DNA from: Candidatus Hydrogenedentales bacterium | GTDB taxonomy: Bacteria > Hydrogenedentota > Hydrogenedentia > Hydrogenedentales > GCA-2746185 | Assembly: GCA_038916785.1 (NCBI GenBank) | Contig: JBCLBO010000002.1 | Location: 21,085 to 85,084, forward strand | Direction of reading: 5' to 3' | DNA: 64,000 bases | Translations under genes and position numbers: made by a program | Notes under the pieces: model-generated | What the model was told of the DNA's origin: nothing | Database searches by the model: none | The model's input: only the letters and a program-made list of their open reading frames with translations | Shown: positions 1-64,000 of the stretch, piece after piece | How positions within the stretch are numbered: the stretch's first letter is position 1 | Layout: each line of letters opens with the position of its first letter

Positions 1-1694
1 CGTCGAAAGACCTGTACATCGAAAAAGATTCAAGCATCAACGACGAAATCGACAAGATGCGCCACTCGGCCACGCGCGCCCTGCTCAGCCGCCGCGACGT
101 GATCATCGTCGCCAGTGTCTCGTGCATCTACGGCATCGGCTCGCCCGAGGTGTACAACCGCATGCGCATCGACCTGGTGCCGGGCGATGTCGTCCCGCGC
201 GACGACCTCGTCGCCGGGCTCGTCGCCATGCAGTACCAGCGCAAGGACATGGACTTTCACCGCGGCACCTTCCGCGTCCGCGGCGACATCGTCGATGTCT
301 TCCCGCCCTATGAGGCGGACAAGGCGATCCGCATCGAGTTCTTCGGCGACGAGATCGAGTCCGTCGGCGAGATCGATCCGCTGCGCGGCGTGACGCTGCG
401 CAAGCTGCGCCGCACGAGCATCTACCCCGGCACGCATTACGCCACGGAGTCCTCGACGCTGGAGCACGCGATCAAGGGAATCAAGCACGAACTCCAGGAG
501 CGTTTGCAGGAGCTGCGCGCGGCGGGCCAGGAACTCTACGCCCAGCGCCTCGAACAGCGCACGCGCTACGACCTCGAAATGTTGCAGGAGATCGGCTTCT
601 GCACAGGCATTGAAAACTACTCGCGCCACCTCGACGGCCGCCAGCCGGGCGAGCCGCCCTACACGCTGCTCGATTATTTCCCGGACGATTTCCTCTGCGT
701 CATCGACGAATCGCACATCAGCGTGCCCCAGATCGGCGCGATGTACAAGGGCGATCGCGCGCGCAAGGACATGCTCGTCGAATACGGCTTCCGCCTGCCC
801 TGCGCGCGCGACAACCGCCCGCTCACCTTCGAGGAGTGGCAAAACCACATCGGCCAATGCATCTATGTGAGCGCGACCCCCGCGAAGTACGAACTCGAAA
901 AGAGCCAGGGGCTGATCGTCGAGCAGGTCGTGCGCCCGACCGGCCTGATCGATCCCGAAATCGAAGTGCGCCGCGCGGACAACCAAGTGGACGATCTGCT
1001 CGAAGAAATCCGCAAGCGCGCGGAGAAAAGCGAGCGCGTCCTGGTCACCACGCTCACCAAGCGCATGGCCGAGGACCTCACCGAGTACTACACCGACATC
1101 GGCATCCGCGTGCGCTACATGCACTCCGACGTCGAGACCCTCGAGCGTATCGAGCTCATCCGCGCGCTCCGCGCCGGCGACTACGACGTGCTGGTCGGCA
1201 TCAACCTCCTGCGCGAAGGCCTCGACCTGCCGGAGGTCTCGCTCGTCGCCATCCTCGACGCCGACAAGGAAGGATTCTTGCGCTCGGAAACCAGCCTCGT
1301 GCAGACCATCGGCCGCGCTTCGCGCCACCTCGACGGCAAGGTAATTATGTACGCCAACGTGATGACCGGCTCGATGACCCGCGCCATCGGCGAGACCGAC
1401 CGCCGCCGCGCCAAACAGGTCACCTACAACGAGGAACACGAGATCACGCCGAAGTCCATCCAAAAGGCCATCCGCGAGATCGAGCGCGTCATGCCCAACA
1501 GCAAACAGGCCCGATACCGAGCCGTCGAGCGCGCCGCCGAAGACACCATCGACTACGGCAACCTCGAAGCCACCATCGCCGACCTTCGAAAAAAAATGAA
1601 GGCCGCCGCCGAGCGCATGGAATTCGAAGAAGCCGCCATCTACCGCGACCGCCTGGTCCAGATGGAGCGCGCGCAGATCGAGCAGGGCGTGTAA
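1..1694 (+). CDS. uvrB: Excinuclease ABC subunit B (UvrB), 5' end cut by window edge
   Basis: Frame 3 is open from nt 3 ([28 protein letters not shown]...). It carries the helicase C-terminal motifs ([58 protein letters not shown]) and the C-terminal UVR motif ([11 protein letters not shown]). Stop at 1692-1694. Confidence 0.95.
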
Positions 1695-1716
1695 CTATTT
1701 CTGCTCCGGCCAGCCT

Positions 1717-2586
1717 TCAATGGGTGCGGCGATTTTGATCTGTATTATCCAATACCTCCAATCCAAACCTGTAATGATATTTTATCCAATCATTGACTCC
1801 CCGTGCATGGCCCTCGAGTCCCGGAAAGAGACTCGAGGGGAAAATCGCCATTCTCCTCAGATCGGTCATTATGTCGTAGTGAAGCTTTCGCGGTATCACT
1901 ATCTTCAGAATCTGCGCTTCCGAAACTTCAGTTAGAGATGCTCGTAGATTCGTGTCAAAAGTTCGGTCGATTCTCCCAGGCACGAGGTACAGCGCCTGTT
2001 GTGCGCGCTCGCGGGCGTGTGGTCGGCCGGAATTCATCCACCAAACACATTCGTGGCGATTTTGGTAGAAAATCTCCCTGAATTTTGTACCGACAAGAGA
2101 TCCTACTTTGTCAACGTGGATTGACTCTCCTTCATTGTACTGAGGAATAAACACATCGTTCACAAAATGCGATTGAAGAGTAAACCGATTGACAGCCCAC
2201 ACTACGGAGTCGGATCGCGCATCACGTACGGCGAAGTAGGTCGCTACATAAGGAGACTCGGTGAAGTCCAGCAGGCGTGTCGGCCCACCGAAGTGTTGAA
2301 GCAGCGCGAGCGCCTCAAAGTCGTTTCGCGGCGATTCGCTAGTCGACAGATAGTGGTGTAGGTAGAGTTTGAATACGTCTAGCGATTGATTCTCGATTAT
2401 CGGTTCGAAGTTTCTCAAATTCGCATCGGGCTCATCGAATGCCCGTTCGAGAGTAGTCCTCAATCCCCATTCGGCCTGCGTTTGGCCACGAAAGACCCAC
2501 AAGTATCCAAATCGGTCGAACGCATTTCGAAGCTCTTCCCAGCTCTTTATTCGCAGTTCCGGGTATGGTGATCCGGGGTTGGTCAT
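1717..2586 (-). CDS. FRG-domain protein (function unknown)
   Basis: 289-aa ORF. The N-terminal YLWVFRGQTQAEWGL matches the (F/Y)RG signature of the FRG domain family. The gene is visibly AT-richer than its neighbours and converges on uvrB with a 22-nt gap. Confidence 0.6.
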   Translation of the reverse strand: MTNPGSPYPELRIKSWEELRNAFDRFGYLWVFRGQTQAEWGLRTTLERAFDEPDANLRNFEPIIENQSLDVFKLYLHHYLSTSESPRNDFEALALLQHFGGPTRLLDFTESPYVATYFAVRDARSDSVVWAVNRFTLQSHFVNDVFIPQYNEGESIHVDKVGSLVGTKFREIFYQNRHECVWWMNSGRPHARERAQQALYLVPGRIDRTFDTNLRASLTEVSEAQILKIVIPRKLHYDIMTDLRRMAIFPSSLFPGLEGHARGVNDWIKYHYRFGLEVLDNTDQNRRTH

Positions 2587-2654
2587 GATCTTGTCTCCGT
2601 AAGTCTAATAATCCCAATAACTTAGCAGTATTATAATAAAATTCACGTCCTGAC

Positions 2655-2681
2655 TAAAGTTTTCACTAAAGTTGCCGATAA
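2655..2681 (+). promoter_or_regulatory. Sigma-28 (FliA/SigD) class promoter
   Basis: TAAAGTTT (2655-2662), an 11-nt spacer, then GCCGATAA (2674-2681). This is an exact match to the TAAAGTTT-N11-GCCGATAA consensus, oriented toward the flagellin gene. Confidence 0.6.
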
Positions 2682-2689
2682 AGAACCCA

Positions 2690-3150
2690 GTTAGGCGGGA
2701 AGCCGTCTACGGGGAAACAGTTGAAGGGGACCGGGCACGGATGCCCGGGAAGAACCAACCGCAAGCGCAAGACGGTGAACTGGAGGCTCGCCGGGGCGGA
2801 TGGAGGCAAGACTGTAGTAAACGGGGGCACGCCCGGCCGGCATCGGCGAGGCGGGTCATCGTCTGTCCAGCATCGCGCGCGGTGGAAACCGGCGCGATGC
2901 GACATGAGGAGCGCGCGGGCAGTCCGCGCGCGTGGCCGAACCGGGGAAACCGGGCATCGGCCGGACGGATGAAGACCGCTGCCGCCACGAACATATCGCG
3001 CAGGGGGATCCACGCTGTATTCGGTGGCTCGGGACTGATGTTCCGGGTCGCCGCGAAGTTGTATATGTGCCCCGGGACGGGACTGGGGCGATGACCGTGG
3101 CGCACGGATTGCGCTACGGAACCGGAACGTAATTCTAAGGAGGATGTGTC
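2690..3150 (+). promoter_or_regulatory. Long GC-rich structured 5' leader of fliC, or an independent sigma-28-dependent ncRNA
   Basis: About 460 nt between the sigma-28 promoter and the fliC ATG. The stretch is open in several frames on both strands, but the translations are Arg/Gly/Pro nonsense. Strong local hairpins lie at 2731-2748 (loop CGGA), 2871-2899 (loop GGAA), 2911-2931 and 2935-2961 (loop GGAAA). The SD is AAGGAGGA, preceded by ACGGAACCGGAAC. Confidence 0.45.
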
Positions 3151-3972
3151 ATGGGATTAGTTGTCAATACGAATGTCGCGGCGATCAACACGAGCCGCAT
3201 TTTGCGTCGGTCCATGTTGGACTTGAACAAGTCACTGGAGCGCCTGTCCAGCGGCTTGCGAATCAACCGAGCGGCCGATGACGCCGCAGGGCTCACGATC
3301 GCGGAAGGTCTGCGCTCGCAGGTCAAGGGCTTTCAGGTCGTCCAGCGAAACGCGCAGGACGGCATCAGCCTCCTGCAGACCGCCGAAGGCGCGCTCAGCG
3401 ACGTTACCGCAGTCCTACAGCGCATCCGCGAACTCGCGGTGCAGTCGGCCAGCGGCACGCTGCAGGACACCCCCAACCGGACCGACATCAACGCAGAGTC
3501 GATTGAGTTGATCGCCACCATAAACGAAATCCTCGTCCGGACGACGTTCAACGGCATCAACCCCTTCGGCGCGGCGGCCGTGACTATCCAGACCGGCGTG
3601 CTCAACACGCAGACGACCGTTCTGGCCGGCACGGGCTCGATCATCAGCACCACCACGCTGGGCATCAACGCCCTCGTGATCAACACGCAAGCCAGCGCCG
3701 CCACCGCCCTGACTACACTGGACACCGCGATGGCGGCCGTGAACACCCGCCGCGCCAACCTCGGTGCCGCGCAGAACCGCCTCGAATTCACCATCAACCA
3801 GCTCGGCATCCGCGAAGAAAACGCCGCGGCCGCCGAGAGCCGTATCCGCGATGCGGACATCGCAAAGGAAACGATCGCGTTCACGCGCAACCAGATTCTG
3901 GTCAGCGCGGGCACCTCGATCCTGGCGCAAGCCAACATCGTGCCGCAGACTGCCCTTCAGCTCCTGCGGTAA
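3151..3972 (+). CDS. fliC: Flagellin
   Basis: The conserved flagellin terminal segments are present: N-terminal MGLVVNTNVAAINTSR...LSSGLRINRAADDAAGLTIAEGL and C-terminal ANLGAAQNRLEFTINQL...ILAQANIVPQTALQLLR. A strong SD lies upstream. At 273 aa it has no large variable domain. Confidence 0.95.
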   Translation: MGLVVNTNVAAINTSRILRRSMLDLNKSLERLSSGLRINRAADDAAGLTIAEGLRSQVKGFQVVQRNAQDGISLLQTAEGALSDVTAVLQRIRELAVQSASGTLQDTPNRTDINAESIELIATINEILVRTTFNGINPFGAAAVTIQTGVLNTQTTVLAGTGSIISTTTLGINALVINTQASAATALTTLDTAMAAVNTRRANLGAAQNRLEFTINQLGIREENAAAAESRIRDADIAKETIAFTRNQILVSAGTSILAQANIVPQTALQLLR

Positions 3973-3998
3973 TCCGGGGACACGCGAGGTAAACCACT

Positions 3999-4316
3999 AT
4001 GGAAATCGGCGGCGCAATACGGCAGTCGGCGAACCCGCCCGAAGCCGCTAGTGCGCCGCCGCCTCCAGCGGCGACCGCGTCGGCCCGTGCCGAAGCGGTG
4101 TCTCGCAGGCTCGTCGAGGCGCTGGCCAGAAAAGCCGCCGAGAACACGCGCGGCGGCGGCTCGAAGATTCGCGTGGATGAAGCGACCGATCGCATCGTTG
4201 TCCAGATTCTGAATGCGAACGGGGAGGTGATCAAGCAGATTCCACCCGAGGAACTCTTGCGCGCGATCGCCAAGTCACGCGAAGTGACGGGGCTGATCTT
4301 CGACCAGCAGACCTAA
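3999..4316 (+). CDS. flaG: FlaG-family flagellar protein
   Basis: 105 aa. The C-terminal DRIVVQILNANGEVIKQIPPEELL resembles the FlaG core. It lies immediately downstream of flagellin, the usual flaG position. Confidence 0.7.
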   Translation: MEIGGAIRQSANPPEAASAPPPPAATASARAEAVSRRLVEALARKAAENTRGGGSKIRVDEATDRIVVQILNANGEVIKQIPPEELLRAIAKSREVTGLIFDQQT

Positions 4317-4334
4317 CCCGAATCGATACACACG

Positions 4335-4366
4335 GCAGCCCGGAGCGCGAATACGCTCCGGGCTGC
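4335..4366 (+). terminator. Stem-loop terminator after fliC-flaG
   Basis: Perfect 13-bp stem GCAGCCCGGAGCG / CGCTCCGGGCTGC with a 6-nt loop, followed by a weak T-containing tail (GTTCTGTCTGT). Confidence 0.6.
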
Positions 4367-4426
4367 GTTCTGTCTGTAGAAGCTCCCCCAGGACATGACA
4401 CGAGGGACAGCACGCGTAGTGGCTGG

Positions 4427-4475
4427 ATCGTAGTCCGCACGCCCCGCGTGATGGCGCCTCACGCGGAGCGCGCGG
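4427..4475. terminator. Long imperfect hairpin between convergent genes (possible terminator for the minus-strand gene)
   Basis: The outer arms GATCGTAGTCCGC (4427-4439) and GCGGACTACGATC (4463-4475) pair perfectly. An inner CCGCGTGA/TCACGCGG pairing is also present. Confidence 0.4.
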
Positions 4476-4484
4476 ACTACGATC

Positions 4485-5435
4485 TCAGCCGGGTCTGCGC
4501 GCCCAGATCTGGCGCTCGATCATGGTCAGATACTCCGACCACGCCTGGCCCTTGGCCTGGGTCTCTTCGATCACGCGGTTGAACGCGTCGGTCTGCGCGT
4601 CGAGATCATCGATCAGCGCAAGCACGATCGCCTCCAGCGTCTTGGGCACCACGGGCGATCCCTGTTCCTGCGTGGCGTGGTGCGAGACGATCATATGCTG
4701 AATCTCGGCGCGCATCCCCTCGGGGAAGTCCTCGATCGCGCGCATCTTCTCGTTCGCCATGTCGAGCCCGATCGCAAGATGCCCCACCAGCTTGCCGACC
4801 GTCGTGTAGTCGATGTACAACCCCTGCGAGAGCTCCTCCGTCTTTCCCAAGTCGTGCACGAAGATGCCCATCAGGAGCAAGTCGCGCTGAAGCGCCGGGA
4901 ACAGCTCGCACATGACCTCGGCCAGCCGCGTCATCTCGTAGCAATGTTGCGCCAGCCCGCCCGGATACGCGTGGTGCCACTTCTTGCCCGCCGCGGCGTG
5001 CGCAAACTTGTCCATGAAAGACACGTCGTGAAGGAACGCGTCCGCCAACTGCCGCAGCCACGGATCCCGAATCGTACCCAGCACGCCGATGAAATTTTGC
5101 ACGCCCGCGCCGGCCGCGTCGGGCACATACATCAGGTCGGCCGAGTCGAAGTCCCCCGCCTTAAGCGGCAGGACCTGATCGACCCGGACCTGCAACCGGC
5201 CCTGATAGTTGCTCACCGTCCCGCGCACGTTCACCACATCGCCCAACTCGAAGCGGCCCGCCAGAGACTCCGCGTTGTTCCACACCACGCCGCCGACTTC
5301 GCCCGTCTTGTCGCGAAACACAAGGCCAAGAAATTTCCCGCCGCTCTGCGTGTTGCGCAGGTCCTTGCGCACGGCCACGTAGTAATCGTTCACCACGTCG
5401 CCCTCTTGCAGAATGTTCACGAACTGCTTCTTCAT
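4485..5435 (-). CDS. OB-fold plus HD-domain phosphohydrolase, YhaM-like 3'-5' exoribonuclease
   Basis: The N-terminal OB-fold pattern (GKFLGLVFRDKTGEVGGVVWNN...GDVVNVRGTVSNYQGRLQVRV) is followed by an HD domain (HHAYPGGLAQHCYEM...GIFVHDLGK). Confidence 0.75.
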   Translation of the reverse strand: MKKQFVNILQEGDVVNDYYVAVRKDLRNTQSGGKFLGLVFRDKTGEVGGVVWNNAESLAGRFELGDVVNVRGTVSNYQGRLQVRVDQVLPLKAGDFDSADLMYVPDAAGAGVQNFIGVLGTIRDPWLRQLADAFLHDVSFMDKFAHAAAGKKWHHAYPGGLAQHCYEMTRLAEVMCELFPALQRDLLLMGIFVHDLGKTEELSQGLYIDYTTVGKLVGHLAIGLDMANEKMRAIEDFPEGMRAEIQHMIVSHHATQEQGSPVVPKTLEAIVLALIDDLDAQTDAFNRVIEETQAKGQAWSEYLTMIERQIWARRPG

Positions 5436-5838
5436 CGGTCAATCGCCTCGATCCGCGCAAAACAGGGGCACGGTAGCCGTTTAACCATTCCGGTTCAACT
5501 CCCCTGGTGAAGCGCATTTCACATCAGGTAACAAAGAAAAACAACGAATCGATTGAACAGTCATTGTGAGTTCCGTCCTTTGGCGGCATCGGCGTCCAGC
5601 CGATGGAGAATGCGCCGGAATCTTCGCTTCCCGCCGAATACTGGTCCTCGTATCTAAAAGCATCTTAACCTAACCCAATACTCGTAGCATGGGCGGCCCG
5701 CCCATGCGGGTTCATGGCAGCCGGAGTCGGGTATCGTTAGAAGCTCTAAGAGCGAAGGCCCGCCCCGCATGGGCCGGAAGTCCATGCTACCAAGACCCCG
5801 CGCCTCATTCCCTCCGCGTGGGCCGGGCTTAATTCTCT

Positions 5839-6636
5839 TCACAGCGGAGCGGTCTCATCCGAAGGCCCAATCGGCGCAGGCGGATTCTCCGCCTCCAGCG
5901 GCTCCACCGCGCTCGGCTCGGGAACACGGAACAGAAACACGCGGGTGTCCAGCGTCGTGTAGCCGCTCATCGCCCCCCAGTGCACGCCGTAGATCCCGGG
6001 CTCCAGAGGCCGCCCGACTTGCAGCCGCAGCAGTTGGCCATCGGGAATATCCACCGGCTCGAGCGCCGCGGCCATCGTCCCCGCTTCCACCCACACCGTC
6101 ACGGGCGTCGACTCGCCCCCGCTTTGCGCCTCCGCCGGCACGAGCCGCGAGAGCCGCGCGTTATAGCGCGTCGTGCGATACGCGACGATGAAGGGCTCGC
6201 TCGCCGCGTCGTGCATCTCCTCCGGCAGCGCCGCGCCAAAGGCCTGCGTACCGTCCTTGAGATCGTATTCCTTCGGGACCACCCGCGTGGCCGTCGTGAA
6301 ACGCAAATCCGTGACGATATAGATGCCCGGATTGAGCGGCATCGGCCACAACGCCGCGTCCGCCTGCGCACGCGTGGAGTCATCCACCATCAGCTCGGCC
6401 GTGCCGTACCCCGTCTTCGAAAATGCGAGCCGCACAGCCCCGCGGGGCGCCGACACCCGATAGCGCCCGAGCCCGTCCGTGAGATCGGACGAAGTGGAAT
6501 CTACCGCACGAACGATCACGCCCGGCAGCGCCTCGCCGCGCACATCGGTGACCCGCCCCTGAATATACGACCGCTCGCAGGCGGGCAGAAATACCGCCGC
6601 CCCAATCAGCATCAGGACCGCGCGCAGACTCTTCAC
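5839..6636 (-). CDS. Lipoprotein with carboxypeptidase-regulatory-like N-terminal domain
   Basis: Signal peptide with lipobox (MKSLRAVLMLIGAAVFLPAC). IQGRVTDVRGEALPGVIVRAV...GRYRV resembles the CarboxypepD_reg fold. Its ATG overlaps the stop of the upstream gene by 4 nt. Confidence 0.6.
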   Translation of the reverse strand: MKSLRAVLMLIGAAVFLPACERSYIQGRVTDVRGEALPGVIVRAVDSTSSDLTDGLGRYRVSAPRGAVRLAFSKTGYGTAELMVDDSTRAQADAALWPMPLNPGIYIVTDLRFTTATRVVPKEYDLKDGTQAFGAALPEEMHDAASEPFIVAYRTTRYNARLSRLVPAEAQSGGESTPVTVWVEAGTMAAALEPVDIPDGQLLRLQVGRPLEPGIYGVHWGAMSGYTTLDTRVFLFRVPEPSAVEPLEAENPPAPIGPSDETAPL

Positions 6637-7388
6637 GGTGACGCCACCGGACGGCCGTCGCGATACACCACCACCGAATCCCGGCCCGAATGTTTAAACT
6701 TCGAAATGCTCATCACGCGATGGCCCGGATCGCTCTTGCCCTGGTCGGCGAACCTCCGCGCCGCGCCGACCTCGTCAAAAATCTCGATGTTGATGTTGTC
6801 GTAGGCCTCGTAGTTCTGGCGAAGTTCCTCGCCGAGCCGTTTCAATTCCGCTTCGGGCGTGCCCGGTTCCACCGCGATCGCCAGCCCGATCAGCGAGGCG
6901 ACCGCGCCGGGCAGGCTCTTGGCGACCTCCGGGCTGCGGCCCCACTCGCTCACGACCGTATACGCCTCTGCTTCCGAAGAATCGTTCGCGACTTCCCGGC
7001 GTTCCTGAAACGGCGCGGGCTCGCGCAACACGGACTCAAGGAGTTCGCGATTGGGGATCGGCACCGGCGGCAGCCCGGCATTTCCCCCGCCGAAGCGCAA
7101 GCGAAGCGCCTGCCGGAGTTTCTCGTTTTCGTCCTCCAGCGCACGAATCGCGTCGGACTTCTGGACGAGTTCCTCCTGCATTCGCTCGAGCGTATCTTGC
7201 AATTGGACGGCCTCTTTCTGCGATGCCGCAGCGGCGTCCGGAGCAGCCACAGACCCCGGTTTGGCCAGCCGCCCAATCTCGCTTTCCAGCACGTCCAGCG
7301 GACGCCCGGCAGCAGGTGGAGTCTGCGCAAGGGCATTCGCGCCCCAGATGTATACCCCCGCCGCGAGGATACCGCGCACCCGCCTCAT
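6633..7388 (-). CDS. Secreted coiled-coil protein, function unknown
   Basis: N-terminal signal peptide (ILAAGVYIWGANALAQ), then a heptad-like segment (LQDTLERMQEELVQKSDAIRALEDENEKLRQAL). It is translationally coupled to the 5839-6636 gene. Confidence 0.5.
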   Translation of the reverse strand: MRRVRGILAAGVYIWGANALAQTPPAAGRPLDVLESEIGRLAKPGSVAAPDAAAASQKEAVQLQDTLERMQEELVQKSDAIRALEDENEKLRQALRLRFGGGNAGLPPVPIPNRELLESVLREPAPFQERREVANDSSEAEAYTVVSEWGRSPEVAKSLPGAVASLIGLAIAVEPGTPEAELKRLGEELRQNYEAYDNINIEIFDEVGAARRFADQGKSDPGHRVMSISKFKHSGRDSVVVYRDGRPVASP

Positions 7389-7466
7389 CGCCCGCCCCCA
7401 GATCGCGTCCGCCGTCCGTCCCCAATCATACCAGCCCGGCGCGCGAGTGCGCGCGAGCCGCGCCGG

Positions 7467-9017
7467 TCAATGGCGTGTCGTGCGCCGCCGGTGCAGCGCC
7501 GCGGCTCCGGCGCACACCAGCCACGCGCCGAGCAAGGCCGTGGCCGCGGCGCCCGGCCCAGGAAGGTCCGTCAATCGCGTCATCTGCACGTCGAGCGGCG
7601 TCGCCGCGCCGGACGTGACCACCACGTTCTGCACCAGGACCGGCTCGTAGTACCACGCGGAAAACTGGAGATCGTAGGTCCCCGGCGGCAACAGCCGCGA
7701 GTAATCGCCCAAGTCCGGATCAGAAAACACCGGCTGGGTGTTCCCTATAACAGTCACCATCGCGAACACCGGATCGCTCGTGGCCGCGTCGGTCACCGTA
7801 CCGCGCACGCCCCGGTGCACCCATGCCAGATACGCCATCATCGCGTCGCGGTTGTCGTCCCAATAATCCGGCAGCAGACTTTGCGAGGGCCGCTTCGGTA
7901 TCGACAACTCGATCGTGATCTCGTCGTCGCCCAGATACCGATACATCCAATCCTGCATGCCGCCGCTGACGATGTACCAGTCGTTTCCGTTCACCGTGCC
8001 ATTCACAAACGGCCCAGCATTGTTCGCGTTCATAGGCGGATTGTTCGACGCATACGTCGTCGCCAGCCCGAGGAAGAGAGGATGGTCAGGTGTCAACGCG
8101 GGTAGCGTCGTCGGGATCGGCGGGTCCGCGTCGTAGGGATAACTCGCGACGACCGCCCCGCCATGAAAATTCGCCGACAGCACAAAGCTGTGCGCCGCCG
8201 ACCAGGCCATCAGATGCTGCACTTCCGGCTGGAGGCCGCCTAGGTCCGCGGGCCCATTCCATAGGGTCCCGGAGTAGTCCGCCGGGTAATCGGGAAAGGA
8301 ACGATTCAGATCGTATCCATTCGCGTTGAACCGCGATCCGTTTTCCAGACCGTCCGGGTTCATCAACGGCACAATCCAGATCTCCGTCCCGTTCACCAGC
8401 GCGGTGATAGTCGAATCGGTCCCGTAATTCGCAAGCAAGTGGTCGATGAAATACAAACACATCTCTACGCCCACCGGCTCGTCACCGTGCATCGTCGACA
8501 CATATTTGAACTCCGGCTCGTTCTCCTGCGCCAGCGGGTTGTCGCTGATCAGAATTGCCCAGAGTTCGCGCCCCTGGACAGACTGCCCCAGGGAAATGAG
8601 ATGCGTAATCGCGGGATACCCCGTTGCGAAGGTCTGCAACGCGCCCGTCACATCCGCATAGCTGTGGTACGTCCCCAGCCCGCCGCGAGGCTCGCCGCGC
8701 GGATACCGCGGCGGAGACGGTTGCGACGCCACGATCGTCACCGGGTAACCGCGCGACACGAGGTAGTCGTACTCGCCGCGCGTAGCAAAAATCGACGCCG
8801 CCTCCGGCGTTACGTGGTCCAGGTTAAAGCCCAGCTCGTTCAAGCGCACGAGCGTCGCCGCATCCGGCGCGCGCAGCGACAATTCATACACCGGCCCGCG
8901 CCGAGGCCCCGCAGGGTCCCCCACCAGTTGCGCGCCCGCGGAAAACACAACAAGCCCTGCAAATGCACAGGTCGCAAGGAAAAAAGTCCGATGCCCACGA
9001 AGCGTCATACAGCCCAC
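7467..9017 (-). CDS. M14-family zinc carboxypeptidase with C-terminal regulatory-like domain and hydrophobic/basic tail
   Basis: GRELWAILISDN...EPEFKYVSTMHGDEPVGVE contains the HxxE zinc motif, and NPDG follows. A signal peptide is present. The C-terminus is LPGPG, a hydrophobic stretch, then HRRRTTRH. Confidence 0.85.
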   Translation of the reverse strand: MGCMTLRGHRTFFLATCAFAGLVVFSAGAQLVGDPAGPRRGPVYELSLRAPDAATLVRLNELGFNLDHVTPEAASIFATRGEYDYLVSRGYPVTIVASQPSPPRYPRGEPRGGLGTYHSYADVTGALQTFATGYPAITHLISLGQSVQGRELWAILISDNPLAQENEPEFKYVSTMHGDEPVGVEMCLYFIDHLLANYGTDSTITALVNGTEIWIVPLMNPDGLENGSRFNANGYDLNRSFPDYPADYSGTLWNGPADLGGLQPEVQHLMAWSAAHSFVLSANFHGGAVVASYPYDADPPIPTTLPALTPDHPLFLGLATTYASNNPPMNANNAGPFVNGTVNGNDWYIVSGGMQDWMYRYLGDDEITIELSIPKRPSQSLLPDYWDDNRDAMMAYLAWVHRGVRGTVTDAATSDPVFAMVTVIGNTQPVFSDPDLGDYSRLLPPGTYDLQFSAWYYEPVLVQNVVVTSGAATPLDVQMTRLTDLPGPGAAATALLGAWLVCAGAAALHRRRTTRH

Positions 9018-9252
9018 AGTCTACCAAACCCGCCAACGCGCCCAGCGGGGAAGGTCGCGGGCCCGGCGGGGAGGGTCGCGCTCCCGCGCGACCGGTACCT
9101 GTCGCAGCCTGCGGTCGCGCTCCAGCGGACCCTCCCCGCACGCTACAAACCGTCTCTGCATTTGTTAGAATATGCTCACAGTTGTCACATCACCCGGCAA
9201 CATTCGACCGATCAGCTCACGGATTTCGATACCGAATTTAAGGGACCTCTCA

Positions 9253-10866
9253 ATGCTCAAACGCATCTGCGCATTCGTGTTCATCTCCCTCATCGCTGGC
9301 CCCGCGCTCTGGGCGGACAAACCCGCCTTGGTCGTCTTCATTTCGGTCGATCAATTACGCGGCGATCTCCCCTTGCAGTTTCTGGATCGCTTCGGGCCGG
9401 ACGGATTCCGCCGCTTCTACGACCACGGCACGGCCTACACCAACGCGCACTACGGACACGTCACCACCTACACCGGCTGCGGCCACGCCACGCTCTCCAC
9501 CGGAGGCAATCCGCGCGAGCACGGCATCATCGGCAATGAATGGTTCGACCGGAAAACCGGCAAACAGGTCTATTGCGTGGCCGACGACGACCACAAGCTG
9601 TTGGGCGTCTCGAGCCCCTCGGGAGGCGCCTCGCCAAAGTTCCTCCTCGCGCCCACCCTCGGCGACGCGCTCATCGCGGCCTCGGGCGGACGATCCCGCG
9701 CCTTCAGCGTCTCCGGCAAGGACCGCGCCGGCGTGCTCATGGGCGGCCACAAAGGCAAGGCCTTCTGGTACTACGCCGGCACAGGCACCTTCGTGACCAG
9801 CAGCTACTACTACGACGCCTACCCGCCGTGGGTCGATTCATTCAACGGCGCTGGCCCCGGCGATCGATACGCCGGCAAAGTCTGGGACCTCGTCCGGCCG
9901 GAGAGCGAATACGTCAATCCCGACCTGCGCAAGATCGAATTGCCGAACCCGATCATCGGCGGCGTCTTCCCGCATTCGCTCGCCGGACTCGATCCGAAGA
10001 CGCTCTACGCGACGCTCTCCGTGACACCATTCTCCGACGAGCTCGTGATCGATTTCAGCAAGGCCCTGATCGAAAACGAACAACTGGGTCAGCGCGCCGA
10101 CACAGACTTGCTCATGGTCGGCCTTTCCGCGACGGACATCATCGGCCATCAATTCGGCCCGGAAAGCCGCGAGCAGGAAGACAATTTAATGCGTCTCGAT
10201 GCGCTCCTGGCGAACTTCTTCGCGTTCCTCGACCAGCGATTGGGCAAGGACAAGGTCCTGCTCGCGCTCAGCGCCGATCACGGCGTGGACGGAAATCCCG
10301 GCGGCAATCCCTCCGGCCAGCTCGACCTCACCGGCATGGTCAACACCGTCGAAGCCGCGCTCAAAGAAAAATTCGGCGACCAGGACAAATACGTGCTGGG
10401 CTACAAGGAGCCGTGTCTCTATTTCACGCCGGACGTGACCGAGCGCCGTGCGGGCGAACTCGACGCCATGGAAGACGCCGCCGCCGAAACCCTGCGCAAC
10501 ATGGAGGGCGTGGCGTACGCGATCCCTGCCCACCTCGTGAAAGAGGGCAAACTCGACCCCTCCGATCCGATCATGGAGATGATCAAGCGCTCCTACCGCG
10601 AAGAACTCTCCGGCGATGTCTTCGTGATTCAAAAACAGTACTACCGGGTATTCTCAGAAAAACTCCGCTACACCGCCACCCACGGCTCGCCCTATCCCTA
10701 CGACACCTTCGTGCCAGTCCTCTTCGCCGGTCCCGGCATCGCTGCGCAGCGGCTGGATCGCGCCGTCGGCCCCGAAAGCATCGCCGCCACCCTGGCCGCC
10801 CTCATCGGAATTCCCGCGCCCACCGGCGCGACCGGCCCGGTCTTGAAGGAAGTGGCCGGCAAATAA
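9253..10866 (+). CDS. Alkaline-phosphatase-superfamily enzyme (nucleotide pyrophosphatase/phosphodiesterase-like)
   Basis: Start chosen at MLKRICAFVFISLIAGPALWA (signal peptide). Metal-ligand motifs present: VDQLRGD, GHATLSTGG, TDIIGHQFG, LSADHG. Confidence 0.8.
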   Translation: MLKRICAFVFISLIAGPALWADKPALVVFISVDQLRGDLPLQFLDRFGPDGFRRFYDHGTAYTNAHYGHVTTYTGCGHATLSTGGNPREHGIIGNEWFDRKTGKQVYCVADDDHKLLGVSSPSGGASPKFLLAPTLGDALIAASGGRSRAFSVSGKDRAGVLMGGHKGKAFWYYAGTGTFVTSSYYYDAYPPWVDSFNGAGPGDRYAGKVWDLVRPESEYVNPDLRKIELPNPIIGGVFPHSLAGLDPKTLYATLSVTPFSDELVIDFSKALIENEQLGQRADTDLLMVGLSATDIIGHQFGPESREQEDNLMRLDALLANFFAFLDQRLGKDKVLLALSADHGVDGNPGGNPSGQLDLTGMVNTVEAALKEKFGDQDKYVLGYKEPCLYFTPDVTERRAGELDAMEDAAAETLRNMEGVAYAIPAHLVKEGKLDPSDPIMEMIKRSYREELSGDVFVIQKQYYRVFSEKLRYTATHGSPYPYDTFVPVLFAGPGIAAQRLDRAVGPESIAATLAALIGIPAPTGATGPVLKEVAGK

Positions 10867-10870
10867 GACC

Positions 10871-11096
10871 TATGGGAAGTATGGGAGGAATGGGAGGAAT
10901 GGGAACTATGGGACGGGGGAGCTGTTGAGAAAGCCGAATTTACAAGTTTGTCACGTTCGCTCGACCGTTGAGAAGTCTGTTTTCGTTGGTGTTTTCATCA
11001 AGCGAGTTCGTCATGTAGGTGCCATTTGGATGGAGAACTGGGCTTTTTTCAACAGCTCCACGGGATCCCATTTCTCCCATTACTCCCATACTTCCT
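10871..11096. repeat. Nested intergenic palindrome with 9-nt-periodic arms (ATGGGAGGA type)
   Basis: The left arm (10871-10913) is TATGGGAAG TATGGGAGG AATGGGAGG AATGGGAAC TATGGGAC. The right arm (11066-11096) is its near-complement. An inner arm pair lies at 10919-10935 and 11041-11059 (GAGCTGTTGAGAAAGCC / GGCTTTTTTCAACAGCTC). The core is AT-richer. It sits between convergent genes. Confidence 0.75.
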
Positions 11097-11107
11097 ATCA
11101 ATCTCCT

Positions 11108-11150
11108 CTTCGTTTCCTTCGTTGTCTTCTGTAAAAGCCCCTGTCCCTAC
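11108..11150. repeat. Solitary arm of the GAAACGAAG-type repeat
   Basis: CTTCGTTTCCTTCGTTGTCTTCTGTAAAAGCCCCTGTCC closely parallels 14242-14285 (CCCTTCGTTGCCTTCTGTAAGTCGCCCTGTCC). Confidence 0.6.
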
Positions 11151-12781
11151 TTCACCGTCTTGGCCGCGTAGCCGGAAAACCGCTCGCGCAGTTCCGTCTT
11201 CTTGAACTTGCCCACGCTCGTCTTCGGCACTTCGTCAATAAACACCACGCCGTCCGGGATCCACCACTTCGCCACTTTATCGGACAGGTACTTCTTGATG
11301 TCCTCTTCGCTGCACGTGTGCCCCTTCTTCAGCACCACGCACGCCAGCGGGCGCTCGTCCCACTTCGGGTGCGGAATCGCGATCACCGCCGCCTCCGCCA
11401 CCGCCGGGTGACCCATGATCGCGTTCTCGAGGTCCACCGAACTGATCCACTCGCCGCCGGACTTCACGAGGTCCTTCGCGCGGTCCTGAATCTTGATGTA
11501 GCCGATCTCGTCAATGCTCACAATGTCGCCCGTCTTGAACCAGCCGTCGTCCGTGAATCGGTCGGTCGCATCCGGCCGGTTGTAGTACGCGCTCGAAACC
11601 CACGGCCCGCGCACTTCGAGTTCGCCCATCGTCTTGCCGTCCCAAGGGATGATCCCCGCGTCCGACCGGCCGCGAATCTCCACCAGCGGCACGGGCGTGC
11701 CCTGCATCGCGCGATACTCGTACTGCAACTCCCCGCTCTTCGTGCGCAGTTCGCTGTTCAAGTTCGACACCGTCCCCATCGGCGAGAGTTCCGTCATGCC
11801 CCAGGCCTGGATAATCGTCAGTCCGTGGCGCTCCTGCATGTTCTTCATCAGGCTCACCGGCACCGCCGACCCGCCGACGATCATCGTCCGCAATTTCTTC
11901 AGGTTATACTTGCCGGGATCTGCATCCAGCGCCGCCAGCAACCCTTGCCAAATGGTCGGTACGCCGGCCGTAATCGTCACGTTCTCTTTCTCGAAGTCCT
12001 CCAACAAACTCGCCACGTCGAGGAATGGGCCCGGAAACACAATCTTCGGCCCCGCCATTGCCGCGGCGTAGGGCAGGCCCCACGCGTTCGCGTGGAACAT
12101 CGGCACCACCGGCAGCAGACAGTCCGCCTCGCGCAAATCGTGCACGTCGGACATCATCGCCGCCAGCGAATGCAGCACCATCGATCGGTGCGAATACAGC
12201 ACACCCTTGGGCCGCCCCGTCGTGCCGGAGGTGTAGCACATCGCCGCGGCCTGCCTCTCGCGCAACTTCAGCGTGGAGTAGTCGAACTTTTTCTCGTCCT
12301 CCGCGGCGAGCAACTGCTCGTAATCCAGCATCCCCTTCGGCAGCTCCGAGCCGCTCGACCGGATCATGATGTAATGCTGCGCCTTGATCTTCTCTTTGAA
12401 TTGCTTGAGCAGCGGCAGCAACGATTCATCGAAAATGATCGCGCGGTCGCTCCCGTCGTTCGCGATGTACTCCAGATCGTCCGGATGCAGACGAAGGTTC
12501 AGCGTGTGCAAAATGCTGCCGATGATCGGAATCGCAAAGTACGCCTCGAAGTGTTGGTAGTGGTTCCAGCACAGCGTCCCCACCGCCTCGTCCGGCTTGA
12601 TGCCCAAGCGCCGCAGCGCCAGCGCCAGCTTCTTCGTCCGCTTCACCATGTCCCCATAGGTGTACCGGTGAAACGACTTGTCCGGCAGCCGCGTGACGAT
12701 CTCCTTCTTGTAAAAATGCTGCTCCGCCCGCCGCAACACCGCGTCCAGCGTCAACTCGAAATCCATCATCAAGCCGTCCAT
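11147..12781 (-). CDS. AMP-dependent acyl-CoA synthetase (fatty-acid--CoA ligase family)
   Basis: AMP-binding motif MCYTSGTTGRPKG, later GWFKTGD, and the ...VGKFKK C-terminal lysine region. 544 aa. Confidence 0.85.
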   Translation of the reverse strand: MDGLMMDFELTLDAVLRRAEQHFYKKEIVTRLPDKSFHRYTYGDMVKRTKKLALALRRLGIKPDEAVGTLCWNHYQHFEAYFAIPIIGSILHTLNLRLHPDDLEYIANDGSDRAIIFDESLLPLLKQFKEKIKAQHYIMIRSSGSELPKGMLDYEQLLAAEDEKKFDYSTLKLRERQAAAMCYTSGTTGRPKGVLYSHRSMVLHSLAAMMSDVHDLREADCLLPVVPMFHANAWGLPYAAAMAGPKIVFPGPFLDVASLLEDFEKENVTITAGVPTIWQGLLAALDADPGKYNLKKLRTMIVGGSAVPVSLMKNMQERHGLTIIQAWGMTELSPMGTVSNLNSELRTKSGELQYEYRAMQGTPVPLVEIRGRSDAGIIPWDGKTMGELEVRGPWVSSAYYNRPDATDRFTDDGWFKTGDIVSIDEIGYIKIQDRAKDLVKSGGEWISSVDLENAIMGHPAVAEAAVIAIPHPKWDERPLACVVLKKGHTCSEEDIKKYLSDKVAKWWIPDGVVFIDEVPKTSVGKFKKTELRERFSGYAAKTVK

Positions 12782-13398
12782 GCGATCTCCTCACCTCGGT
12801 ATCGAGCAATAAATACAGGCCCAAGCCCCTGAAAAATAGCAGATGGCCCGCACGTGGTCAACGCACGGGCCACCTAAATTTTACCCCGTAAATCCTGTCT
12901 ATGCCCTTCGCGCTTCACCCGAACATAGCCGACGGATTGATCTCAACGTTCGTCATTGCGAGGAGGTCGCGCCGGAATCTCCCATCAAATACTCGATACT
13001 CCGTTCGCGGCCGACGAAGCAATCTCATCAACCGATCGCCCCGCCCCTCGCCGCGCGGCCATCCGCACAATCCCGAATCTAAAGCGTCGCCCTAACAGGA
13101 GTTCAAACTGGTCAACCCTATGCGAAGCCGCATCATAACCCTATGAACTGCAACGTGTTATAACCAAATTGCATCGCGTACCCCTTGTTTCGCACCGCCA
13201 TCCCAGCCTCCAATGGCAACAAAATTCCCAGACCTATAAGGGCCGACTCGGCGGCGGGCCCGCCCGGCGGCGCGGGTGCGCGTGCATCGCGAGCAGGGTC
13301 GTGCTGCATCCCCGGCGGCCGAAAAACCCGCCCTTGGCGGGCCGCCGCCGATCAGTCAGAATGCGTAAAGCAAAGCGGACGGGCTAGACGGAGATCGA

Positions 13399-14106
13399 AT
13401 GGAAAATGGCGCGAAAAAATCCCCCGCGGTCGTGCTACTCAGCGGCGGGATGGACTCCTCCGTTCTCCTGCATCACGTCGTGCGCGAATTGCGGCGCTCG
13501 CCCGTGCACGCGATCAGCTTCGACTACGGCCAACGCCACCGGCGCGAACTTGACGCGGCGGCATGGCAGGCAAAGCACGCCGGCGTGGAGGTACACCAAA
13601 TCATCGACATGTCCTTTCTCGGCGGCTTGATCAAAGGCGGCACCTCGCTCGTCACCGGCGGCGCAGACGTCCCCGATCTCGCGGCGCTCTCCCCCGCCTC
13701 GCTCGACCAGCCGCCGACCTACGTCCCCAACCGAAACATGATCCTGCTCGCGCTCGCCGCGGCCTATGCCGAGGCCCACGGCGTCCGCGACATCTTCTAC
13801 GGCGCGCAGGCGCACGACGAATACGGATACTGGGACTGCACCCCGGAATTCCTCTCGCGCATCAACGCGACCCTCGCGCTGAACCGTCGCGACGCCGTCA
13901 CAGTCCACGCGCCGCTCATCGACAAGCGCAAATCGGAACTCGTCCGCATGGGCCGCGCGCTCGGGGTCGACTTCGCGCGCACCTGGAGCTGCTACCGCGG
14001 CGGCGACAAAGCCTGTGGCGCCTGCCCCACCTGCGTCGAGCGCCTCAAAGCCTTCGCAGAAGCGGGATACATCGATCCACTTACCTACGTGCAGATTCTG
14101 ACCTAA
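13399..14106 (+). CDS. queC: 7-cyano-7-deazaguanine synthase
   Basis: PP-loop AVVLLSGGMDSS and the C-terminal zinc cluster CYRGGDKACGACPTCVERLKAF. Confidence 0.9.
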   Translation: MENGAKKSPAVVLLSGGMDSSVLLHHVVRELRRSPVHAISFDYGQRHRRELDAAAWQAKHAGVEVHQIIDMSFLGGLIKGGTSLVTGGADVPDLAALSPASLDQPPTYVPNRNMILLALAAAYAEAHGVRDIFYGAQAHDEYGYWDCTPEFLSRINATLALNRRDAVTVHAPLIDKRKSELVRMGRALGVDFARTWSCYRGGDKACGACPTCVERLKAFAEAGYIDPLTYVQILT

Positions 14107-14116
14107 GAGCGTTTTA

Positions 14117-14268
14117 CAGAAGGAAACGAAGAGAACGAAGAACTGATTCATTGCGATTGCTTGGCGGTAGGGCAAAAAAATGCCAAGTAGAATTGATCTA
14201 TCAGTGTTTTGTCTCAATCGAACCGCGCGTGGAATTAAGCGGTTCTTTGTTCCCTTCGTTGCCTTCTG
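14117..14268. repeat. Nested intergenic palindrome with 9-nt-periodic arms (GAAACGAAG type)
   Basis: The left arm CAGAAGGAAACGAAGAGAACGAAGAAC (14117-14143) and the right arm GTTCTTTGTTCCCTTCGTTGCCTTCTG (14242-14268) flank an AT-rich core of about 100 bp. Confidence 0.7.
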
Positions 14269-14364
14269 TAAGTCGCCCTGTCCGCGTTGCGCCGCGCCCC
14301 GCTGTACGATAGGCTACTTGTTTCCGGGGCAACAGCCCTCAAATCCATTGGGAGGATAGGTTCC

Positions 14365-15213
14365 ATGCGTATGACACTCTTGGCCCTCGTGCTCGTTGCC
14401 GCGCCGGCCTTCGGCCAGGAACTGAAAATCGTCGTCACTCCGGTCGCGGGCCCCGTCTCCATGATCGAAGGCCGCGGCGGCAACATCGGCATCTCCAGCG
14501 GCGAAGACGGCATGCTGATGATCGACACGCAATACGCGAACATCTCCGGGCCCATCGAGGATGCCATGAATAAAATCGGGCCCGGACCGCTGAAATTCAT
14601 CCTCAGCACCCACTTCCACGACGACCACACCAGCGGAAACATCCACTTCGGACAGAAAGCGCCGGTCGTCGCGCAGGAAAACGTGCGCACCCGGATGATC
14701 GGCACTAAGGACCTCACTGACGCCAAAATCCGAAACAGCCTGCCCACCGTGACCTACGCCGAGACGGCCTCCGTTCATTTCAACGGCGAGGCACTCAAAC
14801 TGGTCCACCTGCCCAAAGGGCACACCGACGGCGACACGTTAATCTTCTTCACCCAGTCGAACGTGGTCCACACCGGCGACCAATTCACCAACGGTATGTA
14901 CCCCTTCATCGACACCAAGGGCGGCGGGTCGGTAGACGGCTACCTCGAAAACGTCGCCAAGATGATCGCCATGATTCCCGACGACGCCAAAATCATCCCG
15001 GGTCACGGACCGCTCGCCACGAAGAAGGATCTGCTGACCTTCCAAGCAACGCTGACCGACACCATCGGCAGCATCCGCAAAGCCGCCGCCGCCGGAAAAT
15101 CGCTGGAAGACGTGCAGACCGCCGGCCTCCCCGCGAAGTATGACTCCTGGGGAAAGGCCTTCGTAAGCACAAAATCCTGGATCACCATCGTCTACGGGAG
15201 TTCCCCCAAATAA
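14365..15213 (+). CDS. Secreted MBL-fold metallo-hydrolase
   Basis: Start chosen at MRMTLLALVLVAAPAFG, with SD GGAGGA upstream. HFHDDHTSGN is the HxHxDH motif. Confidence 0.8.
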   Translation: MRMTLLALVLVAAPAFGQELKIVVTPVAGPVSMIEGRGGNIGISSGEDGMLMIDTQYANISGPIEDAMNKIGPGPLKFILSTHFHDDHTSGNIHFGQKAPVVAQENVRTRMIGTKDLTDAKIRNSLPTVTYAETASVHFNGEALKLVHLPKGHTDGDTLIFFTQSNVVHTGDQFTNGMYPFIDTKGGGSVDGYLENVAKMIAMIPDDAKIIPGHGPLATKKDLLTFQATLTDTIGSIRKAAAAGKSLEDVQTAGLPAKYDSWGKAFVSTKSWITIVYGSSPK

Positions 15214-15365
15214 TCGCGATCGCCCTTCGTAGTGACGACCTCCGTAGGGGCGGCCCCCCGTGGCCGCCCATCTCGAGACTCCGTTTTTCGTGGCGGGCCG
15301 CCGCCGCCGCAACAGCCGCGCTGGCCGCGCTCATACTGCGTCCCGCCGCCGCTCACGCGAATGAC

Positions 15366-16172
15366 ATGAAACTGACCTCTGGCTTTGTCGAAAGCGGCGG
15401 CGAGCAAATCTATTACGAAACCCTCGGCACCGGCGATCCCGTCGTACTCTCGCACGGCCTCGGCGGGAACCATGCCATCTGGTTTCAGCAAGTCCCCGTC
15501 CTCGCCACGCAATTCCAGGTCATCACCTGGGACCAGCGCGGATTTGGACGTTCGACCGATGCGCAGAAGCAATCGGGGCCCGTTGCTGCCGTCGAAGATC
15601 TCAAGGCTGTGCTCGACCATCTAAAGATCACGCGCGCGCACCTCGTTGGCCAATCCATGGGCGGCTGGGCCGTGATGGGCTTCGCGCTGAAGTATCCCGA
15701 GCGCGTCGACCGGCTCGTCCTCGCGGACACGATCGCCGGCATCTACACGCCCGAGGCGGCTGCACACTTCGACGCCTACATCCGCGAGGCCGCCACCTCG
15801 CCGACGCCGGACCAAATGGAGTACACGCGCCACCCGGCGCTCGGTAACCAGCTCGGCGCTGCGAACCCGGCGCAAGCCTTCCTCTACCGCGAAATCGCCA
15901 GCGTCGCACCGCCGGCGCCGACGGGCATGGGCCTGAAACTGCGGCAGACGGCCTACCCGATGGACCAGGTTCGTAAATTGAATGTGCCGGTGCTCTTCGT
16001 CGTCGGTGAGCACGACCTGATCTTCTCCCCGGCTTCCATACGGTCGGTGGCCGCCGAGGTGAAGGGCGCGCGCGTCGTCGAGTTGCCGGCCGCGGGGCAT
16101 TCCCCGTATTTTGAGACGCCGATAGCTTGGAATGAGGCCGTGAGCGCGTTCCTGACGGTTTCAACCAATTGA
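15366..16172 (+). CDS. Alpha/beta-fold hydrolase
   Basis: HGLGGN oxyanion region and the GQSMGG nucleophile elbow. A C-terminal GHSPYFE histidine region is present. Confidence 0.8.
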   Translation: MKLTSGFVESGGEQIYYETLGTGDPVVLSHGLGGNHAIWFQQVPVLATQFQVITWDQRGFGRSTDAQKQSGPVAAVEDLKAVLDHLKITRAHLVGQSMGGWAVMGFALKYPERVDRLVLADTIAGIYTPEAAAHFDAYIREAATSPTPDQMEYTRHPALGNQLGAANPAQAFLYREIASVAPPAPTGMGLKLRQTAYPMDQVRKLNVPVLFVVGEHDLIFSPASIRSVAAEVKGARVVELPAAGHSPYFETPIAWNEAVSAFLTVSTN

Positions 16173-16225
16173 GCGCCCAGGTAGTCCAACGCGGGGGATG
16201 GTTTCCCTCGAATAGGAGCACGACA

Positions 16226-17014
16226 ATGGCTGGACGGATCATTCAACTCATCGTGGTTTGCATCTCGGCGGTGCTGCTTGCCGGGTGCCTCAATGTGCGG
16301 GTACATGACAACGAAGTCAGCGTCGAAAAAGACATGACCCACGCCGACAACGGCTTCTACGCCTTCCGCACCAACGTGGACGGTGACTCCTGGCCCGCCG
16401 TGGTCTACGTGCCCGCGGGCTACACGCCGGACAAGGAATGGCCGCTGGTCGTCTTCCTGCACGGCATAGGAGAGCGCGGCGCCGACGGCTGGAAGCAGGC
16501 CGAAGTCGGCATCGGCCGCGCGATTCGCCTCAGCCCGGATCGCTTCCCCGCGCTCGTCGTGATGCCGCAGTGCGCGACCAGCACCACCTGGAGTTCGGCG
16601 GACAATCCCAGCGGCGCGCCCTCTTGGAAGCACATCGATTCCGCGATCGAGTACGTGAAACAGCACTACCGCGTAGACGAAAAACACGTCGCCCTCACCG
16701 GCCTCTCGATGGGCGGCTTCGGCACCTTCCGCTACGGCGCGATGCGCGCGGACCAGTTCAGCGCCTTCATGCCGGTCTGCGGCGGCGGCAACGTGTCGGA
16801 CGCCAAGGAACTCGCGCGCCGGCCGCTCTGGGCCTTTCACGGCCTCGCGGACACGACCGTGAAGCCGGAACTCTCACGCCGGATGGTGGACGCCGTGAAA
16901 GCGGCAGGCGGCTCGGCGCAACTCACCGAGTACGAAGGCGTGGGCCACAACAGTTGGGACAATGCCTACGCCGATCCCGAAGCGATCCAGTGGCTGCTCG
17001 CGCAGTCGCTCTGA
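16226..17014 (+). CDS. Lipoprotein esterase/peptidase of the alpha/beta-hydrolase fold
   Basis: Start chosen at MAGRIIQLIVVCISAVLLAGC (lipobox). Motifs: FLHGIGERG, GLSMGG, FHGLADTTV, GVGHNSW. Confidence 0.75.
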   Translation: MAGRIIQLIVVCISAVLLAGCLNVRVHDNEVSVEKDMTHADNGFYAFRTNVDGDSWPAVVYVPAGYTPDKEWPLVVFLHGIGERGADGWKQAEVGIGRAIRLSPDRFPALVVMPQCATSTTWSSADNPSGAPSWKHIDSAIEYVKQHYRVDEKHVALTGLSMGGFGTFRYGAMRADQFSAFMPVCGGGNVSDAKELARRPLWAFHGLADTTVKPELSRRMVDAVKAAGGSAQLTEYEGVGHNSWDNAYADPEAIQWLLAQSL

Positions 17015-17182
17015 TACGCATCCTGGAGACTCCCAGCCTCGAAGCGGACTCGTTAATCGACGATTCACAGCGTGGTTTATTTGCGGCGCCCATTTCCCAG
17101 TGCGCCACAATGCCGATACCCATCCGTTCGGTATCGCCGGCGGCAAGTCAGCATGCGCGTCCGTGCAGGCGGGTCGCCCATG

Positions 17183-18199
17183 CTACGGCCGGCGCGCCCA
17201 CATGACCACGTTGAAGGGGTAGAGCCGCAGCGCGAGCGGGCCGATTGCCGCGAGCAGGGTGGCGCGCAGGGCCGGCTGATCGAGCGCCGCGTAGGCGACG
17301 CGGCGGCCCAACGTGAGATTCGCGGACTGCGTTCTTCTCGCCGCGATCTTTTCGGCGATGCCGGCCGGGCTGATCTCGAAGTGGAGATCGAGTCCGGCGG
17401 CGGTGGCGAACGAGCGCCACTCGTGGAGCCTATATATGTGTTCGTTGAAACCGTCGGAGATATCTTCTTTTCCGAAAGCTTCGATGCGTTTGCGCTCGAA
17501 GCGGCCGGCGACAGGTTCGTTGACGAACACGGCGCGGCCGCCGGGCTTGAGCGCGCGGGCGATCTCTGCGAAGGTGCGCCCGAGGTCGGGGCTGTGGTGG
17601 AGCGCGGCGTTAGCGAAGACGATGTCGAAGCGCCCCGAGGCGACAGGCAGCGCGGTCATGTCGCCAAGGACGCGATCGAAGTAGCGGGAGTCGCTCTGGA
17701 GGAAGCGGCTGCGCGGGAGATATAGCCGCGAAATGTCGACGGCGATCGCCCGGCACCCGCGATCAGCGAGCATCGCGGTCGTCCAGGCCATGCCCGCGCC
17801 GACGTCGAGCGCGACGTCGCCCGCGCGGGGCCGGAGCGCTTCCAGCGCGTAGCGCACGACGGGCGCCTGTTCGGCGGTCGTCGCGAAACCTTCGGGGAGG
17901 CTGCGGATGAAGGCACCCAGGCGCGCGTCGTCGTGGACAAGCGAGGCGTAATCCTGCGACCCGGTGAGCGTGCGATCCTCGACGGATTGCTGCGCCGCGA
18001 GTTCCTTTTCCACGATCGCGGACGGGGCCGGACAGAGATTGCAGGTACCCTGCACCAACGGAAATCGGCTCGTGCAGCTTGCGCACTCGAGCGTACCGGA
18101 CTCCACTTCGATGGCATTCGCCCGCCCTTCATTCAGCGATAGCGTCGCCTCGGCCAGACAAACTGGGCAACGCAGGAGCGCAAGGAGTGGCGAGCGCAT
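17183..18199 (-). CDS. Class I SAM-dependent methyltransferase with N-terminal zinc-ribbon (Trm112-like)
   Basis: Start chosen at MRSPLLALLRCPVC. A second Cys pair lies at CASCTS. SAM motif I is VALDVGAGMAW. Confidence 0.75.
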   Translation of the reverse strand: MRSPLLALLRCPVCLAEATLSLNEGRANAIEVESGTLECASCTSRFPLVQGTCNLCPAPSAIVEKELAAQQSVEDRTLTGSQDYASLVHDDARLGAFIRSLPEGFATTAEQAPVVRYALEALRPRAGDVALDVGAGMAWTTAMLADRGCRAIAVDISRLYLPRSRFLQSDSRYFDRVLGDMTALPVASGRFDIVFANAALHHSPDLGRTFAEIARALKPGGRAVFVNEPVAGRFERKRIEAFGKEDISDGFNEHIYRLHEWRSFATAAGLDLHFEISPAGIAEKIAARRTQSANLTLGRRVAYAALDQPALRATLLAAIGPLALRLYPFNVVMWARRP

Positions 18200-18295
18200 C
18201 GGGACCTCATCGTGAGTGCGGTCACGCCACGCTAGCAATCGAGCAGCGACCAGTCAATGAATGGCCGTCTCTGCCGTCGCGCGTGATATCCTTGG

Positions 18296-18586
18296 GTGGG
18301 ACAACATAGGTGTGGCGCTCGAATGACGGAACGATCTGACACGGACCGGGCCAGTACGCTAGCCGATCAACACGAGCAATTGAAGCGCTGGGTGCAAACG
18401 TGGCGAGTGGCGGGTGTTGAGTTGGAGCATATCCGCCGCGAAGAGTTGCGCGCGCTTGACGGGTATCGGGCCATCGAGTTGTTATGCGGACCCGCCGATT
18501 ACACGGTTCCTCCCCGGGCGCCAAAGCCGACGTCGGGATTGGTCGAACAGCAGCACTGGTTCATGAAAGTCGGCCGGCGTGATTGA
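18296..18586 (+). CDS. Small protein of unknown function, upstream partner of the nucleotidyltransferase
   Basis: 96-aa ORF (an alternative start, MTERSD, lies at 18323). It overlaps the next gene by 8 nt. I recognise no motif. Confidence 0.4.
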   Translation: MGQHRCGARMTERSDTDRASTLADQHEQLKRWVQTWRVAGVELEHIRREELRALDGYRAIELLCGPADYTVPPRAPKPTSGLVEQQHWFMKVGRRD

Positions 18587-19148
18587 GGTCATTCGCGCCG
18601 CGGCCGAAGTGCAGCGGGTCTGCGAGCGGAACCGTTGGCGGTTCTGTTTTATCAGGGGCCTCGCGCTACTCCGGTGGGGCGAGCCGCGCGAGACCGTCGA
18701 CGTAGACCTGACCTTGCTTACGGGCCTCGGCAACGAGACGGCGTTCATTGAGGAATTGACAGAGTGCTTTGAACCACGGCTGGCGGACGCGCGCGATTTT
18801 GCGCTGCGCAACCGGGTACTCTTGCTGCGTGCGGCGTCCGGTGTCGGTATCGACGTAGCCCTCGCTTGGATACCCTTCGAAGAGCGCGTGGTCAACCGCT
18901 CCACGTTATACGAATTTCAACAGGGCGTTTCGCTGCGAACATGTTCGGCGGACGACTTGATCGTGATGAAAGCCTTCGCCGGAAGAGGAAAAGATTGGGT
19001 GGACGTTGAAAATGTAATTGTCCGTCAAAGCGGAAAGCTCGATTGGGACACCATATTCCAAGAGATCGACGTGCTCGCGGAGGCGAAGGGCGAGCCGGAG
19101 ATTGTCACAGAATTAGGAAAACGGCGTGAGGATTTCGAGAACACATGA
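18579..19148 (+). CDS. Predicted nucleotidyltransferase-fold protein (AbiEii/MNT-like)
   Basis: IRGLALLRWGEPRETVDVDLTL fits the G[GS]-x(n)-D-x-D minimal nucleotidyltransferase pattern. 189 aa. Its stop overlaps the tyrS ATG (ATGA). Confidence 0.55.
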   Translation: MIEVIRAAAEVQRVCERNRWRFCFIRGLALLRWGEPRETVDVDLTLLTGLGNETAFIEELTECFEPRLADARDFALRNRVLLLRAASGVGIDVALAWIPFEERVVNRSTLYEFQQGVSLRTCSADDLIVMKAFAGRGKDWVDVENVIVRQSGKLDWDTIFQEIDVLAEAKGEPEIVTELGKRREDFENT

Positions 19149-20419
19149 CGCTGTACGAAGACTTGGCGTGGCGCGGGCTGATTAGCCAGGCGACGCATCC
19201 GGAGTTGGGCGGGCTGCTCGAGAAGGAGCGGTTTACCGTCTACGCGGGGTTTGATCCGACGGCGGATAGTCTGCATATCGGCTCGTTGATTCCGCTGCTG
19301 GGGCTGGCGCGGTTCCAACGCGCGGGGCACACGCCGATCGCGCTGATCGGCGGCGCGACGGGGATGATCGGCGACCCGAGCGGGAAGTCCGAGGAGCGCC
19401 AACTCCAGACGCGCGAGATGGTCGAGCGCAATGTCGCGGGAGTCGAGGCGCAGTTGCGCAAGTTCCTCGACTTCAAAGGGGCGACCGCGGCGATCGTGAC
19501 GAACAACCTCGACTGGCTCGGGCAGCTCCGGCTGGTCACTTTCCTGCGCGACATCGGCAAGCACTTTTCGGTGAACGCGATGATGGCGCGCGAGTCGGTC
19601 CGCGCGCGGCTTGAGGATCGGGAGCACGGGATCAGCTACACGGAATTCTCGTACCAGCTCTTGCAGGCCTACGATTTCTTGCAGCTCTACGACGAGCACA
19701 AGTGCCGGCTGCAAATCGGCGGTAGCGATCAGTGGGGCAATATCGTCGCGGGGATGGACCTCACGCGGCGGCTGCGGCCCGGCGTGGAGACCTACGGGCT
19801 GACGTTCCCGTTGGTGATGAAGGCGGACGGCGGAAAATTCGGCAAGTCGGAGAGCGGAAACGTCTGGCTCGATCCGACGAAGACTTCGCCGTACAAGTTC
19901 TACCAGTTTTGGATTAATACCGCCGATGCGGACGCGGTGAAGTTTCTGAAATATTTCACGTTTCTTCCGCACGAGGAGATTGACACGCTCGGCGAGGCCG
20001 TGACGTCGGCGCCGCAGGAACGCGCCGCGCAGAAGGCGTTGGCTACCGAGATGACGAAGCTGGTGCACGGCGAGGCGGCGCTGGCGGACGCGATCAAGGC
20101 GAGCGCCGCGATGTTCGGCGGGTCGTTAGAGGGACTGAGCGATGCGACGTTGGAAGACATCTTCACGGGCATGCCGAGCGCGGAGCTGCCGCGCGCGGCG
20201 CTGTCGGCGGGGCGGGCGTTGATCGACGTGCTGGTTGAGTCGGGAGTGTTCAAGAGCAAGGGCGAGGCGAAGCGGCTGGTGCAAAACGGCGGGTTGTATG
20301 TGAACAACGCGCGCGTGGACGCCGAGGACGCCAAACTTACGAACCAGTGCCTGACGACCGAGCGGATCGCCGTGGTGCGCACGGGGAAGAAGAACTACCA
20401 CCTGCTGAAGTTCGTCTGA
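19145..20419 (+). CDS. tyrS: Tyrosine--tRNA ligase
   Basis: HIGH-type motif (DSLHIGSLIP), KMSKS-type motif (KFGKS) and a C-terminal S4-like domain (RLVQNGGLYVNN). Confidence 0.95.
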   Translation: MTLYEDLAWRGLISQATHPELGGLLEKERFTVYAGFDPTADSLHIGSLIPLLGLARFQRAGHTPIALIGGATGMIGDPSGKSEERQLQTREMVERNVAGVEAQLRKFLDFKGATAAIVTNNLDWLGQLRLVTFLRDIGKHFSVNAMMARESVRARLEDREHGISYTEFSYQLLQAYDFLQLYDEHKCRLQIGGSDQWGNIVAGMDLTRRLRPGVETYGLTFPLVMKADGGKFGKSESGNVWLDPTKTSPYKFYQFWINTADADAVKFLKYFTFLPHEEIDTLGEAVTSAPQERAAQKALATEMTKLVHGEAALADAIKASAAMFGGSLEGLSDATLEDIFTGMPSAELPRAALSAGRALIDVLVESGVFKSKGEAKRLVQNGGLYVNNARVDAEDAKLTNQCLTTERIAVVRTGKKNYHLLKFV

Positions 20420-20428
20420 AAAAACTCT

Positions 20429-20542
20429 GCCACGGATTTAACGGATTACACGGATCAGGCTTCTTTTGATCTGTGAGTCGCCCGATGATCATCTCTTGAA
20501 AATGTTTGGAGATCGATCCGTTTTATCCATCAAATCCGTGGC
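20429..20542. repeat. Inverted pair of 28-nt triple-ATCCGT arms
   Basis: GCCACGGATTTAACGGATTACACGGATC (20429-20456) and GATCCGTTTTATCCATCAAATCCGTGGC (20515-20542) flank a 58-bp core. The pair lies between the convergent tyrS and anti-sigma genes. Confidence 0.8.
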
Positions 20543-20559
20543 TCATTCTCTCTGATATA

Positions 20560-22887
20560 TTAGCGTCCTTCAATCAGCGGCCGGGCCTGGAGCATCAGGT
20601 GGATCATTTCCGCGCGGCGGGGATCGTCGCTGGCGGCGAGGCCGGCCTGGGCGAGTTGCATCATGGTGTCGTAGCTCAGACCCGAGCCCAGTGGATTGCC
20701 GCGCAGTAGTTTGCCGAAGGCCGCGACGGCGCTGGCGAACTTGAGATCGGCCGAGGGCGATTCGGAAACCTGATCCTTCAGCGGGAACTCAAGCAGCTTG
20801 CTCTCCGCGCCTTCGGGTTCTTTGTAGCGCAGCTTCACGAGCATCAGTTCGTCGGCGTGCGCGGGCGATGCGGCTGGCGCGGCGGCCTGGGGAGCCGCTT
20901 CCGGGGCCGCGCCGCCGGTCTGATACCGCAGCGTGTCCTCCGTACCTGCGGGAATCGCCTGGTCGGCGGGGACGATTTCGTACAGCGCGGTGACGGTGTG
21001 ACCCGCGCCGATTTCGCCGGCGTCTTTGCGGTCGTCGTTGAAGTCCTGCGCGGCGAGTGCGCGGTTTTCGTAGCCGATGAGGCGGTAGGCCGCGACGCGG
21101 GCGGGGTTGAACTCGACCTGAATCTTCACGTCCTTCGCGATGGTCACGAGCGTGCCGGAGAATTCTTCGACGAAGACTTTGCGCGCTTCGGATTCGGAGT
21201 CGATGTACCCGTAGACGCCGTTGCCCTTGTCGGCGAGCATCTCCAGCTTGTCGTCCTTCAGGTTGCCCATGCCGAAACCGAACACGCTGAGGAACACGTT
21301 GCTTTTGGCTTCGTTCTGAATCATCGAGAGGAGCGAGTCGTTGTCGCTGATGCCTACGTTGAAGTCGCCGTCGGTCGCCAGGATGACTCGGTTCACGCCG
21401 CCCGGCAGAAAGTTCTCCCGCGCGGACTGATAGGCGAGCTGGATACCGCCGGCGCCATTCGTCGAGCCGCCCGCGCCGAGTTGATCGATCGCGCTAAGGA
21501 TCACGTCCTGCCGCGAGGCGTTGGTGACCGGCAAGGCAAGATTCACGCCGCTGGCATAGGTGACAATGCTGACCCGGTCGCGCTCGTCAAGCTGGCGCGT
21601 GAGCATCGCCATCGCGCGTTTGACCAGCGGCAGCTTGTTCTCCGGCTGCATCGAGCCGGACACGTCGATGAGGAAGACGAGGTTCGTCGCGGGGCGTTGC
21701 GCGCGCGGCACCTCGCGGCCCTTGAGCCCGATGCGCACGAGCGTGTGCGCCGGCGCCCAGGGGCACGCGGCCGCCTCGAAGTGCGCGGCGAAGGGCGTGC
21801 CGTCCGTCGGCGCGGGGTACGCGTAATCGAAGTAGTTGATCAGTTCCTCAACGCGCACGGCGTCCGGCGGCGGCAACTGGCCCGAGTCGAGGAAGCGCCG
21901 CACATTCGCGTAGGACGCCGTGTCGACGTCGATTGAGAAGGTCGAGAGCGGCTGGTCGCTGACGCGCAGGAAGCCGTTGTCGATGATTTGCTTGTAGGCT
22001 TCGGAGCCGGGGGATTCCGGCGCGACTTGGCGCGGATCCCGCCACGCGAGGTGGTCAATCCGTGCGACTTGGACCTCGTTTTGGCGGCCATAGCCGATCG
22101 ATTGCAGTTGAGCCTGATGTTCGCGGGAAAGGGTGCTGGAGTCCGGGGTCGCGACCGCCACAGGCGCGGCAGCCACAGCCGAAAGGAGTGCGGGACTATT
22201 TTGCGCCTTGTCGCCGAGAGCGGGTTTGGACTTCTTGCTGTCCGAGTAACCGATGCCTTCGAGTTCATCGACTTTCTCCGCGGGCATTGCCGCGGAACGC
22301 TCATACTCGACCCCTGCGCGGGCGTACGCGGTGCCCGCCGTTTCTTCATGCAGCTTGGGAATCTGCTCTTGAACTTCGGGCTTGTTGAAATCCGGGCGGA
22401 AGTTGGCGCTTGAGCCGGGTCCGTTGATATCTCCCATGAAGGCACGCTCGACGCCGGGCTTGAGTACCTTGAGGGTTTCCCACTCCCGTTGCGCCCTGGC
22501 TTCGGCAGTCTCAGCGTAGGATGGAAATAGGGCCAACTTCTCCCTCGGGGACTCGAAGCGGTCAACAATCTGATATACGGAGGCTATGAGCGCCAGCGCG
22601 GCGGCGAGCGCGATGGCTCGGCCCACGACTCGCCTGCGGGGCCGCGTAACCAGTGACTCAAGCTTGCTGCGCTGCTCGCCCGAGAGCGCAACACTTTCCG
22701 CGGAGTCTGCAAAGGCTTCTTCCGACAATTTCACCGCGGCACGGATTTCGTCGAGCGTCTTGCGCGGTGCTTCATTCCCCGCGTGCGCGGCATCGCCGAG
22801 CAGTTTTTCGATCGCCTTCGTTTCGGCGGGATCCAACTCGCCGAGCGCGTAGGCGGTCAATGTTTCGTCGTTGAGTTCGTGTTTCAT
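20560..22887 (-). CDS. Membrane anti-sigma factor fused to a von Willebrand factor A (YfbK-like) domain
   Basis: Start chosen at MKHELNDETLTAYALGELD (anti-sigma N-terminus), 4 nt after the sigma-gene stop. A single TM segment (AIALAAALALIASVY) is present. The vWA MIDAS motif is LVFLIDVSGSM, preceded by LSTFSIDVDTASYANVRRFL. Confidence 0.8.
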   Translation of the reverse strand: MKHELNDETLTAYALGELDPAETKAIEKLLGDAAHAGNEAPRKTLDEIRAAVKLSEEAFADSAESVALSGEQRSKLESLVTRPRRRVVGRAIALAAALALIASVYQIVDRFESPREKLALFPSYAETAEARAQREWETLKVLKPGVERAFMGDINGPGSSANFRPDFNKPEVQEQIPKLHEETAGTAYARAGVEYERSAAMPAEKVDELEGIGYSDSKKSKPALGDKAQNSPALLSAVAAAPVAVATPDSSTLSREHQAQLQSIGYGRQNEVQVARIDHLAWRDPRQVAPESPGSEAYKQIIDNGFLRVSDQPLSTFSIDVDTASYANVRRFLDSGQLPPPDAVRVEELINYFDYAYPAPTDGTPFAAHFEAAACPWAPAHTLVRIGLKGREVPRAQRPATNLVFLIDVSGSMQPENKLPLVKRAMAMLTRQLDERDRVSIVTYASGVNLALPVTNASRQDVILSAIDQLGAGGSTNGAGGIQLAYQSARENFLPGGVNRVILATDGDFNVGISDNDSLLSMIQNEAKSNVFLSVFGFGMGNLKDDKLEMLADKGNGVYGYIDSESEARKVFVEEFSGTLVTIAKDVKIQVEFNPARVAAYRLIGYENRALAAQDFNDDRKDAGEIGAGHTVTALYEIVPADQAIPAGTEDTLRYQTGGAAPEAAPQAAAPAASPAHADELMLVKLRYKEPEGAESKLLEFPLKDQVSESPSADLKFASAVAAFGKLLRGNPLGSGLSYDTMMQLAQAGLAASDDPRRAEMIHLMLQARPLIEGR

Positions 22888-22891
22888 GGCG

Positions 22892-23449
22892 TCAGGTCCT
22901 TTCATTCGTGGGCGGCCAGTCGAGCGTGCCGCGCAGGCGTGTGCGCACGGCGGTCAGCGCCTGCGCGATGGTGTAGTTCACGGTGGACAGCGGCATGTTC
23001 ATCACGCGGCTGATGTCGCGGTAGGTCAGCCCGTGCTCGAACTTGAGGCGGAAGGCCTCTTGTTGGTTGGCGGGCAGCGCGGCGACGGCCTCGAGCACGA
23101 GTGCGTGCTCCTCGCGCGCGATGGCGCGGCGGCCCGGCCCCGGCGCAGCGTCGGGCCGCGCCTCAGCCTCGGTTTGCCGTAGTGCTTGCATTCGGCCCTC
23201 CTTCTTCCGCACGTCGAGCGCGCGGTTCCGGCATACGGTGTACAACCAGGGGGCCAGCCGGCCGTTCAGCTTCGCCGGGTCTTCGCGGCAAAGCTTGACG
23301 AAGGTGTCTTGCACGACGTCTCGCGCGGACTCGAGTTCGCCCGTGAAGCGCGCGGCATACCGGATCAGCGGGCGCTCGTAGGTTTCGAGCGCCTGCCGCA
23401 CCCATTCCGCGCGCGCCGGGTTTCCGTCTGCCATCGTGTCGTCCGTCAC
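22892..23449 (-). CDS. ECF-type RNA polymerase sigma factor
   Basis: Sigma-70 region 2 (LIRYAARFTGELESARDVVQDTFVKL) and region 4 (LTYRDISRVMNMPLSTVNYTIAQAL). Confidence 0.85.
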   Translation of the reverse strand: MTDDTMADGNPARAEWVRQALETYERPLIRYAARFTGELESARDVVQDTFVKLCREDPAKLNGRLAPWLYTVCRNRALDVRKKEGRMQALRQTEAEARPDAAPGPGRRAIAREEHALVLEAVAALPANQQEAFRLKFEHGLTYRDISRVMNMPLSTVNYTIAQALTAVRTRLRGTLDWPPTNERT

Positions 23450-23523
23450 CGGCCCCTTGTCTTCTACTACGAATTGGACACCGTTTTGTCCAAGCGGTGC
23501 GAGGCCGGGGCAGGTGTGCGCCG

Positions 23524-24888
23524 TCAGCGGTTTGCCGGGGCCGGGTCGAGGTGTGGTCTGAGCAGGGGCAGGAGCAGATCGGCGAAGAGGCGGTTGCCCT
23601 CTGGCGTGAGATGGCCGTCGTAATCGTAGAAGGCCTTCATAGCTTTGGAACCCGTACGGAACGCCGCCGTCACTTGCAGCATGGGGACACCCGCGCGATC
23701 ACTCGCACGCTGGTGGGCCTCGTCGGGCACCGTTGTGGCGAAATTGGCGTCCCGTATCCGGAGCTGTTGCTCGGTATTTATCGATTCAAAGAGTTTCTGC
23801 CAGCCGGAGATCCCGACATAGGAGCATTCGGGTATGGACACGGTCACCACGCGTGCCCCGTGGGCCTCGGCCACTTTCCGGATGTGTTCCAACTGCCGCG
23901 CGCACAATTCGATGCGGCGCCGCATGAGAACTGAGTCCACGTTCAGCTCCGGCGTGGTCTCCGGCGTGGGCGGGTCTTCGGCGACTACGGCTGCCCTGTC
24001 CGCCGGGGGCGGGGGCGTCGCCGTAGCGTGAGGCGCTTTCGGCGGACTCACCGGTCTCGGAAAAAGCCAAGTGAGTGAGGCGGGGTTTAGCTCACCCTCG
24101 ACGAAGGCGCGATGGATCGGCTCGGCCATTGCATGGAAGTTTTTCAGCCGGGTTTCATCCATGCTTGCAAGGTATTTCTGGGTTTTCTTCTTCCATTCGT
24201 CCTTAATCAAGGTCCGTTGGCCGACGAATTCCAGTCCGGGCCGGCGAGACAGCGAACGCAGTCCATCGGTTGAGAGTCGCGTGAGATTTGGAACCAAACG
24301 GTGCGCGAGGGATTTCGTGAATGCCGGTTTTTCGATCGGTACAGCGCGCGCGGGGGCGGGGTCGAGCCCAACTTCCTTAGGACGCCAATTTTTAACCTGC
24401 TCCAGATCGTTGCCTTGGAGCAGCCCCACCAAGACGAGGTCGGGCTTCAAGATGGGGATGACCTTCGCCGCCGTGTCCGCGTATTCGCCGGGTCCGTGCC
24501 CCGGAGAACCCAAGTTCAAGAGTTCGAGGTCGTGCCCTTCGGCGCGGAGCGCTTCTTCCAGCCGCTTGACCCAGGTGTCGGCCAGATCCACCCCCCAACC
24601 GTAGGTGTAGGAGTCGCCGAGCGCTAGAACGCGCAGTTTCCGGGTCTTCACACGTGTGGTGTCATCGCCCCGAAATCCGAGATTGTTCGCGTACACCGTA
24701 CACTTAAACTCGATCGTGTCGTAGTAGGCCGCGGAGTGCGGCGTGAACAAGAGGCCGGCCGGGAGCTCGTCCGCGGGACGAAAATGTCCGAGGGCGCGAT
24801 CGGCCACAAGCACAAGGGTGAATATGCCTGCGAGGGAACCGATCGCAAGCAGCACGTTGCCGATGAAGGTCTTCATCCGTGAAGTCAT
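23524..24888 (-). CDS. Membrane-anchored SGNH/GDSL-family hydrolase
   Basis: Start chosen at MTSRMKTFIGNVLLAIGSLAGIF (TM anchor). Block I is VLALGDSYTYGWG and block V is DGHLTPEG. Confidence 0.7.
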   Translation of the reverse strand: MTSRMKTFIGNVLLAIGSLAGIFTLVLVADRALGHFRPADELPAGLLFTPHSAAYYDTIEFKCTVYANNLGFRGDDTTRVKTRKLRVLALGDSYTYGWGVDLADTWVKRLEEALRAEGHDLELLNLGSPGHGPGEYADTAAKVIPILKPDLVLVGLLQGNDLEQVKNWRPKEVGLDPAPARAVPIEKPAFTKSLAHRLVPNLTRLSTDGLRSLSRRPGLEFVGQRTLIKDEWKKKTQKYLASMDETRLKNFHAMAEPIHRAFVEGELNPASLTWLFPRPVSPPKAPHATATPPPPADRAAVVAEDPPTPETTPELNVDSVLMRRRIELCARQLEHIRKVAEAHGARVVTVSIPECSYVGISGWQKLFESINTEQQLRIRDANFATTVPDEAHQRASDRAGVPMLQVTAAFRTGSKAMKAFYDYDGHLTPEGNRLFADLLLPLLRPHLDPAPANR

Positions 24889-25054
24889 CTGTCGTGGTCC
24901 GGTCTGTCCGTCTCGCCGAAGGTACTCACGGCGATCCCATAGGATGATAGGTGCGTGCGGCGACGCGGTCAACACGGCGCCGATCGCCGCGCGGCAACTT
25001 GCTTTCGGCGCGCGCGGACGGGAGAATACGCGCTTCTTGTCGAGGAGTGTCGTC

Positions 25055-25672
25055 GTGCCCGCCCAATCCGATTCACTGTCGTTCAAATGCCACCACTGCA
25101 ATCATTGCTGCATCGATGTGATTTGCCTGCCGAGTCCGTGGGACGTGCGGCGGATCATGCGGATGACGGGGCAGGACCCCTTCGATTTTTTGGAGTTCCT
25201 GACGCCGGAGGAGATCGAGGACGTCGATGATGACGACCCGACCTGGCTCGTGCTCAACGGCGTGAAGTACGTGATGGCGCTCAAGCGCGACGAGGTGCTC
25301 GGCTGCCATTTCCTGAACCGCGAGACGCGCCTGTGCTCGATCTACGAGGCGCGGCCCCTGCTCTGCCGCTTGTATCCCTTCAAGGTGGTGGAAGATGAGG
25401 ACGGCACGTATCGGGGATTCACACTGCACGAGGGCGTGGGCTGTCCGAAGCACGTCGATGGGGTCGTCCCGATGAAGCCCTTGCACGATCTGTATGTGCA
25501 GGACAGTATCAACGGCGAGGACTACGTCGAACTGGTCGATTTTTTCAACGCGCAGGACTATCCCGGCAAGGAAGTCGAGGATTTCGTCGTGATGTTTACC
25601 GGCGGATTCAGCAAGCTGCGCGAGAACCTCGACGAACAGGAACGCGAGAAGGCCGCCGGCGCGGTGAAGTGA
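25055..25672 (+). CDS. YkgJ-family cysteine-cluster protein
   Basis: A GTG start at 25055 lies 7 nt after GAGGAG. The CxxCxxCC signature is FKCHHCNHCC. Further Cys residues occur in CHFLN...RLCSIY...CRLYPF. Confidence 0.7.
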   Translation: MPAQSDSLSFKCHHCNHCCIDVICLPSPWDVRRIMRMTGQDPFDFLEFLTPEEIEDVDDDDPTWLVLNGVKYVMALKRDEVLGCHFLNRETRLCSIYEARPLLCRLYPFKVVEDEDGTYRGFTLHEGVGCPKHVDGVVPMKPLHDLYVQDSINGEDYVELVDFFNAQDYPGKEVEDFVVMFTGGFSKLRENLDEQEREKAAGAVK

Positions 25673-25682
25673 AACGAATTGA

Positions 25683-26012
25683 GCCACGGATTAGACGGAT
25701 TGAACGGATCAGTCTAATCCCGGGTTCGGGTTGCCGTGTCATTCCCTTGTAAAAAACGGCTCCAATTTTCGGCTACTTTATTTTAAGGGCGTCTAACAAA
25801 CCCCAGCGTTCGTAGCATGGGCGGCTCGCCCATGCGGGTGCATGCCAGCCGTGTCGGGTATTTTGTCAGATGCTCTAAGGAATGATTGATAAATCCGAAC
25901 AGCAATCGTGTCCCTGGGCTTGCGAATGTCGGGGTTTATCAGTGTCCATTGGTGGTCAAAAGCCCTGCATATTCGGGTGAAGTTAATCCGTTCAATCCGT
26001 CTAATCCGTGGC
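25683..26012. repeat. Inverted pair of 28-nt triple-ATCCGT arms enclosing a 274-bp core
   Basis: GCCACGGATTAGACGGATTGAACGGATC (25683-25710) matches the reverse complement of AATCCGTTCAATCCGTCTAATCCGTGGC (25985-12) at 27 of 28 positions; the second arm spans 25985-26012. The core carries a GTAGCATGGGCGG..CGCCCATGCGGG hairpin unit (25812-25838). The right arm overruns the menE stop. Confidence 0.85.
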
Positions 26013-27521
26013 TAATTCCTTTGCTCTTTTCTCGAAATCTCGCCGGGCCGGCTTGAGTCCCGGCTGGGCGAGATCGGCGGGCCAGGGGCGAATCGCGCGC
26101 GGGATTTTATGGCCGGGGAGCGTTACGCGCATATCTTTTTCTACCGCCGCCGCATCCAGCGCGCGGCCTTCTTCCATACGAACGAAGGCCACGGGCCGGC
26201 GGCCCCATTCCGCGTCGTCGACCGGCACGACGATCGCCTCTTCGACGCCTTCGATGTTGCGCAGCGCCTGCTCGATCTCTTCGGGCTGAATATTCTCGCC
26301 GCCGCTGATAAACATGTTGTCGCGCCGGCCGGTCACGTGGAGGTAGCCCGCGTCGTCGAAGCGGCCGAGGTCGCCCGTGCGGAACCAGCCCTCGTCCGTG
26401 AGCGGGCGATGCAGCGAGCCGTCCGGCTGGAGGTAGCCGAGAAAAAGTTGATCCCCGCGCACGAGAATCTCGCCCTCGGAGGAGATCGAGACCGTGCCGT
26501 CCACCAGCGGTTTTCCGGACGACAACAGCCGCTCCATCGCGTCGCCCGGCCGCGTGCAGCAGATCATCGCGGCGGTCTCCGTCATGCCGTAGCTCATCAC
26601 GAGTTTGATCCCGCGTGCCACAGCCTCGCGCACGAGCGGCTCCGGCGTGGGCCCGCCGCCCATCACGACGGCCTTGCACCGCGCGAGCGCGGCGGCGGAT
26701 GCGTCGTCGCGCAGGAGCCGGTAGAGTTGCGTGGCGACGAGCGAGACGTGGGTGGGGGCGTGGCGAATGAGCACGTCCCCCAATTCTTCGCCTTCCTCCG
26801 GCAAGACGATCGCCGCGCTGGCCAGCAGGCACCGGAACACGATGCTCAAGCCGCTGACGTGGTAGAGGGGAAGTGAGAGTAGCCAGCGGCTGCGCGCATC
26901 GAGTTCGAGAAGCCGATTTGCGGCTCTCGCACCCGAGAGCATGTTTCCCGCCGACAACACGGCGGCCTTCGGATCGCCGCTGCTTCCCGAGCTAAACACC
27001 ACGAGCGCAGGGATGTCGCGATGAAGCGTCAGGCTGGAAAGGGCCCGCTCATCTGAGCTCTCGTCGCGGTCCACGACCGGGAGCCGCGGGGGCGTGACTC
27101 GCGCGAGAGAGCCCTTGCCTCCGGTTTTCCGCTTGGCAGCCGTGCGGCGGGCCGCGTGCAGAAGCTGAAGCGCGTGAACAAAACGCGGCGTGGGCCACTC
27201 GGAGTTGACCATCCCCGCCGCGCCCCAGGAGGCCAGCGCCGAAAGCATGTGGAGAAGGGCGCACTCGTCGTCTTCGACAAAGACGACTTCGTATCGGCCC
27301 GGGCCGCAATTGGGGTCGAGGACGTCTTCGGTAAACCCGTCCACCCGGTCCCACATGTCGGCGTAATTTACGCGCTCGCTGGTATGGACGAGCGCGGGCC
27401 GGAGCGGTTCGTTTTCAATCTTGATTAGAGTCAATGAGCGTAGCTCCAGTTTGCACCGCGCTCCACTTCCGGTGTGATGAGATTGCCGCGTCGGGCGCTG
27501 AAGGGTGCGCCCTCTTCGCAA
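26001..27521 (-). CDS. menE: O-succinylbenzoate--CoA ligase (AMP-binding family)
   Basis: AMP-binding motif VFSSGSSGDPK, GWFRTGD, and men-operon context. The start is uncertain: TTG at 27521 or TTG at 27434. Confidence 0.75.
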   Translation of the reverse strand: MRRGRTLQRPTRQSHHTGSGARCKLELRSLTLIKIENEPLRPALVHTSERVNYADMWDRVDGFTEDVLDPNCGPGRYEVVFVEDDECALLHMLSALASWGAAGMVNSEWPTPRFVHALQLLHAARRTAAKRKTGGKGSLARVTPPRLPVVDRDESSDERALSSLTLHRDIPALVVFSSGSSGDPKAAVLSAGNMLSGARAANRLLELDARSRWLLSLPLYHVSGLSIVFRCLLASAAIVLPEEGEELGDVLIRHAPTHVSLVATQLYRLLRDDASAAALARCKAVVMGGGPTPEPLVREAVARGIKLVMSYGMTETAAMICCTRPGDAMERLLSSGKPLVDGTVSISSEGEILVRGDQLFLGYLQPDGSLHRPLTDEGWFRTGDLGRFDDAGYLHVTGRRDNMFISGGENIQPEEIEQALRNIEGVEEAIVVPVDDAEWGRRPVAFVRMEEGRALDAAAVEKDMRVTLPGHKIPRAIRPWPADLAQPGLKPARRDFEKRAKELATD

Positions 27522-27527
27522 AGACGT

Positions 27528-28415
27528 TCAAAACATCCAACCGATCGAGAATAGCACGGTGTAGAGCACGAGCGCAGCGCCGGTGCGCGCGAGGACGGCG
27601 TTGAGTTCGCGCGGGTCGGTGTAGCGGAAGATGGCGAGGATGTTGGGAATCGCGAAGAGGAACGATGCGGCGGCGAGCAGGACCCACTGGTGATCCTTCG
27701 TTTGCGAGGCGAGGTAGGCCGGCACACCGATGGCCGCGGCGACCAGGCACAGGACGTACTCCGCGCGCGCGAAGTTCTTGCCGTAGCGCGCGGCTAGGGT
27801 GTGTTTTCCGGCGGCGCGATCGCCGTCGATGTCGCGCAGGTTGTTGACGGTGAGGATCGCGACCGAAAACAATCCCGGCGCGAAGGAGGCCGCGATCACC
27901 TGCGGCGGCACCTCGAAGGCCATAAGGTAGTAGCTGCCGCAGACGGCGACCGGGCCGAAGAACGCCAGCACAAAGGCCTCGCCCCAGCCGTGGTAGCCGA
28001 GCGGATAGGGCCCGCCGGTGTAGGCGAGCCCACTGGCGATCGAGGCGACGCCGATCAGCAGGTACAGCAGCCCGCCGCGCGACATGATGTAGAGCCCGGG
28101 AATGAAGACCGCGGCAAACGTGAGAATGATCGCGCCCTTCATCACCTGCGGCTTGATGAGGCTCGAGGCCACCGCGCGCGGCGGGCCCATGCGATTGGCG
28201 TCGGTGCCGCGCACGCCGTCGGAGTAGTCGTTGGCGAAGTTCGTCCCGATTTGGATAAGCAGCGCGCCGAGCAGACACGCGACGAATGAAGGCGCGTGAA
28301 AGAAGCCGGCTTCCGCTGCCATCGCCGCCGCGAGGATCACCGGGCATGCGCCTGCGGGGAGGGTTTTGGGCCGAAGGGCGAGCAGCCAGCGATTTTGGGA
28401 GGAGGGATTAGCCAC
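27528..28415 (-). CDS. menA: 1,4-dihydroxy-2-naphthoate polyprenyltransferase (UbiA family)
   Basis: Polytopic membrane protein with NDYSDGVRGTD (NxxxDxxxD). The GTG start lies inside a repeat arm, so the exact start is uncertain. Confidence 0.85.
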   Translation of the reverse strand: MANPSSQNRWLLALRPKTLPAGACPVILAAAMAAEAGFFHAPSFVACLLGALLIQIGTNFANDYSDGVRGTDANRMGPPRAVASSLIKPQVMKGAIILTFAAVFIPGLYIMSRGGLLYLLIGVASIASGLAYTGGPYPLGYHGWGEAFVLAFFGPVAVCGSYYLMAFEVPPQVIAASFAPGLFSVAILTVNNLRDIDGDRAAGKHTLAARYGKNFARAEYVLCLVAAAIGVPAYLASQTKDHQWVLLAAASFLFAIPNILAIFRYTDPRELNAVLARTGAALVLYTVLFSIGWMF

Positions 28416-28520
28416 GGATTAGACGGATAAGTCGGATCAATTACTGGTTGAGATCGAGCCTCTCGGAGTGTGGCGAAGGGCGAAAGATTTTAGCGACGGA
28501 TATATCGGATAGGGCGGATC
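28411..28520. repeat. Two direct triple-ATCCGT arms separated by a degenerate copy of the GxxExxY gene 3' end
   Basis: Arm GCCACGGATTAGACGGATAAGTCGGATC (28411-28438) and arm GCGACGGATATATCGGATAGGGCGGATC (28493-28520). The intervening roughly 55 nt align by eye, at about three-quarters identity, to 28515-28570. That region is the arm plus the last codons of the intact gene. Confidence 0.65.
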
Positions 28521-28522
28521 AG

Positions 28523-28912
28523 TCATGGGTTAAGGTAGAGCCTCTCGAAGTGGGGTGAAGGGCCGAAATTCATGAGTAGGGCAACGTGAATTCCTGTGGC
28601 TTTCAAGTAATTCCGGGTCTGCGAAAAATGTACCTTATCGAATTCCTTCACCGATTTTAGTTCAAGGATGACTTTGTCCTCGACCAAGATATCTGCTCGA
28701 AATTCGCCCACGATTTGGCCCTTAAACAATACCTTGATCGGTGCTTGTTGACTGACGTTCAGACCGGATTGCCTAAGTTCCAGCGCGAGTGCATTTTCGT
28801 ACACCGATTCCAAGAATCCATAGCCCAAGGCATTGTAAACGTCATAAAAGCACTTGATGATCCTGCCGGTCAGCTCTTCATGTTCTAACGCCGTGGACGT
28901 CTCATTCGCCAT
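28523..28912 (-). CDS. GxxExxY-family protein (PD-(D/E)XK-like)
   Basis: 129 aa with an exact GFLESVY (GxxExxY) motif and a downstream EFRADILVEDKVILELK core. It is clearly AT-richer than the flanking men genes. Confidence 0.8.
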   Translation of the reverse strand: MANETSTALEHEELTGRIIKCFYDVYNALGYGFLESVYENALALELRQSGLNVSQQAPIKVLFKGQIVGEFRADILVEDKVILELKSVKEFDKVHFSQTRNYLKATGIHVALLMNFGPSPHFERLYLNP

Positions 28913-28918
28913 GGGACT

Positions 28919-28946
28919 GATCCGTTCTATCCGTCTAATCCGTCGC
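28919..28946. repeat. Triple-ATCCGT arm, inverted partner of 28493-28520
   Basis: GATCCGTTCTATCCGTCTAATCCGTCGC. It shares the variant ending CCGTCGC with the reverse complement of 28493-28520. Confidence 0.75.
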
Positions 28947-28951
28947 CGATC

Positions 28952-29776
28952 TTACGGTAGTTTAGGGAACTTCCCGAAGTTCGGCTTGCGCTTCTCGTTG
29001 TACGCGTTCCGGCCCTCTTGTCCCTCCTGGCTCATGTAGAACAGCCGCGTCGCGTGCCCCGCGAGCTGCTGCAAACCCGCGGCGCCGTCCTCGTCGGCGT
29101 TCATCGCGGCCTTGATGCACGCCAGCGCGATCGGCGAGTGGCCCAGCATCTCGCGACACCAGTGTACGGTCTCTTCTTCGAGCCGCGCGAGCGGCACGAC
29201 GGTGTTGATGAGGCCCATGTCGAGCGCCTGCTGCGCGTCGTATTGACGGCAGAGGAACCAAATTTCGCGCGCCTTCTTCTGGCCGACGATCCGCGCCAGG
29301 TGCGCCGAGCCATAGCCCGCGTCGAAGCTGCCCACGCGCGGGCCCGTCTGTCCGAAGCGCGCGTTGTCCGCCGCGATCGTGAGGTCGCACACCAGGTGCA
29401 ACACATGCCCGCCGCCGATCGCGTAGCCGGCGACCATCGCGACGACCGGTTTCGGACACGCCCGAATCTCGCGCTGGAAATCGAGCACGTTCAGCCGCGG
29501 CGGCGCGTCCCCGTGCAGGTAGCCCGCGTCGCCGCGGACGCCCTGGTCCCCGCCCGAGCAGAAGGCCTCCGGTCCTTCGCCGCACAGGATGACCACGCCG
29601 ATGGTGGTGTCCATCCGCGCCTCGTCGAGCGCGCCGCGCATCTCGTCCACCGTCAGCGGCGTGAACGCGTTGCGCCGATGCGGACGGTTAATCGTGATCT
29701 TCGCGATGCCTTCCGCCTTGTGGTAGTGGATATCCTTGTACTTCTGGCCGCAATCGGCCCATTGGATCGAGGACAT
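28952..29776 (-). CDS. menB: 1,4-dihydroxy-2-naphthoyl-CoA synthase
   Basis: Crotonase-fold MenB hallmarks: [50 protein letters not shown], and the C-terminal ...[11 protein letters not shown]. Confidence 0.95.
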
Positions 29777-30128
29777 GGGGAGGTCTCCTTCGGGGAATGC
29801 GAGATTAAAACACAGATGGACGGGGAAGGGCGAGGCGGCCGGTCGAAGAGATTACTTCGTCGCTACGCTCCTGTTAAGAAAACGAAACCGGCTCACGCGG
29901 AGAAGATAAGGCGCGGAGGGTTTTGGTGGCATGGGCTTCCAGCCCATGCGGGGCGCGCCTCAACCCTTGAAGCACGAGGATCGGTATCCGGCAGGAGGCG
30001 GAGATTCCGGCTCATTCTTCATCGGCTGGAAGCCGATGCCACCAAAGACCGGGTTCACTTTTTCTTGACTCCCGCGGTAGCCGGTGTGGAACTCGCTATG
30101 ATGTTCGCCGTCTTGAGCGAGCGCAGGA

Positions 30129-31766
30129 CTATTTTGTCGTTTTCTCAAACCACACCTTGTGATACGCGTAGTACGCCAGGATGTTGGGTTCGTAGCCGCG
30201 CACGTCGGGCTGGATGAGATATGGCCGGACGTAATGGAAGATGGGCAGGATCGGCACCTCGTCCATGAGGATGTGCTCGGCCTGGTCGTAGAGCGCGTAG
30301 CGCTTGGCCGTGTCATTCTGTTTGATCGCTTCCGCCAGCAGCCGGTCGTACTCCGCGTTGCCCCAGCCGGTGCGGTTGTTGCCGTTGCCCGTGATGAAGC
30401 ATTCGAGGAAATTCATCGGATCGACCACGTCGCCGATCCACCCCGCGCGCGCGAGGTCAAAGTCCATCTGTTCGTTCGAGGTCGAATTTAGATAGACCTT
30501 CCACTCCTCGTTGCGCAGCGTAATGTCGACTCCCAGGTTCGTCTTCCACATCTGCTGCACGGCTTCGGCGATGGTCTGGTGCCGCTCAGCCGTGTTGTAG
30601 AGGATGTCGAGCTTCGGGAAACCCTTGCCATCCGGGAAACCCGCTTCGGCAAGCAACTGCTTTGCCTTCGCCGGGTCGAAGGGCAGCTTTGCGGTCGAGG
30701 TATAGCCCGCGGTGCCCGGCGGCGTCAGGAAATACGCCGGCTTCTCGCCCGCGGTCATAATCTTCGAGCAGATCGTCTCGCGGTCGATCGCCATCGCGAG
30801 CGCCTGGCGCACGCGTTTGTCGTTCAGCGGCGGGCGTTTCGTGTTCACGCGGTAGAAGTACGCGCCAATCCAATCGTCGGTGCGCAGCAGCTCCGGGTGG
30901 TTCTTTCGGTAGTCCGGCACCTTTGCCGGCGACAGGTTTTCGGTTACGTCGAGTTCGCCCGCGCGGAACATCCGCTCCTCGGTCTGCTCTTCGTTCACGG
31001 GATGAAAATCCACGCCGGAATTCTTCACGCCCGCCGCGTCCCAGTAATTCGGGTTCGGCCGCACCTCGATGACGGAGTTCGGCGCCCAGCGCGTGAGGAG
31101 GTAGGGCCCATTGCCGACGAGGTTGCCCGGCCGCGTCCACTTCGAGCCGCGATCATCCATCGGCCCGGAGGCCTCGATGGATTTCTGGTGCACGGGGAAC
31201 CACGTGTAGTGGCACTGGAGCGAATAGAAGTAGGGCGTCGGATTTTCCAGCGTCACCTGGACGGTGTAGTCGTCAGGGAATTCGCAGCCCACCTGCGCAA
31301 AGTCGGTGATCGTGCCGTCGTTATATGCCTTCGCGTTTTTCATTGGGAAGAGCATGTACGCGTATTCGGCCGCCAGCGAGGGCGTCAGGCAGCGCCGCCA
31401 CGCATACGCGAAGTCCTTCGAGGTCAGCGGATCGCCGTTGCTCCACTTGCCGCCCTTGCGCAGGTGGAAGGTGTAGACCAGTCCGTCCGCCGAGACCTCC
31501 CACGTCTCCGCCACGCCGGGAGTCGGCTCCAGCGTCTTCGGGTCCATCCGCACCAGCCCCTCGAAGAGCGTCAGCAGGATGTGGTGCTCCGGCACGCCGG
31601 TCACCACATGCGGGTCCAGCCCCTCCGGCTCCGCGCCATTCCCCACGCGCAGGATGTCGCCGCCCGGCACGCTGCGATCCGGGCCGGCGCTTCCACCGCC
31701 GCGTTGGCCGCTGCAGCCACAAAAAACAATCGCGCAGGTTGTAGCAACTAGCGTCAGCGAAGTCAT
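30129..31766 (-). CDS. ABC-transporter substrate-binding lipoprotein, peptide/nickel (family 5, OppA/DppA-like)
   Basis: Start chosen at MTSLTLVATTCAIVFCGCSG (lipobox). Family-5 SBP pattern: ...TFHLRKGGKWSNGDPLTSKDF..., NPNYWD. No permease or ATPase genes are adjacent. Confidence 0.85.
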   Translation of the reverse strand: MTSLTLVATTCAIVFCGCSGQRGGGSAGPDRSVPGGDILRVGNGAEPEGLDPHVVTGVPEHHILLTLFEGLVRMDPKTLEPTPGVAETWEVSADGLVYTFHLRKGGKWSNGDPLTSKDFAYAWRRCLTPSLAAEYAYMLFPMKNAKAYNDGTITDFAQVGCEFPDDYTVQVTLENPTPYFYSLQCHYTWFPVHQKSIEASGPMDDRGSKWTRPGNLVGNGPYLLTRWAPNSVIEVRPNPNYWDAAGVKNSGVDFHPVNEEQTEERMFRAGELDVTENLSPAKVPDYRKNHPELLRTDDWIGAYFYRVNTKRPPLNDKRVRQALAMAIDRETICSKIMTAGEKPAYFLTPPGTAGYTSTAKLPFDPAKAKQLLAEAGFPDGKGFPKLDILYNTAERHQTIAEAVQQMWKTNLGVDITLRNEEWKVYLNSTSNEQMDFDLARAGWIGDVVDPMNFLECFITGNGNNRTGWGNAEYDRLLAEAIKQNDTAKRYALYDQAEHILMDEVPILPIFHYVRPYLIQPDVRGYEPNILAYYAYHKVWFEKTTK

Positions 31767-32020
31767 GGCCCGATCATACACGTTCGTTCCTCCAACGGAT
31801 TTGAAACAGTATAGGTGGAGCCGCGTAGAAGTGCGATCCAAATGAAAACTGAAGGAAGTCGGGTGAACGTAGTAGCGTTTGTTAACAGTTTTGCTCGAAG
31901 CCCCCCGCACAAGCGTACGGATTGACATACAGGGCACAGTAATGTACAGTTAGATCGCGGTTGAGAGGGCCTCCTAACGGTTCGCTGGACGCAAGTCCAC
32001 TCGGCTGCATTGAATTCCCC

Positions 32021-32827
32021 ATGTACCTGCTCTATCTCGACGACGCAGGATCCGCCCCCAATCCCAACGAGGCATACTTCGTTTTGGGTGGCATCGCGGT
32101 TTATGAAACGCAAACCGATTGGTTTGCGCGCGAGATGGATCGACGTGCTTCAGACGTCAATAGCTCGAACCCCCAAAGCATCGAGTTCCACGCTTCCGAG
32201 ATTTACTCCGGGCGAGACGCGCCTTGGGACGCCATGTCGAAGGAAGATCGACGCGGTGTAATAAAATCCGTCCTCCGTGTAGTAAATGAATCTTACGAAA
32301 CCGCACGAACATTCGCTTGCGCTGTTCATAAGACATCGTACCCTGGACGAGATCCGGTCGAGATGGCTTTTGAAGACATTTGTAGTCGATTTGATCGTTT
32401 TCTGAGTCGTGTGCGAAACGAAGGCCACCGCGAACGCGGAATCATAATCTTTGACGAGAGCACGCACGAGACAGCGATTCAGCAAATGGCCAGAGACTTT
32501 CGTGCGCTGGGCACGCGATGGGGCAGCATTCGAAATCTCGCCGAAACACCGCTGTTCGTAGATTCTAGGGCGTCTCGCTTAGTGCAGGTCGCCGATCATA
32601 TCGCGTATGCGGTTTTTCGTCGATACAATGCCTCAGACACTCAGTATTTTGACATTTTCGCCCAACGTTTCGACGCGATGAACGGAGTTATACATGGTCT
32701 CGCGCACAAGCAGTTGGTCGATCCGAATTGCTTGTGCCCGGCGTGTTTGTCACGGCGGTTGGGACAGCCACGAGAGAACGACGATCAGCAATCTCTAAAC
32801 ATCCCCGACGGTCCCGCCGGCACATAG
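32021..32827 (+). CDS. DUF3800-family protein
   Basis: Start chosen at MYLLYLDDAGS (the YxDESG-like N-terminus of DUF3800). A C-terminal LVQVADHIAYAV motif is present. The gene is an AT-richer single-gene insert. Confidence 0.6.
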   Translation: MYLLYLDDAGSAPNPNEAYFVLGGIAVYETQTDWFAREMDRRASDVNSSNPQSIEFHASEIYSGRDAPWDAMSKEDRRGVIKSVLRVVNESYETARTFACAVHKTSYPGRDPVEMAFEDICSRFDRFLSRVRNEGHRERGIIIFDESTHETAIQQMARDFRALGTRWGSIRNLAETPLFVDSRASRLVQVADHIAYAVFRRYNASDTQYFDIFAQRFDAMNGVIHGLAHKQLVDPNCLCPACLSRRLGQPRENDDQQSLNIPDGPAGT

Positions 32828-33013
32828 AAGTACACACCATCGACTGGCGGATTGACTCGCCCCTCCGCCGTTTGGTAAGCTCCCCGAGTTACGTGTTAAA
32901 CGACCCGCGCGTCGTAGACCGCCGGCGGCCCCCAGTTTGGGGCCTTAAAAATCGCCTGCAGAGACAGCGGCCATAGGGTGCCTTGTGCGCCCGATGAAGG
33001 GTGATTCTCTTGC

Positions 33014-33051
33014 CCGCGCCGGCTCTGCCCCGGCGCGGCATTTTTGTTTTT
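33014..33051 (+). terminator. Hairpin plus T-tract upstream of rplJ (terminator or L10-leader attenuator)
   Basis: CCGCGCCGG (33014-22) pairs with CCGGCGCGG (33030-38), followed by CATTTTTGTTTTTGG. It lies 44 nt upstream of the rplJ ATG. Confidence 0.5.
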
Positions 33052-33094
33052 GGCGCGCGCGATTTATCGAATCCCAGCGAGAGGAGGTGTACAG

Positions 33095-33625
33095 ATGGCA
33101 CGACCGGAAAAAGAAGCGTCCGTGGAGGAAATGAAGGAACGCCTCAAGGATTGCTCGATCGCGATTGCCAGCCAATACCAGGGCATCACGGTGGAAGAGG
33201 TGACGCGGCTTCGCTCGAAGATGCGCTCGGAGAACGTGAAGTTCAAGGTGTACAAGAACACGCTCGCGACGCGCGCACTCAAGGAACTAGACCTCGAAGC
33301 GGCCGTCAAGTTTATGGATGGCCCGACGATCTGGGCCTTCAGCAAGGACCCCGCCGCGCCCGCGCGCATTCTCAAGGAATTCGGCAAGACGGTCGAGAAG
33401 GTCAAGATGCAGGGCGGCATTCTCGACAGCAAGCTCGTCGACGCCAAGATGCTCGATGCCTTGGCCGATTTGCCCTCGCGCCACGCGTTGCTCGGTCAGT
33501 TGGTCGGAGTGTTGGCCGCCCCGCTGCAAAACTTCGTGGGTGTCATGTCGGCGGTGCCGAGGAACCTGCTCGGAGTGCTCGAAGCAATCAAGGCGAAGAA
33601 AGAAGAAGACGGCGCCGCGGCCTGA
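33095..33625 (+). CDS. rplJ: 50S ribosomal protein L10
   Basis: Start at MARPEKEASVEEMKERL after SD GAGAGGAGG. Typical L10 sequence: YQGITVEEVTRLRSKMR...KFKVYKNTL. Confidence 0.95.
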   Translation: MARPEKEASVEEMKERLKDCSIAIASQYQGITVEEVTRLRSKMRSENVKFKVYKNTLATRALKELDLEAAVKFMDGPTIWAFSKDPAAPARILKEFGKTVEKVKMQGGILDSKLVDAKMLDALADLPSRHALLGQLVGVLAAPLQNFVGVMSAVPRNLLGVLEAIKAKKEEDGAAA

Positions 33626-33691
33626 GTTCCGCGCGTTTCACATACAGTACGAAGACCCATTCGGCCGCACTGCGGTCACAGGAGACAGGCA

Positions 33692-34084
33692 ATGGCAGCG
33701 AATATTCAAGCGACCTTGGACACAATCGCCGGCTGGACCGTGCTCGAATTGAGCGAGTTCATCAAGGCGGCGGAAGAGAAGTTTGGCGTGAAGGCGGCGG
33801 CCCCGATGATGATGGGCGCGATGCCGGCGGGCGGCGGCGGCGCGGCGGAAGCGGCGGCCGAGCCGACCGAGTTCGACGTGATCCTGAAGGAAGCGGGCCC
33901 GCAGAAGATTGCCGCGATCAAGGAAGTGCGCGCGGTGACGGGCCTGGGCCTCAAGGAAGCCAAGGACCTGGTCGACGGCGCGCCCAAGGCGCTGAAGACC
34001 GGCGTGTCCAAGGCGGAGGCCGAAGAAATCAAGAAGAAGGTCGAGGCCTCCGGCGCGACGGTCGAGATCAAGCCCGTGGGCTGA
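33692..34084 (+). CDS. rplL: 50S ribosomal protein L7/L12
   Basis: An Ala/Gly hinge, then [40 protein letters not shown]...[17 protein letters not shown]. Confidence 0.95.
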
Positions 34085-34107
34085 GTTCCGCACACAGGGA
34101 ATTCCAG

Positions 34108-34141
34108 CCGCGGCGGGGCTTCGATCCCGCCGCGGTTTTTT
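34108..34141 (+). terminator. Rho-independent terminator after rplL
   Basis: Perfect 10-bp stem CCGCGGCGGG/CCCGCCGCGG with an 8-nt loop, then TTTTTT. Confidence 0.8.
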
Positions 34142-34163
34142 CCATTTGGCGTCCAGGGAGCAA

Positions 34164-34192
34164 TTGAGTATGCTAGCACTTTATGGTATCAT
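34164..34192 (+). promoter_or_regulatory. Putative sigma-70 promoter of hicAB
   Basis: TTGAGT (34164-69), a 17-nt spacer, then TATCAT (34187-92). The hicA GTG lies at 34199, implying a leaderless or near-leaderless mRNA. Confidence 0.35.
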
Positions 34193-34198
34193 TTCGAC

Positions 34199-34471
34199 GT
34201 GAACAGTCGGCATCGGAAAACGCTCGAATTGGTTTTTCAAGAGCCGGCGCCGGCAAATCTTCATTGGGACGACGCAGCGACCATGCTGCAAGCGTTGGGT
34301 GCGACATTGACCAATCGAGGCGGCTCCATGGTCGCTGTTAAACTGGACGATGCACGAGTACTCTTTCATCGTCCGCACCCCGGCGGTGAAATGGGACGGG
34401 GACTAGTGCGTCACCTTCGATCTTTTTTGGAAGGCGCGGGAATTCATCCGGCCCCCGAACAAGGAGAGTGA
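34199..34471 (+). CDS. hicA: HicA-family toxin (type II TA)
   Basis: MNSRHRKTLELVF...W.D...ML.ALGA....GGSMVAV......FHRPHP resembles the long HicA/YcfA-like form. It is followed 3 nt later by hicB. Confidence 0.75.
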   Translation: MNSRHRKTLELVFQEPAPANLHWDDAATMLQALGATLTNRGGSMVAVKLDDARVLFHRPHPGGEMGRGLVRHLRSFLEGAGIHPAPEQGE

Positions 34472-34474
34472 GCG

Positions 34475-34834
34475 ATGTCTACTATGGAATATAGGGGTTA
34501 CGTGGCTCGCATCGAGTACGACGACTCGGTGAACGAGTTTGTCGGGTCGACGGTGAACATGAGAGACATGCTGGTCTTCACCGGCAATACGGTCGACGGG
34601 CTCAACAAAGCGTTTCACGAGGTCGTGGATGAGTACCTGAAGTGGTGCGCGGAAGATGGGGTGGAACCGAATAAGCCTTATCAAGGCAAGCTTAGTTTGA
34701 GAATCGAACCCGCACTGCACCGTGAGGTAGACATTGCCGCGTCGAGCAGAGGGGTGAGTATCAACGCCTTTATCGAAAGCGCGATCTCGGACGCGCTTGC
34801 GCGCAATCACGTTCACACTTCGGACCGCCAGTAG
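34475..34834 (+). CDS. hicB: HicB-family antitoxin
   Basis: YRGYVARIEYDDSVNEFVG...VFTGNTVDGLNKAFHEVVDEYL (HicB N-domain) plus a C-terminal RHH-like segment KLSLRIEPALHREVDIAASSRGVSINAFIESAI. Confidence 0.8.
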   Translation: MSTMEYRGYVARIEYDDSVNEFVGSTVNMRDMLVFTGNTVDGLNKAFHEVVDEYLKWCAEDGVEPNKPYQGKLSLRIEPALHREVDIAASSRGVSINAFIESAISDALARNHVHTSDRQ

Positions 34835-34897
34835 GGGAACGGGCACCACGGACCCTGTGTTATCATTTGCCGATCGTTATTCGGGGAGGCCGCCGGA

Positions 34898-35515
34898 GTG
34901 GAAATTCTCTCGTTCGTCATGACGCCATTTTCGGAAAACTGCTACGTTATTTTGGATGGCGGCGAGGCGATGGTGATCGATCCCGGAGAGCCCGCCGAGG
35001 AATTGTTTGAGGCGCTCAAGGGCCACAAAGTCACTACACTGGTCAATACCCACGCCCACATCGACCACGTCGGCGGCAACGCCGCCGTGAAAGAGCGCAC
35101 AGGCGCGGAGTTCGTCTGCCACGCGCACGCGGCGGCCATGCTGCCGTCCGTCCCCGCGCAGGGGCGCATGTTCGGCGTGTCTGTGACGCCGTCGCCTGCG
35201 CCGGATCGCCTGATTGCCGAGGGCGACACGCTCAAGGTCGGGGCGGTCGAGCTGAAGATTGTGGACGTGCCGGGCCACGCGCCGGGGCACATCGCGCTGG
35301 TGGGTGAAGGTTTCGTGATCAGCGGCGACGTGCTGTTCGCCGGCTCGATTGGCCGCACCGACATTCCCGGCGGCGATTTCGAGCAACTCATGGACTCCAT
35401 CCGCACGCGGCTGCTCGTTCTTCCCGATGACACCGTGGTGCTCAGCGGCCACGGCCCAGCGACGACCATCGGCGCCGAGCGAAACACGAATCCGTTTATT
35501 CTGTCGACGCACTAG
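34898..35515 (+). CDS. MBL-fold hydrolase (hydroxyacylglutathione-hydrolase-like)
   Basis: NTHAHIDHVGG (HxHxDH) and VPGHAPGH, with GDVLFAGSIGRTD. GTG start. Confidence 0.85.
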   Translation: MEILSFVMTPFSENCYVILDGGEAMVIDPGEPAEELFEALKGHKVTTLVNTHAHIDHVGGNAAVKERTGAEFVCHAHAAAMLPSVPAQGRMFGVSVTPSPAPDRLIAEGDTLKVGAVELKIVDVPGHAPGHIALVGEGFVISGDVLFAGSIGRTDIPGGDFEQLMDSIRTRLLVLPDDTVVLSGHGPATTIGAERNTNPFILSTH

Positions 35516-35521
35516 CGCCGC

Positions 35522-37450
35522 ATGTTTGCGCTGGCCATTTACACGCTCGCGTTCACGCTGGGGCAGACCGTCGAAGTGCGCCTGGCGCCCGACCAGCCTG
35601 CGCCGCTCTTTTTCATCGACGAGCCGCTCGTGGTCCAGGTGCGCGCCGACGCGGCGACCTCTGTCGCGCTGGACATCGAAGTCGATCTGCCGGACGGGCG
35701 CCGCGCCACATGGAAGCCGGGGCCGCTGGCGCTCTCGCCGGGCCGTGCGCAGTGGCTCACGATGGATGGCCTGCCCGCGCTGCGCGGCCCGCACGTGTTT
35801 CACATCCACACCGCGCCGGACGCCGATCCCGTGGAGCGCACGCTCGCACGCATCGATCGGCCCGCGCCGGGAGGAGAGGCGTCGATCGTACTCGCGATCG
35901 CGTCGCCCTCGCCCGCGGCCCGCTACGCCGCGCAATGTATCGGCGCGGGCATCCAGTTTCCGCTCGAATGGCCGGCACTCGACGCGGAAGTCACCGCGTT
36001 CGCGCATCCGGATCGCGGCCCAATTTATGTTCAGATCACTGCATCCGGAGGCCGGCATCCGCGTAGCGTCGCGGCGACCGTCGCGGCGCTGGCTGGGCGC
36101 GTGGATATTTGGACGGTGAAGGGCGCGATCAGCCCGCGCGAATCGATCCGCGAAAGCACCGCCGCCCAGGGCGCCGATCCCGGCGCCGCATGGGCCCCAC
36201 GCGTCGCTGAGGCGCGCGAGGTGGCCGGGTTGGTCGAGCGTGGCGGCGCGCGCATTCCAGACGCCCTCATCGCCGCGCCGGAGGCCGCAGCAGCGATCGC
36301 CGGCGCAGCGGCGCGCGCCGGGTTCGAGCGGATGCCGCTCATTCTCGATCTGGCGGATGACCCCACCTCGGTCTCGCTGCCGGGATTGCTCACTCGTCTG
36401 ATGACCGGGGGACTCGGCCCTGGCCGTGTGGCATTGGTTCCCCAGGGTCTACTCGAGACACCGGAGGGGTTTTCCGGTGCGCTGGCGGTGCTCGCGGCCA
36501 CGCGCCGGCAGCTTGCCGATGCCCAGAGTCTCGGCGTGTTCGCCGGCGCCGGAGAAAACACCGTGTGGATCCTGCGGCTCGGTCCTTCAGCCGCGCCGGA
36601 CACCTGGGCGCTGGTCGCCGCAGTGCCCGATCCAACCGCGACCCTGCCCGCGATCCTGCCGGGCGACGGCGCGGAGTGGGACGTGCTCGATGCCTACGGC
36701 AATTCGCTGGGCGACTTTGGCCGACCCGGCGGCCGCGTCGCGTTTCCCGCCGGTGCCGGCGCGTGGTACGCGCGCGGACACGGCGGCACCCTGCTGAGGG
36801 AAGCGCTCGCGGCGCGGGTGCGTGCGCTGGCCAGCGCCGCAATGAGCTATGAAGGCGAGCTGGCCACCGCGGCCTCGGAGACGGCCGGCGCGCTCGAGGT
36901 GCTCGCGCGCTACGAGTTGCCCGCGCCCTCCCGCCTGCAATTCTTCGCGTTGCTCCGGGCGCTACCGGCAATCGAGGAGAGCTGGCGGCGCGGCCTTCTG
37001 GAGACGCGCGACGCGATTCCCATGACGCGCGATCTCGCGGCGATCGCCGAGGCGCTGGCCATTCTCGAACAGGAACTCGACGAATCCCTGCTCGAGCCGC
37101 TGGACAACACCCTCGACACTTGCGCTGAGTGGATCGCACGGTATCCGAGCGCCTCTGGGGACGATCCGCGGGATGCCAATCGGATAGCATTTCTACGCGG
37201 CGAGGTCCTTCGCCTGGCGGACCGCGCGCGGGCCTGGGCATCGGCCGGGCGGATGACGGAGGCAAAATCCGTCGCGGCGATTGCCGAGTGGCGCGCGCGG
37301 AGTCTGGAGGCCGCGGCGACGATTCCCTGGCCGGAAAATGCGGAAGACTCCGCGATTGACGAACCGGCGGCGCCGGATGAATCGAGCGAGGACGGGCAAT
37401 CGCCAGACGCGGAACCGGAATTGGAAACGGAAGCGGAGGTGGACGAATGA
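35522..37450 (+). CDS. Hypothetical 642-aa protein with acidic C-terminal tail
   Basis: Longest ORF with a protein-like composition in this stretch. It starts 7 nt after the MBL-gene stop, and its stop overlaps the pfkA ATG (ATGA). I recognise no motifs. Confidence 0.55.
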   Translation: MFALAIYTLAFTLGQTVEVRLAPDQPAPLFFIDEPLVVQVRADAATSVALDIEVDLPDGRRATWKPGPLALSPGRAQWLTMDGLPALRGPHVFHIHTAPDADPVERTLARIDRPAPGGEASIVLAIASPSPAARYAAQCIGAGIQFPLEWPALDAEVTAFAHPDRGPIYVQITASGGRHPRSVAATVAALAGRVDIWTVKGAISPRESIRESTAAQGADPGAAWAPRVAEAREVAGLVERGGARIPDALIAAPEAAAAIAGAAARAGFERMPLILDLADDPTSVSLPGLLTRLMTGGLGPGRVALVPQGLLETPEGFSGALAVLAATRRQLADAQSLGVFAGAGENTVWILRLGPSAAPDTWALVAAVPDPTATLPAILPGDGAEWDVLDAYGNSLGDFGRPGGRVAFPAGAGAWYARGHGGTLLREALAARVRALASAAMSYEGELATAASETAGALEVLARYELPAPSRLQFFALLRALPAIEESWRRGLLETRDAIPMTRDLAAIAEALAILEQELDESLLEPLDNTLDTCAEWIARYPSASGDDPRDANRIAFLRGEVLRLADRARAWASAGRMTEAKSVAAIAEWRARSLEAAATIPWPENAEDSAIDEPAAPDESSEDGQSPDAEPELETEAEVDE

Positions 37451-38418
37451 AACGAATCGGCGTACTGACCAGCGGGGGCGACTCGCCCGGCATGAACGCG
37501 GGCATCCGCGCGGTGGTCCGCGCGGCCGGCCACTACGGTATGAGCGTGCACGGCATTCGCCACGGCTACCAGGGCCTGATCGACGGCGACATCGTCCCCA
37601 TGGGCCCGCGCGATGTCGGCGGGATCATCAACCGTGGCGGAACCATCCTGCGTACTGCGCGCTGCAAGGATTTTTTCGAGCCCGAAGGCCGCAAGCGCGC
37701 CGCCGCCGCGCTCGAGGCCTTCGGCATCGAAGGCCTCGTCGTTATCGGTGGAGATGGCTCCTATCGCGGAGCGCTAGCGCTCGAACAGGAGCACGGGATC
37801 CGGTGCATCGGGATGCCCGGCACCATCGACAACGACATCGGCGGCACGGACTTCACCATCGGATTCGACACCGCGCTCAACACGGCGCTCGAGGCCATCG
37901 ACCGCCTGCGAGACACGGCGGAGTCGCACGATCGCATTTTCTACGTCGAGGTGATGGGCCGGCGCAACGGGTTCATCGCCATGTTCAGCGCCATCGCCGG
38001 CGGCGCGGAGTGGGTGCTCGTTCCCGAAGTCCCCACGGACATCGATGAACTGGTCCGCGGCCTGGACCGGGCGCATTTGCGCGGCAAGCGATCGAGCGTC
38101 ATCGTCGTCGCCGAGGGCGGCGACGCCGGCGACGCCGCCACGATCGCCAAGAAGGTCGCCGAGCGCTCGGCCTTCAAGGAGTACCGGGTCACGGTCATCG
38201 GCCATCTCCAGCGCGGCGGATCGCCGACCGCCTTCGACCGAATTCTGGCTGGCCGACTCGGCGTGCGCGCGGTGCAAGCACTGGCAGAGGGCCAGAGTGG
38301 TCTAATGACAGGCGTGGATGGCCGCGATGTGGTGCTCCGGCCGTTTTCGGACGCCTGGGAAGTACCGTCACGCTTCAATCCGGATTACACGAAATTGATG
38401 CAAATCCTTGCCCTATAA
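37447..38418 (+). CDS. pfkA: ATP-dependent 6-phosphofructokinase
   Basis: [67 protein letters not shown]. Confidence 0.95.
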   Translation: [323 protein letters not shown]

Positions 38419-38491
38419 TGAGTTAAAGGGCTGGATTTCCCGGCGTTTCGTGTAAACCATCGAAGGGTGGCCGGCGTCGTATGAATAGCGA

Positions 38492-39622
38492 ATGCTGATG
38501 GCCGAGCGGTTACCCGGACAAATCGTGCCGCCGGTGATAGAGGGCGGAACCCCCCGCCCCCCTGCGCGGGCCGGGGGACGTGGTCCGCCGCGCCGGCGCG
38601 ACGATATCCGCGAAGCCATGCGCGACTCGCAGGACGCGCTGCGCGAGGCGGGAGACGCCATCCACGACCTCTTCGCGCAGAACCTGCCGGCGTTTCACAA
38701 TTCCGCCGGGCCGATGCTGGTTCCCCCGATGATGCTGGCGGATTCGGGCCCGGGCAACGCGAAGCCGGTGGACGAAACCAAGCCCGCCGCTGGAGTGAAC
38801 GACATCGAAATCCATAACGTCTCCGGCAAGACCGTCATCGTCGGATGGGACCAGGACTCCATCAATGTGAAGGGATCGCTGGGCGAAGACGTCCAGGAGC
38901 TCATTTTCACGGTGGAAGACGGCTCGTCCGTAGTGCGGGTGAAGGTGCCCGAACGGCACCGCAATTTGAAGATTCGCTCCGACCTGACGATCAGCGTGCC
39001 CAAGCGCCTGCGCGTCGACGCGCACACCGTTTCCGGCGGCATCGAGGCGAGCGGCATCGAAGGCGCGCGCGTCAGCCTCGAAAGCGTCAGCGGCGGCGTG
39101 ACCGTGAGCGCGTGCAGCGGCGACATCCAGGCCAAAACCATCAGCGGCGGCATCGAAATCCACGACGCGAAGAAGGCCGTCGACGCCGGGTGCGTCAGCG
39201 GCGGCATTGAAGTCTACGGATCCCCCACGGTCGTCTCGGCCGAAACAATCAGCGGCGGAGTCGTCGTCGAAGGCGCGCAAGAGGAAGTGAGGGCGGATTC
39301 TGTCAGCGGCCGCGTAAAGGTCACCGGCGGCAAACTCAAACGCTTCAACGCCGAGAGCATCTCCGGCGGCATCGAGTACGAAGGCGGCATGGCCTCCGGC
39401 GCGCATTTCGATCTCAACACCCTGAGCGGCGGCATCCGCCTCCAGTTCACCGAAGACGTCTCCGCCGAGTTCGATCTACACAGCTTCTCCGGCGGCATCG
39501 AAGTCGATCTGCCGGGTGCGCCGACCTCCGGCAAGAGGCAGCTTACCTTCACGGTCGGCAGCGGCGACGGCACCGTGGACGCCGAGGCCTTCAGCGGCGG
39601 CATTCGCGTCAGCAGGAAGTAG
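38492..39622 (+). CDS. DUF4097-like beta-strand repeat protein
   Basis: More than ten repeats of the h-SGGI-x-h motif (TVSGGIEA, SVSGGVTV, TISGGIEI, CVSGGIEV...), typical of DUF4097 putative adhesin folds. Confidence 0.7.
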   Translation: MLMAERLPGQIVPPVIEGGTPRPPARAGGRGPPRRRDDIREAMRDSQDALREAGDAIHDLFAQNLPAFHNSAGPMLVPPMMLADSGPGNAKPVDETKPAAGVNDIEIHNVSGKTVIVGWDQDSINVKGSLGEDVQELIFTVEDGSSVVRVKVPERHRNLKIRSDLTISVPKRLRVDAHTVSGGIEASGIEGARVSLESVSGGVTVSACSGDIQAKTISGGIEIHDAKKAVDAGCVSGGIEVYGSPTVVSAETISGGVVVEGAQEEVRADSVSGRVKVTGGKLKRFNAESISGGIEYEGGMASGAHFDLNTLSGGIRLQFTEDVSAEFDLHSFSGGIEVDLPGAPTSGKRQLTFTVGSGDGTVDAEAFSGGIRVSRK

Positions 39623-39646
39623 CAGCTCATTCTTTGCCGAGTTTCC

Positions 39647-39684
39647 AGCGGCCCGCGCCCAGGCGCGGGCCGCTCTCGTTTTTA
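39647..39684 (+). terminator. Rho-independent terminator
   Basis: 12-bp stem AGCGGCCCGCGC/GCGCGGGCCGCT with loop CCAG, followed by CTCGTTTTTA. Confidence 0.7.
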
Positions 39685-39760
39685 TCGCGGGAACTTGAAT
39701 AAATAGGCCCGCCTCGCGCGTGGTAAGGTGGAAGCGTAGCGCCCGGCAGGAACGTGGTGA

Positions 39761-40246
39761 ATGCAAACGGATCTCGCGGAAACACTTCGTATGTTTTACG
39801 TATCGCATCGTCAAGAGCTATTCACCTATGCGCTATCGTTGACGGGTTGCCCAATGGGCGCCGAAGACGCCGTGCAGACGGCGTTCAGCCGCGTCTTACA
39901 GCGGGGCCGCGCGCCGAGTGAATTGCGGCCTTACCTGTTTCGCTGCGTCCGAAATGCGGCGATGGATGAGGGCCGGGCGCGGCAACGAGCCAGCCGAAAC
40001 GATTCCATATTTAACGGCGTGCATGCGGCCCAGGGAGACTCGCGGCTCCGGCTCGAAGTTGAGGAACTGTTCGCTACGCTGACCGCAGACGAACGGGAGG
40101 CGGTTGTCCTGAAGGTCTATTCCGGGATGACCTTCGAGGAAATCGGCGGAGTACGCGGCGTACCGCTGCAGACTGCGGCATCGTGGTATCGCCGCGGCAT
40201 GAGTAAACTTCGGATCGCCTGGACCCGAGAGGAAAACGCGACATGA
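39761..40246 (+). CDS. ECF-type RNA polymerase sigma factor
   Basis: Region 2 (LFTYALSLTGCPMGAEDAVQTAFSRVL) and region 4 (MTFEEIGGVRGVPLQTAASWYRRGMSKL). Confidence 0.8.
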   Translation: MQTDLAETLRMFYVSHRQELFTYALSLTGCPMGAEDAVQTAFSRVLQRGRAPSELRPYLFRCVRNAAMDEGRARQRASRNDSIFNGVHAAQGDSRLRLEVEELFATLTADEREAVVLKVYSGMTFEEIGGVRGVPLQTAASWYRRGMSKLRIAWTREENAT

Positions 40247-40638
40247 ATGACGACGAAGAGAAGTTGAGAGCATTGCCCCTCGCGAAGCCAAGGGCGGAGT
40301 TGGATGCGCGGATCGATCGGCTCCTCGCTACTGCGGCCGTTGGTGGAGCGAAGCGCCAAAAGGTGGGACTCGGTTACGTGTTCGCCGCCTCGGCATTCTC
40401 CGCCGCGGCCGGGGCGGCCGTGGCGGTAGTAGCAATGAGGGATTCGGTGCCGAAGCCCATCCGATACGACTACATAGAACGACCGACATTGCCAGCGCGC
40501 ACCGATCCCTTCGACTTTAGCCGATCTTCAAGCCCCAACCTGGCCGTCTGGGGCTCGCCGGAGGAAGTAGTAGTCACCTATCCGAATCGTCTTCAGGAAC
40601 TGGTGAGTGAGCAAACCCTGGACGATTCCAATATTTGA
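40243..40638 (+). CDS. Putative single-pass anti-sigma factor
   Basis: Overlaps the sigma-gene stop by 4 nt. 131 aa with one TM segment (LGYVFAASAFSAAAGAAVAVVAM). Confidence 0.5.
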   Translation: MNDDEEKLRALPLAKPRAELDARIDRLLATAAVGGAKRQKVGLGYVFAASAFSAAAGAAVAVVAMRDSVPKPIRYDYIERPTLPARTDPFDFSRSSSPNLAVWGSPEEVVVTYPNRLQELVSEQTLDDSNI

Positions 40639-40692
40639 GTTGGACTGATGGAAGTCCACGTGGCCAAACGGCAGCAAAAGGGGAGACGAATT

Positions 40693-41388
40693 ATGAATCG
40701 GCGAATGATGGTTGCATGGGTTGGAGTCGCACTGGCGGGATTCCATTCGTCTATGGCACGGGCTCAAGGGGCTTTTGAATCTGAGATTAAGATCTACCAC
40801 GTGCTCACGAAAATTACCTGGGATTCCTCGCGAGGAGGGAGTCCGTGTGACGCCTGTGATATCAGGTATCATCTCGAAGAGCAGTTGGATGATGTGGCAC
40901 TGACCATGAAAGGTCGGGACCTGACGTGGAATGGCGCTAAGGAACCGGACCACCCACTCATTCACAGAGTGGGCGTGTTTCATATCATGCTTCCTCGTGA
41001 AGACCCGGCAGGATCGATTGGGGCGACCTCCGCGACAGAGTACTTCGATATGGAGGACGGCCATTATGTGGTCCGTAGGACGGGCTCCGAGCTTGGTCTG
41101 CGAATGGAGTTCCGCCTGACGCATGAGCCAGGAGTCTCCGAAGACCTCTTCGTGAATGATTACCGTTTGGATTTTTCGTATATCAAGGAGAGGGCGAGTC
41201 TGCCCGGCGTGGAGACTCTAGATGTGGGCAAGCCCGTCATCGAGTCTCTCACTTCCAGCGGAAAATGGCAGTTTCGCGTGGGCGAGTGGTCGTGTCTGCG
41301 CCTGAACGTGCCCTCAAAAGGCAAGCTGTACGTGTTCGTCCGCACGGTCGCCACTTTCGACACAAACCCCAAGCCGAAAAAGCCCTAA
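40693..41388 (+). CDS. Secreted protein of unknown function
   Basis: Start chosen at MNRRMMVAWVGVALAGFHSSMARA (signal peptide) after SD AGGGGAG. AT-richer gene. I recognise no motif. Confidence 0.5.
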   Translation: MNRRMMVAWVGVALAGFHSSMARAQGAFESEIKIYHVLTKITWDSSRGGSPCDACDIRYHLEEQLDDVALTMKGRDLTWNGAKEPDHPLIHRVGVFHIMLPREDPAGSIGATSATEYFDMEDGHYVVRRTGSELGLRMEFRLTHEPGVSEDLFVNDYRLDFSYIKERASLPGVETLDVGKPVIESLTSSGKWQFRVGEWSCLRLNVPSKGKLYVFVRTVATFDTNPKPKKP

Positions 41389-41403
41389 ATCCGTAGCGCC
41401 GCG

Positions 41404-42201
41404 CTACTTGAGCCCAAGAACGTCCTGCATGTCATACAAACCTGGCTTGGCTTTGACCACGAAGCGCGCAGCCACGATCGCGCCGCGCGCGAAGGTGTCG
41501 CGGCTGTGGGCCTTGTGCGTGAGTTCGAGGCGTTCCCCGTTTCCAATGAACGACACGGTGTGGTCGCCGATCACGTCACCGCCACGCAGTGCGTGCACGC
41601 CGATCTGCCGCGCGGGCCGTTTGCCGGTCATGCCCTCGCGGCCGAACACCGCGTCGCCGGGATACGAGAGGCCGAGGCCCTCCGCGGCGCGCTCGGCGAG
41701 CCGCACCGCGGTGCCGCTGGGCGCGTCCGCTTTCTGGTTGTGATGTGTCTCGACAATCTCGACGTTGTAATCGAGCCCGAGTGTCTGTGCGACCTGCTGC
41801 GTGAGTTTGAACAACAAGTTCACCCCAACGCTCGTGTTCGGCGCGAAGACGATCGGAATTTTCTTGGCGAACTCCGCGAGCTGAGCGCGCTCGCTCTCGC
41901 TCAGGCCGGTCGTCCCGACGACGACAGGCTTGCCCGCTTGCGCCGCCGCCGCGACGTTGATCAACGTGGCGGCGGGCGCCGTGAAGTCGATGAGCACGTC
42001 GGCATCCGCGAGCGCCGCCGTGGCGTCCTTCGCCAGTCGAAGGGATCGCGCTTTGCCCGCTTCCGCGCCGAATTGGATTTCGGCGCCCGCGTGCTGCGGC
42101 AGGTCGAAGGCCCCGCCCACGCCGAGATCCGGCGCGGCCGCGGACAACTCCAAAATCCGCCGCCCCATGCGCCCGAGCGCGCCCGCCATGCAAATCTTCA
42201 T
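41404..42201 (-). CDS. dapB: 4-hydroxy-tetrahydrodipicolinate reductase
   Basis: Start at MKICMAGALGRMGRR (NAD(P)-binding loop). The signature ETHHNQKADAPSGTA is present. Confidence 0.9.
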   Translation of the reverse strand: MKICMAGALGRMGRRILELSAAAPDLGVGGAFDLPQHAGAEIQFGAEAGKARSLRLAKDATAALADADVLIDFTAPAATLINVAAAAQAGKPVVVGTTGLSESERAQLAEFAKKIPIVFAPNTSVGVNLLFKLTQQVAQTLGLDYNVEIVETHHNQKADAPSGTAVRLAERAAEGLGLSYPGDAVFGREGMTGKRPARQIGVHALRGGDVIGDHTVSFIGNGERLELTHKAHSRDTFARGAIVAARFVVKAKPGLYDMQDVLGLK

Positions 42202-42672
42202 GTCTCGATCACTCCAATTTCGATCACGCGATTCACGGGCGGCGCGCACGTCGTCCACACCACCATGATCCTTTGCCCCGGAGGGGCATCCGACAGTAGC
42301 CCGCCGTTTCAACGGCGGGTAAGGACCGAGACAATTTCCAGTCCCGTAGGGACGGCTGAACCCGCGATTCCTCCGGCTCAGCCGTCCCTACAGGACTCCA
42401 GATTTTGAAGTGGCCCTGACCCGGCGATGAATCGCCGGGCTATTGTCAATTGTCCCTCCGGGACAATCAAGAATGCGCACTCGGCGCCAGACCAGACCGC
42501 GTAGACAGCGTTTCTTCCTGCGGCATCCCGAAGATCGGACTTGATCGTGACCGACGCCTCCGACACAAAAAGCCACCCCTAAGCTTTCGCCTAGAGGTGG
42601 CGCCTAGTCCTCACTCTATAGATCGTCGGCGATGTCAACGCATGGGCGGGCCGCCCATGCTACGTCGCGGTC

Positions 42673-42700
42673 GATCCGCTCAATCCGTCAAATCCGTGGC
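42673..42700. repeat. Solitary triple-ATCCGT arm
   Basis: GATCCGCTCAATCCGTCAAATCCGTGGC, directly preceded by a GCATGGGCGGGCCGCCCATGCTAC hairpin unit (42640-42663). Confidence 0.75.
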
Positions 42701-42710
42701 TGCTTGTTCT

Positions 42711-43367
42711 TCACTCTGCGGTCTTCTTCGGATACTTCGCGTCTTCCTGGACTTCGATGATCTGTTTGCTGTGGCGCACGGTGTGCAGCGGCACATACAG
42801 CAGCCAATCGTAGGCGCTCAGCCAGTTGAAAATCGGGAAGGGATGCTCGAAGGTGTGGTTCTTCATTTCGCGCGGCATCGTCTCGATATACGCGCGCACC
42901 TCGCCATGGATTGTGTAGAACTCCTGAATCGTCCGCGCGCGGTCCCAGTGTTCCGTCGGGCGGATTTCCATCGGCGCCTGCGCCCCGCCCACGCCGCCGG
43001 GGTTGCGGTTCGGCATGACTTGCCGGAGGAAAGCCGCCTTGTTCTTCGTGCGCGTGTACCACTCGGGGTCCGGCGCGCCCTTCATCGCGTTCAGCGCGTA
43101 GTCGAACAGCGCGCGCTCCGAGCGCACAATGTGCTCGGCGCATTCGCCCACCGACCAGCGGTCCGCGTTTTGCTTGAAGGCCCACTGCTCGTCCGACAGT
43201 CCCGAGATGAGCCCCAGCAGCATGTGCTGGGCGTCGTCCATCTGCTTGACCAGATCGGCGAATTCCGGGTCGGTCAAGTAGGGGCTGGGCGCGTCCTCCG
43301 CGGCGGCCATCGCGCCGGGAACCAGCGCCAGAACCATTGCCACTAGAAACACAGTCTTCCGAATCAT
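42711..43367 (-). CDS. Secreted DinB-family protein
   Basis: Signal peptide, then the DinB four-helix pattern (W..K....RWSVGECAEHIVRSE ... VPLHTVRHSKQI). Confidence 0.8.
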   Translation of the reverse strand: MIRKTVFLVAMVLALVPGAMAAAEDAPSPYLTDPEFADLVKQMDDAQHMLLGLISGLSDEQWAFKQNADRWSVGECAEHIVRSERALFDYALNAMKGAPDPEWYTRTKNKAAFLRQVMPNRNPGGVGGAQAPMEIRPTEHWDRARTIQEFYTIHGEVRAYIETMPREMKNHTFEHPFPIFNWLSAYDWLLYVPLHTVRHSKQIIEVQEDAKYPKKTAE

Positions 43368-43397
43368 GCGGGATTTTTCCTCGAGTCTCTTGTCGCG

Positions 43398-44069
43398 TTA
43401 TTCGGCGGCGGCGCCGGCCGCCGCGGCCTTCTTCGGATACTTCGCGTCTTGTTGCACTTCAACGATTTGCTTGCTGTGCCGCACGACATGCAGCGTGAGC
43501 AGGTTCAGCCAATCGTAGCCGTTGATCCAGCCGATCTGCGGCGCGGGATGCTGCGAGGTGTGGTCTTTGATGTCGCGGTTCATCGTCTCCACGAAAGCGC
43601 GCACTTCGCCATGCGCCTTGTAGAACTCCTGGATCGCGTGCGCGCGGTCCCAGTTCTCCGTCGGCCGGATTTCCGCCGGCGCCTGCACGCCGCCCTGGCC
43701 CTGCGGCCCGCGGCTGGGCACCACTTGGCGCAAGAGGTCTATTTTGCCGTTCGTGCGCGTGAACCACTCCGGGTCGCGCGGGCTGGCGATGACCTGTTTG
43801 GCCAGTTCGAGGAGCGCCTTCTCCGAGCGCGCGATGTGCTCGACGCATTCGCCCACCGACCAGCGGTCCGGGTTCTGCTTGAAATTCCACTGCTCGTCCG
43901 ACAGCCCGGTGATGAGACCCATCACGGTGTTCTGCGCGTCATCGATCAGCTTCACGAGTTCGCCGTATTCGGCGTCCGTCACATACGGCTTCGGCGCGTC
44001 CTCCGCGAAGGCCCGGCCGAGTGCCAGGCACCCCAAGATCGCCCCAATGAATAAAGTCTGCTTCCTCAT
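43398..44069 (-). CDS. Secreted DinB-family protein (paralog of 42711-43367)
   Basis: Collinear similarity to the adjacent gene (AEDAPKPYVTDAEYGELVKLIDDAQ...RWSVGECVEHIARSE...LHVVRHSKQIVEVQQDAKYPKK). Confidence 0.8.
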   Translation of the reverse strand: MRKQTLFIGAILGCLALGRAFAEDAPKPYVTDAEYGELVKLIDDAQNTVMGLITGLSDEQWNFKQNPDRWSVGECVEHIARSEKALLELAKQVIASPRDPEWFTRTNGKIDLLRQVVPSRGPQGQGGVQAPAEIRPTENWDRAHAIQEFYKAHGEVRAFVETMNRDIKDHTSQHPAPQIGWINGYDWLNLLTLHVVRHSKQIVEVQQDAKYPKKAAAAGAAAE

Positions 44070-44251
44070 GGCCTACTCCTCCCTTGGCGTGGCGCGCAGC
44101 CGCGGCCACAGATTTGGATTACGGTCATAATATAACACCGCAGAGCCCAGTAGGGACTCAATTTCTACGACCGGAAACGCAACCGATCGAAGACGGTTCG
44201 AGACACTAAACACTTCCACATTTTCCGAAAAACTAGAGCTGTCGCGGCTAC

Positions 44252-45136
44252 TTATTTGCCCGCGAGCTTCGTGTCGAACCAGTCGCCCATTTTGGCGACC
44301 TCTTCGGGAATCGTCATCCACGGATGCGCGCCGCCGGCCTTGATGTGAAACTCAACGTCGGTGCCCGCCGCTTTGAGCTTCTCCACCAGGAACTCCGACT
44401 GCTGCAGCGGCACCAGCGGGTCCGCGTCGCCGTGCCAGATGAGGAAGGGCGGCGTCTTGTCCTTCACCAGCAACGCGGGCGAGATCGCGCGCGCCTTCGC
44501 TTCGAGTTCCTCCGGGGAGCGTCCCGCGATGCCGCCCGGAAAAAGAATCTCGCCGATCAGTTTGAAATCCGGCTGGCCGGTGTCGCCCCACTGGAGGAAA
44601 TTCGTCGGCGGAAAAAAAATCCCGACTGCGGCCACATCCGTGCTCAATTTCGCCAGCGGGTCCTTCGAGTTCGGATCGCCGTCCTCGCGCGTCACCACCG
44701 TGAGCGCCGCCAGGTGGCCGCCGGCCGAGGCGCCGGTGAGACCGAGTTTGTCCGGGTCGATACCATAGTCCGTGGCGTGCGCCTTCGCCCAGCGGATACC
44801 CGTCTTGACATTTTTCACCATGTCCTCCGCGGTGAATCGGCCGCGCGAACCCGGCCGCACGGCGAACACCGTGTAGCCCTTGCCGCAGAAGATGGTGTAT
44901 ATCTGCGCCATCTGGTGATCGCGAATCTTGCCGCGATCGGAGCGCCATGCGCCGCTGGCGATGTCCACAATGCCCAGCCCGTTCTTCGCGCCCGTCGGCG
45001 TGAACACGTCCATGAGCAGGCCGACGCCGTCGACCTCGCCGTACAGCAGGTCCTGTTTTTGTTCATAGGGCACGGTGTCCGCCGCGGCAACGATCGCCGC
45101 GAACACGAGACAAAAAAACACCACTGCGGTACGCAT
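44252..45136 (-). CDS. Secreted alpha/beta-hydrolase (esterase/lipase type)
   Basis: Signal peptide, GASAGG nucleophile elbow, and a late HGDADPLVP ... GGAHPW catalytic region. Confidence 0.8.
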   Translation of the reverse strand: MRTAVVFFCLVFAAIVAAADTVPYEQKQDLLYGEVDGVGLLMDVFTPTGAKNGLGIVDIASGAWRSDRGKIRDHQMAQIYTIFCGKGYTVFAVRPGSRGRFTAEDMVKNVKTGIRWAKAHATDYGIDPDKLGLTGASAGGHLAALTVVTREDGDPNSKDPLAKLSTDVAAVGIFFPPTNFLQWGDTGQPDFKLIGEILFPGGIAGRSPEELEAKARAISPALLVKDKTPPFLIWHGDADPLVPLQQSEFLVEKLKAAGTDVEFHIKAGGAHPWMTIPEEVAKMGDWFDTKLAGK

Positions 45137-45297
45137 CAGACTGTGTCCTCCCAGACCTCAAGACGTGTTGCCGGCCAGTATAACCGCCGGGCGCCGCGCG
45201 CGCACTCCGCGGATCGCGGGATCACGGTCGGTTGACTGCCGCCGTCTTGCTTGCTACCCTTGGGCTTCCCCGGAAACTTCACGGAAAGGCTTTTTTC

Positions 45298-45807
45298 ATG
45301 GCGGATTCGAACGAAATTCTCGTCGCGGTACTCATGGGCAGCAAGTCGGACTGGGACACGATGGGCGCGGTCTCCGAGACACTGGGGGAATTCCAAATTC
45401 CCCACGAGTGCCGTGTGCTCTCCGCGCACCGCACGCCCGACGAGCTCGAAGCCTTCATGAAGGACGCCCTAGCGCGCGGCTGCCGCGTGTTCATCGCGGG
45501 CGCGGGCGGCGCAGCCCACCTGGCCGGAGTGATCGCCTCGAAGACCGTGCTCCCCGTGCTCGGCGTGCCGATCCCCAGCGTGCTCAACGGCCTCGATTCG
45601 CTGCTCTCCACCGTGCAGATGCCCGGCGGCATCCCCGTGGGCACGCTCGCCATCGGCAAGGCCGGCGCCACCAACGCCGCCCTCCTCGCGATCGCGATCC
45701 TCGGCACGAGCCGGCCGGAGCTGCTCAAGAAAATCACCGAGTACCGCAAGAAACGCGCGGAGAAAATTCTCGAAGAGACCCTGCCGCAAAAGAAGATAGG
45801 TTTCTAG
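45298..45807 (+). CDS. purE: N5-carboxyaminoimidazole ribonucleotide mutase
   Basis: Start at MADSNEILVAVLMGSKSDW. SAHRTP and AGGAAHLAGV motifs are present. Confidence 0.95.
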   Translation: MADSNEILVAVLMGSKSDWDTMGAVSETLGEFQIPHECRVLSAHRTPDELEAFMKDALARGCRVFIAGAGGAAHLAGVIASKTVLPVLGVPIPSVLNGLDSLLSTVQMPGGIPVGTLAIGKAGATNAALLAIAILGTSRPELLKKITEYRKKRAEKILEETLPQKKIGF

Positions 45808-45817
45808 CCAGCCGACT

Positions 45818-46123
45818 TCAAAGCCTTGTGTAGTCCTGCGCTCCATGTAAGACTCGCAATATGTAGATTGAATCGTCGCGAACTTGATAGACGATCGTGT
45901 ATCTCTCGAACCCTTCAAGCGTCCACAACCGCACGATTCTTGCTCGCAGGGAGAAGAGTATTCGGCTTGAGCCGATTTCTGGAAAGCCGGATAGGGTTCG
46001 CGTCGCTTTGTCGTAGGACTCAAGAAATCGTAAGGCCGCGTCTACATTGTCATGCGCGATGAAAGCGAAATGTTCGACTAAGTCTCGGCTCGTCCGCCTG
46101 GATTGGACAACGCGGAGCCTCAA
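45818..46123 (-). CDS. parE: ParE/RelE-family toxin (type II TA)
   Basis: 101 aa. The pattern A..DL..I..FIA.DN...A.RF.......L..FPE.G ... Y.IVY....D.I.ILRVLHGA.D is typical of ParE. Confidence 0.8.
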   Translation of the reverse strand: MRLRVVQSRRTSRDLVEHFAFIAHDNVDAALRFLESYDKATRTLSGFPEIGSSRILFSLRARIVRLWTLEGFERYTIVYQVRDDSIYILRVLHGAQDYTRL

Positions 46124-46356
46124 TGCCCGCGCATTTCTCGAAGGCGTGCGAATCCTTCTTCGCGAATTTCGGCCAGCGTCTCGGGCGTCACCGGAATTTC
46201 CTCGCCGTCCATCCCTTCAAGCACCGCCGCTTCAAACGCGCGTTCGCGGTTGAGCGCATCAAGCGCATCCCGGAGGAACGCTTCGACCGGCATGTTGTCG
46301 GACTCCGCCGCGCGACGGCGAATTTCCGATTCCAGTTCTGGCGAGATGTGTACCAT
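46120..46356 (-). CDS. ParD-like antitoxin
   Basis: 78 aa. It overlaps the toxin start by 4 nt. The layout, ISPELESEIRRRAAES...EAFLRDAL followed by an acidic tail, fits type II antitoxins. Confidence 0.65.
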   Translation of the reverse strand: MVHISPELESEIRRRAAESDNMPVEAFLRDALDALNRERAFEAAVLEGMDGEEIPVTPETLAEIREEGFARLREMRGH

Positions 46357-46396
46357 GCATCGATTATACCACGCGGGGAAAACGGCACGCTGGACT

Positions 46397-47050
46397 CTAT
46401 TCAGACCCCGATTCGGCGCCCGTCACCGCCTCCCCCAGCCACTGCTCGATCCGCGGCTGGAGCACTTCGTAGGGCTGGTAGCCAAAGGTGAGCAGGATGG
46501 GTTCGCGCGCATCTTCGAGAACGATGCTGGGAAATCCGGTGATGCCGTAGCTGCGTGCGCGGGCGAAGTCGGACTTCGCGCACCATTTCGTATTGCGATC
46601 GTTGAACTTTTCGAGGAACTCGTAACGCGCAACGCCGACCTCCTCCGCGATGTCCGCGAGCACGGCCTCGTCCGTCACGTCGCGGTTCTCCGCGTAAAAC
46701 GCGCGCTGCGCCGCCTCGAGAAAGTCGATCGCCGCGCCGGGCGAAAGCTGGCGCACCGCTACCGCCGCGCGCGCCGAAGGCTCCGTGTCGTAGCGCCAGC
46801 CCGCGGGCATCGCCAACTCAAAATTGAAGGGCTGGCCCGTCGCTCGGTTCACTTCGTGCCAATGGTGCAACACAATCTGTCGCCAGCCCTCGGTGAATTC
46901 CTCCGACGTTCCCGGACGCAATCCGCCGCAGATCAGTTGAATATCCAACCGCTCGCCGAAGTCCGCGCGGATCGCCTCCATCACCGGCGCGAAGCCCCAA
47001 CACCACGAACACATCGGGTCCGCGATGTAGTGCATCTTCGGCAAGTTCAT
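46397..47050 (-). CDS. DsbA-like thioredoxin-fold protein
   Basis: Start chosen at MNLPKMHYIADPMCSWCWGF (CxxC active site). Its ATG overlaps the eda stop (ATGA). Confidence 0.75.
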   Translation of the reverse strand: MNLPKMHYIADPMCSWCWGFAPVMEAIRADFGERLDIQLICGGLRPGTSEEFTEGWRQIVLHHWHEVNRATGQPFNFELAMPAGWRYDTEPSARAAVAVRQLSPGAAIDFLEAAQRAFYAENRDVTDEAVLADIAEEVGVARYEFLEKFNDRNTKWCAKSDFARARSYGITGFPSIVLEDAREPILLTFGYQPYEVLQPRIEQWLGEAVTGAESGSE

Positions 47051-47742
47051 GCGCGCGCCTCCCGTTCCCACGCCGACACCGCCTCGCGCAACGCGCGCGC
47101 CGCGCCTTCGATCGCGCGGTAATCCTTCGCCACGACCCATTCCGGCTTGCATACACTCGTGCCCACCGCAAGCGCGGCGGCACCCGCGTCGAGAAAGGCG
47201 CCCACTGTTTGCGCCGTCACTCCCCCCGTCGGGACCAGCTTCACCCGCCCGAGCGGCGCGAGCACCTCGCGCACATAAGCCGGGCCCAGTCCGCCCGCCG
47301 GAAATAGTTTAATCAAGTCCGCGCCGAGCAGGTCCGCTGCGTGAATCTCCGTCGGCGTGTACGCGCCGGGCACCACCGCGCAGCCACTTGCGTGCCCCGC
47401 ATCGACCAGTTCCTTCGAGCAAATCGGCGACACGAGAAACGCCGCGCCCGCGTCCGCCGCGCGCCGTGCCTCCTCCGCCGTGAGCACCGTGCCCGCGCCG
47501 ATCAGCGCCCTGCCGCCGAGTTCCGCGGACGCGCGCTGAATCCCCGCGAGCGCGCCGGGCGAGTTCAGCGTGAATTCGATCGACGTGATCCCGCCCGCGG
47601 CGATCGCCGCCGCGAGGGCAGGCAGGTCCGCCGCTGCTTTCGTGCGCACAATCGCGATCAGCCGTCCCGACGCCAGCCTTCGAGTGACTTCGACGATCTC
47701 GTTCATGCGATCAGGATGCACGAGGCGCGAGTGCTCGCTCAA
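47047..47742 (-). CDS. eda: KDPG / 4-hydroxy-2-oxoglutarate aldolase
   Basis: LIAIVR, GITSIEFTLNSP, GAGTVL, FLVSP, PGAYTPTEI, IKLFPA (Schiff-base Lys), VPTGGV. An alternative start lies at 47706. Confidence 0.85.
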   Translation of the reverse strand: MSEHSRLVHPDRMNEIVEVTRRLASGRLIAIVRTKAAADLPALAAAIAAGGITSIEFTLNSPGALAGIQRASAELGGRALIGAGTVLTAEEARRAADAGAAFLVSPICSKELVDAGHASGCAVVPGAYTPTEIHAADLLGADLIKLFPAGGLGPAYVREVLAPLGRVKLVPTGGVTAQTVGAFLDAGAAALAVGTSVCKPEWVVAKDYRAIEGAARALREAVSAWEREARA

Positions 47743-47998
47743 CCTGCGGGACCGGTGCGGCGCCCTTGTGAAAATCGGGGTGTCCGGCGATAATGAGGGA
47801 TGACGTGGCTTTGATGAAGCCTTCGGAGCCGTTGGTTGTGACTCTTCGCAATGGGGTGCGAACTGGCTCCGGAATCAGCGGGATTCGATTTACCGGCAAC
47901 GTAGTGAATGGCACTTTAATCGAGGACGCTTACATCTATCGGTCGACCTGAGTCAGTTCCCCGTCGCGGAACTGCAACGTCGCGTTCGGCCTTTCGCT

Positions 47999-48191
47999 CT
48001 AAATAGCCGGTGATCAATCTGAGACACTGGTGTGTTCTCCACGCCGGAACCTTCACTTTTGTCATTCTGAGCGGTAGCGAAGAATCTCCCCGCCGGTCCG
48101 CCGAAAGACATACCCTGATCTGGCCGCAACGGGCCCAGCGCGATCTATTTCTGCACAGTGAAGTGATCCAGGTATACCACCGGCTATTTAG
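47999..48191 (+). mobile_element. 193-bp MITE-like element, copy 1
   Basis: Terminal inverted repeats CTAAATAGCCGGTG (47999-48012) and CACCGGCTATTTAG (48178-48191). It has no coding capacity and appears identical to the reverse complement of 62604-62796. TA is present at both junctions. Confidence 0.8.
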
Positions 48192-48261
48192 ATGAGAAGC
48201 ATGATCTGAGATGGCTTCGGCTTGCGTGTCTCGGCGTTCCTTGCGTACTCTGTTCAATCGT

Positions 48262-49422
48262 ATGCGCGACGATTTTCATAACGAACTCGACCGGCTCGAC
48301 GCCGAGGGACTGCGGCGCCGGTTGCACGCCTTGCCCGAAGCGGGCGGACTGCTCGAGATCGACGGCCGGCCCGTGATCAATTTCTCGTCGAACGACTACC
48401 TGGATCTCGCGAACGACCCGCGTCTCAAGCGCGCGGGACAAGAGGCCATCGAGCGCTTCGGCTCCGGCGCGACGGCCTCGCGGCTGATGACCGGCCACCT
48501 GGACCTGCACGAGACGCTCGAGGCGCAACTCGCGGCGCTCACGCATCACGAGGCCGCGCTCGTGTTTCCCAGCGGATACCAGGCGAACGTAGGCGCGTTG
48601 CAGGCGCTCGCAGGCCCCGGCGACGCGATTTTTTCCGACGCGCTCAACCACGCGAGCCTGGTGGACGGCTGCCGCCTATCGCGCGCGCAGGTCCATATAT
48701 ATAGGCACGCGGATGTTGCCCACCTCGCAGCGCTGCTCCGCACCTGTGACACGCCGGGCCGCCGCATCGTGATCACGGACGCGGTCTTTAGCATGGACGG
48801 CGACCTCGCCCCGCTGCGCGAAGTAGCGGAGGCCGCGCATGCGCACGACGCGTTCCTCTATGTCGACGAAGCGCACGGCTTCGGCATCTACGGCGCAGGC
48901 GCGGGACTCAGCGCCGAATTCGGCGTGAAGCCAGACGCGATCTCGGCCAATCTCGCCAAGGCCCTCGGCGGCGGCGGCGGATTCGTCGCCGGTTCGGCGG
49001 AGTTCATCGATCTGCTCGTGAACCGCGCGCGCAGCTTTATCTTCTCCACTGGGCTCGCGCCGGCTTGCGTGGGCGCGGGGATCGAGGCCGCGCGCATCGT
49101 GATGACCGAGCCGGGCCTCGGCGCGGAATTGCTCGCGCGCGCCGCGTTCTTCCGCGCGGAGCTGCGGCGCGCGGGCGTCGACGTGCCCGATCACCGCTCC
49201 GCCATCATCCCGATCATCGTCGGGTCGAACGAAACGGCATTGGCACTCTCCGACGCACTCTTCGAGCGCGGCATCCTCGAGACCGCCATCCGTCCGCCTT
49301 CGGTCCCCTACGGCACCGCGCGCCTGCGCCTCTCGGTCACGCTCGCGCACACCCGCGACGACCTCGCGCGCGCGGCGCAGACCATCGCGGAGGTGCTGCA
49401 CGCCGCGAAGGTCAAGAACTGA
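48262..49422 (+). CDS. bioF: 8-amino-7-oxononanoate synthase
   Basis: Start chosen at [12 protein letters not shown] (the ORF opens at 48211). Motifs: [21 protein letters not shown], and the PLP-lysine region [11 protein letters not shown]. Confidence 0.9.
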
Positions 49423-49426
49423 TTCA

Positions 49427-49644
49427 CCACGAAGGACACGAAGGACACGAAGAAACCACCAAACACCGTCGTTACGAGGAGCACCCCCTGCATCGTCATG
49501 CGAGGAGCGCGGTTGCGACGAAGCAATCTCTTCGGCCCGCGCCCGCGCGATCGTGATGTTGCCAGACCGCAAGATTGCTTCGTCGCTCCGCTCCTCGCAA
49601 TGACGATGTTGAGGCCCCCTTCGCGTTCTTCGTGTCCTTCGTGG
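49427..49644. repeat. Nested palindrome with 9-nt-periodic arms (CACGAAGGA type) inside the bio operon
   Basis: Outer arms: CCACGAAGGACACGAAGGACACGAAGAA (49427-54) and TTCTTCGTGTCCTTCGTGG (49626-44). Inner arms: 49495-49530 and 49571-49604 (GTCATGCGAGGAGCG..GCGACGAAGCAATCTC and its complement). Confidence 0.8.
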
Positions 49645-49701
49645 TTCAATAGTCCCGATCCCAATTCATCCTCATTCACCTGTGGCTGATTGTTGCCCTC
49701 A

Positions 49702-50430
49702 ATGACTTCGCGCGGCTACTTCATCACCGGCACGGACACCGGCGTCGGCAAGACGGCGGTGACCGCCGCGATCCTGCGCCTGCTGCGCGCGCGGGGGGTG
49801 AACGCGGCGACGATGAAGCCGGTGCAAACCGGCGCGGTCCTGTGCGACGGCATGTGGATGGCGCCGGACCTCGCGCTGCACCACGCCGGCGCGGGGTTCC
49901 GGCCGCCGGTCGAGCATATCCGGCTCATGCAGCCGTATTGCTACGAGCCCGCGTGTTCGCCACATCTCGCCGGGCGCATGGCGGGACACTATCCCGAACT
50001 CGCGCAGATCGAGGCGAACGCGCGGCAACTTCTCCATCTATACGATATCCTGTTGCTCGAGGGCGCGGGCGGCATTTACGCGCCGCTCACGGAGACCGAA
50101 ACGACGCTCGATCTCATGCGGCGGCTGGCGATGCCGGTGATCCTCGTGGCTCGGCGCGGGCTGGGCACCATCAACCACACGCTGCTGTCGCTCGATGTCT
50201 TGCGGCGCGCGGGCTTGAGCGTGGCGGGCGTCATTTTCAATGAAACGGAGAACGTGCCCGTGGACTTCATCCGCGCGGACAACCCGCGCGCGATCGAGGC
50301 TTTCGGCAAGGTCCCGATATTGGGTAACATGGACCACTTGCCCGGATTCGACGCGGATCCGGGCAAGGCGTTGCGCGGTTCCGAACGATTTTTCCCGGGG
50401 CTCGCGACGATTTTTCCCGAACTGGGATGA
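49702..50430 (+). CDS. bioD: Dethiobiotin synthetase
   Basis: Start at MTSRGYFITGTDTGVGKT (P-loop). LLEGAGG follows. Confidence 0.9.
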   Translation: MTSRGYFITGTDTGVGKTAVTAAILRLLRARGVNAATMKPVQTGAVLCDGMWMAPDLALHHAGAGFRPPVEHIRLMQPYCYEPACSPHLAGRMAGHYPELAQIEANARQLLHLYDILLLEGAGGIYAPLTETETTLDLMRRLAMPVILVARRGLGTINHTLLSLDVLRRAGLSVAGVIFNETENVPVDFIRADNPRAIEAFGKVPILGNMDHLPGFDADPGKALRGSERFFPGLATIFPELG

Positions 50431-51755
50431 AGCCGATGGCGATTCACACGGACACGCTGCAAGACCTGGACTATCGCCACTTGTGGCATCCCTACACCGG
50501 CGCGAACGCCTACGAGGCGGCGCCGTGGACCTGTTTCGAGCGGGGCGAAGGCGTGTACTTGTACGACCGCGAGGGCCGCGCGGTGCTCGACGGCATTGCG
50601 TCCTGGTGGGCGGTCGCGCTGGGGCACAGTCATCCCCGGATCGTCGCCGCGATCCGCGCGCAGGCGGGCGTGCTGCAGCACGCGATCCTCGGCAATCAGA
50701 CGCATCCGCTCGCGGTGAAACTCGCCGCGCGCCTCGCGCAGATGACCCCGGCGGGCCTGACGCGCTGCTATTTCGCCTCCGATGGCGCAAGCGCGACCGA
50801 AGCCGCGCTGAAAATCGCGATCCAGTATTGGCACAACAAAGGCGTGCGCGGGAAAACCCGCTTCGTCGCGCTCGACGAGGGCTACCACGGCGACACGCTC
50901 GGCGCGGTCGGCGTCGGCTTCGTGCCGAGCTTTCATGCGCCCTTCGACGGTGCGGTCGTGAAGTCCTTCGTCGCGCCCACGCCGCACCGCGCGGGCAATC
51001 CCGACGATGGCGCGGACCGCGCGCACGCGCTCGAAGCCTTCGCGGCGATGGAGCGGATCGTCGACGAGCACGAATCGGCGATTGCGGGAATCATCCTCGA
51101 ACCGCTCTGCCAGGGCGCGGCGGGCATCCGCATCTATCACCCCGAATACCTGCGCCGCGTGCGCGCACTGTGCGACGCGCGCGGGCTGCTGCTGATTGCC
51201 GACGAGATCGCGGTCGGCTTCGGCCGCACGGGCGGCGTGTTTGCCTGCGACGTCGCCGGCATCGCGCCCGATATCCTGTGCATGGGCAAGGCGCTGACGG
51301 GCGGCACGCTGCCGATGAGCGCCGCGATCGTCACCGACGCGATCTACGACACCTTCCGCAGCGAGCCTGGCCGCGACCGCACCTTCTACGACGGCCACAC
51401 CTTCTGCGGCAACCCGATCACGAGCGCGGCCGCGCTCGCCTTCCTCGACGCCTTCGAGCAGGAGCGCGTGATGGACAAGGTCGCCGCGCGCGCGCCGCAG
51501 CTGGCTGAGGGCATGGCCCGCCTCGCGCGAAATTCTGCCGTGCACTTTCATAAATCGCTCGGGATGATCGGCATGGTCGCGCTCACGGCGGAGTCCGGCG
51601 GCCCCGCGCTCGCCCAGCAGATCGCGCGACGCGCGCTCGATGGCGGCCTTTTCATCCGCCCGCTGGGAAGTGTGCTGTACCTCTGGCCGCCGCTGAGCAC
51701 CACCGAATCCGAACTGGATCGAATGCTCGAACTATTCGCGCGCGCAATGCCGTAG
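50427..51755 (+). CDS. bioA: Adenosylmethionine-8-amino-7-oxononanoate aminotransferase
   Basis: LWHPYT, the DEIAVGFGRTG motif, and the PLP lysine in CMGKALTGG. It overlaps the bioD stop (ATGA). Confidence 0.95.
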   Translation: MKPMAIHTDTLQDLDYRHLWHPYTGANAYEAAPWTCFERGEGVYLYDREGRAVLDGIASWWAVALGHSHPRIVAAIRAQAGVLQHAILGNQTHPLAVKLAARLAQMTPAGLTRCYFASDGASATEAALKIAIQYWHNKGVRGKTRFVALDEGYHGDTLGAVGVGFVPSFHAPFDGAVVKSFVAPTPHRAGNPDDGADRAHALEAFAAMERIVDEHESAIAGIILEPLCQGAAGIRIYHPEYLRRVRALCDARGLLLIADEIAVGFGRTGGVFACDVAGIAPDILCMGKALTGGTLPMSAAIVTDAIYDTFRSEPGRDRTFYDGHTFCGNPITSAAALAFLDAFEQERVMDKVAARAPQLAEGMARLARNSAVHFHKSLGMIGMVALTAESGGPALAQQIARRALDGGLFIRPLGSVLYLWPPLSTTESELDRMLELFARAMP

Positions 51756-52528
51756 GGGCGACCCTCCCAACCGCGCGCCCGCAGATGACACCGATAGACA
51801 CAGCGGACCCCTGTCGACTCTGGTCGCGGCGGGCGTCCTCGCCCGCGTGTGTTTGAGGTGAAGTCGCGCCCGGTGGTCTCTCCAGGTTCCCTCTATATGT
51901 ATGCGCGTCTTGTTGCACTCGGGGAAAGTGCGGGTGCGAAACAAGGGGCGGTCGAACACTACTCTCGAGATTTCAGAGTTGAGATTTCGGAACTCTTAGT
52001 CGGGACGGGGCTTGGCGGTTCAGCATGTAGCGCGACGGCGAAGCGGCGGGACGCCGCTTCCACTATAGCTGCAGTTGCTAAACAAGGGAGAAGGATGTTT
52101 TATTGTTTTTAGCAGCGATAAATTCCATAAGACCTAGATCCCTTTGCTTCCCGGTCCATGCTGACGGGTGAGTCCGCGTGCTATCGAGGGCAACGCACGT
52201 GGCCGCGATTTCCTCATCCCCTAGAGCATTTTAACAAATCTATCGATACGATCGGGACCAGACTCCTTTCATTTTTATTGCGGTTATCGGTGTCCATCTG
52301 TATCTATCGGTGGATAATTTGCTCTAGCCTCCTTTTCCGGAGACCCGAGACTGCCAAATCTCTACCCTTACCAATGGGCTCCTTCACGGGGGAGGCATCG
52401 ATCGGACTCCACGTTACTAGAGATGACTCGTGTCGATGGTGCCCTCCACCGCTATGAATGAAACGGGGCCTCGTGAATGTTCACGATCGATTTGTTGCGA
52501 CGTGCGGAAGTCTTCGGCGGGGACGAGA

Positions 52529-55456
52529 TCAGGTCGCCGTCGAACATGCTGCCCCGCACTCGAGGGCCGATCCGAGGCGCTCGACTGGCGGTAGAAGCAC
52601 ATGGACGGCGCCGTCTTCGAGTTTCACTTTGAAGACCTGTATGCGCAGATCGCCTCCGGAAAGGCACCGGCCGGACTCGAGCGAGAACTGCTTCTTGTGT
52701 TGCGGGCAGGCGACTTTGGGTTCGCCTGCCTTGTCGCCGAGGAGGCCGCGGGCAAGGACCATGTCGCGTTTGTGGGGGCAGAGGTTTTGCGTGGCGTACC
52801 ACTCGCCGCGCCGGGAAAAGTTGAACACGGCGATCTGCGCGTTCCCGTATTCCACGGCGATACCGCGGCCTTCGGGGAAGTCGGCGATTTCGCCGGCCCT
52901 CCACCACGCGGCGCCGCCGTTCGTGGCGTCTGCAATCGCCGGATCGGGCATCTGCGGCCGATCGGCCGGCCGTTTCTGTCCGCGCTCGCGCACGAAGCGG
53001 AGATCGGGATCGGGGGCGGGGGTGCCGGCGAAATGTTTGAAGAGGGCGCGTTTGACGGGATTCTCGACCACGGCCTTCCATTCGCAGGCGTAGGTAGCGA
53101 CGAGTTTGGCCATGTCCGCTTCGAGCGTTTCGCAAATTCGGAGCGAATCATTTACGACAACCTGTCTGAGGTGCTCGATCCCTCCTTCGAGCTTCTCGAG
53201 CCAGACCGAAGTGCGCGTGAGCGGATCGGCCGTGAGGATGTAGTACATGAGCAGGCGGTCCATAAACCGGATCGCAGTCTCTTCGTCTACGTCGGCGGCG
53301 AGCAGATCGGCGTGGCGCGGCCTGGCGCCGCCGTTTCCGCAGACGTAGAGGTTCCAGCCTTTTTCCGTGGCCACGAGGCCGACGTCTTTGCTCTGCGCCT
53401 CGGCGCATTCACGGACGCAGCCCGACACGGCGAACTTCAGTTTGTGCGGCGCGCGGATGCCCCGGTAGCGCTCTTCGATGCGAATGGCGAAGGCGGTAGA
53501 GTCCTGGACGCCGTAGCGGCACCAGGTCTGCCCGACGCAGCTTTTCACCGTGCGCACGGCCTTACCGTAGGCATGTCCGCTCTCGAATCCGGCGGCGATG
53601 AGCGCCTCCCAGATTTCGGGCAACTGGCCGACCCGCGCGCCGAGGAGGTCGATTCGCTGGCCGCCGGTGATTTTGCAGTAGAGGTCGTATTTCTTGGCGA
53701 TCGTGCCCAGGGCGATGAGTTTCTCGGGGGTAATCTCGCCACCGGGCACTCGCGGGACGATCGAATAGGAACCGCCCCGCTGGATGTTCGCCAGGAAGCG
53801 ATCGTTGGTGTCCTGAATCTCCGTCTGCTCGATGATGGGCGCGTTCCACAGGCTCGCGAGGATGGAAGCGACTACGGGTTTGCATACTTCGCAGCCGTCG
53901 CCCGTGCCGAGGGCGTCGAGCGCCTCGTCGAAGGTTTTCACGCGGCGGATTTTCACGGCGTGCAGGAGGTCCTTGCGCGACATCGCGAAGTGTTCGCATA
54001 CCGTGTTTTTCTGCAAGATGCCTAGCGCCTTCAACTCAGTCTTGAGAATTTCTTTGACGAGCGGCAGGCAGCCGCCGCATCCAGTGCCCGCCTGGGTGCA
54101 TGCCTGGAGCGCACCGAGTTCGTGCGTGCCGTCGCGGATGCGTGCGCGGATCGTCCCCTTGCCGACGTTGTGACAGGAGCACACGGGGGCCGCATCGGAC
54201 AGGAGGCCGGCCGCGGCCCCCGGCGCGTTCGCGTCGAAGAGACTCGCCACGGGGACGCCGAGCGGATCGCCGGTGCGGGCGTGGTGCGCGAGGAGCTCGA
54301 ACGCGGACACGTCGCCGACGAGAATTCCCCCGATCACGCGGCGCCCGTCCTCGCCGAGCACGACTTTGGAGTAGACGCCCTTCGCCGGGTCCTTGTGTTC
54401 GAAGACTTGCTGCGACTCGCCACTGGCGAAGGGATCGCCTACGCTGGCGACGTCCACCCCGAGCAGCTTGAGTTTGGTAGACAGATCGCTACCGTTGAAC
54501 GTCGCCTCGCCGCCCGCCAGGCGGCGGGCCAGTGTCTCGGCCATCTGGTAGCCGGGCGCGACCAGGCCGTACACTATGCCGCGGTGACACGCGACCTCGC
54601 CGATCGCGTGAATGGACGGGTCGCTCGATTCGAGCGCGTCGTTCACCACGACGCCGCCGCGCGCGCCGATTTCGAGGCCGCAGGCGCGCGCGAGTTCGTC
54701 CCGCGGCTGAATGCCTGCCGAGACCACCACCATGTCTACGTGGAGTATCTCGCCGCCGGCAAAGCGCAGGCCGGTGACCGCGCCATTTCCGGTGACGGCC
54801 TCTGTGGAATGATTCACACGCACCTTCACGCCGCGGCGTTCGATTTCGCGCGCGAGATACGAGCCGCCCGTTTCGTCCAACTGCCGAGGCATGAGCCGCT
54901 CGGCCCGCTCGACCACGTGAGTATCCAGTCCCAGGTCCTGCACGGCCTTGGCCGCTTCCAGGCCGAGCAAGCCGCCGCCGATGACGGCCGCGGATCGGCA
55001 CTGGGACGCATAGGCGATGATCGCATCGAGATCGTCGAGGGTGCGGTAAAGGAAAACTCCTTTTCGGTCGATTCCCTCTGTGGGCGGGACGAATGGCCGC
55101 GAGCCCGTGGCAAGCACGAGACGACCATACCGGAGGGAGCGGCCGGAGTCCGTGAAGACTTCCTTCGCGGCGCGATCGATGCGGGCCACGCGTTCTCCGA
55201 GCAACAGATCGATGCCGTGATCGCTATACCACTGCGGCGCGGCCAGCAGGAGCCGCTCGGCGCTGCGCTCGAGGAAATAGCTGGTCAACCGGACGCGGTC
55301 GTAGGCCGGCCAGCGCTCCTCCCCGATCACGGTGATGCGGATACGGTGGGCGGCGTCGAGGTCGCGGAGCGCTGCGCAAAAACGGTGGCTGGCCATGCCA
55401 TTGCCAACGACCAGCACATCGGTTTCCGCAGACTGTGTCGAGACCGGTGGCATCAC
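52529..55456 (-). CDS. nirB: NAD(P)H-dependent assimilatory nitrite reductase, NirB large subunit fused to a NirD-like small subunit
   Basis: N-terminal FAD/NAD fold (VLVVGNGMASHRF). BFD-like 2Fe-2S (CSCHNV...CGGC). Siroheme/4Fe-4S region (SCVGQTWCRYG ... SGCVRECAEAQ). C-terminal Rieske-like NirD (GEWYATQNLCPHKRDMVLARG...CPQHKKQF). Confidence 0.9.
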   Translation of the reverse strand: MMPPVSTQSAETDVLVVGNGMASHRFCAALRDLDAAHRIRITVIGEERWPAYDRVRLTSYFLERSAERLLLAAPQWYSDHGIDLLLGERVARIDRAAKEVFTDSGRSLRYGRLVLATGSRPFVPPTEGIDRKGVFLYRTLDDLDAIIAYASQCRSAAVIGGGLLGLEAAKAVQDLGLDTHVVERAERLMPRQLDETGGSYLAREIERRGVKVRVNHSTEAVTGNGAVTGLRFAGGEILHVDMVVVSAGIQPRDELARACGLEIGARGGVVVNDALESSDPSIHAIGEVACHRGIVYGLVAPGYQMAETLARRLAGGEATFNGSDLSTKLKLLGVDVASVGDPFASGESQQVFEHKDPAKGVYSKVVLGEDGRRVIGGILVGDVSAFELLAHHARTGDPLGVPVASLFDANAPGAAAGLLSDAAPVCSCHNVGKGTIRARIRDGTHELGALQACTQAGTGCGGCLPLVKEILKTELKALGILQKNTVCEHFAMSRKDLLHAVKIRRVKTFDEALDALGTGDGCEVCKPVVASILASLWNAPIIEQTEIQDTNDRFLANIQRGGSYSIVPRVPGGEITPEKLIALGTIAKKYDLYCKITGGQRIDLLGARVGQLPEIWEALIAAGFESGHAYGKAVRTVKSCVGQTWCRYGVQDSTAFAIRIEERYRGIRAPHKLKFAVSGCVRECAEAQSKDVGLVATEKGWNLYVCGNGGARPRHADLLAADVDEETAIRFMDRLLMYYILTADPLTRTSVWLEKLEGGIEHLRQVVVNDSLRICETLEADMAKLVATYACEWKAVVENPVKRALFKHFAGTPAPDPDLRFVRERGQKRPADRPQMPDPAIADATNGGAAWWRAGEIADFPEGRGIAVEYGNAQIAVFNFSRRGEWYATQNLCPHKRDMVLARGLLGDKAGEPKVACPQHKKQFSLESGRCLSGGDLRIQVFKVKLEDGAVHVLLPPVERLGSALECGAACSTAT

Positions 55457-55484
55457 CCACGCTCCAGGGATTACTTACGCAAAG

Positions 55485-55500
55485 AGCAATCGTCGTACCA
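55485..55500 (-). promoter_or_regulatory. Putative sigma-54 (-24/-12) promoter for nirBD
   Basis: The minus strand reads TGGTAC-N5-TTGCT (consensus TGGCAC-N5-TTGCW), about 30 nt upstream of the nirB ATG, with GGAG between. Confidence 0.4.
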
Positions 55501-55774
55501 CCGCGGGAACGAGCCTGATCGGGATCCGGGAATTCAGCGATACGCCCGTAAAGCGCAAGTCCAAGACCGGTCAATTTGTTAAAATAGCCGTAAATATGGA
55601 GTTGAGTTGATACTGAAATGTTGAATATCTACATTTTAGTTACGGATTAGTAGTATATCGCTCCAGTCGTGCGATGCTGTTTTGGTGTCTCCGCGACTCG
55701 CTCGAACCCTCCTCCTCCCATTTTCTGACGGCCGAATCGCAGGAACACTTGTTTATACGTAGTAGGAATATGTC

Positions 55775-55790
55775 TGGCACGCTTTCTGCT
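55775..55790 (+). promoter_or_regulatory. Putative sigma-54 (-24/-12) promoter for narK-nasA
   Basis: TGGCAC-GCTTT-CTGCT has correct GG/GC spacing and lies 54 nt upstream of the narK ATG. Confidence 0.5.
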
Positions 55791-55843
55791 TTCGGAGGAT
55801 TCACTCGCGGTGACTTTCACAGAAGTTCGGAGAGCCATGAACA

Positions 55844-57193
55844 ATGTATAGCCGGAACAAGGCGACGCGAATACAGCTTTTCTCGCTCGGCACGATTCAG
55901 ATGAGGACCTTCCATCTGACCTGGCTGGCTTTTTTCTTGTGCTTCATCGCGTGGTTCGGGATTGCGCCGCTGATGCCGATCATTCGAGAGGAGTTCCACC
56001 TTACCAAGGCGCAGATCGGCAACACGATCATCGCATCCGTGGCGGCGACGATTCTCGCGCGCTTGATCTGCGGGTGGTGCTGCGATCGCTTTGGACCCCG
56101 GCGGACCTATGCGTGGCTGTTGATGCTGGGTGCGATTCCGGTGATGGGTATCGGACTCGCGCATGACTATCCGACCTTTCTGCTTTTTCGACTGGGCATC
56201 AGTGTGATCGGCGCATCGTTCGTGGTTACTCAGTTCCACACCACCATGATGTTTGCGCCCAATTGCGTGGGGACTGCCAACGCCACCACGGCGGGCTGGG
56301 GCAATCTGGGCGGCGGCGTGACGCAGATGATCATGCCTGTTGTTTTCAGCGGCTTCGTCGCCTTGGGACTGAGCGCGCACGGCGGATGGCGCGCCGCGAT
56401 GTTCGTGAGCGGGCTGATTTGTTTCGTGATGGGCATCGTCTACTACCTCTTCACGCGGGACACTCCCGATGGCGACTTCCGCGATCTGCGCGCCTCGGGG
56501 CGGATGTCCGAGGCGAAGGCGAACAAGGGCGCGTTTCTCGAGGCCTGCCGGGACCCGCGCGTGTGGGCGTTGTTCCTCGTGTACGGGGCGAGCTTCGGCG
56601 TGGAAATCACACTGGACAACGTGGCGGCTTTGTATTTCGTCGACTATTTCGACCTCGGCATTCACAGCGCCGGCGCCGTGGCGGCGAGTTTCGGCCTGCT
56701 CAACCTCTTCGCGCGGACCTTGGGGGGAGTATTCGGGGATCGCTGCGGCCGGCGGTGGGGGCTGAAAGGCCGCGTGCGCTGGTTGGCGGTGGTGCTGGTG
56801 GCGGAGGCCGTGGCGCTCATGGTTTTCTCGCGGATGACGATGCTTCCGCTGGCCATCGCCGCGATGCTCGTGTTCGGGCTGTTCGTGTGCATGGGCTGCG
56901 GCGCGACCTTTGCCGTGACGCCCTTTATCAACAAGCGCGCGATTGGGCCGGTGGCCGGGATCGTCGGCGCGGGCGGAAATGTGGGCGCGCTACTCTCGGG
57001 ATTCCTATTCAGGATGGAGGCGCTGGACTGGCCCCAGGCCTTCCTCATCCTTGGAGGCGTCGTGTTGGTGTGCTCCGGATTCACGGCGTTCGTCCGCTTT
57101 TCTCCGCAGGACGAAGCCAGCGCGAAGCGGGAGATCGAAGAGCGGATGGTCGCGACGCCGCAGCCGCAGCCGGCCCTGGCTACCTCGCGGTAG
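55844..57193 (+). CDS. narK: MFS nitrate/nitrite transporter (NarK/NrtP type)
   Basis: 12-TM MFS. N-terminal LFSLGTIQMRTFHLTWLAFFLCFIAWFGIAPLMP and the nitrate-signature-like GWGNLGGG / GAGGNVG motifs. Confidence 0.9.
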   Translation: MYSRNKATRIQLFSLGTIQMRTFHLTWLAFFLCFIAWFGIAPLMPIIREEFHLTKAQIGNTIIASVAATILARLICGWCCDRFGPRRTYAWLLMLGAIPVMGIGLAHDYPTFLLFRLGISVIGASFVVTQFHTTMMFAPNCVGTANATTAGWGNLGGGVTQMIMPVVFSGFVALGLSAHGGWRAAMFVSGLICFVMGIVYYLFTRDTPDGDFRDLRASGRMSEAKANKGAFLEACRDPRVWALFLVYGASFGVEITLDNVAALYFVDYFDLGIHSAGAVAASFGLLNLFARTLGGVFGDRCGRRWGLKGRVRWLAVVLVAEAVALMVFSRMTMLPLAIAAMLVFGLFVCMGCGATFAVTPFINKRAIGPVAGIVGAGGNVGALLSGFLFRMEALDWPQAFLILGGVVLVCSGFTAFVRFSPQDEASAKREIEERMVATPQPQPALATSR

Positions 57194-57205
57194 GATTCGC
57201 CGCCT

Positions 57206-60200
57206 ATGACGATGACCACCGGCCTCACTCAGAGCGTGAGCACCACGTGCAGCTATTGCGGCGTGGGGTGCGGCGTGCGCGTGCGGCGTGACGGCGCGGG
57301 GCGGCTCCAGCTCGACGGGGATCCCGATCATCCCTCGAGCCACGGGATGCTGTGCTCGAAAGGGCGCGCGCTGCATCACGTCGTGCAGGACACGCGCGAC
57401 CGGCTGCTGTATCCGCAGATGCGGCGCAGCCGCGGGCACCCGCTGGAACGGGTGGATTGGGACTCGGCATTGACGCGCGCGGCGGCCGCGTTCAAGTCAA
57501 TCATCGCGCGCTACGGTCCGGAGGCCGTGGGATTCTACGTCTCCGGACAGTGCCTCACGGAGGAATACTACGTCGCAAACAAGCTGATGAAGGGATTCAT
57601 CGGCTGCAACAATATAGACACGAATTCGCGCTTGTGCATGAGTTCGGCGGTGGTGGGTTACACGCTGGCGCTGGGAGACGACCTGTGCCCGATGAGTTAC
57701 GACGACATTGAGCACGGCGACTGCTTCCTGATCGCCGGGGCCAATCCGGCGTTCTGCCATCCGATATTGTTCCGCCGTCTGGAGATCCATAAACAGGCGC
57801 GGCCCGGCGCGCGCGTTATCGTCGCCGACCCGCGCAGGACGCAGAGCTGCGAACTGGCCGACTTGCATCTCCAGCTCCAGCCCGGCACGGACGTCGCCCT
57901 CTTCAACGCGATTGCCCGGGAGTTGATCGAGCGCGAGGCCATCGACAAAGGTTTCATCGACGCCCACACGGCCGGCTTCGAGCGGCTGCGCGAGTCGGCG
58001 ATGGCGCTCACGCTCTCCGAGGCGGCGGCGATTTGCCGGCTCCGCGCGGACGACATCCGCACCGCGGCCGCGTGGATCGGCGAAGCGAAGGCCTTCCAGA
58101 CGTGGTGGGCCATGGGGCTCAATCAGAGCTCCGTGGGCGTGGACAAGAACGTCGCACTTCTAAATTTGTCCTTGCTCACCGGCCAGATCGGCAAGCCGGG
58201 CGCGGGGCCATTCTCGCTGACGGGCCAGCCCAACGCGATGGGCGGACGCGAGGTGGGCGGGCTGGCCACCACGCTGGCGGCGCACCGCGACCTGGCGAAC
58301 CCGGACCACCGGGCGGAAGTCGCGCGCTACTGGGGCGTGCCGCGGGTCTCCGAGAAACCCGGCCTGACCGCGACCGAAATGTTCGACGCGCTGGACAGCG
58401 GCCGGATGCGGGCCATCTGGATTGTCAACACGAATCCCGCGGTGTCCTTGCCCGATCTGAATCGAGTGGAGCGCGCCTTGCTCGCTTCGCGGTTTGTGGT
58501 GGTGCAGGAGATTTCGTCGCTCTCGGACACGGTCGCGTTCGCCGACCTGGTATTGCCGGCCGCCGGCTGGCTCGAGAAGGAAGGGACGATGACCAACTCC
58601 GAGCGCCGGGTGGGCTTGGTGCGTAAACTGGTGGACGCCCCCGGCGAGGCACTTCCGGACGCCGAGATTTTGTGCCGCTTCGCGGAGAAGATGGGTTGGG
58701 GCGCTTCGTTTGCCTACGCATCGCCGGAGGCGATTTTCCGCGAGCACGCTGCGCTGACCCGCGGCACTCCCATCGATATGAGCGGCATCACGTATCGGCG
58801 GCTGCGCGCGGAGGGCCCGCTCCAGTGGCCCTGTCCGTCGGAAGACCACCCGGGCACGCCGCGCCTCTTCGTCGACGGCAAGTTCGCCACCGCGGATGGC
58901 CGTGCGCGGCTGCACAGTGTTTCGTATGAGGCCCCGCTGGAGACCGTGACGGACCGCCTGCCCTATGTGCTGACGACGGGGCGCCTGCGCGATCAGTGGC
59001 ACACGATGACCCGCACGGGCAAAGTGAACAAGCTGCGCAGCCATGAGCCTGAGCCGTTTGTAGAGGTCCATCCGGACGACGCCGCGGAGCAGGGCCTCTC
59101 GGACGGAAGCACGGCGCGGATCGAAAACGATCGCGGCGAAGTGCTCGCCCGCGTGCGGTGTACGGACACGATCAAGCGGGGCACCGTCTTCCTGCCGATG
59201 CACTGGGGCAAAGCACTGCAGAGCGGCCGTGCGCGGACGAACCTCGTCACCAATCCGCGGGTGGACCCGCGATCGCGCCAGCCGGACTTCAAGTTTGCCG
59301 CCGTGAGGTTGGCGCCGGTGCCGCGCGTGCCGCGCCGGATTGTAGTCATCGGCGCGGGCGCGGCGGCGCTTCAGTTCATTTCGGTCTACTGCGAGAAAAA
59401 TCGCGACGATCGGATCACGGTCCTCGGCAACGAGCCCGAGGGTTTTTACGATCGAATTCGTCTGCCGGACTATCTCGCGCTCAAGATAAGTTGGCCCGAA
59501 ATGCTTAGGGACTCGGGCGCTCCGGCCGGTGGCGGTGTGGAAGTGCGGGCGGGTGTTTCGGCGCTGCGCATCGATCGAGAGAACAAACAGGTCGTCGACA
59601 GTTTCGGGATCGCGCACGCCTACGACGCGCTCCTCGTCGCCACCGGAAGCCACGCGGCCCCCGCCGTGAGCACGCCCGCCGGGATGCAGGGGATTTACAC
59701 GCTTCGTTCGCGCGCCGATGCCGACGCGATTCGGGCCGCGGCCGCGCCGGGCGCGCGCGCGGTGGTGCTGGGCGGCGGCCTGCTCGGTGTTGAGGTCGCC
59801 GCCGCGCTGCGCGGGCTTGGCCTGAGCGTGACGTTGCTGCATCGCTCGTCGCGCCTGATGAATGCGCAACTGGACGAGACGGCCGCGGGGATTTTGCGCG
59901 CGGACCTGGCCGATCGGGGCATCGACGTCGTCACACAGGACACCATCGCCCGCGCGCACGGAACGGCCCAGGTGCGCGGCGTCACGACGACGGGAGGGTT
60001 GTATCTGCCGTGCGACCTTCTGGTGTGCGCGATTGGCACGCGGGCAAACGACGAACTCGCGCGCGCGGCGGGCCTGCGCTGCGGCGACGGCGTGATCGTG
60101 GACGACGCGATGCGCGCCAGCGATCCCGACATCTTCGCCATTGGCGAGGTGGCCGAACACAAGGGCCAGCGGCACGGGACGACCCTGGCGGCGCAGCAGC

Positions 60201-60727
60201 AGGCGGATGTCGCCGCGGCGCAACTGAACGGCGCGGTGTGGACGCGTTACGCGGGCAGCGTTCCGGTCCACGTGGTCAAAGTGCCCGGGCTGGCGCTGGC
60301 GGCGCTCGGGAGCACGGCCGCGCCGCCGAATTCGACCGATACCTACGAAGAGATCGTCATGGACGATCGCGCGGAGCGGCTGTATCTCAAATGCATGGTG
60401 CATCGAAACCGCCTGGTCGGCGCGATCATGGCCGGAGACCTCTCGCGGCTGCCGCAGTTCAAGGCGTGGATCGAAAGCGGCATCGAACTCGACGGCGAGC
60501 GGCGAAATCTGCTCCGGTTGCGCGCGGAGTCGCCGGCGGCGGCCCCCCGGGGGCGGCTGGTCTGCGCGTGTTGTCAGGTGGGCGAGGAAAATCTGCGCGA
60601 CGCCATCGCCGGGGGCTGCGCGAATCTCGGCACGCTGGGCGAATCCACCGGCGCAGGGACTGGGTGCGGCAGTTGCCTGCCCGAACTCCGCGGACTGCTG
60701 CGGCGATGCGCGGCGGTACCGGTATGA
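57206..60727 (+). CDS. nasA: Assimilatory nitrate reductase: molybdopterin catalytic domain fused to an NAD(P)H-flavin reductase and a BFD-like 2Fe-2S module
   Basis: N-terminal 4Fe-4S motif CSYCGVGCG...C, then the molybdopterin oxidoreductase body. From about residue 710, a pyridine-nucleotide-disulfide reductase fold (IVVIGAGAAALQF..., AVVLGGGLLGVE) is followed by C-terminal CACCQV...CGSC. Confidence 0.9.
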   Translation: MTMTTGLTQSVSTTCSYCGVGCGVRVRRDGAGRLQLDGDPDHPSSHGMLCSKGRALHHVVQDTRDRLLYPQMRRSRGHPLERVDWDSALTRAAAAFKSIIARYGPEAVGFYVSGQCLTEEYYVANKLMKGFIGCNNIDTNSRLCMSSAVVGYTLALGDDLCPMSYDDIEHGDCFLIAGANPAFCHPILFRRLEIHKQARPGARVIVADPRRTQSCELADLHLQLQPGTDVALFNAIARELIEREAIDKGFIDAHTAGFERLRESAMALTLSEAAAICRLRADDIRTAAAWIGEAKAFQTWWAMGLNQSSVGVDKNVALLNLSLLTGQIGKPGAGPFSLTGQPNAMGGREVGGLATTLAAHRDLANPDHRAEVARYWGVPRVSEKPGLTATEMFDALDSGRMRAIWIVNTNPAVSLPDLNRVERALLASRFVVVQEISSLSDTVAFADLVLPAAGWLEKEGTMTNSERRVGLVRKLVDAPGEALPDAEILCRFAEKMGWGASFAYASPEAIFREHAALTRGTPIDMSGITYRRLRAEGPLQWPCPSEDHPGTPRLFVDGKFATADGRARLHSVSYEAPLETVTDRLPYVLTTGRLRDQWHTMTRTGKVNKLRSHEPEPFVEVHPDDAAEQGLSDGSTARIENDRGEVLARVRCTDTIKRGTVFLPMHWGKALQSGRARTNLVTNPRVDPRSRQPDFKFAAVRLAPVPRVPRRIVVIGAGAAALQFISVYCEKNRDDRITVLGNEPEGFYDRIRLPDYLALKISWPEMLRDSGAPAGGGVEVRAGVSALRIDRENKQVVDSFGIAHAYDALLVATGSHAAPAVSTPAGMQGIYTLRSRADADAIRAAAAPGARAVVLGGGLLGVEVAAALRGLGLSVTLLHRSSRLMNAQLDETAAGILRADLADRGIDVVTQDTIARAHGTAQVRGVTTTGGLYLPCDLLVCAIGTRANDELARAAGLRCGDGVIVDDAMRASDPDIFAIGEVAEHKGQRHGTTLAAQQQADVAAAQLNGAVWTRYAGSVPVHVVKVPGLALAALGSTAAPPNSTDTYEEIVMDDRAERLYLKCMVHRNRLVGAIMAGDLSRLPQFKAWIESGIELDGERRNLLRLRAESPAAAPRGRLVCACCQVGEENLRDAIAGGCANLGTLGESTGAGTGCGSCLPELRGLLRRCAAVPV

Positions 60728-62133
60728 AGAGCGGTCCAGAGATCGTCGCGTACCAGACGCGCGGGGGCCTGCTCTCGCTGGCTGAATTGCGATTGCTGGC
60801 CGAGGCGGCCACGGCCCAGGGTGACCCGCGGCTATTCGCCGTCGGGCGGCAGGAGATTGCTCTGAGCGGGCTCGGTTTCGCGCAGGCTATGCGGCTGCTG
60901 GGTCAGCCGGGCGGCCACATCCTGCAACCGTGGTCACCAACGCGGCCGGCGAACATCATGACGACGGGCCCCGTGGCCGGTCTCGACGGCACGAATCCTT
61001 GGCTGAGCGCTGGAGCGTTCCGGGACCTCCTCGAAAGCTTTCGGTTTGCGCCGAGGCGTTCGATCGCGTTGACCGATCCGTCGCAGGCGTATCTTCCCGC
61101 ATTTCTCGGCGAGATCAATTTTCTCGCGACGGATCAGCGGGACCAGTGGAGAATCCGGCTGGCGCTGCGCGAGTTTGGTGAGGAGTCGCTGCTGCCGGGA
61201 GCGATCCGCTCTCTCGACATTCCCAATGCCGTGGCGATCATCGAGAACTACGCCGACGCCGCGGCGCCGGGCAGCGATCCCTCCGAGTCCACGCGCGCGC
61301 TCACCGAGGCCCTTGAGCCTATTGGATTGCCGGCGCCGGCTTTCTCGTTTCCCAGCGTCAGCCGCTACCGGTGCCCTGCTGGCGCGCTGGTCATTCCGAT
61401 TCCGGAGGAGGGCATCCGCAGCGATTTCTGCCTCGACCTGTGCGTGTGGGCTGCGCGCCTGCCGGGGATTTCCGTGGGCCTGACCCCGTGGCGCACATTC
61501 CTGGTTCGGGGGCTCTCCGAGAGTGCAACGCGCGAACTCCGGGGCCTGTTGATTCGCCGCTGCGTGGCTGAAACCTGCGGCCCGTGGCGGCCGCATTTTT
61601 TGAATTCGCTGTCCGAAGACGGCGCCGAATGGCTGTGCCGTGCGGTGGAAGCCCGGTGTCCAGTGGACGCCGGCCTATCGATTGGCGTGGTCCCGGCGGA
61701 CGCCCCGGCGCCGGACCTACACGTGCTCGTGCGTGAGGGGCCGCGCACATCGCGATGGGGCCGCCTACGCCCCACGCGGTACTCCGTGCAACGCCGCAGT
61801 TCGTACGATGCGCGAAACGCTCCATGGACCCTTGTCGCGGCAGACATTCGACGGCGCGATCTGGGTAGCGTGGTCTTGCAGGCGATCGACATGCTCACGG
61901 GCCCGCCGCAATTGAGAGCGAACAACGAGGCAATGCCCATGGAAAATGTGGCGCCCGATTCCGCCGGATCCGCACTCCGGTGCCGATCCTGCCTCAATGA
62001 GTATGACGCGATCTACGGAGATTCCGCGGGCCGGATCGCGCCAGGGACCCCCTTCCGTCTGCTGTCCGAAGACTGGGGTTGCCCGGTGTGCGGCGGCCCA
62101 AAATCGGACTACGAAGCCGCCGCCGTCGCGTGA
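60724..62133 (+). CDS. Uncharacterised protein with C-terminal rubredoxin domain (possible nitrite/sulfite-reductase-ferredoxin-like N-terminus)
   Basis: The ATG overlaps the nasA stop (ATGA). The C-terminus RCRSCLNEYD...PGTPFRLLSEDWGCPVCGGPKSDY is a canonical rubredoxin CxxC...CxxC knuckle pair. The N-terminus GGLLSLAELRLLAEAA...RQEIALSGL loosely recalls the NiR/SiR ferredoxin-like half-domain. Confidence 0.65.
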   Translation: MKSGPEIVAYQTRGGLLSLAELRLLAEAATAQGDPRLFAVGRQEIALSGLGFAQAMRLLGQPGGHILQPWSPTRPANIMTTGPVAGLDGTNPWLSAGAFRDLLESFRFAPRRSIALTDPSQAYLPAFLGEINFLATDQRDQWRIRLALREFGEESLLPGAIRSLDIPNAVAIIENYADAAAPGSDPSESTRALTEALEPIGLPAPAFSFPSVSRYRCPAGALVIPIPEEGIRSDFCLDLCVWAARLPGISVGLTPWRTFLVRGLSESATRELRGLLIRRCVAETCGPWRPHFLNSLSEDGAEWLCRAVEARCPVDAGLSIGVVPADAPAPDLHVLVREGPRTSRWGRLRPTRYSVQRRSSYDARNAPWTLVAADIRRRDLGSVVLQAIDMLTGPPQLRANNEAMPMENVAPDSAGSALRCRSCLNEYDAIYGDSAGRIAPGTPFRLLSEDWGCPVCGGPKSDYEAAAVA

Positions 62134-62603
62134 CCAATGGGGTCGTCATTCGGGTCCTAAAATAGGATCGGCAGAGCCGGTGAAAAAGCCGATCTCGTTT
62201 GTCTGTTGTAGTCGCGGCGATAATGGTGGATTCAAAGTCTACGTGCAACAACTCCGTGATTAGAAGCGGTACTTCGCGGCCTATCCAAGCCGAAGGCTTG
62301 ACAGAAAGTAGCCAGTGGTCGCCGCAGCGCGGCGACCACCGGGTAGCGAAAAAAGCCGAAGCACCCTGGAGGGGGGGGTGCCAGAAGCCTTATGCATTTT
62401 CTGCGACCCCTCCAGGGTCGGTAGCACTGGCCAGGTATCCGGGGGTGTCGCTGCGCTCAACCCCCGGCTACTCTCTGGCAACTCTTCGAGTTGCACACCA
62501 CTCGAATCCGCCGTGTTCTATGCCTCGCGATCCGCTTAAAGGGCCAAACCCCAGGCAACTCGTCGAGTTGCGCCGGCGTGGCTACAGTTTTTCGACAAAT
62601 GCT

Positions 62604-62796
62604 CTAAATAGCCGGTGGTATACCTGGATCACTTCACTGTGCAGAAATAGATCGCGCTGGGCCCGTTGCGGCCAGATCAGGGTATGTCTTTCGGCGGACC
62701 GGCGGGGAGATTCTTCGCTACCGCTCAGAATGACAAAAGTGAAGGTTCCGGCGTGGAGAACACACCAGTGTCTCAGATTGATCACCGGCTATTTAG
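62604..62796 (-). mobile_element. 193-bp MITE-like element, copy 2 (inverted relative to copy 1)
   Basis: Same TIRs (62604-17 and 62783-96). Reading both sequences, I see no mismatch to the reverse complement of 47999-48191. TA is present at both junctions. Confidence 0.8.
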
Positions 62797-62848
62797 CGGC
62801 GGATAGCGCGCCGCCCAATGGACCACACGAACGTCAACCGGCAAAACC

Positions 62849-62876
62849 GATCCGTCCAATCCGTTAAATCCGTGGC
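62849..62876. repeat. Solitary triple-ATCCGT arm
   Basis: GATCCGTCCAATCCGTTAAATCCGTGGC, 52 nt from MITE copy 2. It is followed by a GAGACTGCTTCGTCGCGATCGCGCTTCTCGGAATGAC unit (62895-62931). Confidence 0.75.
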
Positions 62877-63016
62877 GAAAGGGGGTTACGCGACGAGACT
62901 GCTTCGTCGCGATCGCGCTTCTCGGAATGACGGTCAGCGGTTTGTGCGGACGCGCAAGTTGCTAGGGGCCTACATGATATTCTGAGCGTCCGAATCCGTC
63001 CGGGGAGGTCCCATCC

Positions 63017-64000
63017 ATGCGCCGTTTTCATTTTGCCGTCATCCCGACGCTCATTGCATTGGGCTCGGCCGCTTCCGCGCAGGAAACGCCTCCTGCGCCT
63101 GGCACCTCGCAGATCACGCGCGCCGATTTCGCGAACTCCTATCTGCGCGTCGAGCGCGCACTCGAAGGAAAGCAATTCGGCCCCGAGCAAACTGCACAAA
63201 TGAACACCACTTTCGATCAGGCCACGCTCGCCTTTTTCCAGAAAAAATTTGGCGACGCGATCCGGCAGATTGACAGCGTCACCACGTCGATCTGCGGCAA
63301 GGACGCCAATCCCGACTTCCTGCGGAAGGCCGCCGCGCTGCGGCTGCGGCTCGACCCGCCGGTCGCCATCGTGGGCGACTCGTCCCCCGCGGCGCTGCAC
63401 ATCGAGCAGATGTATCTGCCCGGAGTACCCGGCGAAGCGATCGAGGGGCGGGTCGAGGTGCGCGATCGCCTGGGCGAGGTGAAGGCCAGCGAAGATTTCA
63501 AGCTCCGCTTCGAGAAGGACCGTCCGGTTGAACTCGTGATGGCGGTGCGCGGCGACAAAGCGAGCCACGGCGTCGCCAATAAATGGTTCGCCGAGCCGGG
63601 GCGCTACACGCTGTGGATCGTCAGCGACAGCTTCACGCGCGCGCAGACCGGTGTCGTGTCCGCGCTGCCCGGTCCCAGCGGCCATTACGCGGTGGTCTCT
63701 AAACTGCTGCTGGCCGTGCGCGGCCACAATGCCGCGCGCCTCGACAAAATCCAGGCCACTAGCCCCGCGCTCGAACAGGCGCTCGCGTCGGTGAAGGCGC
63801 GGAACGAGCTGTTGACCGACACGCCTGACCCCGAAAACACCGCGCAATACGTGCTCGATCCGGTCAACTTGTCGAAGGAAATCGATCTGGAAATCAGGGC
63901 GCTGGAGGCCGGCGCTGACCCCTTCTCCTTGCGCAGCGGCGATTACTGGCGCGTGCTCAAGATCGGCGACAAGGAAATCCCGATGCGCGTCTACGCGCCG
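63017..64000 (+). CDS. Secreted protein of unknown function, 3' end beyond window
   Basis: Not in the supplied ORF track because it has no stop in the window. The ATG at 63017 lies 8 nt after GGAGG. I read 328 codons to nt 64000 with no stop. Signal peptide MRRFHFAVIPTLIALGSAASAQ, and G/C-rich third positions like neighbouring genes. Confidence 0.6.
   Translation, partial: MRRFHFAVIPTLIALGSAASAQETPPAPGTSQITRADFANSYLRVERALEGKQFGPEQTAQMNTTFDQATLAFFQKKFGDAIRQIDSVTTSICGKDANPDFLRKAAALRLRLDPPVAIVGDSSPAALHIEQMYLPGVPGEAIEGRVEVRDRLGEVKASEDFKLRFEKDRPVELVMAVRGDKASHGVANKWFAEPGRYTLWIVSDSFTRAQTGVVSALPGPSGHYAVVSKLLLAVRGHNAARLDKIQATSPALEQALASVKARNELLTDTPDPENTAQYVLDPVNLSKEIDLEIRALEAGADPFSLRSGDYWRVLKIGDKEIPMRVYAP

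Follow-up and report, generated by a model that had tools for sequence, protein, structure and literature searches.

The question raised by this locus is what lies between a consensus sigma-28 promoter and the flagellin gene that begins 469 nt downstream of it. In the 64-kb stretch of DNA that we analysed as a whole (the window), the FliA/SigD-type promoter occupies positions 2655-2681 of the + strand, with the -35 element TAAAGTTT at 2655-2662, an 11-nt spacer and the -10 element GCCGATAA at 2674-2681. The match to the consensus is exact, as the preliminary description of this DNA had claimed, and no other sigma-28-like site appears in the whole window at up to three mismatches. The 12-nt tandem repeat ACTAAAGTTTTC/ACTAAAGTTGCC at 2653-2676 brings a second TAAAGTT into the promoter spacer. 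The box is conserved in relatives, where it heads long leaders together with a CTAAAGnT spacer at 16 loci from genomes and about 27 from metagenomes.

Judging from the -10 element, transcription would start 7-9 nt past it, at about 2688-2690, and positions 2688-3150 of the + strand would form a 5′ leader of about 465 nt on the flagellin mRNA. The flagellin gene itself (3151-3972, + strand, 273 aa; Pfam Flagellin_N 9e-40 and Flagellin_C 7e-23) shares 59-85 % identity with flagellins of Hydrogenedentota-type MAGs. It is followed by flaG (3999-4316, + strand, FlaG by Pfam) and by a terminator-like hairpin at 4335-4366, which is probably the end of the transcription unit. Between the sigma-28 box and the ATG we detected neither a sigma-70-like site on the + strand nor an internal sigma-28-like box, in agreement with the earlier remark that no recognisable promoter lies nearer to the gene. 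In relatives the long leader stands at the head of polycistronic arrays with as many as four flagellin genes, each of which has an operator of its own. As none of the 45 spacers between tandem flagellin genes carries a sigma-28 box for the downstream gene, the distal promoter is apparently the sole one of the operon. Of 179 Hydrogenedentota genomes, 100 have an annotated fliA gene (supplement of PMC11406978).

The intervening stretch had been described as GC-rich and open in nonsense frames on both strands, and both traits are real: its GC content is 0.66-0.70 compared with 0.43 in the promoter region directly upstream, and the ORFs run on both strands. None of them had a Pfam match. The similarity of the leader to relatives is weak, equal in + and - frames, and the gaps are not multiples of 3; the long stop-free frames are accounted for by composition (median p = 0.31), because the leader is T-poor. 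On these grounds we ruled out coding DNA. The open frames, and an adjoining FRG-domain gene that looks foreign with its GC content of about 0.50, could also point to a decayed gene, a mobile-element remnant or a non-functional GC-rich spacer. This is very improbable, as there is no protein homology, and a repeat or mobile-element origin was rejected when the search returned no further copy of the leader in the window and no array of repeated units inside it. Similar long leaders are conserved at about 40 loci, their helices covary, and GGA, GGAGG and the box ACAGUUGAA are placed in a positional and strand-specific manner (see below). Conservation and covariation have effectively refuted the non-functional explanation.

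The leader is G>C and A>T skewed, and its predicted fold contains 12 hairpins with a minimum free energy (MFE) of -234.6 kcal/mol (z = -5.25). Summed over 43 leaders, the MFE was -8067 kcal/mol versus -7066 kcal/mol in shuffles, and the G>C skew and dense structure are common to all leaders. Four hairpins had been picked out by eye, and all of them are found in the MFE fold (2731-2748, 2870-2900, 2911-2931, and 2941-2953 inside 2935-2961) and kept in relatives. The low folding energy, the covarying helices and the lack of a coding signal bear out the idea of non-coding DNA under constraint. G-U pairs of the covarying helices are compatible with the + strand only. No Rfam family was matched by the leader: Rfam 15 in E-value mode up to E = 10 over 2400-3400 gave four insignificant, unrelated matches, and the gathering-mode scan of the whole window gave nothing relevant to the leader.

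At some 40 loci of the clade, from genomes and metagenomes, the first flagellin gene is likewise preceded by this promoter and a leader of 200-690 nt. Clade membership was assigned by the resemblance of flagellin and leader to those of MAGs whose taxonomic labels are inconsistent. Of the 38 pattern matches in metagenomes, five (L089, L095, L098, L101 and L108) are chance matches in unrelated, AT-rich DNA. In the alignments to relatives, which the preliminary description had proposed, the hairpins are conserved and the helices covary.

We counted 22 GGA triplets in the window leader, close to the twenty or so estimated earlier, versus 15.5 ± 2.7 in dinucleotide shuffles (16 of 1000 reach 22, p ~0.016), and four TCC. 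The excess over composition in this single leader is modest, and the leader is the densest 469-nt GGA stretch of the window (window mean 8.1, maximum 22). Across the related leaders, loops of MFE-predicted hairpins contain 161 GGA versus 50 in shuffles and five on the antisense strand. Loops with A-N-GGA number 81 versus 9.8 ± 2.4 in shuffles, about an 8-fold enrichment, and the antisense strand is nearly devoid of them. The loop GGA context across leaders is C-A-N-GGA-N-G, which is of the CsrA type. GNRA tetraloops as an artefact behind the loop GGA have a small effect, with 15 GNRA-type loops versus 131 non-GNRA loops and 81 A-N-GGA loops. The window leader has two full A-N-GGA hairpins and six non-GNRA GGA loops. 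The claim that three of the hairpins seen by eye present GGA as CsrA elements stands only partly: the display in loops is enriched, but two of the three loops (GGAA and GGAAA) are GNRA-like and could be structural. In the predicted folds, several GNRA-type GGA loops (GGAA, GGGA) may be purely structural.

The positions of these sites are not spread evenly. The main peak of A-N-GGA loop sites (35 of 81) lies 25-50 nt upstream of the ATG in most of the 39 leaders, and 22 sites fall 50-100 nt from the 5′ end in many of them, mostly near +52. GGAGG is bimodal in the same way, occurring at the Shine-Dalgarno (SD) position (38) and at +50 to +100 (22 of the 39 leaders). Judged by these motifs, the leader consists of two operator-like modules on either side of a variable spacer, an arrangement that escaped the preliminary description. 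Our best reading, to which we give a probability of roughly 0.55, is that 2688-3150 serves a fliC-flaG mRNA, transcribed with sigma-28, as a modular 5′ leader for regulation of the CsrA type. It would be a multi-site, elaborate variant of the hag/flaA type of flagellin control and no new kind of system.

One module lies in the last 60 nt or so. The SD-proximal A-N-GGA hairpin at 3095-3119 (+ strand, core GCGCA-CGGAU-UGCGC at 3100-3114) is of the BS1 type and presents a GGA at 3106-3108, 45 nt upstream of the ATG. The SD region UCUAAGGAGGAUGUGUC at 3134-3150 (+ strand) is of the BS2 type, with GGA at 3139 and 3142 overlapping the SD; this second site, AAGGAGGA at 3137-3144, follows GGA 3106 by 33 nt. 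CA(N)GGAGG is found at most 25 nt from the ATG in 37 of 39 leaders. The SD-proximal pair also occurs in every short-leader flagellin paralogue of the clade and in 36 of the 45 spacers between tandem flagellin genes. The same operator form occurs at seven loci of other phyla in which csrA and fliW adjoin flagellin. The earlier suggestion of a CsrA-type leader in the manner of hag/flaA is supported for the SD-proximal end. This 3′ module would act as a canonical two-site operator, in which one CsrA dimer spans the hairpin GGA 3106 and the SD GGA 3139/3142 and blocks ribosome binding, and the block would be relieved when flagellin export frees FliW. As a CsrA dimer bridges sites 10-63 nt apart (PMC7652899), the spacings of 33 nt here and 43 nt in the 5′ module are both compatible with a dimer.

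The CsrA-FliW flagellin leaders of B. subtilis hag, C. jejuni flaA, C. difficile fliC and B. burgdorferi flaB likewise follow a sigma-28/SigD promoter and combine an A-N-GGA hairpin with an SD-overlapping GGA 20-35 nt later, the equivalent of which in the window is GCGCACGGAUUGCGC ... UCUAAGGAGGAU. The sites are BS1 TGACAAGGATGT and BS2 CTAAGGAGGG in C. difficile fliC, and BS1 at A51-55 and BS2 at C75-82 in hag (PMC8523840), while C. jejuni flaA has two ANGGA hexaloops 21 nt apart (PMC4894983). A GGA in a small hairpin loop upstream of the SD, as in hag and flaA, is found at 3100-3114. However, those leaders span 45 to about 100 nt and carry only two sites, whereas the window leader has 469 nt (200-690 nt in relatives) and contains an additional module anchored at the transcription start, the ACAGUUGAA box and a hairpin spacer of about 300 nt. 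Because of its length and the extra 5′ module we regard it as a variant rather than a typical member. It also differs from the loci linked to csrA-fliW in that these genes are not adjacent: by tblastn, csrA and fliW are absent from the 64-kb window and from all Hydrogenedentota-type loci retrieved. According to the supplement of PMC11406978, fliW is annotated in 106 of 179 Hydrogenedentota genomes (59 %); a limited literature search gave no statement on csrA in the phylum.

The other module lies in the first 135 nt or so. This 5′ domain (2687-2822, + strand) scores 99.5 bits with the covariance model R1, is present in a single copy in the window and was found exclusively right downstream of a sigma-28 box, at 12 loci. 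In an alignment of nine sequences its helices are paired at 93.7 % versus 30-46 % when slid, with eight compensatory pairs, and none of 500 shuffles reached its covariation score; pair 103:113, for example, changes from AU to CG in four sequences. The 5′-proximal A-N-GGA hairpin CCGGGCA-CGGA-UGCCCGG at 2731-2748 (+ strand, MFE fold) places a GGA at 2739-2741, about +52, that is invariant in alignments A1 and A2, and is a candidate distal CsrA site. At 43 nt past this GGA, a pseudo-SD hairpin (2773-2793, + strand) displays ACUGGAGGC with GGAGG at 2782-2786, about +96. It is enclosed by a long-range helix of about 2755-2762 with 2794-2802, five of whose eight pairs have compensatory changes. The sequence and helices of the 5′ domain are kept within a subgroup of about 12 leaders, and distant leaders retain the order of the modules and not the fold.

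In our preferred CsrA reading, the 5′ module would repeat the operator at the transcription start, with the GGA 2739 hairpin and the SD-like GGAGG 2782 binding a second CsrA dimer. The two sites lie near the 5′ end, far from the SD and beside the 5′-terminal hairpin UAGGCGG-GAAG-CCGUCUA (2692-2709, + strand, MFE fold), which would start only about 3-4 nt from the 5′ end of the RNA. This recalls E. coli flhDC, which also has a long leader with a GGA pair near its 5′ end and where CsrA sites at that end protect the mRNA from RNase E (PMC7652899). A second dimer could thus couple CsrA occupancy to mRNA stability. The flhDC mRNA lacks an SD-occluding operator and CsrA is only an activator there, whereas the mRNA in the window is predicted to bear both kinds of modules.

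Bacillus mRNAs are known to be stabilised by STAB-SD elements and 5′ stem-loops, and the upstream 400 nt or so could be a leader for mRNA stability or anti-termination in which CsrA has no part, with only the last 60 nt or so serving as its operator. The 5′ hairpin and the SD-like element would then work as a 5′ stem-loop/STAB-SD, where a 30S subunit or the structure itself stops RNases that depend on the 5′ end, and the G-rich, C-poor hairpin body would keep Rho off the long untranslated RNA. In 38 of 39 leaders a hairpin lies within the first 30 nt, a few nt from the predicted 5′ end, although its stem sequence differs between them (mean MFE of the first 30 nt -8.7 versus -4.8 in shuffles). 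The upstream element in the 22 leaders mentioned above is a full GGAGG SD core rather than a mere GGA, similar GGAGG(U) elements occur upstream in flagellin leaders of other phyla, and the skew and dense structure extend throughout the leaders. However, the hairpin at about +52 shares the A-N-GGA loop form with the BS1 hairpin, it stands 22-45 nt ahead of the pseudo-SD in an operator geometry that would be superfluous for a pure stabiliser, and the enrichment of A-N-GGA in loops is left over. We consider stabilisation alone a possible explanation, clearly less probable than a CsrA-type leader; the two are not mutually exclusive.

A second dimer would also double the CsrA capacity per flagellin transcript. 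The 5′UTR of C. jejuni flaA both represses and titrates CsrA (PMC4894983), and the leader proposed here follows the same concept as the CsrA-titrating leaders of flaA mRNA and Salmonella fimAICDHF (PMC4894983), extending the titrating role of the former. In flaA, probably one dimer sits on the 45-nt UTR; the extra sites of the window leader are predicted from sequence, and its titration is suggested by analogy. Two operator-like modules would let one transcript hold more CsrA. The ancestral role of CsrA is considered to be flagellin homeostasis through CsrA-FliW, which is described as near 1:1:1 (transcript : CsrA dimer : FliW) on a short two-site leader. A leader 5-10 times longer with an apparent second operator at the 5′ end would alter this stoichiometry and would tie translational repression to the stability of the mRNA or to CsrA titration within one molecule. 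The approximately 40 natural variants offer a test set for the number of CsrA dimers per flagellin mRNA.

Long multi-site CsrA leaders that serve more than one mechanism are also known from E. coli pgaA and iraD, with six and four CsrA sites respectively (PMC7652899), although the genes and layout differ from those of the window. With CsrB, CsrC and RsmX/Y/Z the leader shares many GGA (22 in 469 nt), several of them in hairpin loops, and strong structure. A sponge-like leader with about twenty sites, as raised earlier, overstates what we found. Each leader conserves only about two good A-N-GGA hairpins, the SD and the pseudo-SD; high-affinity units repeated in an array, as in CsrB, are missing from the window leader, compared with 13-22 GGA motifs reported for CsrB/C (PMC6546359). 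The CsrB/Rsm models of Rfam gave no match. These sponges are independent, terminated transcripts that depend on GacA/UvrY, whereas the window leader is predicted to depend on sigma-28 and has no terminator-like site before the ATG. We detected no rut-site or uORF logic in the window leader.

The most conserved single-stranded element of the leader is the box ACAGUUGAA at 2717-2725 (+ strand), which is invariant in alignments A1 and A2 and which the CsrA model leaves unaccounted for. This strongly conserved box without GGA had also escaped the preliminary description. It occurs 29 times in the 39 leaders, versus 0.8 ± 0.8 in shuffles and once on the antisense strand, at positions fixed at +25-50 and/or +125-150 from the 5′ end. 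Checked by eye, the window has no suitably spaced -10 element that would make it a sigma-70 -35 element, and with a single occurrence in 45 it is not a general trait of the tandem flagellin spacers. The box resembles an RNase E-type AG|UU site. The 5′ part could accordingly be a separate sigma-28-dependent sRNA, terminated or processed out, for example at ACAGUUGAA, and acting in trans, be it by antagonising CsrA or in another way, with flagellin made from a shorter mRNA that is processed or separately initiated. The discrete, covarying domain anchored at the transcription start and the strand-specific, single-stranded box at fixed positions would suit such an RNA, as would the terminator-like hairpin and U elements inside the leaders of three relatives (L021, L099 and L100, the only such cases). 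However, between the sigma-28 box and the ATG of the window there is no terminator-like site and no run of at least four T, no second sigma-28-like or sigma-70-like promoter was found near the ATG, a weak internal sigma-28-like box was seen in one of 39 related leaders, and the tandem spacers lack such boxes altogether. The separate ncRNA put forward in the preliminary description is thus unlikely, and a transcript running on into flagellin seems the better assumption.

A related possibility is that the 5′ domain is an undescribed element, built into the flagellin mRNA as a CsrA decoy timed by sigma-28 and perhaps even cleaved off at ACAGUUGAA as a free CsrA-antagonist sRNA. We propose this only tentatively. 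If true, it would be the first RNA antagonist of CsrA alongside FliW outside Proteobacteria and Campylobacterota, and in a phylum that has no cultured model. Together with its box, the 5′ domain offers a new candidate RNA motif for modelling and searches. Invariant unpaired stretches (AGUUA, ACAGUUGAA and GGGGA) stand among its covarying helices, and such a multi-helix domain could also be a cis-regulatory RNA that has nothing to do with CsrA, either riboswitch-like or the target of another flagellar regulator, with the box, left unexplained by CsrA, and the conserved junction nucleotides as its recognition core. The class would be new, since there is no Rfam match. This is improbable, because unlike in a ligand-binding aptamer the fold and sequence are kept only in the small subgroup, an expression platform, be it a terminator or an SD-sequestering helix, is not evident in the window, and the GGA and pseudo-SD are better explained by CsrA or ribosome binding.

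The two modules are separated by a variable GC-rich hairpin spacer, whose retention at about 300 nt the CsrA model also leaves unaccounted for. On that model it would probably provide a structured, nuclease- and Rho-resistant stretch with low-affinity GGA sites. The MFE fold places six hairpins on the + strand within 2830-3052, at 2830-2853, 2870-2900 (loop GGAA), 2911-2931, 2935-2961 (core 2941-2953, loop GGAAA), 3000-3018 (loop GGAUCCA) and 3023-3052. The sequence evolves fast and is unalignable outside the subgroup, but it stays rich in GC and hairpins and G>C skewed. In the five leaders that could be aligned in this central domain, 86.3 % of cells are paired versus 36-53 % when slid, with ten compensatory pairs. 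A further predicted hairpin with GGA in its loop, GCCCCGG-GACGGGA-CUGGGGC at 3069-3089 (+ strand, MFE fold), is conserved in five leaders.

The flagellin gene (3151-3972, + strand; Flagellin_N 9e-40, Flagellin_C 7e-23) is directly followed by flaG (3999-4316), 3′ of which lies a terminator-like hairpin (4335-4366). Its sigma-28 promoter on the + strand is a perfect consensus, with the -35 element TAAAGTTT at 2655-2662, an 11-nt spacer and the -10 element GCCGATAA at 2674-2681. The preliminary description had claimed a textbook sigma-28 consensus upstream of fliC and no nearer promoter, and both points held. The match is exact, no other sigma-28-like site with three or fewer mismatches occurs in the 64-kb window, and the interval from the promoter to the ATG contains no + strand sigma-70-like site, no terminator-like site and no run of at least four T. 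The promoter contains a 12-nt tandem duplication (2653-2676, ACTAAAGTTTTC / ACTAAAGTTGCC), owing to which the spacer carries a second TAAAGTT. Every long-leader promoter keeps this second-TAAAG spacer, whereas the sigma-28 promoters of other flagellin copies, which have short leaders, do not; the duplicated spacer points to an additional regulatory site or to -35 elements that overlap. The divergent FRG-domain gene (1717-2586, - strand), located between uvrB and the flagellin promoter, has a GC content of about 0.50, whereas its neighbours have about 0.64. Other loci do not conserve this gene upstream of the leader, and it is probably an insertion gained by horizontal transfer.

The closest relatives of the flagellin show 59-85 % identity and come from MAGs mostly labelled Hydrogenedentota, the nearest being labelled Nitrospirales or Rhodothermaeota, and the labels are inconsistent. 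The related loci L001-L004, L009 and L023 have near-identical flagellin and leader architecture under the labels Nitrospirales, Rhodothermaeota, Bathyarchaeia or Hydrogenedentota; mislabelling or misbinning of the MAGs is likely in at least some cases. A sigma-28 box of this unusual type, in the form TAAAGTTT-nnn-CTAAAGnTGCCGATAA and always with the second TAAAG in the spacer, precedes the first flagellin gene by 190-690 nt in 16 related loci; other flagellin copies of the clade have only an ordinary sigma-28 box about 90-110 nt upstream. Scanning metagenomes with a pattern spanning the promoter and the leader start recovered 38 loci, 26 of them with a flagellin match 200-590 nt downstream. 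In a 27th (L080) the flagellin looks frameshifted, and five were chance matches. Leader similarity falls off fast, with end-to-end alignment only for the window, L001 and L023, and the design is retained although the sequence diverges. The window carries a single flagellin gene; in L001, L011, L012, L013, L015, L018, L022 and L024 the long leader heads tandem arrays of 2-4 flagellin genes. None of 45 spacers between such tandem genes contains a sigma-28 box and 36 contain an A-N-GGA ... GGAGG operator, which points to polycistronic transcription with translational control of each gene. The long leader would govern a polycistronic unit in these relatives.

The leader interval spans 469 nt with a GC content of 0.66 and is richer in G than C (183 vs 126) and in A than T (98 vs 62). 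ORFs spanning it gave no Pfam matches. Their translations were weakly similar to those from relatives, and equally so on both strands (38 % in a + frame, 42 % in a - frame), in line with a nucleotide identity of about 70 %; gaps in pairwise alignments were not multiples of three in 11/15 and 13/15 cases. Stop-free frames are predicted by the T-poor composition (median p = 0.31, below 0.05 in only 3 of 43 leaders), and the open frame is inconsistent among relatives. Together, the Pfam, frame-symmetry, gap and composition results rule out a protein-coding leader and bear out the earlier reading of the open frames as non-coding. The cmscan comparison suggested earlier matched the leader to no Rfam family, even at E = 10. 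We detected no further copies of the leader within the window and no repeat array within the leader itself.

The minimum free energy (MFE) of the leader is -234.6 kcal/mol (z = -5.25 against dinucleotide shuffles) and that of its antisense -196.4 kcal/mol (z = -4.43). All four hairpins listed in the preliminary description are part of the MFE structure, and 42 of 43 leaders are more stably folded than their own shuffles. The TSS-anchored 5′ domain (2687-2822) has 27 pairs in nine sequences, with 93.7 % of cells paired (30-46 % when slid) and eight compensatory pairs. The central region, containing the other three of the hairpins, has 37 pairs in five sequences, with 86.3 % of cells paired (36-53 % when slid) and ten compensatory pairs. 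Neither covariation score was reached by any of 500 shuffles, so the covariation proposed as a check is present in the relatives. G-U pairs in the helices would turn into A-C mismatches if the opposite strand were the RNA, which identifies the + strand as the RNA. The covariance model of the 5′ domain has a single match in the window (2687-2822, 99.5 bits), and in 12 loci the match is always immediately 3′ of the sigma-28 box. The leader structure is under selection, and a conserved sigma-28 box heads a conserved, non-coding, covarying leader. Junk or a pseudogene is refuted by this conservation and covariation, and a riboswitch-like sensor is unlikely because the fold is lineage-restricted.

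Regarding GGA triplets, roughly twenty of which had been estimated, we counted 22 together with 4 TCC; shuffles contained 15.5 ± 2.7 GGA and reached 22 in 16 of 1000 cases. No other stretch of equal length in the window is as dense in GGA. The second densest, at about 36950-37570 (+) with 19-21 GGA per 469 nt, falls inside long ORFs (35522-37450, +; 36390-37505, -), and its density is presumably a coding-composition effect. Over 43 leaders, the total was 692 GGA, compared to 522 in shuffles and 183 in antisense, and 161 were fully within MFE hairpin loops (50 in shuffles, 5 in antisense). The 39 non-redundant leaders display 81 A-N-GGA loops, about two per leader (shuffles 9.8 ± 2.4). Loop GGAs occur in the context C-A-N-GGA-N-G, 57 % of them with A at -2 and 60 % with G at +4, and this context is the core motif of CsrA/RsmE, CANGGANG (PMC4894983); just 15 of the GGA loops are GNRA tetraloops (GGAA, GGGA).

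The positions of A-N-GGA loops are sharply bimodal, with 35/81 at 25-50 nt before the ATG and 22/81, mostly around +52, at 50-100 nt from the 5′ end. GGAGG likewise peaks twice, at the true SD and at a pseudo-SD at +50 to +100 in 22/39 leaders. In the window, the 5′ pair is formed by GGA 2739 (hairpin 2731-2748) and GGAGG 2782 (loop of hairpin 2773-2793), 43 nt apart, and the 3′ pair by GGA 3106 (hairpin core 3100-3114) and AAGGAGGA at 3137-3144, 33 nt apart. A CsrA dimer can bridge distances of 10-63 nt (PMC7652899), a range that includes both spacings. The leader comprises a TSS-anchored 5′ domain with a 5′-terminal hairpin (present in 38/39 leaders), a second A-N-GGA hairpin and the pseudo-SD, then a variable hairpin spacer and an SD-proximal two-site operator that, judged by sequence, is of the CsrA type.

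All flagellin copies of the clade carry the SD-proximal pair, with short and long leaders alike. The pair has the same form, GGCA(N)GGA(N)GCC ... AUCA(N)GGAGGA, in other phyla at seven loci for which csrA and fliW were located directly beside flagellin by tblastn. It matches the published operators, composed of an upstream hairpin GGA site (BS1) and a GGA overlapping the SD (BS2), of B. subtilis hag (BS1 at A51-55, BS2 at C75-82; PMC8523840), C. difficile fliC (BS1 TGACAAGGATGT, BS2 CTAAGGAGGG, 91-nt UTR; PMC8523840) and C. jejuni flaA (two ANGGA hexaloops 21 nt apart, 45-nt UTR; PMC4894983). By tblastn, neither csrA nor fliW was detected in the window or in any fetched Hydrogenedentota-type locus. 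Across 179 Hydrogenedentota genomes, fliW is annotated in 106, fliA in 100 and fliF in 102 (PMC11406978, supplementary file 1, whose catalogue table leaves out csrA), so the partner-switch protein is standard in flagellated Hydrogenedentota. Five loci of other phyla with adjoining csrA-fliW (L027, L036, L039, L051 and L062) have flagellin leaders of 165-220 nt with a strong SD-like GGAGGU/GGGAGG about 100-170 nt before the ATG, as well as the two-site operator, so that pseudo-SDs further upstream may be a common property of flagellin leaders.

Going by these motif matches, the core logic appears to be that of the known CsrA-flagellin circuit. A CsrA dimer on the 3′ pair would block ribosome binding, as in hag and flaA, and a second dimer may occupy the 5′ pair. 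There it could protect or expose the mRNA 5′ end, compare flhDC, where two 5′-end sites act against RNase E (PMC7652899). With the 5′ pair, each transcript would also hold more CsrA, which would extend the titration demonstrated with flaA mRNA (PMC4894983), and the second dimer, if real, would shift the transcript : CsrA dimer : FliW balance, described as roughly 1:1:1 for hag (PMC6529632). A pure stabiliser or anti-termination leader, built from the 5′ hairpin and a STAB-SD-type SD-like element, is plausible and compatible with CsrA regulation.

The leader shares the testable sequence features of CsrA-regulated flagellin leaders but not their short, two-site form, and we therefore consider it a variant of this family. 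The preliminary description had offered an expanded, sponge-like CsrA-binding leader or a separate sigma-28-dependent ncRNA. Of the former, the putative CsrA-type operator stands and the sponge does not; unlike CsrB/Rsm-type sponges, the leader has only about two high-quality hairpins and lacks repeated units, its own terminator and an Rfam match. For a separate or processed sRNA, the window offers neither a terminator nor a second promoter, although internal terminator-like elements occur in three relatives. These elements, hairpins with a U-run resembling intrinsic terminators, lie just past the 5′ domain or within the spacer in the related loci L021 (about +150), L099 (about +316) and L100 (about +133), are absent from the window leader, and may be attenuators. 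No long multi-site flagellin leader was found in the searchable literature. The case for a variant leader is well supported and testable, and the leader adds a candidate new RNA motif.

Two elements are left unexplained by the CsrA model. The box ACAGUUGAA (2717-2725, +) contains no GGA, has no CsrA rationale and is the best-conserved single-stranded element of the leaders, with 29 occurrences in 39 leaders compared to 0.8 ± 0.8 in shuffles and one in antisense. The box occupies fixed positions, +25-50 and/or +125-150 counted from the 5′ end; within the 5′ domain of flagellin leaders it does not vary, and spacers between tandem genes almost entirely lack it. It may serve for processing by an RNase or be bound by another factor. 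The other is the need for a spacer as long as about 300 nt, which, being G>C-skewed and densely structured, would at least be unfavourable for the loading of Rho.

Elsewhere in the window, a DUF3800-VI RNA motif (Rfam; 31958-32007, +, 51.7 bits) lies at the start of ORF 31961-32827. Two Acido-Lenti-1 RNA matches (Rfam; 42274-42319, -, 39.7 bits; 42420-42465, +, 44.1 bits), like the former above the gathering score, are on opposite strands about 100 nt apart, on either side of an intergenic region whose bordering ORFs end or start near 42312 and 42450.

Follow-up and report, generated by a model that had tools for sequence, protein, structure and literature searches.

The locus and its repeats

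Two genes, a PF01663 gene on the forward strand and an AMP-binding gene on the reverse strand, converge on the site of a 230-bp palindrome. The window, which is the whole 64,000-nucleotide stretch of DNA analysed here, corresponds to C2:21085-85084 of the assembly that was searched (G000; 3.4 Mb in 168 contigs, 63% G+C, 86% complete). The spacer between the two genes contains an ATGGGA hairpin that houses a MITE, and next to this hairpin a solitary CTTCGTT arm (Table 1); this bears out the suggestion of the initial annotation that repeat elements stack at this site.

Table 1. Genes and repeat features at the palindrome site, in window coordinates
Feature	Position	Strand	Basis or remark
Type I phosphodiesterase / nucleotide pyrophosphatase family gene	9172..10866	+	PF01663, E 3e-36; ORF list; stop TAA ends at 10866
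R arm of the outer hairpin, made of five 9-nt units in tandem (invariant ATGGGA core, 3-nt variable spacer)	10871..10913	+	TRF period 9, 4.8 copies
MITE target-site duplication, left copy ACGGG (5 bp), former apical loop of the hairpin	10913..10917		Recurs at 11060-11064
MITE, 142 bp, IS1182-family derived, no ORF	10918..11059		About 15 further copies in its own genome, target-site duplications, parent IS
MITE target-site duplication, right copy ACGGG	11060..11064		Same 5 bp as the left copy
Y arm of the outer hairpin, with three perfect TCCCAT units and a degenerate one	11066..11098	+	Complementary to 10872-10904
Solitary Y-type arm of another family: CTTCGTT nonamers, then the tail CTTCTGTAA..CCCTGTCC	11103..11146	+	Recurrence in the genome
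AMP-binding enzyme, acyl-CoA synthetase type	11147..12781	-	PF00501, E 5e-72, and PF13193

Both outer arms are built from a short word that returns every nine nucleotides. The left arm reads TATGGGAAG TATGGGAGG AATGGGAGG AATGGGAAC TATGGGA in five units, and the right arm reads TCCCATTTC TCCCATTAC TCCCATACT TCCTAT. Paired in register, the two are 91% complementary over 33 nt as compared to 79% in registers shifted by one unit, and thus the variable spacers pair as well as the hexamers. Further inward, a second arm pair (10918-10932 and 11045-11059) is 93% complementary over 15 nt. The 291-nt region as a whole folds at -111.2 kcal/mol, against -83.8 +/- 5.1 kcal/mol for 200 shuffled versions, none of which equals the fold (z -5.4), and the minus strand of the same region gives a z of -4.9. 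The features that first drew attention to the site, namely five periodic 9-nt units pairing with a downstream arm and doing so far better than shuffled sequence, are therefore genuine. A comparison with Rfam gave no match at the gathering score and returned only sub-threshold matches to plant miRNA precursors (24 bits, as against a gathering score of 245), which are attributable to the long hairpin.

The solitary arm of another family that had been noticed next to the palindrome is likewise real. Made of CTTCGTT units, it spans approximately 11103-11146, abuts the stop codon of the AMP-binding gene and recurs in the genome: arm and tail are identical in kind to the right arm at window positions 14242-14285, and they also match the right arm of a GxxExxY gene at G000:C37.

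An IS1182-derived MITE in the apical loop

The inner element is a MITE. With known pairs of MITEs and autonomous IS elements it shares terminal inverted repeats, a target-site duplication of 4-5 bp, the lack of an ORF, a large number of non-coding copies, and a full-length, autonomous-type partner with identical ends. Its terminal inverted repeats are 16 nt long (GGAGCTGTTGAGAAAG at 10918-10933 and its complement at 11044-11059). A BLAST search with the region against the whole assembly yielded 15 other matches to the core (10918-11059) at 76-99% identity. The outer arms did not travel with the MITE, and the other copies are all without ATGGGA arms; three of the copies sit in unrelated, non-palindromic DNA. 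Exact 5-bp target-site duplications flank 7 of 17 copies (ACGGG here; AAGGC, GAAAT twice, ACAGC/GCTGT and ACCGC elsewhere), and 4-bp duplications flank two more. The parent IS lies on another contig (G000:C19:2123-3709), measures 1587 bp, has the same ends as the MITE and codes for an IS1182-family transposase (NF033551; DUF772 and DDE_Tnp_1_6) that is frameshifted in this copy. The MITE did not turn up in any of 40 relatives, four congeners included, and is thus a recent invader of the lineage.

The MITE is also selective in where it lands. The word GGGAC(A/G)G is present at 8 of about 12 resolvable targets, most of which belong to a REP-like family (GGGACAGCCACCTATTTAT) that flanks a Y1-transposase (RAYT-like) gene at C30. 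The target in the present hairpin, TATGGGAC followed directly by GGG, fits this preference. Around several MITE copies stand inverted GGGACAGC / GCTGTCCC, followed by periodic units, and no duplication is visible there.

What did the site look like before the insertion? If the flanks are joined with a single ACGGG, the empty site folds at -58.5 kcal/mol (z -8.5) into a stem of about 40 bp that is closed by a short apical loop. The intact hairpins of the ATGGGA type at C28 and C31 look much the same. Since the empty site forms a tight hairpin of their kind, the MITE occupies the former apical loop. Furthermore, because only the MITE lies between the outer arms and the distance from the Y arm to the stop codon of the next gene is 48 nt, this copy of the ATGGGA hairpin is gene-less.

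Alternatively, the outer arms, the inner palindrome and the AT-rich core might move or function together as one integrated nested element. The entire 230 bp do fold into one long stem, and the nesting recurs visually at the MITE copies that are flanked by inverted GGGACAGC / GCTGTCCC and then by periodic units. However, at every other site the core stands without ATGGGA arms, it has target-site duplications and a parent IS of its own, the ATGGGA hairpins elsewhere have no core, and the core is absent from all of the relatives searched whereas ATGGGA arrays are widespread in the order. We find an integrated element barely credible. The initial annotation was thus correct in describing an inner arm pair around an AT-rich core, but not in treating these as one architecture with the outer arms, as the core is an IS1182-derived MITE with target-site duplications of its own. 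Nor is that layout shared among elements: the ATGGGA hairpins at C28, C31 and C4 are tight and have no MITE-like core, and the CTTCGTT-armed element at 14117-14285, which had been likened to the palindrome in architecture, has a different core that is not the MITE. In short, the observation holds, but its reading as a single element is wrong: a MITE has struck a relic hairpin at this locus.

A family of nine-nucleotide periodic arrays

The ATGGGA hairpin is one of many. Counting both of its arms, G000 harbors 17 ATGGGA arrays of at least three units, 16 of which are intergenic by our own gene calls; the further copies that had been anticipated genome-wide are the 15 arrays elsewhere in the assembly. 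Hairpins are formed at five sites (C2, C28, C31, C4 and C69), and the remaining arrays are solitary. All that the copies have in common is the hexamer and its phase (unit logo A-T-G-G-G-A-[A/G/C]-[G/T]-N), the spacers varying from copy to copy. Sharing of the hexamer alone is unlike what copy-and-paste elements display, and it could mean de novo growth from short seeds.

The nine-nucleotide period extends well beyond this one word. Among the intergenic tandem repeats of G000, 96 arrays have a period of 9, as compared to 3 with a period of 6 and 9 with a period of 12, and several word families coexist (ATGGGA, CACGAAG, C(A/G)CAGAT, ACAGGAT, ACGGAT and ACGCGGAG). In all families the inverted pairs place the word first and its complement second, the opposite order occurring in no pair. 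Across the order, four-unit ATGGGA arrays are present in 50 of 121 genomes, with 1 to more than 100 matches each; a control search of these 121 genomes with the reversed four-unit pattern gave zero everywhere.

Comparison with congeners reveals rapid change at these sites. In the congener G004 both convergent genes are conserved, as is the CTTCGTT arm, with 2 units as compared to 3 here, but the position of the ATGGGA hairpin and the MITE is taken by no more than a hairpin with a 13-bp stem (arms CCTATAGGTC and GACCTACAGG; in full GGGCCTATAGGTC-CGCTTC-GACCTACAGGCCC). As this differing hairpin is all that stands in its place, the element is indeed absent from the corresponding region of a relative, which the initial annotation had named as a point to check. 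The hairpins at C31 and C28 are likewise missing from the orthologous spacers of congeners. At the C4 site, ATGGGA arrays differ in length and form among G000, G002 and G003, and G001 and G004 have none. Because these sites all differ between congeners, the gain, loss and remodelling of the elements proceed as fast as species of one genus diverge.

Could the palindrome nevertheless be a local bidirectional terminator or 3′-end hairpin, with arms lengthened by replication slippage and without relation to any dispersed element or gene? The orthologous site of G004 also carries a hairpin, whose sequence differs, and this points to some use for a stem at this position; unit numbers do vary as well, as seen in the CTTCGTT arm and in the arrays at the C4 site. 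However, the same hexamer recurs in the same 9-nt phase at 15 other sites and in 50 of 121 genomes, these sites include divergent spacers and both strands, and neither the fixed polarity of the arms nor the link to TIGR04258 genes described below is expected from local slippage. A terminator and promoter scan found nothing, and no T-tract terminator, that is, no GC-rich stem followed by a T-tract, was detected on either strand in 10700-11300. The early hint of a convergent terminator is not specific: ATGGGA arrays are found in spacers of all three types (convergent, divergent and tandem) and may run with or against transcription, and no canonical intrinsic terminator was detected here. We consider a purely local origin unlikely.

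A different possibility is that ATGGGA forms a host regulatory array that is read by sequence, be it by a CsrA-type GGA binder or another regulator, or that it acts as a G-quadruplex with GGG every 9 nt. Read from the sequence, arrays of at least four units conform to a G3-N6 quadruplex pattern; a start codon is found 10-60 nt away from many of the solitary arrays; and heptamer direct repeats in Beggiatoaceae have been proposed as sites of a translational regulator (PMC4679880). Yet the arrays are strand-neutral, with 4 sense and 3 antisense in co-directional spacers, and their presence in all spacer classes and on both strands argues against a strand-specific RNA signal. Moreover, the sister families are without GGG or GGA, the sites are not conserved between congeners, and pairing hides the words inside the stem. 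A regulatory array thus appears quite unlikely.

The gene that accompanies the arms

Which gene, then, belongs to the ATGGGA arms? A weak PF05635 match in G101 gave the answer: it is an ORF with ATGGGA arrays on both sides, and the four-helix-bundle protein that it encodes has a TIGR04258 suffix domain (75.7 bits, cut-off 40) as well as TIGR02436. Of 133 genomes of the order, 83 have genes with TIGR04258. Arrays of at least three [AG]T[AG]GG[AT] units flank 20 of 31 TIGR04258 loci and 0 of 29 PF13366/PF01797 control loci, a difference for which Fisher's test gives 2e-8; the test overstates the link, because the loci include kin and related genomes are not independent. There is, nonetheless, a statistical link between the AT[G/A]GG[A/T](C) arm type and TIGR04258 genes. 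Clear cassettes of arrays and gene are found at L235, L226, L223, L221 and L237. The cassette in G028 has about 20 ATGGGTCTT units upstream of the gene and 15 complementary units downstream, and other TIGR04258 loci carry one hairpin on each side of the gene.

ATGGGA(A/G) arms go with a protein sub-family that has the conserved N-terminus [IL][IL]PPRGDY, and in this sub-type the complementary arm of the hairpin abuts the N-terminus in a fixed frame and is read as Ser-His-x. To our knowledge, no catalytic activity has been ascribed to four-helix-bundle proteins of the TIGR04258 type. The congener G003 has an intact gene of this sub-family with ATGGGA arms (L244). Within the 86% complete G000 assembly neither a TIGR04258 domain nor an intact gene was found; G000:C69 holds a pseudogene with an ATGGGA hairpin, which bears a stop and a frameshift and is truncated by the contig start.

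The dependence of arrays on the gene is not strict. At the genome level the association is weak, the gene being found in 37 of the 50 genomes with arrays and in 38 of the 71 without, and the fact that most ATGGGA arrays are solitary also counts against strict gene dependence. As several array-rich genomes (G054, G005, G006, G004, G087 and G097) have no TIGR04258 gene, arrays persist, and perhaps multiply, without it. A search for remnants of the gene's first codons after gene-less Y arms returned only a vague C-rich similarity.

Given the neighbouring CTTCGTT arm, which belongs to a nuclease-associated family, one may ask whether the outer hairpin is instead the gene-less arm pair of a GxxExxY (PDDEXK_3, PF13366) nuclease cassette. 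Of the six GxxExxY loci in this genome (seven fragment hits), five or six stand between periodic inverted arms of the same design and polarity. Against this, ATGGGA-type arms are present at 0 of 20 PF13366 hits (7 in this genome, 13 in array-rich relatives), G054 combines 54 ATGGGA array matches with no PF13366 gene, no ATGGGA pair in 135 genomes encloses a gene of nuclease size, and arms of this type accompany TIGR04258 genes instead. The search of these 135 genomes for ATGGGA pairs 340-430 bp apart, a gap shorter than the cognate gene of about 630 bp, gave one match with no ORF inside. A nuclease origin of the hairpin is therefore, in our judgment, very unlikely. The useful result is at the level of the family: the ATGGGA arm word type is tied to genes for a four-helix bundle plus suffix domain and not to the nuclease genes of other word types. 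A full-text literature search found no paper linking GxxExxY/PDDEXK_3, PF05635, TIGR02436 or TIGR04258 genes to periodic arms.

A probable composite origin and its implications

Taken together, the 230-bp palindrome is probably a composite of a gene-less ATGGGA hairpin, belonging to the family of TIGR04258 cassettes, and an IS1182-derived MITE inserted in its loop. This account draws on the observed anatomy and target duplication, the MITE copies and their parent IS, and the distribution, turnover and fixed polarity of the hairpin family. The hairpin would belong to a phylum-wide family whose arms are arrays of a 6-7-nt word, AT[G/A]GG[A/T](C), repeated every 9 nt and here taking the form ATGGGA. 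In complete elements of the same phylum, such arrays enclose a small gene for a four-helix bundle that ends in a suffix domain at the C-terminus (TIGR04258 and TIGR02436, PF05635 clan). Since about 16 arrays remain in this genome but the gene only as a decayed pseudogene, the outer hairpin appears to be a non-autonomous relic, into whose apical loop the MITE would later have inserted, duplicating ACGGG.

Several routes could lead to hairpins of this kind. The arrays may lengthen and shorten by slippage, and gene-less hairpins may derive from gene-bearing cassettes, for instance by recombination between two flanking arrays of the same sense. Alternatively, gene-less hairpins may be made in trans by the helix-bundle protein, or the hairpin copies may come from the slippage growth of short seeds.

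As for a function at this site, the likeliest local role would be that of a structural stem at the 3′-ends of both convergent transcripts, either of which is predicted to form at its end this stem, some 40 bp long until the MITE inserted. It would then serve as a 3′-end stem or a decay barrier rather than as a sequence-specific signal, a role consistent with G004 having another hairpin at the corresponding position.

A bolder proposal, to which we give serious but minority credence, is that AT[G/A]GG[A/T]C arrays are recognition or assembly sites of an Avd/IVS-like four-helix-bundle protein. Arrays and gene together might then constitute previously undescribed, hairpin-armed selfish cassettes, IVS-like but outside rRNA, the gene-less hairpins might be their REPIN-like dependants, and the in-frame upstream hairpin might control expression of the gene.

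Two broader points follow from the dissection of this locus. First, a striking "nested palindrome" can be a plain insertion event, which is of use to annotation, and the site offers a clean example of an IS1182-type MITE homing to repeat hairpins. Second, the outer arms tie the common, unexplained nine-base periodic arrays to an equally unexplained family of four-helix-bundle proteins (rRNA IVS, Avd), and each word family appears to be paired with a small gene of its own, a nuclease for some and a helix bundle for the ATGGGA type. If the protein indeed reads the arrays, this would provide a direct handle on both puzzles.

Relation to known repeats and cassettes

The MITE and the hairpin each have parallels elsewhere. 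IS elements that target REP hairpins include IS1397 and ISPpu9/10 (Tobes & Pareja, 2006, PMC1525189), and the inner MITE likewise lands mostly in palindromic repeats, but peculiar to this genome are its target word, GGGAC(A/G)G, and its entry into the loop of a hairpin with periodic arms. The ATGGGA hairpins themselves recall REP/REPIN-RAYT systems (PMC3116915, PMC3337134, PMC2817692, PMC3333891): both are short intergenic hairpin repeats in tens of copies that far outnumber a low-copy cognate gene, itself flanked by repeats, and in both the copies are gained and lost between close relatives. They differ in that each ATGGGA arm repeats a 6-nt word every 9 nt and leaves the spacers free to vary, rather than being a near-identical copy of a master palindrome, and has no GTAG head, and in that the linked gene encodes a four-helix-bundle protein, not a Y1/HUH transposase. 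The actual RAYT-like genes of this genome are flanked by other repeats. A RAYT link was considered and rejected: the five strongest Y1_Tnp genes of G000 have other repeats in their flanks (260 nt on each side), no ATGGGA array of at least two units lies within 1.5 kb of the 16 Y1_Tnp hits in array-rich relatives, and G054 and G066 are rich in arrays and have no Y1_Tnp.

The cyanobacterial STRR are arrays of heptamer direct repeats. Such arrays also include the TAACTGA repeats of Beggiatoaceae, Cyanobacteria and Bacteroidetes (MacGregor, 2015, PMC4679880), and, like the ATGGGA family, they are lineage-wide intergenic arrays of one short word with variable copy number and a patchy distribution across the phylogeny. 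The heptamer arrays, however, consist of contiguous 7-nt direct repeats that are almost never inverted and mostly lie just upstream of start codons on the sense strand, whereas the ATGGGA units are 9 nt long (6 fixed and 3 free), often form inverted pairs of fixed polarity and are strand-neutral. Alike in design are the GxxExxY (PF13366) cassettes, with the same arm layout, the same word-then-complement polarity, the same intergenic habit and gene-less copies as well; what sets them apart is another arm word family and another cognate gene, the ATGGGA type having the four-helix bundle with its suffix domain.

Finally, the cognate gene falls in the same clan (PF05635 / TIGR02436) as the 'S23p' ORF (PF05635) of 23S rRNA intervening sequences and as Avd of diversity-generating retroelements (PMC10053308), and in complete cassettes it is enclosed, as in the IVS, by inverted repeats able to form a long stem. 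Unlike an IVS, the cassettes lie between protein genes rather than in rRNA and their arms are periodic arrays; the protein has the additional TIGR04258 suffix domain, no reverse transcriptase is involved, and the copy in the window has no gene. A 23S rRNA intervening sequence proper was rejected as an identity for the palindrome, since the locus lies between two protein-coding genes. The one PF05635 gene found in G000 is also bracketed by periodic inverted arms, of a word other than ATGGGA.

REP-like sequences as MITE targets

The preferred target of the IS1182-type MITE, a 142-bp element with a copy in the window and others across its own assembly (G000), is a REP-like family that contains 10-11-nt sub-repeats (TTAAAT-N-GGGAC) and borders a gene on contig C30 for a 236-aa Y1_Tnp (RAYT-like) protein. 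Two further Y1_Tnp genes are each surrounded by separate hairpin repeats; therefore, G000 harbors several independent REP/RAYT- or IS200-like systems.

The terminal repeats of the MITE are also carried by a full-length IS1182-family element, whose transposase is divided into two ORFs by a frameshift. GCTGTCCC adjoins the right end of this element, and no target duplication was seen there. Direct target duplications are likewise absent at four MITE copies, which are bordered instead by an inverted pair, GGGACAGC / GCTGTCCC, either perfect (8 bp) or near-perfect. Candidate causes of these flanks are capture of REP arms, or insertion followed by rearrangement. Contig C44 (25,061 bp) mirrors itself, such that a feature at x reappears reverse-complemented at 25062-x; it is probably a fold-back artefact of assembly, so its MITE copies are counted twice.

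Coordinates of the repeats, genes and mobile elements discussed
Feature	Location	Remarks
REP-like family	G000:C30:28847-29554 and flanks; flanks of most MITE copies	GGGACAGCCACCTATTTAT ... ATAAATAGGTGGCTGTCCC
MITE copies with REP-like flanks (examples)	C97:10267-10500; C50:1404-1640	
Y1_Tnp gene	G000:C4:28527-29210	flanking hairpin repeats AGGGGTCGGGATTCGTTTTTCCGGG...
Y1_Tnp gene	G000:C82:802-1272	flanking hairpin repeats GAGTCCCGTAGGGACGGCTGA / TCAGCCGTCCCTACGGGACTC
Full-length IS1182-family element	G000:C19:2123-3709	
MITE copies bordered by the inverted pair	G000: C19:1741-1881; C44:464-604; C44:5769-5909; C50:22529-22630	
Mirror pairs	G000:C44:464-604 vs 24458-24598; 5769-5909 vs 19153-19293	
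AACGAAG/CTTCGTT-armed pair	window 14117-14285	defined ends TTACAGAAG ... CTTCTGTAA
TIGR04258 genes, ATGGGA sub-family (examples)	L217 1213-1911(-); L244; L247; L238; G000:C69:130-400(-)	arm runs into N-terminus

Polarity, structure and coding context of the periodic arms

The window also holds an AACGAAG/CTTCGTT-armed pair, the 100-bp core of which bears no relation to the MITE. The solitary CTTCGTT-type arm at window 11103-11146 and the right arm of a GxxExxY nuclease-family gene on contig C37 both match this pair's right arm and tail. Across the whole G000 genome, inverted pairs in all the nonamer and heptamer families (ATGGGA, CACGAAG, CRCAGAT, ACAGGAT, ACGGAT and AACGAAG) always run from word to complement, and no complement-first pair was seen in any of them; this fixed order suggests that the pairs arise by a polar mechanism. 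On the purine-rich strand, the GGG recurring every 9 nt at window 10871-10920 and in other ATGGGA arrays of at least four units fits four repeats of G3-N6, the canonical pattern of a G-quadruplex, and such runs are absent from the sister word families.

In the ATGGGA sub-family of the four-helix-bundle TIGR04258 genes, the complementary arm (TCCCAT-NNN) continues straight into the conserved N-terminus in a single fixed frame, Ser-His-x. None of the tabulated members has a canonical start codon where one would normally stand. An in-frame ATG precedes the entire hairpin in three cases, so the arms may be translated.

Among the relatives, single spacers in G011, G066, G034 and G028 (loci L115, L122, L125 and L130) hold long side-by-side stacks of differing short-period arrays: ATGACGA, ATGGGACGG, GGACGGATC, TTGACAG and CCGTCTCTG. 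In G054 (contig C27; L144 1480-1920), an ATGGGA/ATGAGA pair spaced 378 bp apart has no ORF between its arms; two more hairpins are nested there, one of them bearing periodic arms of the CACAAAGGA type.

Follow-up and report, generated by a model that had tools for sequence, protein, structure and literature searches.

The window, by which we mean the whole 64,000-nt stretch of DNA analyzed, contains nine 28-nt repeats, hereafter arms, that share the layout GCC-(ACGGATnnn)x2-ACGGAT-C and lie exactly where the initial annotation had placed them. A search for ATCCGTN3ATCCGTN3ATCCGT with at most 2 mismatches returned exactly 9 sites, against 0.00 expected from 100 shuffles, and an nhmmer profile built from the nine arms recovered all of them (E 4e-09 to 3e-06), with no further match in the window above E about 4; five of the nine are within 3 mismatches of the 28-nt consensus proposed initially. 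Each arm is a direct array of three units, not a palindrome, and has no GTAG/CGTC tag. All nine are intergenic or touch only the ends of ORFs. No Rfam family matches the arms, and a literature search found no description of this class.

The gene context of the arms was checked using Pfam. The first pair consists of an arm at 20429..20456 (+; GCCACGGATTTAACGGATTACACGGATC), in sense orientation 9 nt past the stop of tyrS (19145..20419, +), and an arm at 20515..20542 (-; GCCACGGATTTGATGGATAAAACGGATC), in sense orientation 17 nt past the stop of a VWA/YfbK-type gene (20560..22905, -) that is located downstream of an ECF sigma factor and converges with tyrS. A 58-nt core (20457-20514) separates these arms, and region 20420-20550 folds as RNA with z of -4.1 (+ strand) and -6.8 (- strand). 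In the second pair, an arm at 25683..25710 (+; GCCACGGATTAGACGGATTGAACGGATC), sense and 10 nt past the stop of a CxxCxxCC/YkgJ-type gene (24743..25672, +), faces, across a 274-nt core (25711-25984), an arm at 25985..26012 (-; GCCACGGATTAGACGGATTGAACGGATT) that matches its reverse complement at 27 of 28 positions and is sense to the convergent menE (26001..27521, -). This second arm provides the last menE codons, A-T-D and the stop, the encoded protein ending in ...K-E-L-A-T-D-stop. Of the two solo arms, one (42673..42700, -; GCCACGGATTTGACGGATTGAGCGGATC) is sense and 10 nt past the stop of a DinB_2-family gene (42711..43367, -), its inverted partner being absent, and the other (62849..62876, -; GCCACGGATTTAACGGATTGGACGGATC) adjoins an ORF without a family match that may be spurious (62864..63847, -). 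A related arm of a 10-nt flavor (51781..51810, +; CGCAGATGA CACCGATAGA CACAGC...) lies about 25 nt past the stop of a bioA-like class-III aminotransferase gene (50427..51755, +) and has an inverted partner at 52283..52316 (-; ...ATCGGTGTCCATCTGTATCTATCGGTGG); in the core of about 470 nt between them, no remnant of the GxxExxY gene described below is detectable. Separately, the window also contains a GTAG-tagged REP-like palindrome, at 25811-25836 and 42640-42664.

Seven of the nine arms begin close to the end of a stop codon, from 13 nt ahead of it to 17 nt past it, in the sense orientation of the respective gene, which for the 62849 arm is the unsupported ORF. The three inverted pairs of the initial annotation do exist, with cores of 58 nt, 274 nt and a whole gene, but, because arms are sense-oriented at gene 3' ends, such pairs arise at convergent genes, and the lone strand-specific arm located just 3' of a gene, rather than the inverted pair, is the primary unit. 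The positions of two pairs between convergent ends (tyrS/VWA-YfbK and YkgJ/menE) likewise hold, although the "anti-sigma" label attached to the former was a guess. Spacer positions are non-complementary between the arms of the first pair and likewise of the third. The gene-free set in the window comprises six ACGGAT-type arms, solo or paired across convergent gene ends. Arm-only copies have the arms alone in common, their cores being unrelated in sequence and length (58-470 nt), and no target-site duplication is visible, a combination that does not fit a classical MITE, one of the classes suggested initially.

The third pair encloses a gene. Between menB and menA lies the only full cassette of the window (28493-28946), whose 5' arm (28919..28946, -; GCGACGGATTAGACGGATAGAACGGATC) starts 5 nt past the menB stop (28952..29776, -) and ends 6 nt ahead of the ATG of a GxxExxY gene encoding 129 aa (28523..28912, -, in core 28521-28918). 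The proximal 3' arm (28493..28520, +; GCGACGGATATATCGGATAGGGCGGATC), inverted relative to the 5' arm, begins 2 nt past the GxxExxY stop. Next to it are 54 nt left over from the 3' terminus of an earlier GxxExxY gene (28439..28492, -), within a tandem duplication (28408-28568; 82-nt period, 78% match), and a distal, older 3' arm (28411..28438, +; GCCACGGATTAGACGGATAAGTCGGATC); segment 28411-28492 is the stump of an older cassette. The outer end of the distal arm, reading ...ATCCGTGGC on the - strand, gives menA (27528..28415, -) its GTG start (28413-28415); no other in-frame start precedes the conserved MenA N-terminus. Both overruns of coding termini described initially, at the end of menE and the start of menA, are confirmed. 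When the operon transcript is folded in silico, the cassette 5' arm is predicted to pair with the distal arm.

The product of the enclosed gene, which matches PF13366 (E 6.7e-40) and TIGR04256 (E 9e-40), is a minimal PD-(D/E)XK nuclease with intact catalytic residues. Its AF2 model (pLDDT 93.9) matched Cas4, lambda exonuclease and Hjc in Foldseek searches, and, judging from this predicted fold and from the invariant residues D74, E84, K86 and E35, the nuclease looks active. The 58 aligned homologues are 53-77% identical to the protein from the window and include named Bacteroidota, Acidobacteriota, Anaerolineales and Methanobacteriota MAG proteins. The gene has a GC content of 47.5%, compared with 66-67% in the neighboring menA and menB. 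The initial statement that the window contains no transposase thus stands insofar as no transposase family was found among the scanned ORFs, but it passed over this nuclease gene, whose product may be the cognate enzyme of the arms and is, if not that, their characteristic cargo. The GxxExxY family is tied specifically to such arms across phyla.

Among 67 metagenomic GxxExxY genes with enough flanking sequence, 48 carry a sense arm 5' and 50 an inverted arm 3' (about 72-75% per side), with both present in 42 (63%), and arms in the opposite orientations adjoin only 11 and 9 genes. On the same contigs, arms occur at 3.13 per kb up to 200 nt from GxxExxY and at 0.081 per kb elsewhere, a 39-fold difference in density. 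The arms consist of 3-5 units with the core RCNGAT, spaced by 9 or 10 nt depending on the copy; the 9-nt period reported initially is therefore valid for the nine window arms but not for the class. Both arms of a gene have an identical period in 42 of 45 cases, against 22.9 expected, and an identical flavor in 23 of 45, against 8.5 expected, and GxxExxY protein similarity tracks arm flavor weakly (58.8% vs 55.8% identity). Distances from a sense arm to the inverted arm that follows it are distributed bimodally, at 0-100 nt (76 pairs) and about 350-550 nt (44 pairs), and, when a pair contains a gene, that gene is GxxExxY with almost no exceptions. The upstream neighbor of GxxExxY is co-oriented in 39 of 43 cases, and the first ATG falls inside the arm in 17 of 48: cassettes and their arms directly follow a host ORF on its 3' side and read in the same sense, and the nuclease gene begins at or within the final 5'-arm unit, which in most cases leaves no space for a promoter of its own. 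In a survey of ORFs within 1.5 kb of arms, covering the window and 120 motif-selected loci, GxxExxY was the sole recurring small family; no transposase or recombinase recurred, RAYT, IS200/IS605 and Y1/HUH genes were all absent, and directly downstream of sense arms no family besides GxxExxY recurred. The exact 3 x ACGGAT motif occurs in many bacterial phyla, archaeal MAGs and viral contigs; the arms, found in Verrucomicrobia, Planctomycetes, Acidobacteria, Cyanobacteria, Bacteroidota, Chloroflexi, archaeal MAGs and viral contigs, are mostly gene-free. At one locus (L085), a PF05635-like ORF adjoins the arms.

We compared the window (W) with its relatives L201, L202, L204, L206/L207, L333 and L335, using the proportion of synonymous differences (pS). 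Host genes among W, L201 and L333 show pS of 0.07-0.18, whereas the GxxExxY genes of W and L201 are nearly identical (pS 0.012; 1 synonymous difference vs about 10 expected) and both are saturated with respect to that of L333 (pS 0.88; 77% amino-acid identity). The spacers of the 5' arm at menB|menA changed along with the gene. L333 has a single cassette at this site, the 3' arm of which equals the distal arm of L201, and both W and L201 retain the 54-nt stump plus the old distal arm. Cassette GC is 46-48% and host gene GC 66-67%. The menB|menA cassette does not share the history of its flanking host genes, and at this fixed site one cassette has taken the place of another; ordinary homologous recombination via host genes, acting on an old polymorphism, could also account for this replacement. 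At the menB 3' end, the gene is present in W, L201, L204, L333 and L335, and an empty hairpin of another flavor occupies the site in L202 and L206/L207; at the VWA 3' end, the arm is present in L201 and L206, and an ACGAAG-type mini-hairpin in L204. Presence/absence polymorphism, which the initial annotation proposed to look for, exists in these relatives. Orthologues of the arm 3' of tyrS are present in L201, L204 and L206/L207, and those of the YkgJ arm in L201, L204, L206 and L207; menE ends within an arm in L204 and L206/L207 as well (...LATD and ...LAADLTD, each followed by the stop), the cores of the menE/YkgJ pair being non-homologous across these genomes.

We consider it probable that the arms are the terminal repeats of widespread, small arm-gene-arm cassettes with the GxxExxY PD-(D/E)XK nuclease as their sole gene. 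Having been swapped between close relatives, the repeat-gene-repeat unit acts like a small mobile element of a new kind, and the best reading of the arm-only copies is as its derivatives, in a class analogous to REPIN/RAYT or MITEs but with another enzyme and arm design. GxxExxY would be expressed by read-through transcription from the host gene, and both arms might pair in the transcript, looping the gene out as in rRNA intervening sequences. Conceivably, the nuclease recognizes or cuts the arm array, or its hairpin or cruciform, whereupon the break could be repaired from a gene-carrying copy, with the arms as homology, in a homing-like process; alternatively, the unit might move by a process akin to transposition. 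Arm-only hairpins and solo arms would be empty targets or decayed derivatives, comparable to REPINs and REP singlets or to MITEs. Several observations count against the cassette model. A nuclease of ~125 aa is small for reading a 6-nt core, and its similarity tracks arm flavor only weakly; arm-only copies, with nothing but arms in common, do not look like products of copy-and-paste, and target-site duplications are not seen; solo arms persist at orthologous sites; and arms occur in viral contigs without GxxExxY, around other genes (L240, L158) and between the RhuM, Abi_2, DUF1016, VapBC and HicAB genes of arrays.

Under a different reading, which we regard as unlikely, the arms are cis-acting punctuation of hosts or phages, at least three protein-binding sites on RNA or duplex DNA just past stop codons, with roles in RNA processing or stability, as a polar roadblock or in termination, or in insulation between cistrons, and GxxExxY is either the acting factor or a mere settler. 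The strand-specific, sense-oriented placement of arms within about 17 nt of stop codons is consistent with such a function, as is the solo arm past tyrS in L206/L207, where menB follows in tandem and there is no convergent gene. At the ends of tyrS, menE, VWA and YkgJ, solo arms remain at orthologous sites in lineages with as little as 76% MenA identity, with 137 of 144 core positions identical (95%) vs 26 of 48 spacer positions (54%) and no alignable sequence between arms, a pattern more suggestive of purifying selection at the host level, or of concerted evolution, than of junk. The menB|menA and VWA 3' sites are always occupied by some arm or hairpin of changing flavor (ACGGAT, CACCGAT, ACAGAT, ACGAAG), and, given that the spacers of paired arms are only 52% complementary, what is conserved is the core motif and not a perfect stem. 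In 1.07 Mb of viral contigs, from which the GxxExxY gene is absent, arms are mostly solo (partner in 12 of 134), 18 of the 65 arms with a nearby ORF stop sit 2-4 nt past it, and starts of the next ORF cluster weakly 10-13 nt downstream. However, the near confinement of arms to gene flanks on GxxExxY-carrying metagenomic contigs (39-fold) is not what general punctuation would give; arms located inside operons (menB|menA, bioF|bioD, lutA|lutB) cannot be strong terminators; the low GC and allele turnover of the cassette point to a selfish unit; and no Rfam family matches the arms. Furthermore, we know of no binding protein common to Bacteroidota through archaea.

It is improbable that the arms serve as sites of attachment or recombination like integron attC/attI, used by an enzyme encoded elsewhere, with GxxExxY as the commonest cargo. 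Such a role could explain the co-oriented arm arrays that separate small defense or toxin-antitoxin-type genes (two RhuM, Abi_2 and DUF1016/YhcG in L031; VapBC and HicAB in L052), the two tandem GxxExxY cassettes in L159, the non-GxxExxY genes bracketed by arms in L240, and the order in W and L201, where, as in integron arrays, the newest cassette adjoins the host gene and the older stump is distal. Nevertheless, the 1.5-kb surroundings of arms in the window and the 120 loci show no recurrent integrase or recombinase, attC R'/R'' motifs are absent, no family other than GxxExxY recurs directly downstream of a sense arm, and the cassette arms are inverted, not direct, such that a conservative site-specific recombinase would invert the segment instead of excising it.

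We find very little to recommend the class favored initially, REP/BIME elements, mobilized by a RAYT (TnpA-REP) or IS200/IS605-type transposase encoded elsewhere. The interspersed, REP- or MITE-like behavior itself was recognized correctly: arms are extragenic, numerous and located at gene ends, solo, as stably folding inverted doublets often between convergent genes, or as gene-carrying copies. By the definition given in PMC3733652, however, a REP is a palindrome with a GTAG/CGTC tag, whereas the arm is a non-palindromic, untagged direct array of three units that coexists in the window with a distinct GTAG-tagged palindrome (see above), the arm-flanked gene encodes a PD-(D/E)XK protein, and the search for RAYT, IS200/IS605 or other Y1/HUH genes within 1.5 kb of arms, covering the window and the 120 loci, was negative. 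Some database matches, a minority, are coding tandem repeats (such as L002, L004, L032 and L041). That the arms are a chance or compositional artefact or tandem tripeptide-coding repeats, as those matches might suggest, is refuted for the window copies by zero expected matches in shuffles, intergenic or ORF-end placement of all nine, stop codons in one arm frame and an arm frame that varies relative to the upstream gene.

Among known systems, integron cassettes resemble the arm-gene-arm cassettes in being small, promoterless and dependent on upstream transcription, in forming arrays with the newest member proximal, and in toxin-antitoxin and defense-type cargo (L031, L052), but the latter have no IntI integrase or attC consensus, and their flanking sites are inverted, not direct, and have a conserved sequence core. 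The intervening sequences of 23S rRNA (four-helix-bundle/S23p, PF05635), whose phyletic range is similar to that of the arms, also have inverted repeats around a small ORF within a host transcript and a stem predicted to loop this ORF out; the cassettes reside in 3' or intercistronic regions of mRNA, not in rRNA, and encode a different ORF family, and we know of no intervening sequence described with periodic arms of this design.

With homing endonuclease genes, such as those of the PD-(D/E)XK enzymes I-Ssp6803I and I-Bth0305I, the cassettes share a small nuclease gene in the middle of a symmetric site that is also found empty, two-state occupancy with turnover of alleles at one fixed locus, a low GC content and a spread across phyla. 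Here, however, the site is a repeat array at gene 3' ends, multi-copy per genome, and not an intron or intein in a conserved gene. Likeness to MITEs, such as Correia/NEMIS of Neisseria, lies in the terminal inverted repeats, the intergenic or intra-operon sites and the excess of gene-less over gene-carrying copies in the window (13 arms, including the related 10-nt pair, vs one gene). Correia elements form long RNA stems that are RNase III substrates, and the cassette arms can form such stems, would-be substrates as well. Unlike in MITEs, copies have arms and not interiors in common, target-site duplications are not seen, the full-length partner lacks a known transposase, and many arms are solo, in fixed orientation relative to the upstream gene.

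REPIN/REP sequences with their RAYTs likewise combine short extragenic repeats at gene ends, present as singlets and as inverted, hairpin-forming doublets, with an enzyme gene itself flanked by inverted repeats and with long persistence at orthologous sites. The cassettes combine a PD-(D/E)XK nuclease of ~125 aa with arms built as direct arrays of 9-10-nt units, in place of a Y1 HUH transposase and a GTAG-tagged palindrome, and their gene is multi-copy and horizontally exchanged (GC 47% vs 66%); whereas REPs are lineage-specific, the arms span many phyla, archaeal MAGs and viral contigs.

The window contains exactly nine copies of the 28-nt arm, at the sites proposed in the initial annotation. 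A scan with ATCCGTN3ATCCGTN3ATCCGT, allowing up to 2 mismatches, returned exactly those nine where chance expectation is none, and a profile built from them re-found all nine (E 4e-09 to 3e-06) and nothing further above noise in the window. Five of the nine lie within 3 mismatches of the 28-nt consensus proposed earlier, and, read on their own strand, all share the form GCC (or GCG)-ACGGAT-nnn-ACGGAT-nnn-ACGGAT-C. These arms are sense-oriented at host-gene 3' ends: 7/9 start between 13 nt upstream and 17 nt downstream of a stop-codon end, sense to the gene concerned, namely tyrS, a VWA/YfbK-type gene, a CxxCxxCC/YkgJ-type gene, menE, menB, a DinB_2 gene and an unsupported ORF (62864..63847). 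The remaining two, starting at 28411 and 28493, are inverted partners 3' of an enclosed gene. The annotated overlaps with coding sequence are correct, both at the menE terminus (...KELATD-stop) and at the menA GTG start, as are the core sizes of 58 nt (20429-20456/20515-20542), 274 nt (25683-25710/25985-26012) and one ORF (28493-28520/28919-28946). The first two pairs do sit at convergent gene ends, but because of the sense-orientation rule at stop codons, each represents two independent sense arms, one per convergent gene, rather than a single inverted element. Their independence is confirmed in the related contigs L206/L207, where tyrS is followed by a tandem menB and the tyrS arm is solo.

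The enclosed ORF (28523..28912, minus strand) encodes a GxxExxY protein, matching PF13366 (PDDEXK_3; E 7e-40, 136.5 bits, cut-off 22) and TIGR04256 (E 9e-40, 135.7 bits, cut-off 35), and interrupts the men operon, with menB upstream and menA downstream. The GC content of the arm-gene-arm cassette (28493-28946 in the window) is 46-48% among the window and its close relatives vs 66-67% for menA/menB. An AlphaFold (AF2) model of the protein, derived from 59 homologues, reached a pLDDT of 93.9, with Cas4 SSO0001, lambda exonuclease, archaeal Hjc resolvases and tRNA-splicing endonucleases as its top structural matches in the PDB. Residues E35, D74, E84, K86, Q98 and Y102 are invariant among the homologues and the catalytic D...E-x-K is present; given the fold matches to Cas4, lambda exonuclease and Hjc, GxxExxY is a minimal PD-(D/E)XK nuclease. 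The family is without assigned function (PMC3424549). There is almost no literature on GxxExxY/PDDEXK_3, a very large group (>5,000 clusters matched in one search) spanning many bacterial phyla and archaea. Neither PADLOC nor PHROGs yielded a match for GxxExxY, nor did a sequence search of PDB chains with the window protein, for which an exact-protein look-up returned no record; no GxxExxY was found in cultured phage genomes, and occurrence on plasmids is rare (8/72,556).

The tyrS pair and the empty hairpins of two relatives (L202, L206) fold much more stably than shuffled sequence does (z -4 to -7). For the men-operon transcript, the predicted structure has the 5' arm base-paired to the distal arm (28411-28438), so that the nuclease gene would be looped out and the menA start sequestered. 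Among 91 arm pairs, complementarity was 93% at core positions and likewise 93% at the three outer bases, and at the spacers it was 52% of positions in empty pairs vs 73% in gene-containing pairs. As the spacers are poorly complementary and the cores 93% so, what is conserved is the periodic core rather than a perfect stem. Empty pairs look older than those with a gene, in a comparison biased by the fact that detection needs intact cores.

Syntenic contigs were reached through MenA homologues. The nearest named MenA relatives of the window are Hydrogenedentota MAGs, at 53-69% identity, and the retrieved contigs encode MenA with 96% (L201 and L333/L334), 82% (L202), 81% (L204) and 76% (L206/L207) amino acid identity to that of the window; L335 has menB with no menA adjacent. 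The presence/absence comparison suggested in the initial annotation revealed variation at the menB 3' end, which bears GxxExxY in the window, L201, L333, L204 and L335 and an empty hairpin in L202 and L206/L207. Empty and occupied arm states thus exist, including at a single orthologous site. The empty hairpins consist of CACCGAT or ACAGAT units at 10-nt spacing, and that of L206 has an extra arm nested in its loop. The arms 3' of tyrS, menE, the VWA gene and the YkgJ-type gene are kept across relatives, with an ACGAAG-type mini-hairpin in place of the VWA arm in L204. By hand count, 137/144 core positions and 26/48 spacer positions are identical between orthologous arms, and the inter-arm sequence is unalignable (lengths 274, 385, ~100 and ~140 nt). 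Solo arms are conserved at orthologous positions, and some arm persists at a site despite a change of flavour, that is, of core sequence variant; both observations favor the main rival explanation, in which the arms act as gene-boundary signals of host or phage.

The enclosed gene behaves differently from its hosts in terms of the proportion of synonymous differences (pS). Among the window, L201 and L333, pS is 0.07-0.15 for MenA and 0.07-0.18 for MenB. For GxxExxY, pS is 0.012 between the window and L201, with 1 synonymous difference vs ~10 expected (Poisson P ~7e-4), and 0.88, at 77% amino acid identity, between either of these and L333. The spacers of the 5' arm change in step with the gene. 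Furthermore, the single 3' arm of L333 is identical to the distal arm of L201; in the window and L201, a newer arm-gene-arm unit is thus accompanied by the old arm and by a 54-nt stump left from an older gene (28439-28492 in the window). Taken together, the pS contrast, the arm spacers, the stump and the GC content indicate that the arm-gene-arm unit has its own history: the cassette recently spread or swept into the window and L201 lineages and was replaced relative to L333, in a turnover decoupled from the host genes. With regard to target-site duplication, no direct repeat was found outside the arms in the window, L204 or L333, and every compared orthologous site held some arm. Another small-cassette polymorphism lies nearby, where HicB/HicAB genes occur between Lactamase_B and rplL in L201 (894..1253) and L204 (2867..3496) and are absent in L202.

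The 3 x ACGGAT motif is not specific to this genome. Scanning species-representative genomes for three ACGGAT units at 9-nt spacing yielded at least 120 loci, which, among the matches listed, come from Verrucomicrobiota, Planctomycetota, Acidobacteriota, Cyanobacteria, Bacteroidota, Chloroflexota, Leptospirales, Firmicutes, KSB1, Poribacteria and MAGs of Methanoperedens and Methanosarcinales. In most of these loci the unit is the fuller CACGGATnn, bordered on the outside by a leader (TTTAACC, TTAGCC or ATAGAAC, for example), and an inverted partner is frequently present at a distance of 30-100 nt; a small number are coding repeats without relation to the class. IMG/VR viral contigs contain the motif just as often, among the matches listed. 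The viral arms also speak for a boundary signal: of 65 that have an ORF stop in their vicinity, 18 lie 2-4 nt past the stop codon, and no GxxExxY gene is near.

We separately assembled a protein-first sample of 80 metagenomic loci encoding GxxExxY relatives, with ORFs in the retrieved loci called mechanically. Most GxxExxY genes in this sample are enclosed by inverted arms of like units. The arm core generalizes to RCNGAT (ACGGAT, ACAGAT, GCAGAT, GCGGAT, ACTGAT and others; RCNGAG in Bacteroides finegoldii), with a core-to-core spacing of 9 nt (n=60) or 10 nt (n=77) and essentially no other value. Under a strict detector applied to 67 genes, 48 had a sense arm on the 5' side, 50 an inverted arm on the 3' side and 42 both. 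Arm density within 200 nt of GxxExxY was 3.13/kb vs 0.081/kb elsewhere on the same contigs (39x), and the period was equal in both arms of one gene in 42/45 cases vs 22.9 expected. The gap from a sense arm to the next inverted arm is bimodal, at <100 nt (76 pairs) or 350-550 nt (44 pairs), and a GxxExxY ORF fills the longer gaps almost without exception. In the motif-selected loci, the ORFs close to arms include just one recurring small family, GxxExxY, and no recurring transposase or recombinase. The upstream neighbor is co-oriented with GxxExxY in 39/43 cases, and the first ATG falls within the last arm unit in about one-third, giving repeat-encoded N-termini such as MNAD or MNTD. Examples include lutA|GxxExxY|lutB in a Bacteroidota MAG, genes with arms on both sides in an Anaerolineales contig and a Methanobacteriota MAG, radA|GxxExxY in Bacteroides finegoldii, and an arm-flanked gene on a Fusobacteria plasmid. 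Protein clade and arm flavor show a weak signal of correspondence. The periodic arm class extends across phyla and is specifically associated with GxxExxY genes.

Related repeats of other flavors occur in the window and beyond. An inverted pair at 10870-10913/11064-11091 (TATGGGAAG x5/TCCCATnnn x3) has the core ATGGGA and the architecture of the ACGGAT arms, starting 4 nt past the stop of a phosphodiesterase gene (9172..10866+); ACGGAT and ATGGGA readings coexist within a single array in locus L117. A third 9-nt flavor, CACGAAGGA x3 with an inverted partner, lies at 49425-49457/49618-49644 between a bioF-like gene (48211..49422+) and a bioD-like gene (49690..50430+), with another copy at 11100-11135 after an AMP-binding gene (11147..12781, minus strand), and ACGGAT and ACGAAG units are mixed in one array in L113. 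In the Bacteroidota-like contigs L140, L155 and L178 (probably also L132, L153 and L200), a cassette lies at a bioF|bioD junction, flanked by a gene whose product ends ...LLSTFVF* and by a BioD-like gene (MKLFITGIGTDVGKT...); in the window this junction is the site of the ACGAAG hairpin. In the orthologous arms of such contigs the N of ACNGAT varies and AC.GAT is kept. Arms punctuate two RhuM genes, Abi_2 and DUF1016/YhcG in L031 (2800-6100). They also lie among VapBC and HicAB genes in L052, an Anammoxibacter MAG (300-2500), where tandem arms differ in flavor (CACGGAT x4, then CACTAAT x3). On viral contig L240 (7351-8367, 11502-11742), CACGAAT-flavor arms surround a radical-SAM-like gene and ACGGAT arms a 69-aa ORF; in L158 (2877-3476), arms surround a 148-aa ORF. 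ORFs in L085 (6421..7158) and L053 (3495..4340), with a weak PF05635 match (E 5e-06, below cut-off) and a Zn-ribbon, end at CGGACGGAT-type arms, a hint that the four-helix-bundle family of 23S rRNA intervening-sequence proteins (PF05635) may use similar arms.

Several neighboring elements are of other kinds. A GTAG-tagged palindrome, CGTAGCATGGGCGGCYCGCCCATGC, at 25811-25836 (within the 274-nt core) and 42640-42664 (beside the solo arm at 42673), is a family distinct from the arms and a canonical-looking REP. An interspersed repeat at 62701-62739 (...GAGATTCTTCGCTnCGCTCAGAATGAC...) is accompanied by ...GATTGCTTCGTCGC...CTCGCAATGACG palindromes, with related palindromes at ~49497-49610 and 62885-62930 in the window and in L201 (11560-11640), L204 (15640-15690) and L206 (11290-11330); one copy of this repeat is inserted in the counterpart of the 274-nt core in L201, not in that of the window. 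Two inverted Acido-Lenti-1 RNA matches, 42420-42465 (+) and 42274-42319 (-) (44.1 and 39.7 bits; gathering 37), lie just upstream of and overlapping the dapB start (41404..42312, minus strand), with a further copy in L054. A DUF3800-VI RNA motif (31958-32007, 51.7 bits) lies at the 5' end of a DUF3800 gene (31961..32827, plus strand); a DUF3800 gene is also present in syntenic L204, at a different position.

GxxExxY is likely expressed by read-through, the nuclease may act on the arms, and arm-only copies could be empty targets or decayed derivatives. Beyond this, we tentatively suggest, as a possibility we regard as rather unlikely, that GxxExxY proteins are the enzymes of unrecognized, cross-domain selfish elements. 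A ~0.45-kb arm-gene-arm unit would parasitize host-gene 3' ends, be expressed via read-through, and spread through nuclease-driven homing or transposition into periodic RCNGAT arrays, leaving arm-only hairpins and solo arms in large numbers as residue, which hosts and phages may have co-opted for gene-boundary signals. The occurrence of arm arrays among other small genes also favors boundary signals as such, and the two explanations can both hold if co-option of selfish arms came later.

The link to arms offers a concrete, testable hypothesis for GxxExxY function. Should GxxExxY mobilize arms, REPIN/MITE-type elements would gain a new class of enzyme, and a single ~125-aa nuclease with its two ~30-nt arms would make up a minimal, self-contained mobile unit; this would also account for many intergenic hairpins and spurious small ORFs in Bacteroidota, the PVC group (Planctomycetes and Verrucomicrobia), Acidobacteriota, Cyanobacteria and others. 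A nuclease reading a periodic array could have tool potential. Even as host signals, a gene-boundary motif common to Bacteroidota, archaeal MAGs and phages would be unexpected.

Among other identities, CsrA-type GGA, Shine-Dalgarno-like and Hfq ARN sites, prompted by the GGA in every unit, were rejected by reasoning alone: Bacteroidota, Cyanobacteria and archaea have the class too, and the flavors ACAGAT and ACTGAT lack GGA. A coding or read-through peptide is at odds with the varying frame of the arm relative to the upstream stop and with stops in only one frame. No match was found to the TwoAYGGAY motif (ACGGAT fits AYGGAY), and no supporting structure or match to a T-arm, tRNA-like element or DnaA box, ARAGORN predicting no tRNA. 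Rfam gave no arm match at the gathering threshold in the window and 18 loci, nor at E <=5 in 20300-29100, and the literature searchable outside subscription journals and database family descriptions holds no description of the arms.

The arms fail the definitions of REP/BIME, classical MITE and integron cassette on defining features. PMC3733652 defines REPs as imperfect palindromes of 20-40 nt, tagged at one end by GTAG or CGTC. The REP/BIME likeness drawn in the initial annotation does not extend to these defining features, as the arm comprises three direct 9-nt units without internal dyad symmetry or such a tag. The arms resemble REPs in their extragenic position and in occurring as inverted doublets and singlets, but not in palindrome, tag or RAYT: in the 64-kb window and at 120 loci, the ORFs lying up to 1.5 kb from arms included no such Y1 HUH transposase, and the flanked gene is GxxExxY. 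The likeness to MITEs holds for the terminal inverted repeats and not for shared internal sequence: the cores of 58, 274 and ~470 nt (the last between related 10-nt-flavor arms at 51781-51810 (+) and 52283-52316 (-)) are mutually unrelated and hold no GxxExxY remnant, tblastn with 35 family members detecting nothing significant in the window's other cores. The stump is the only GxxExxY remnant in the window. As for integrons, no recombinase recurs near arms, and the arms lack the attC R''/R' (GTTRRRY) cores. Two hallmarks of homing genes are present, namely, the coexistence of empty and occupied hairpins and a phylogeny decoupled from the host locus (pS 0.012 or 0.88 vs 0.07-0.18 for host genes). 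The closest analogues of the arm/GxxExxY system are REPIN/RAYT, MITEs, homing endonuclease genes and ORF-bearing rRNA intervening sequences.
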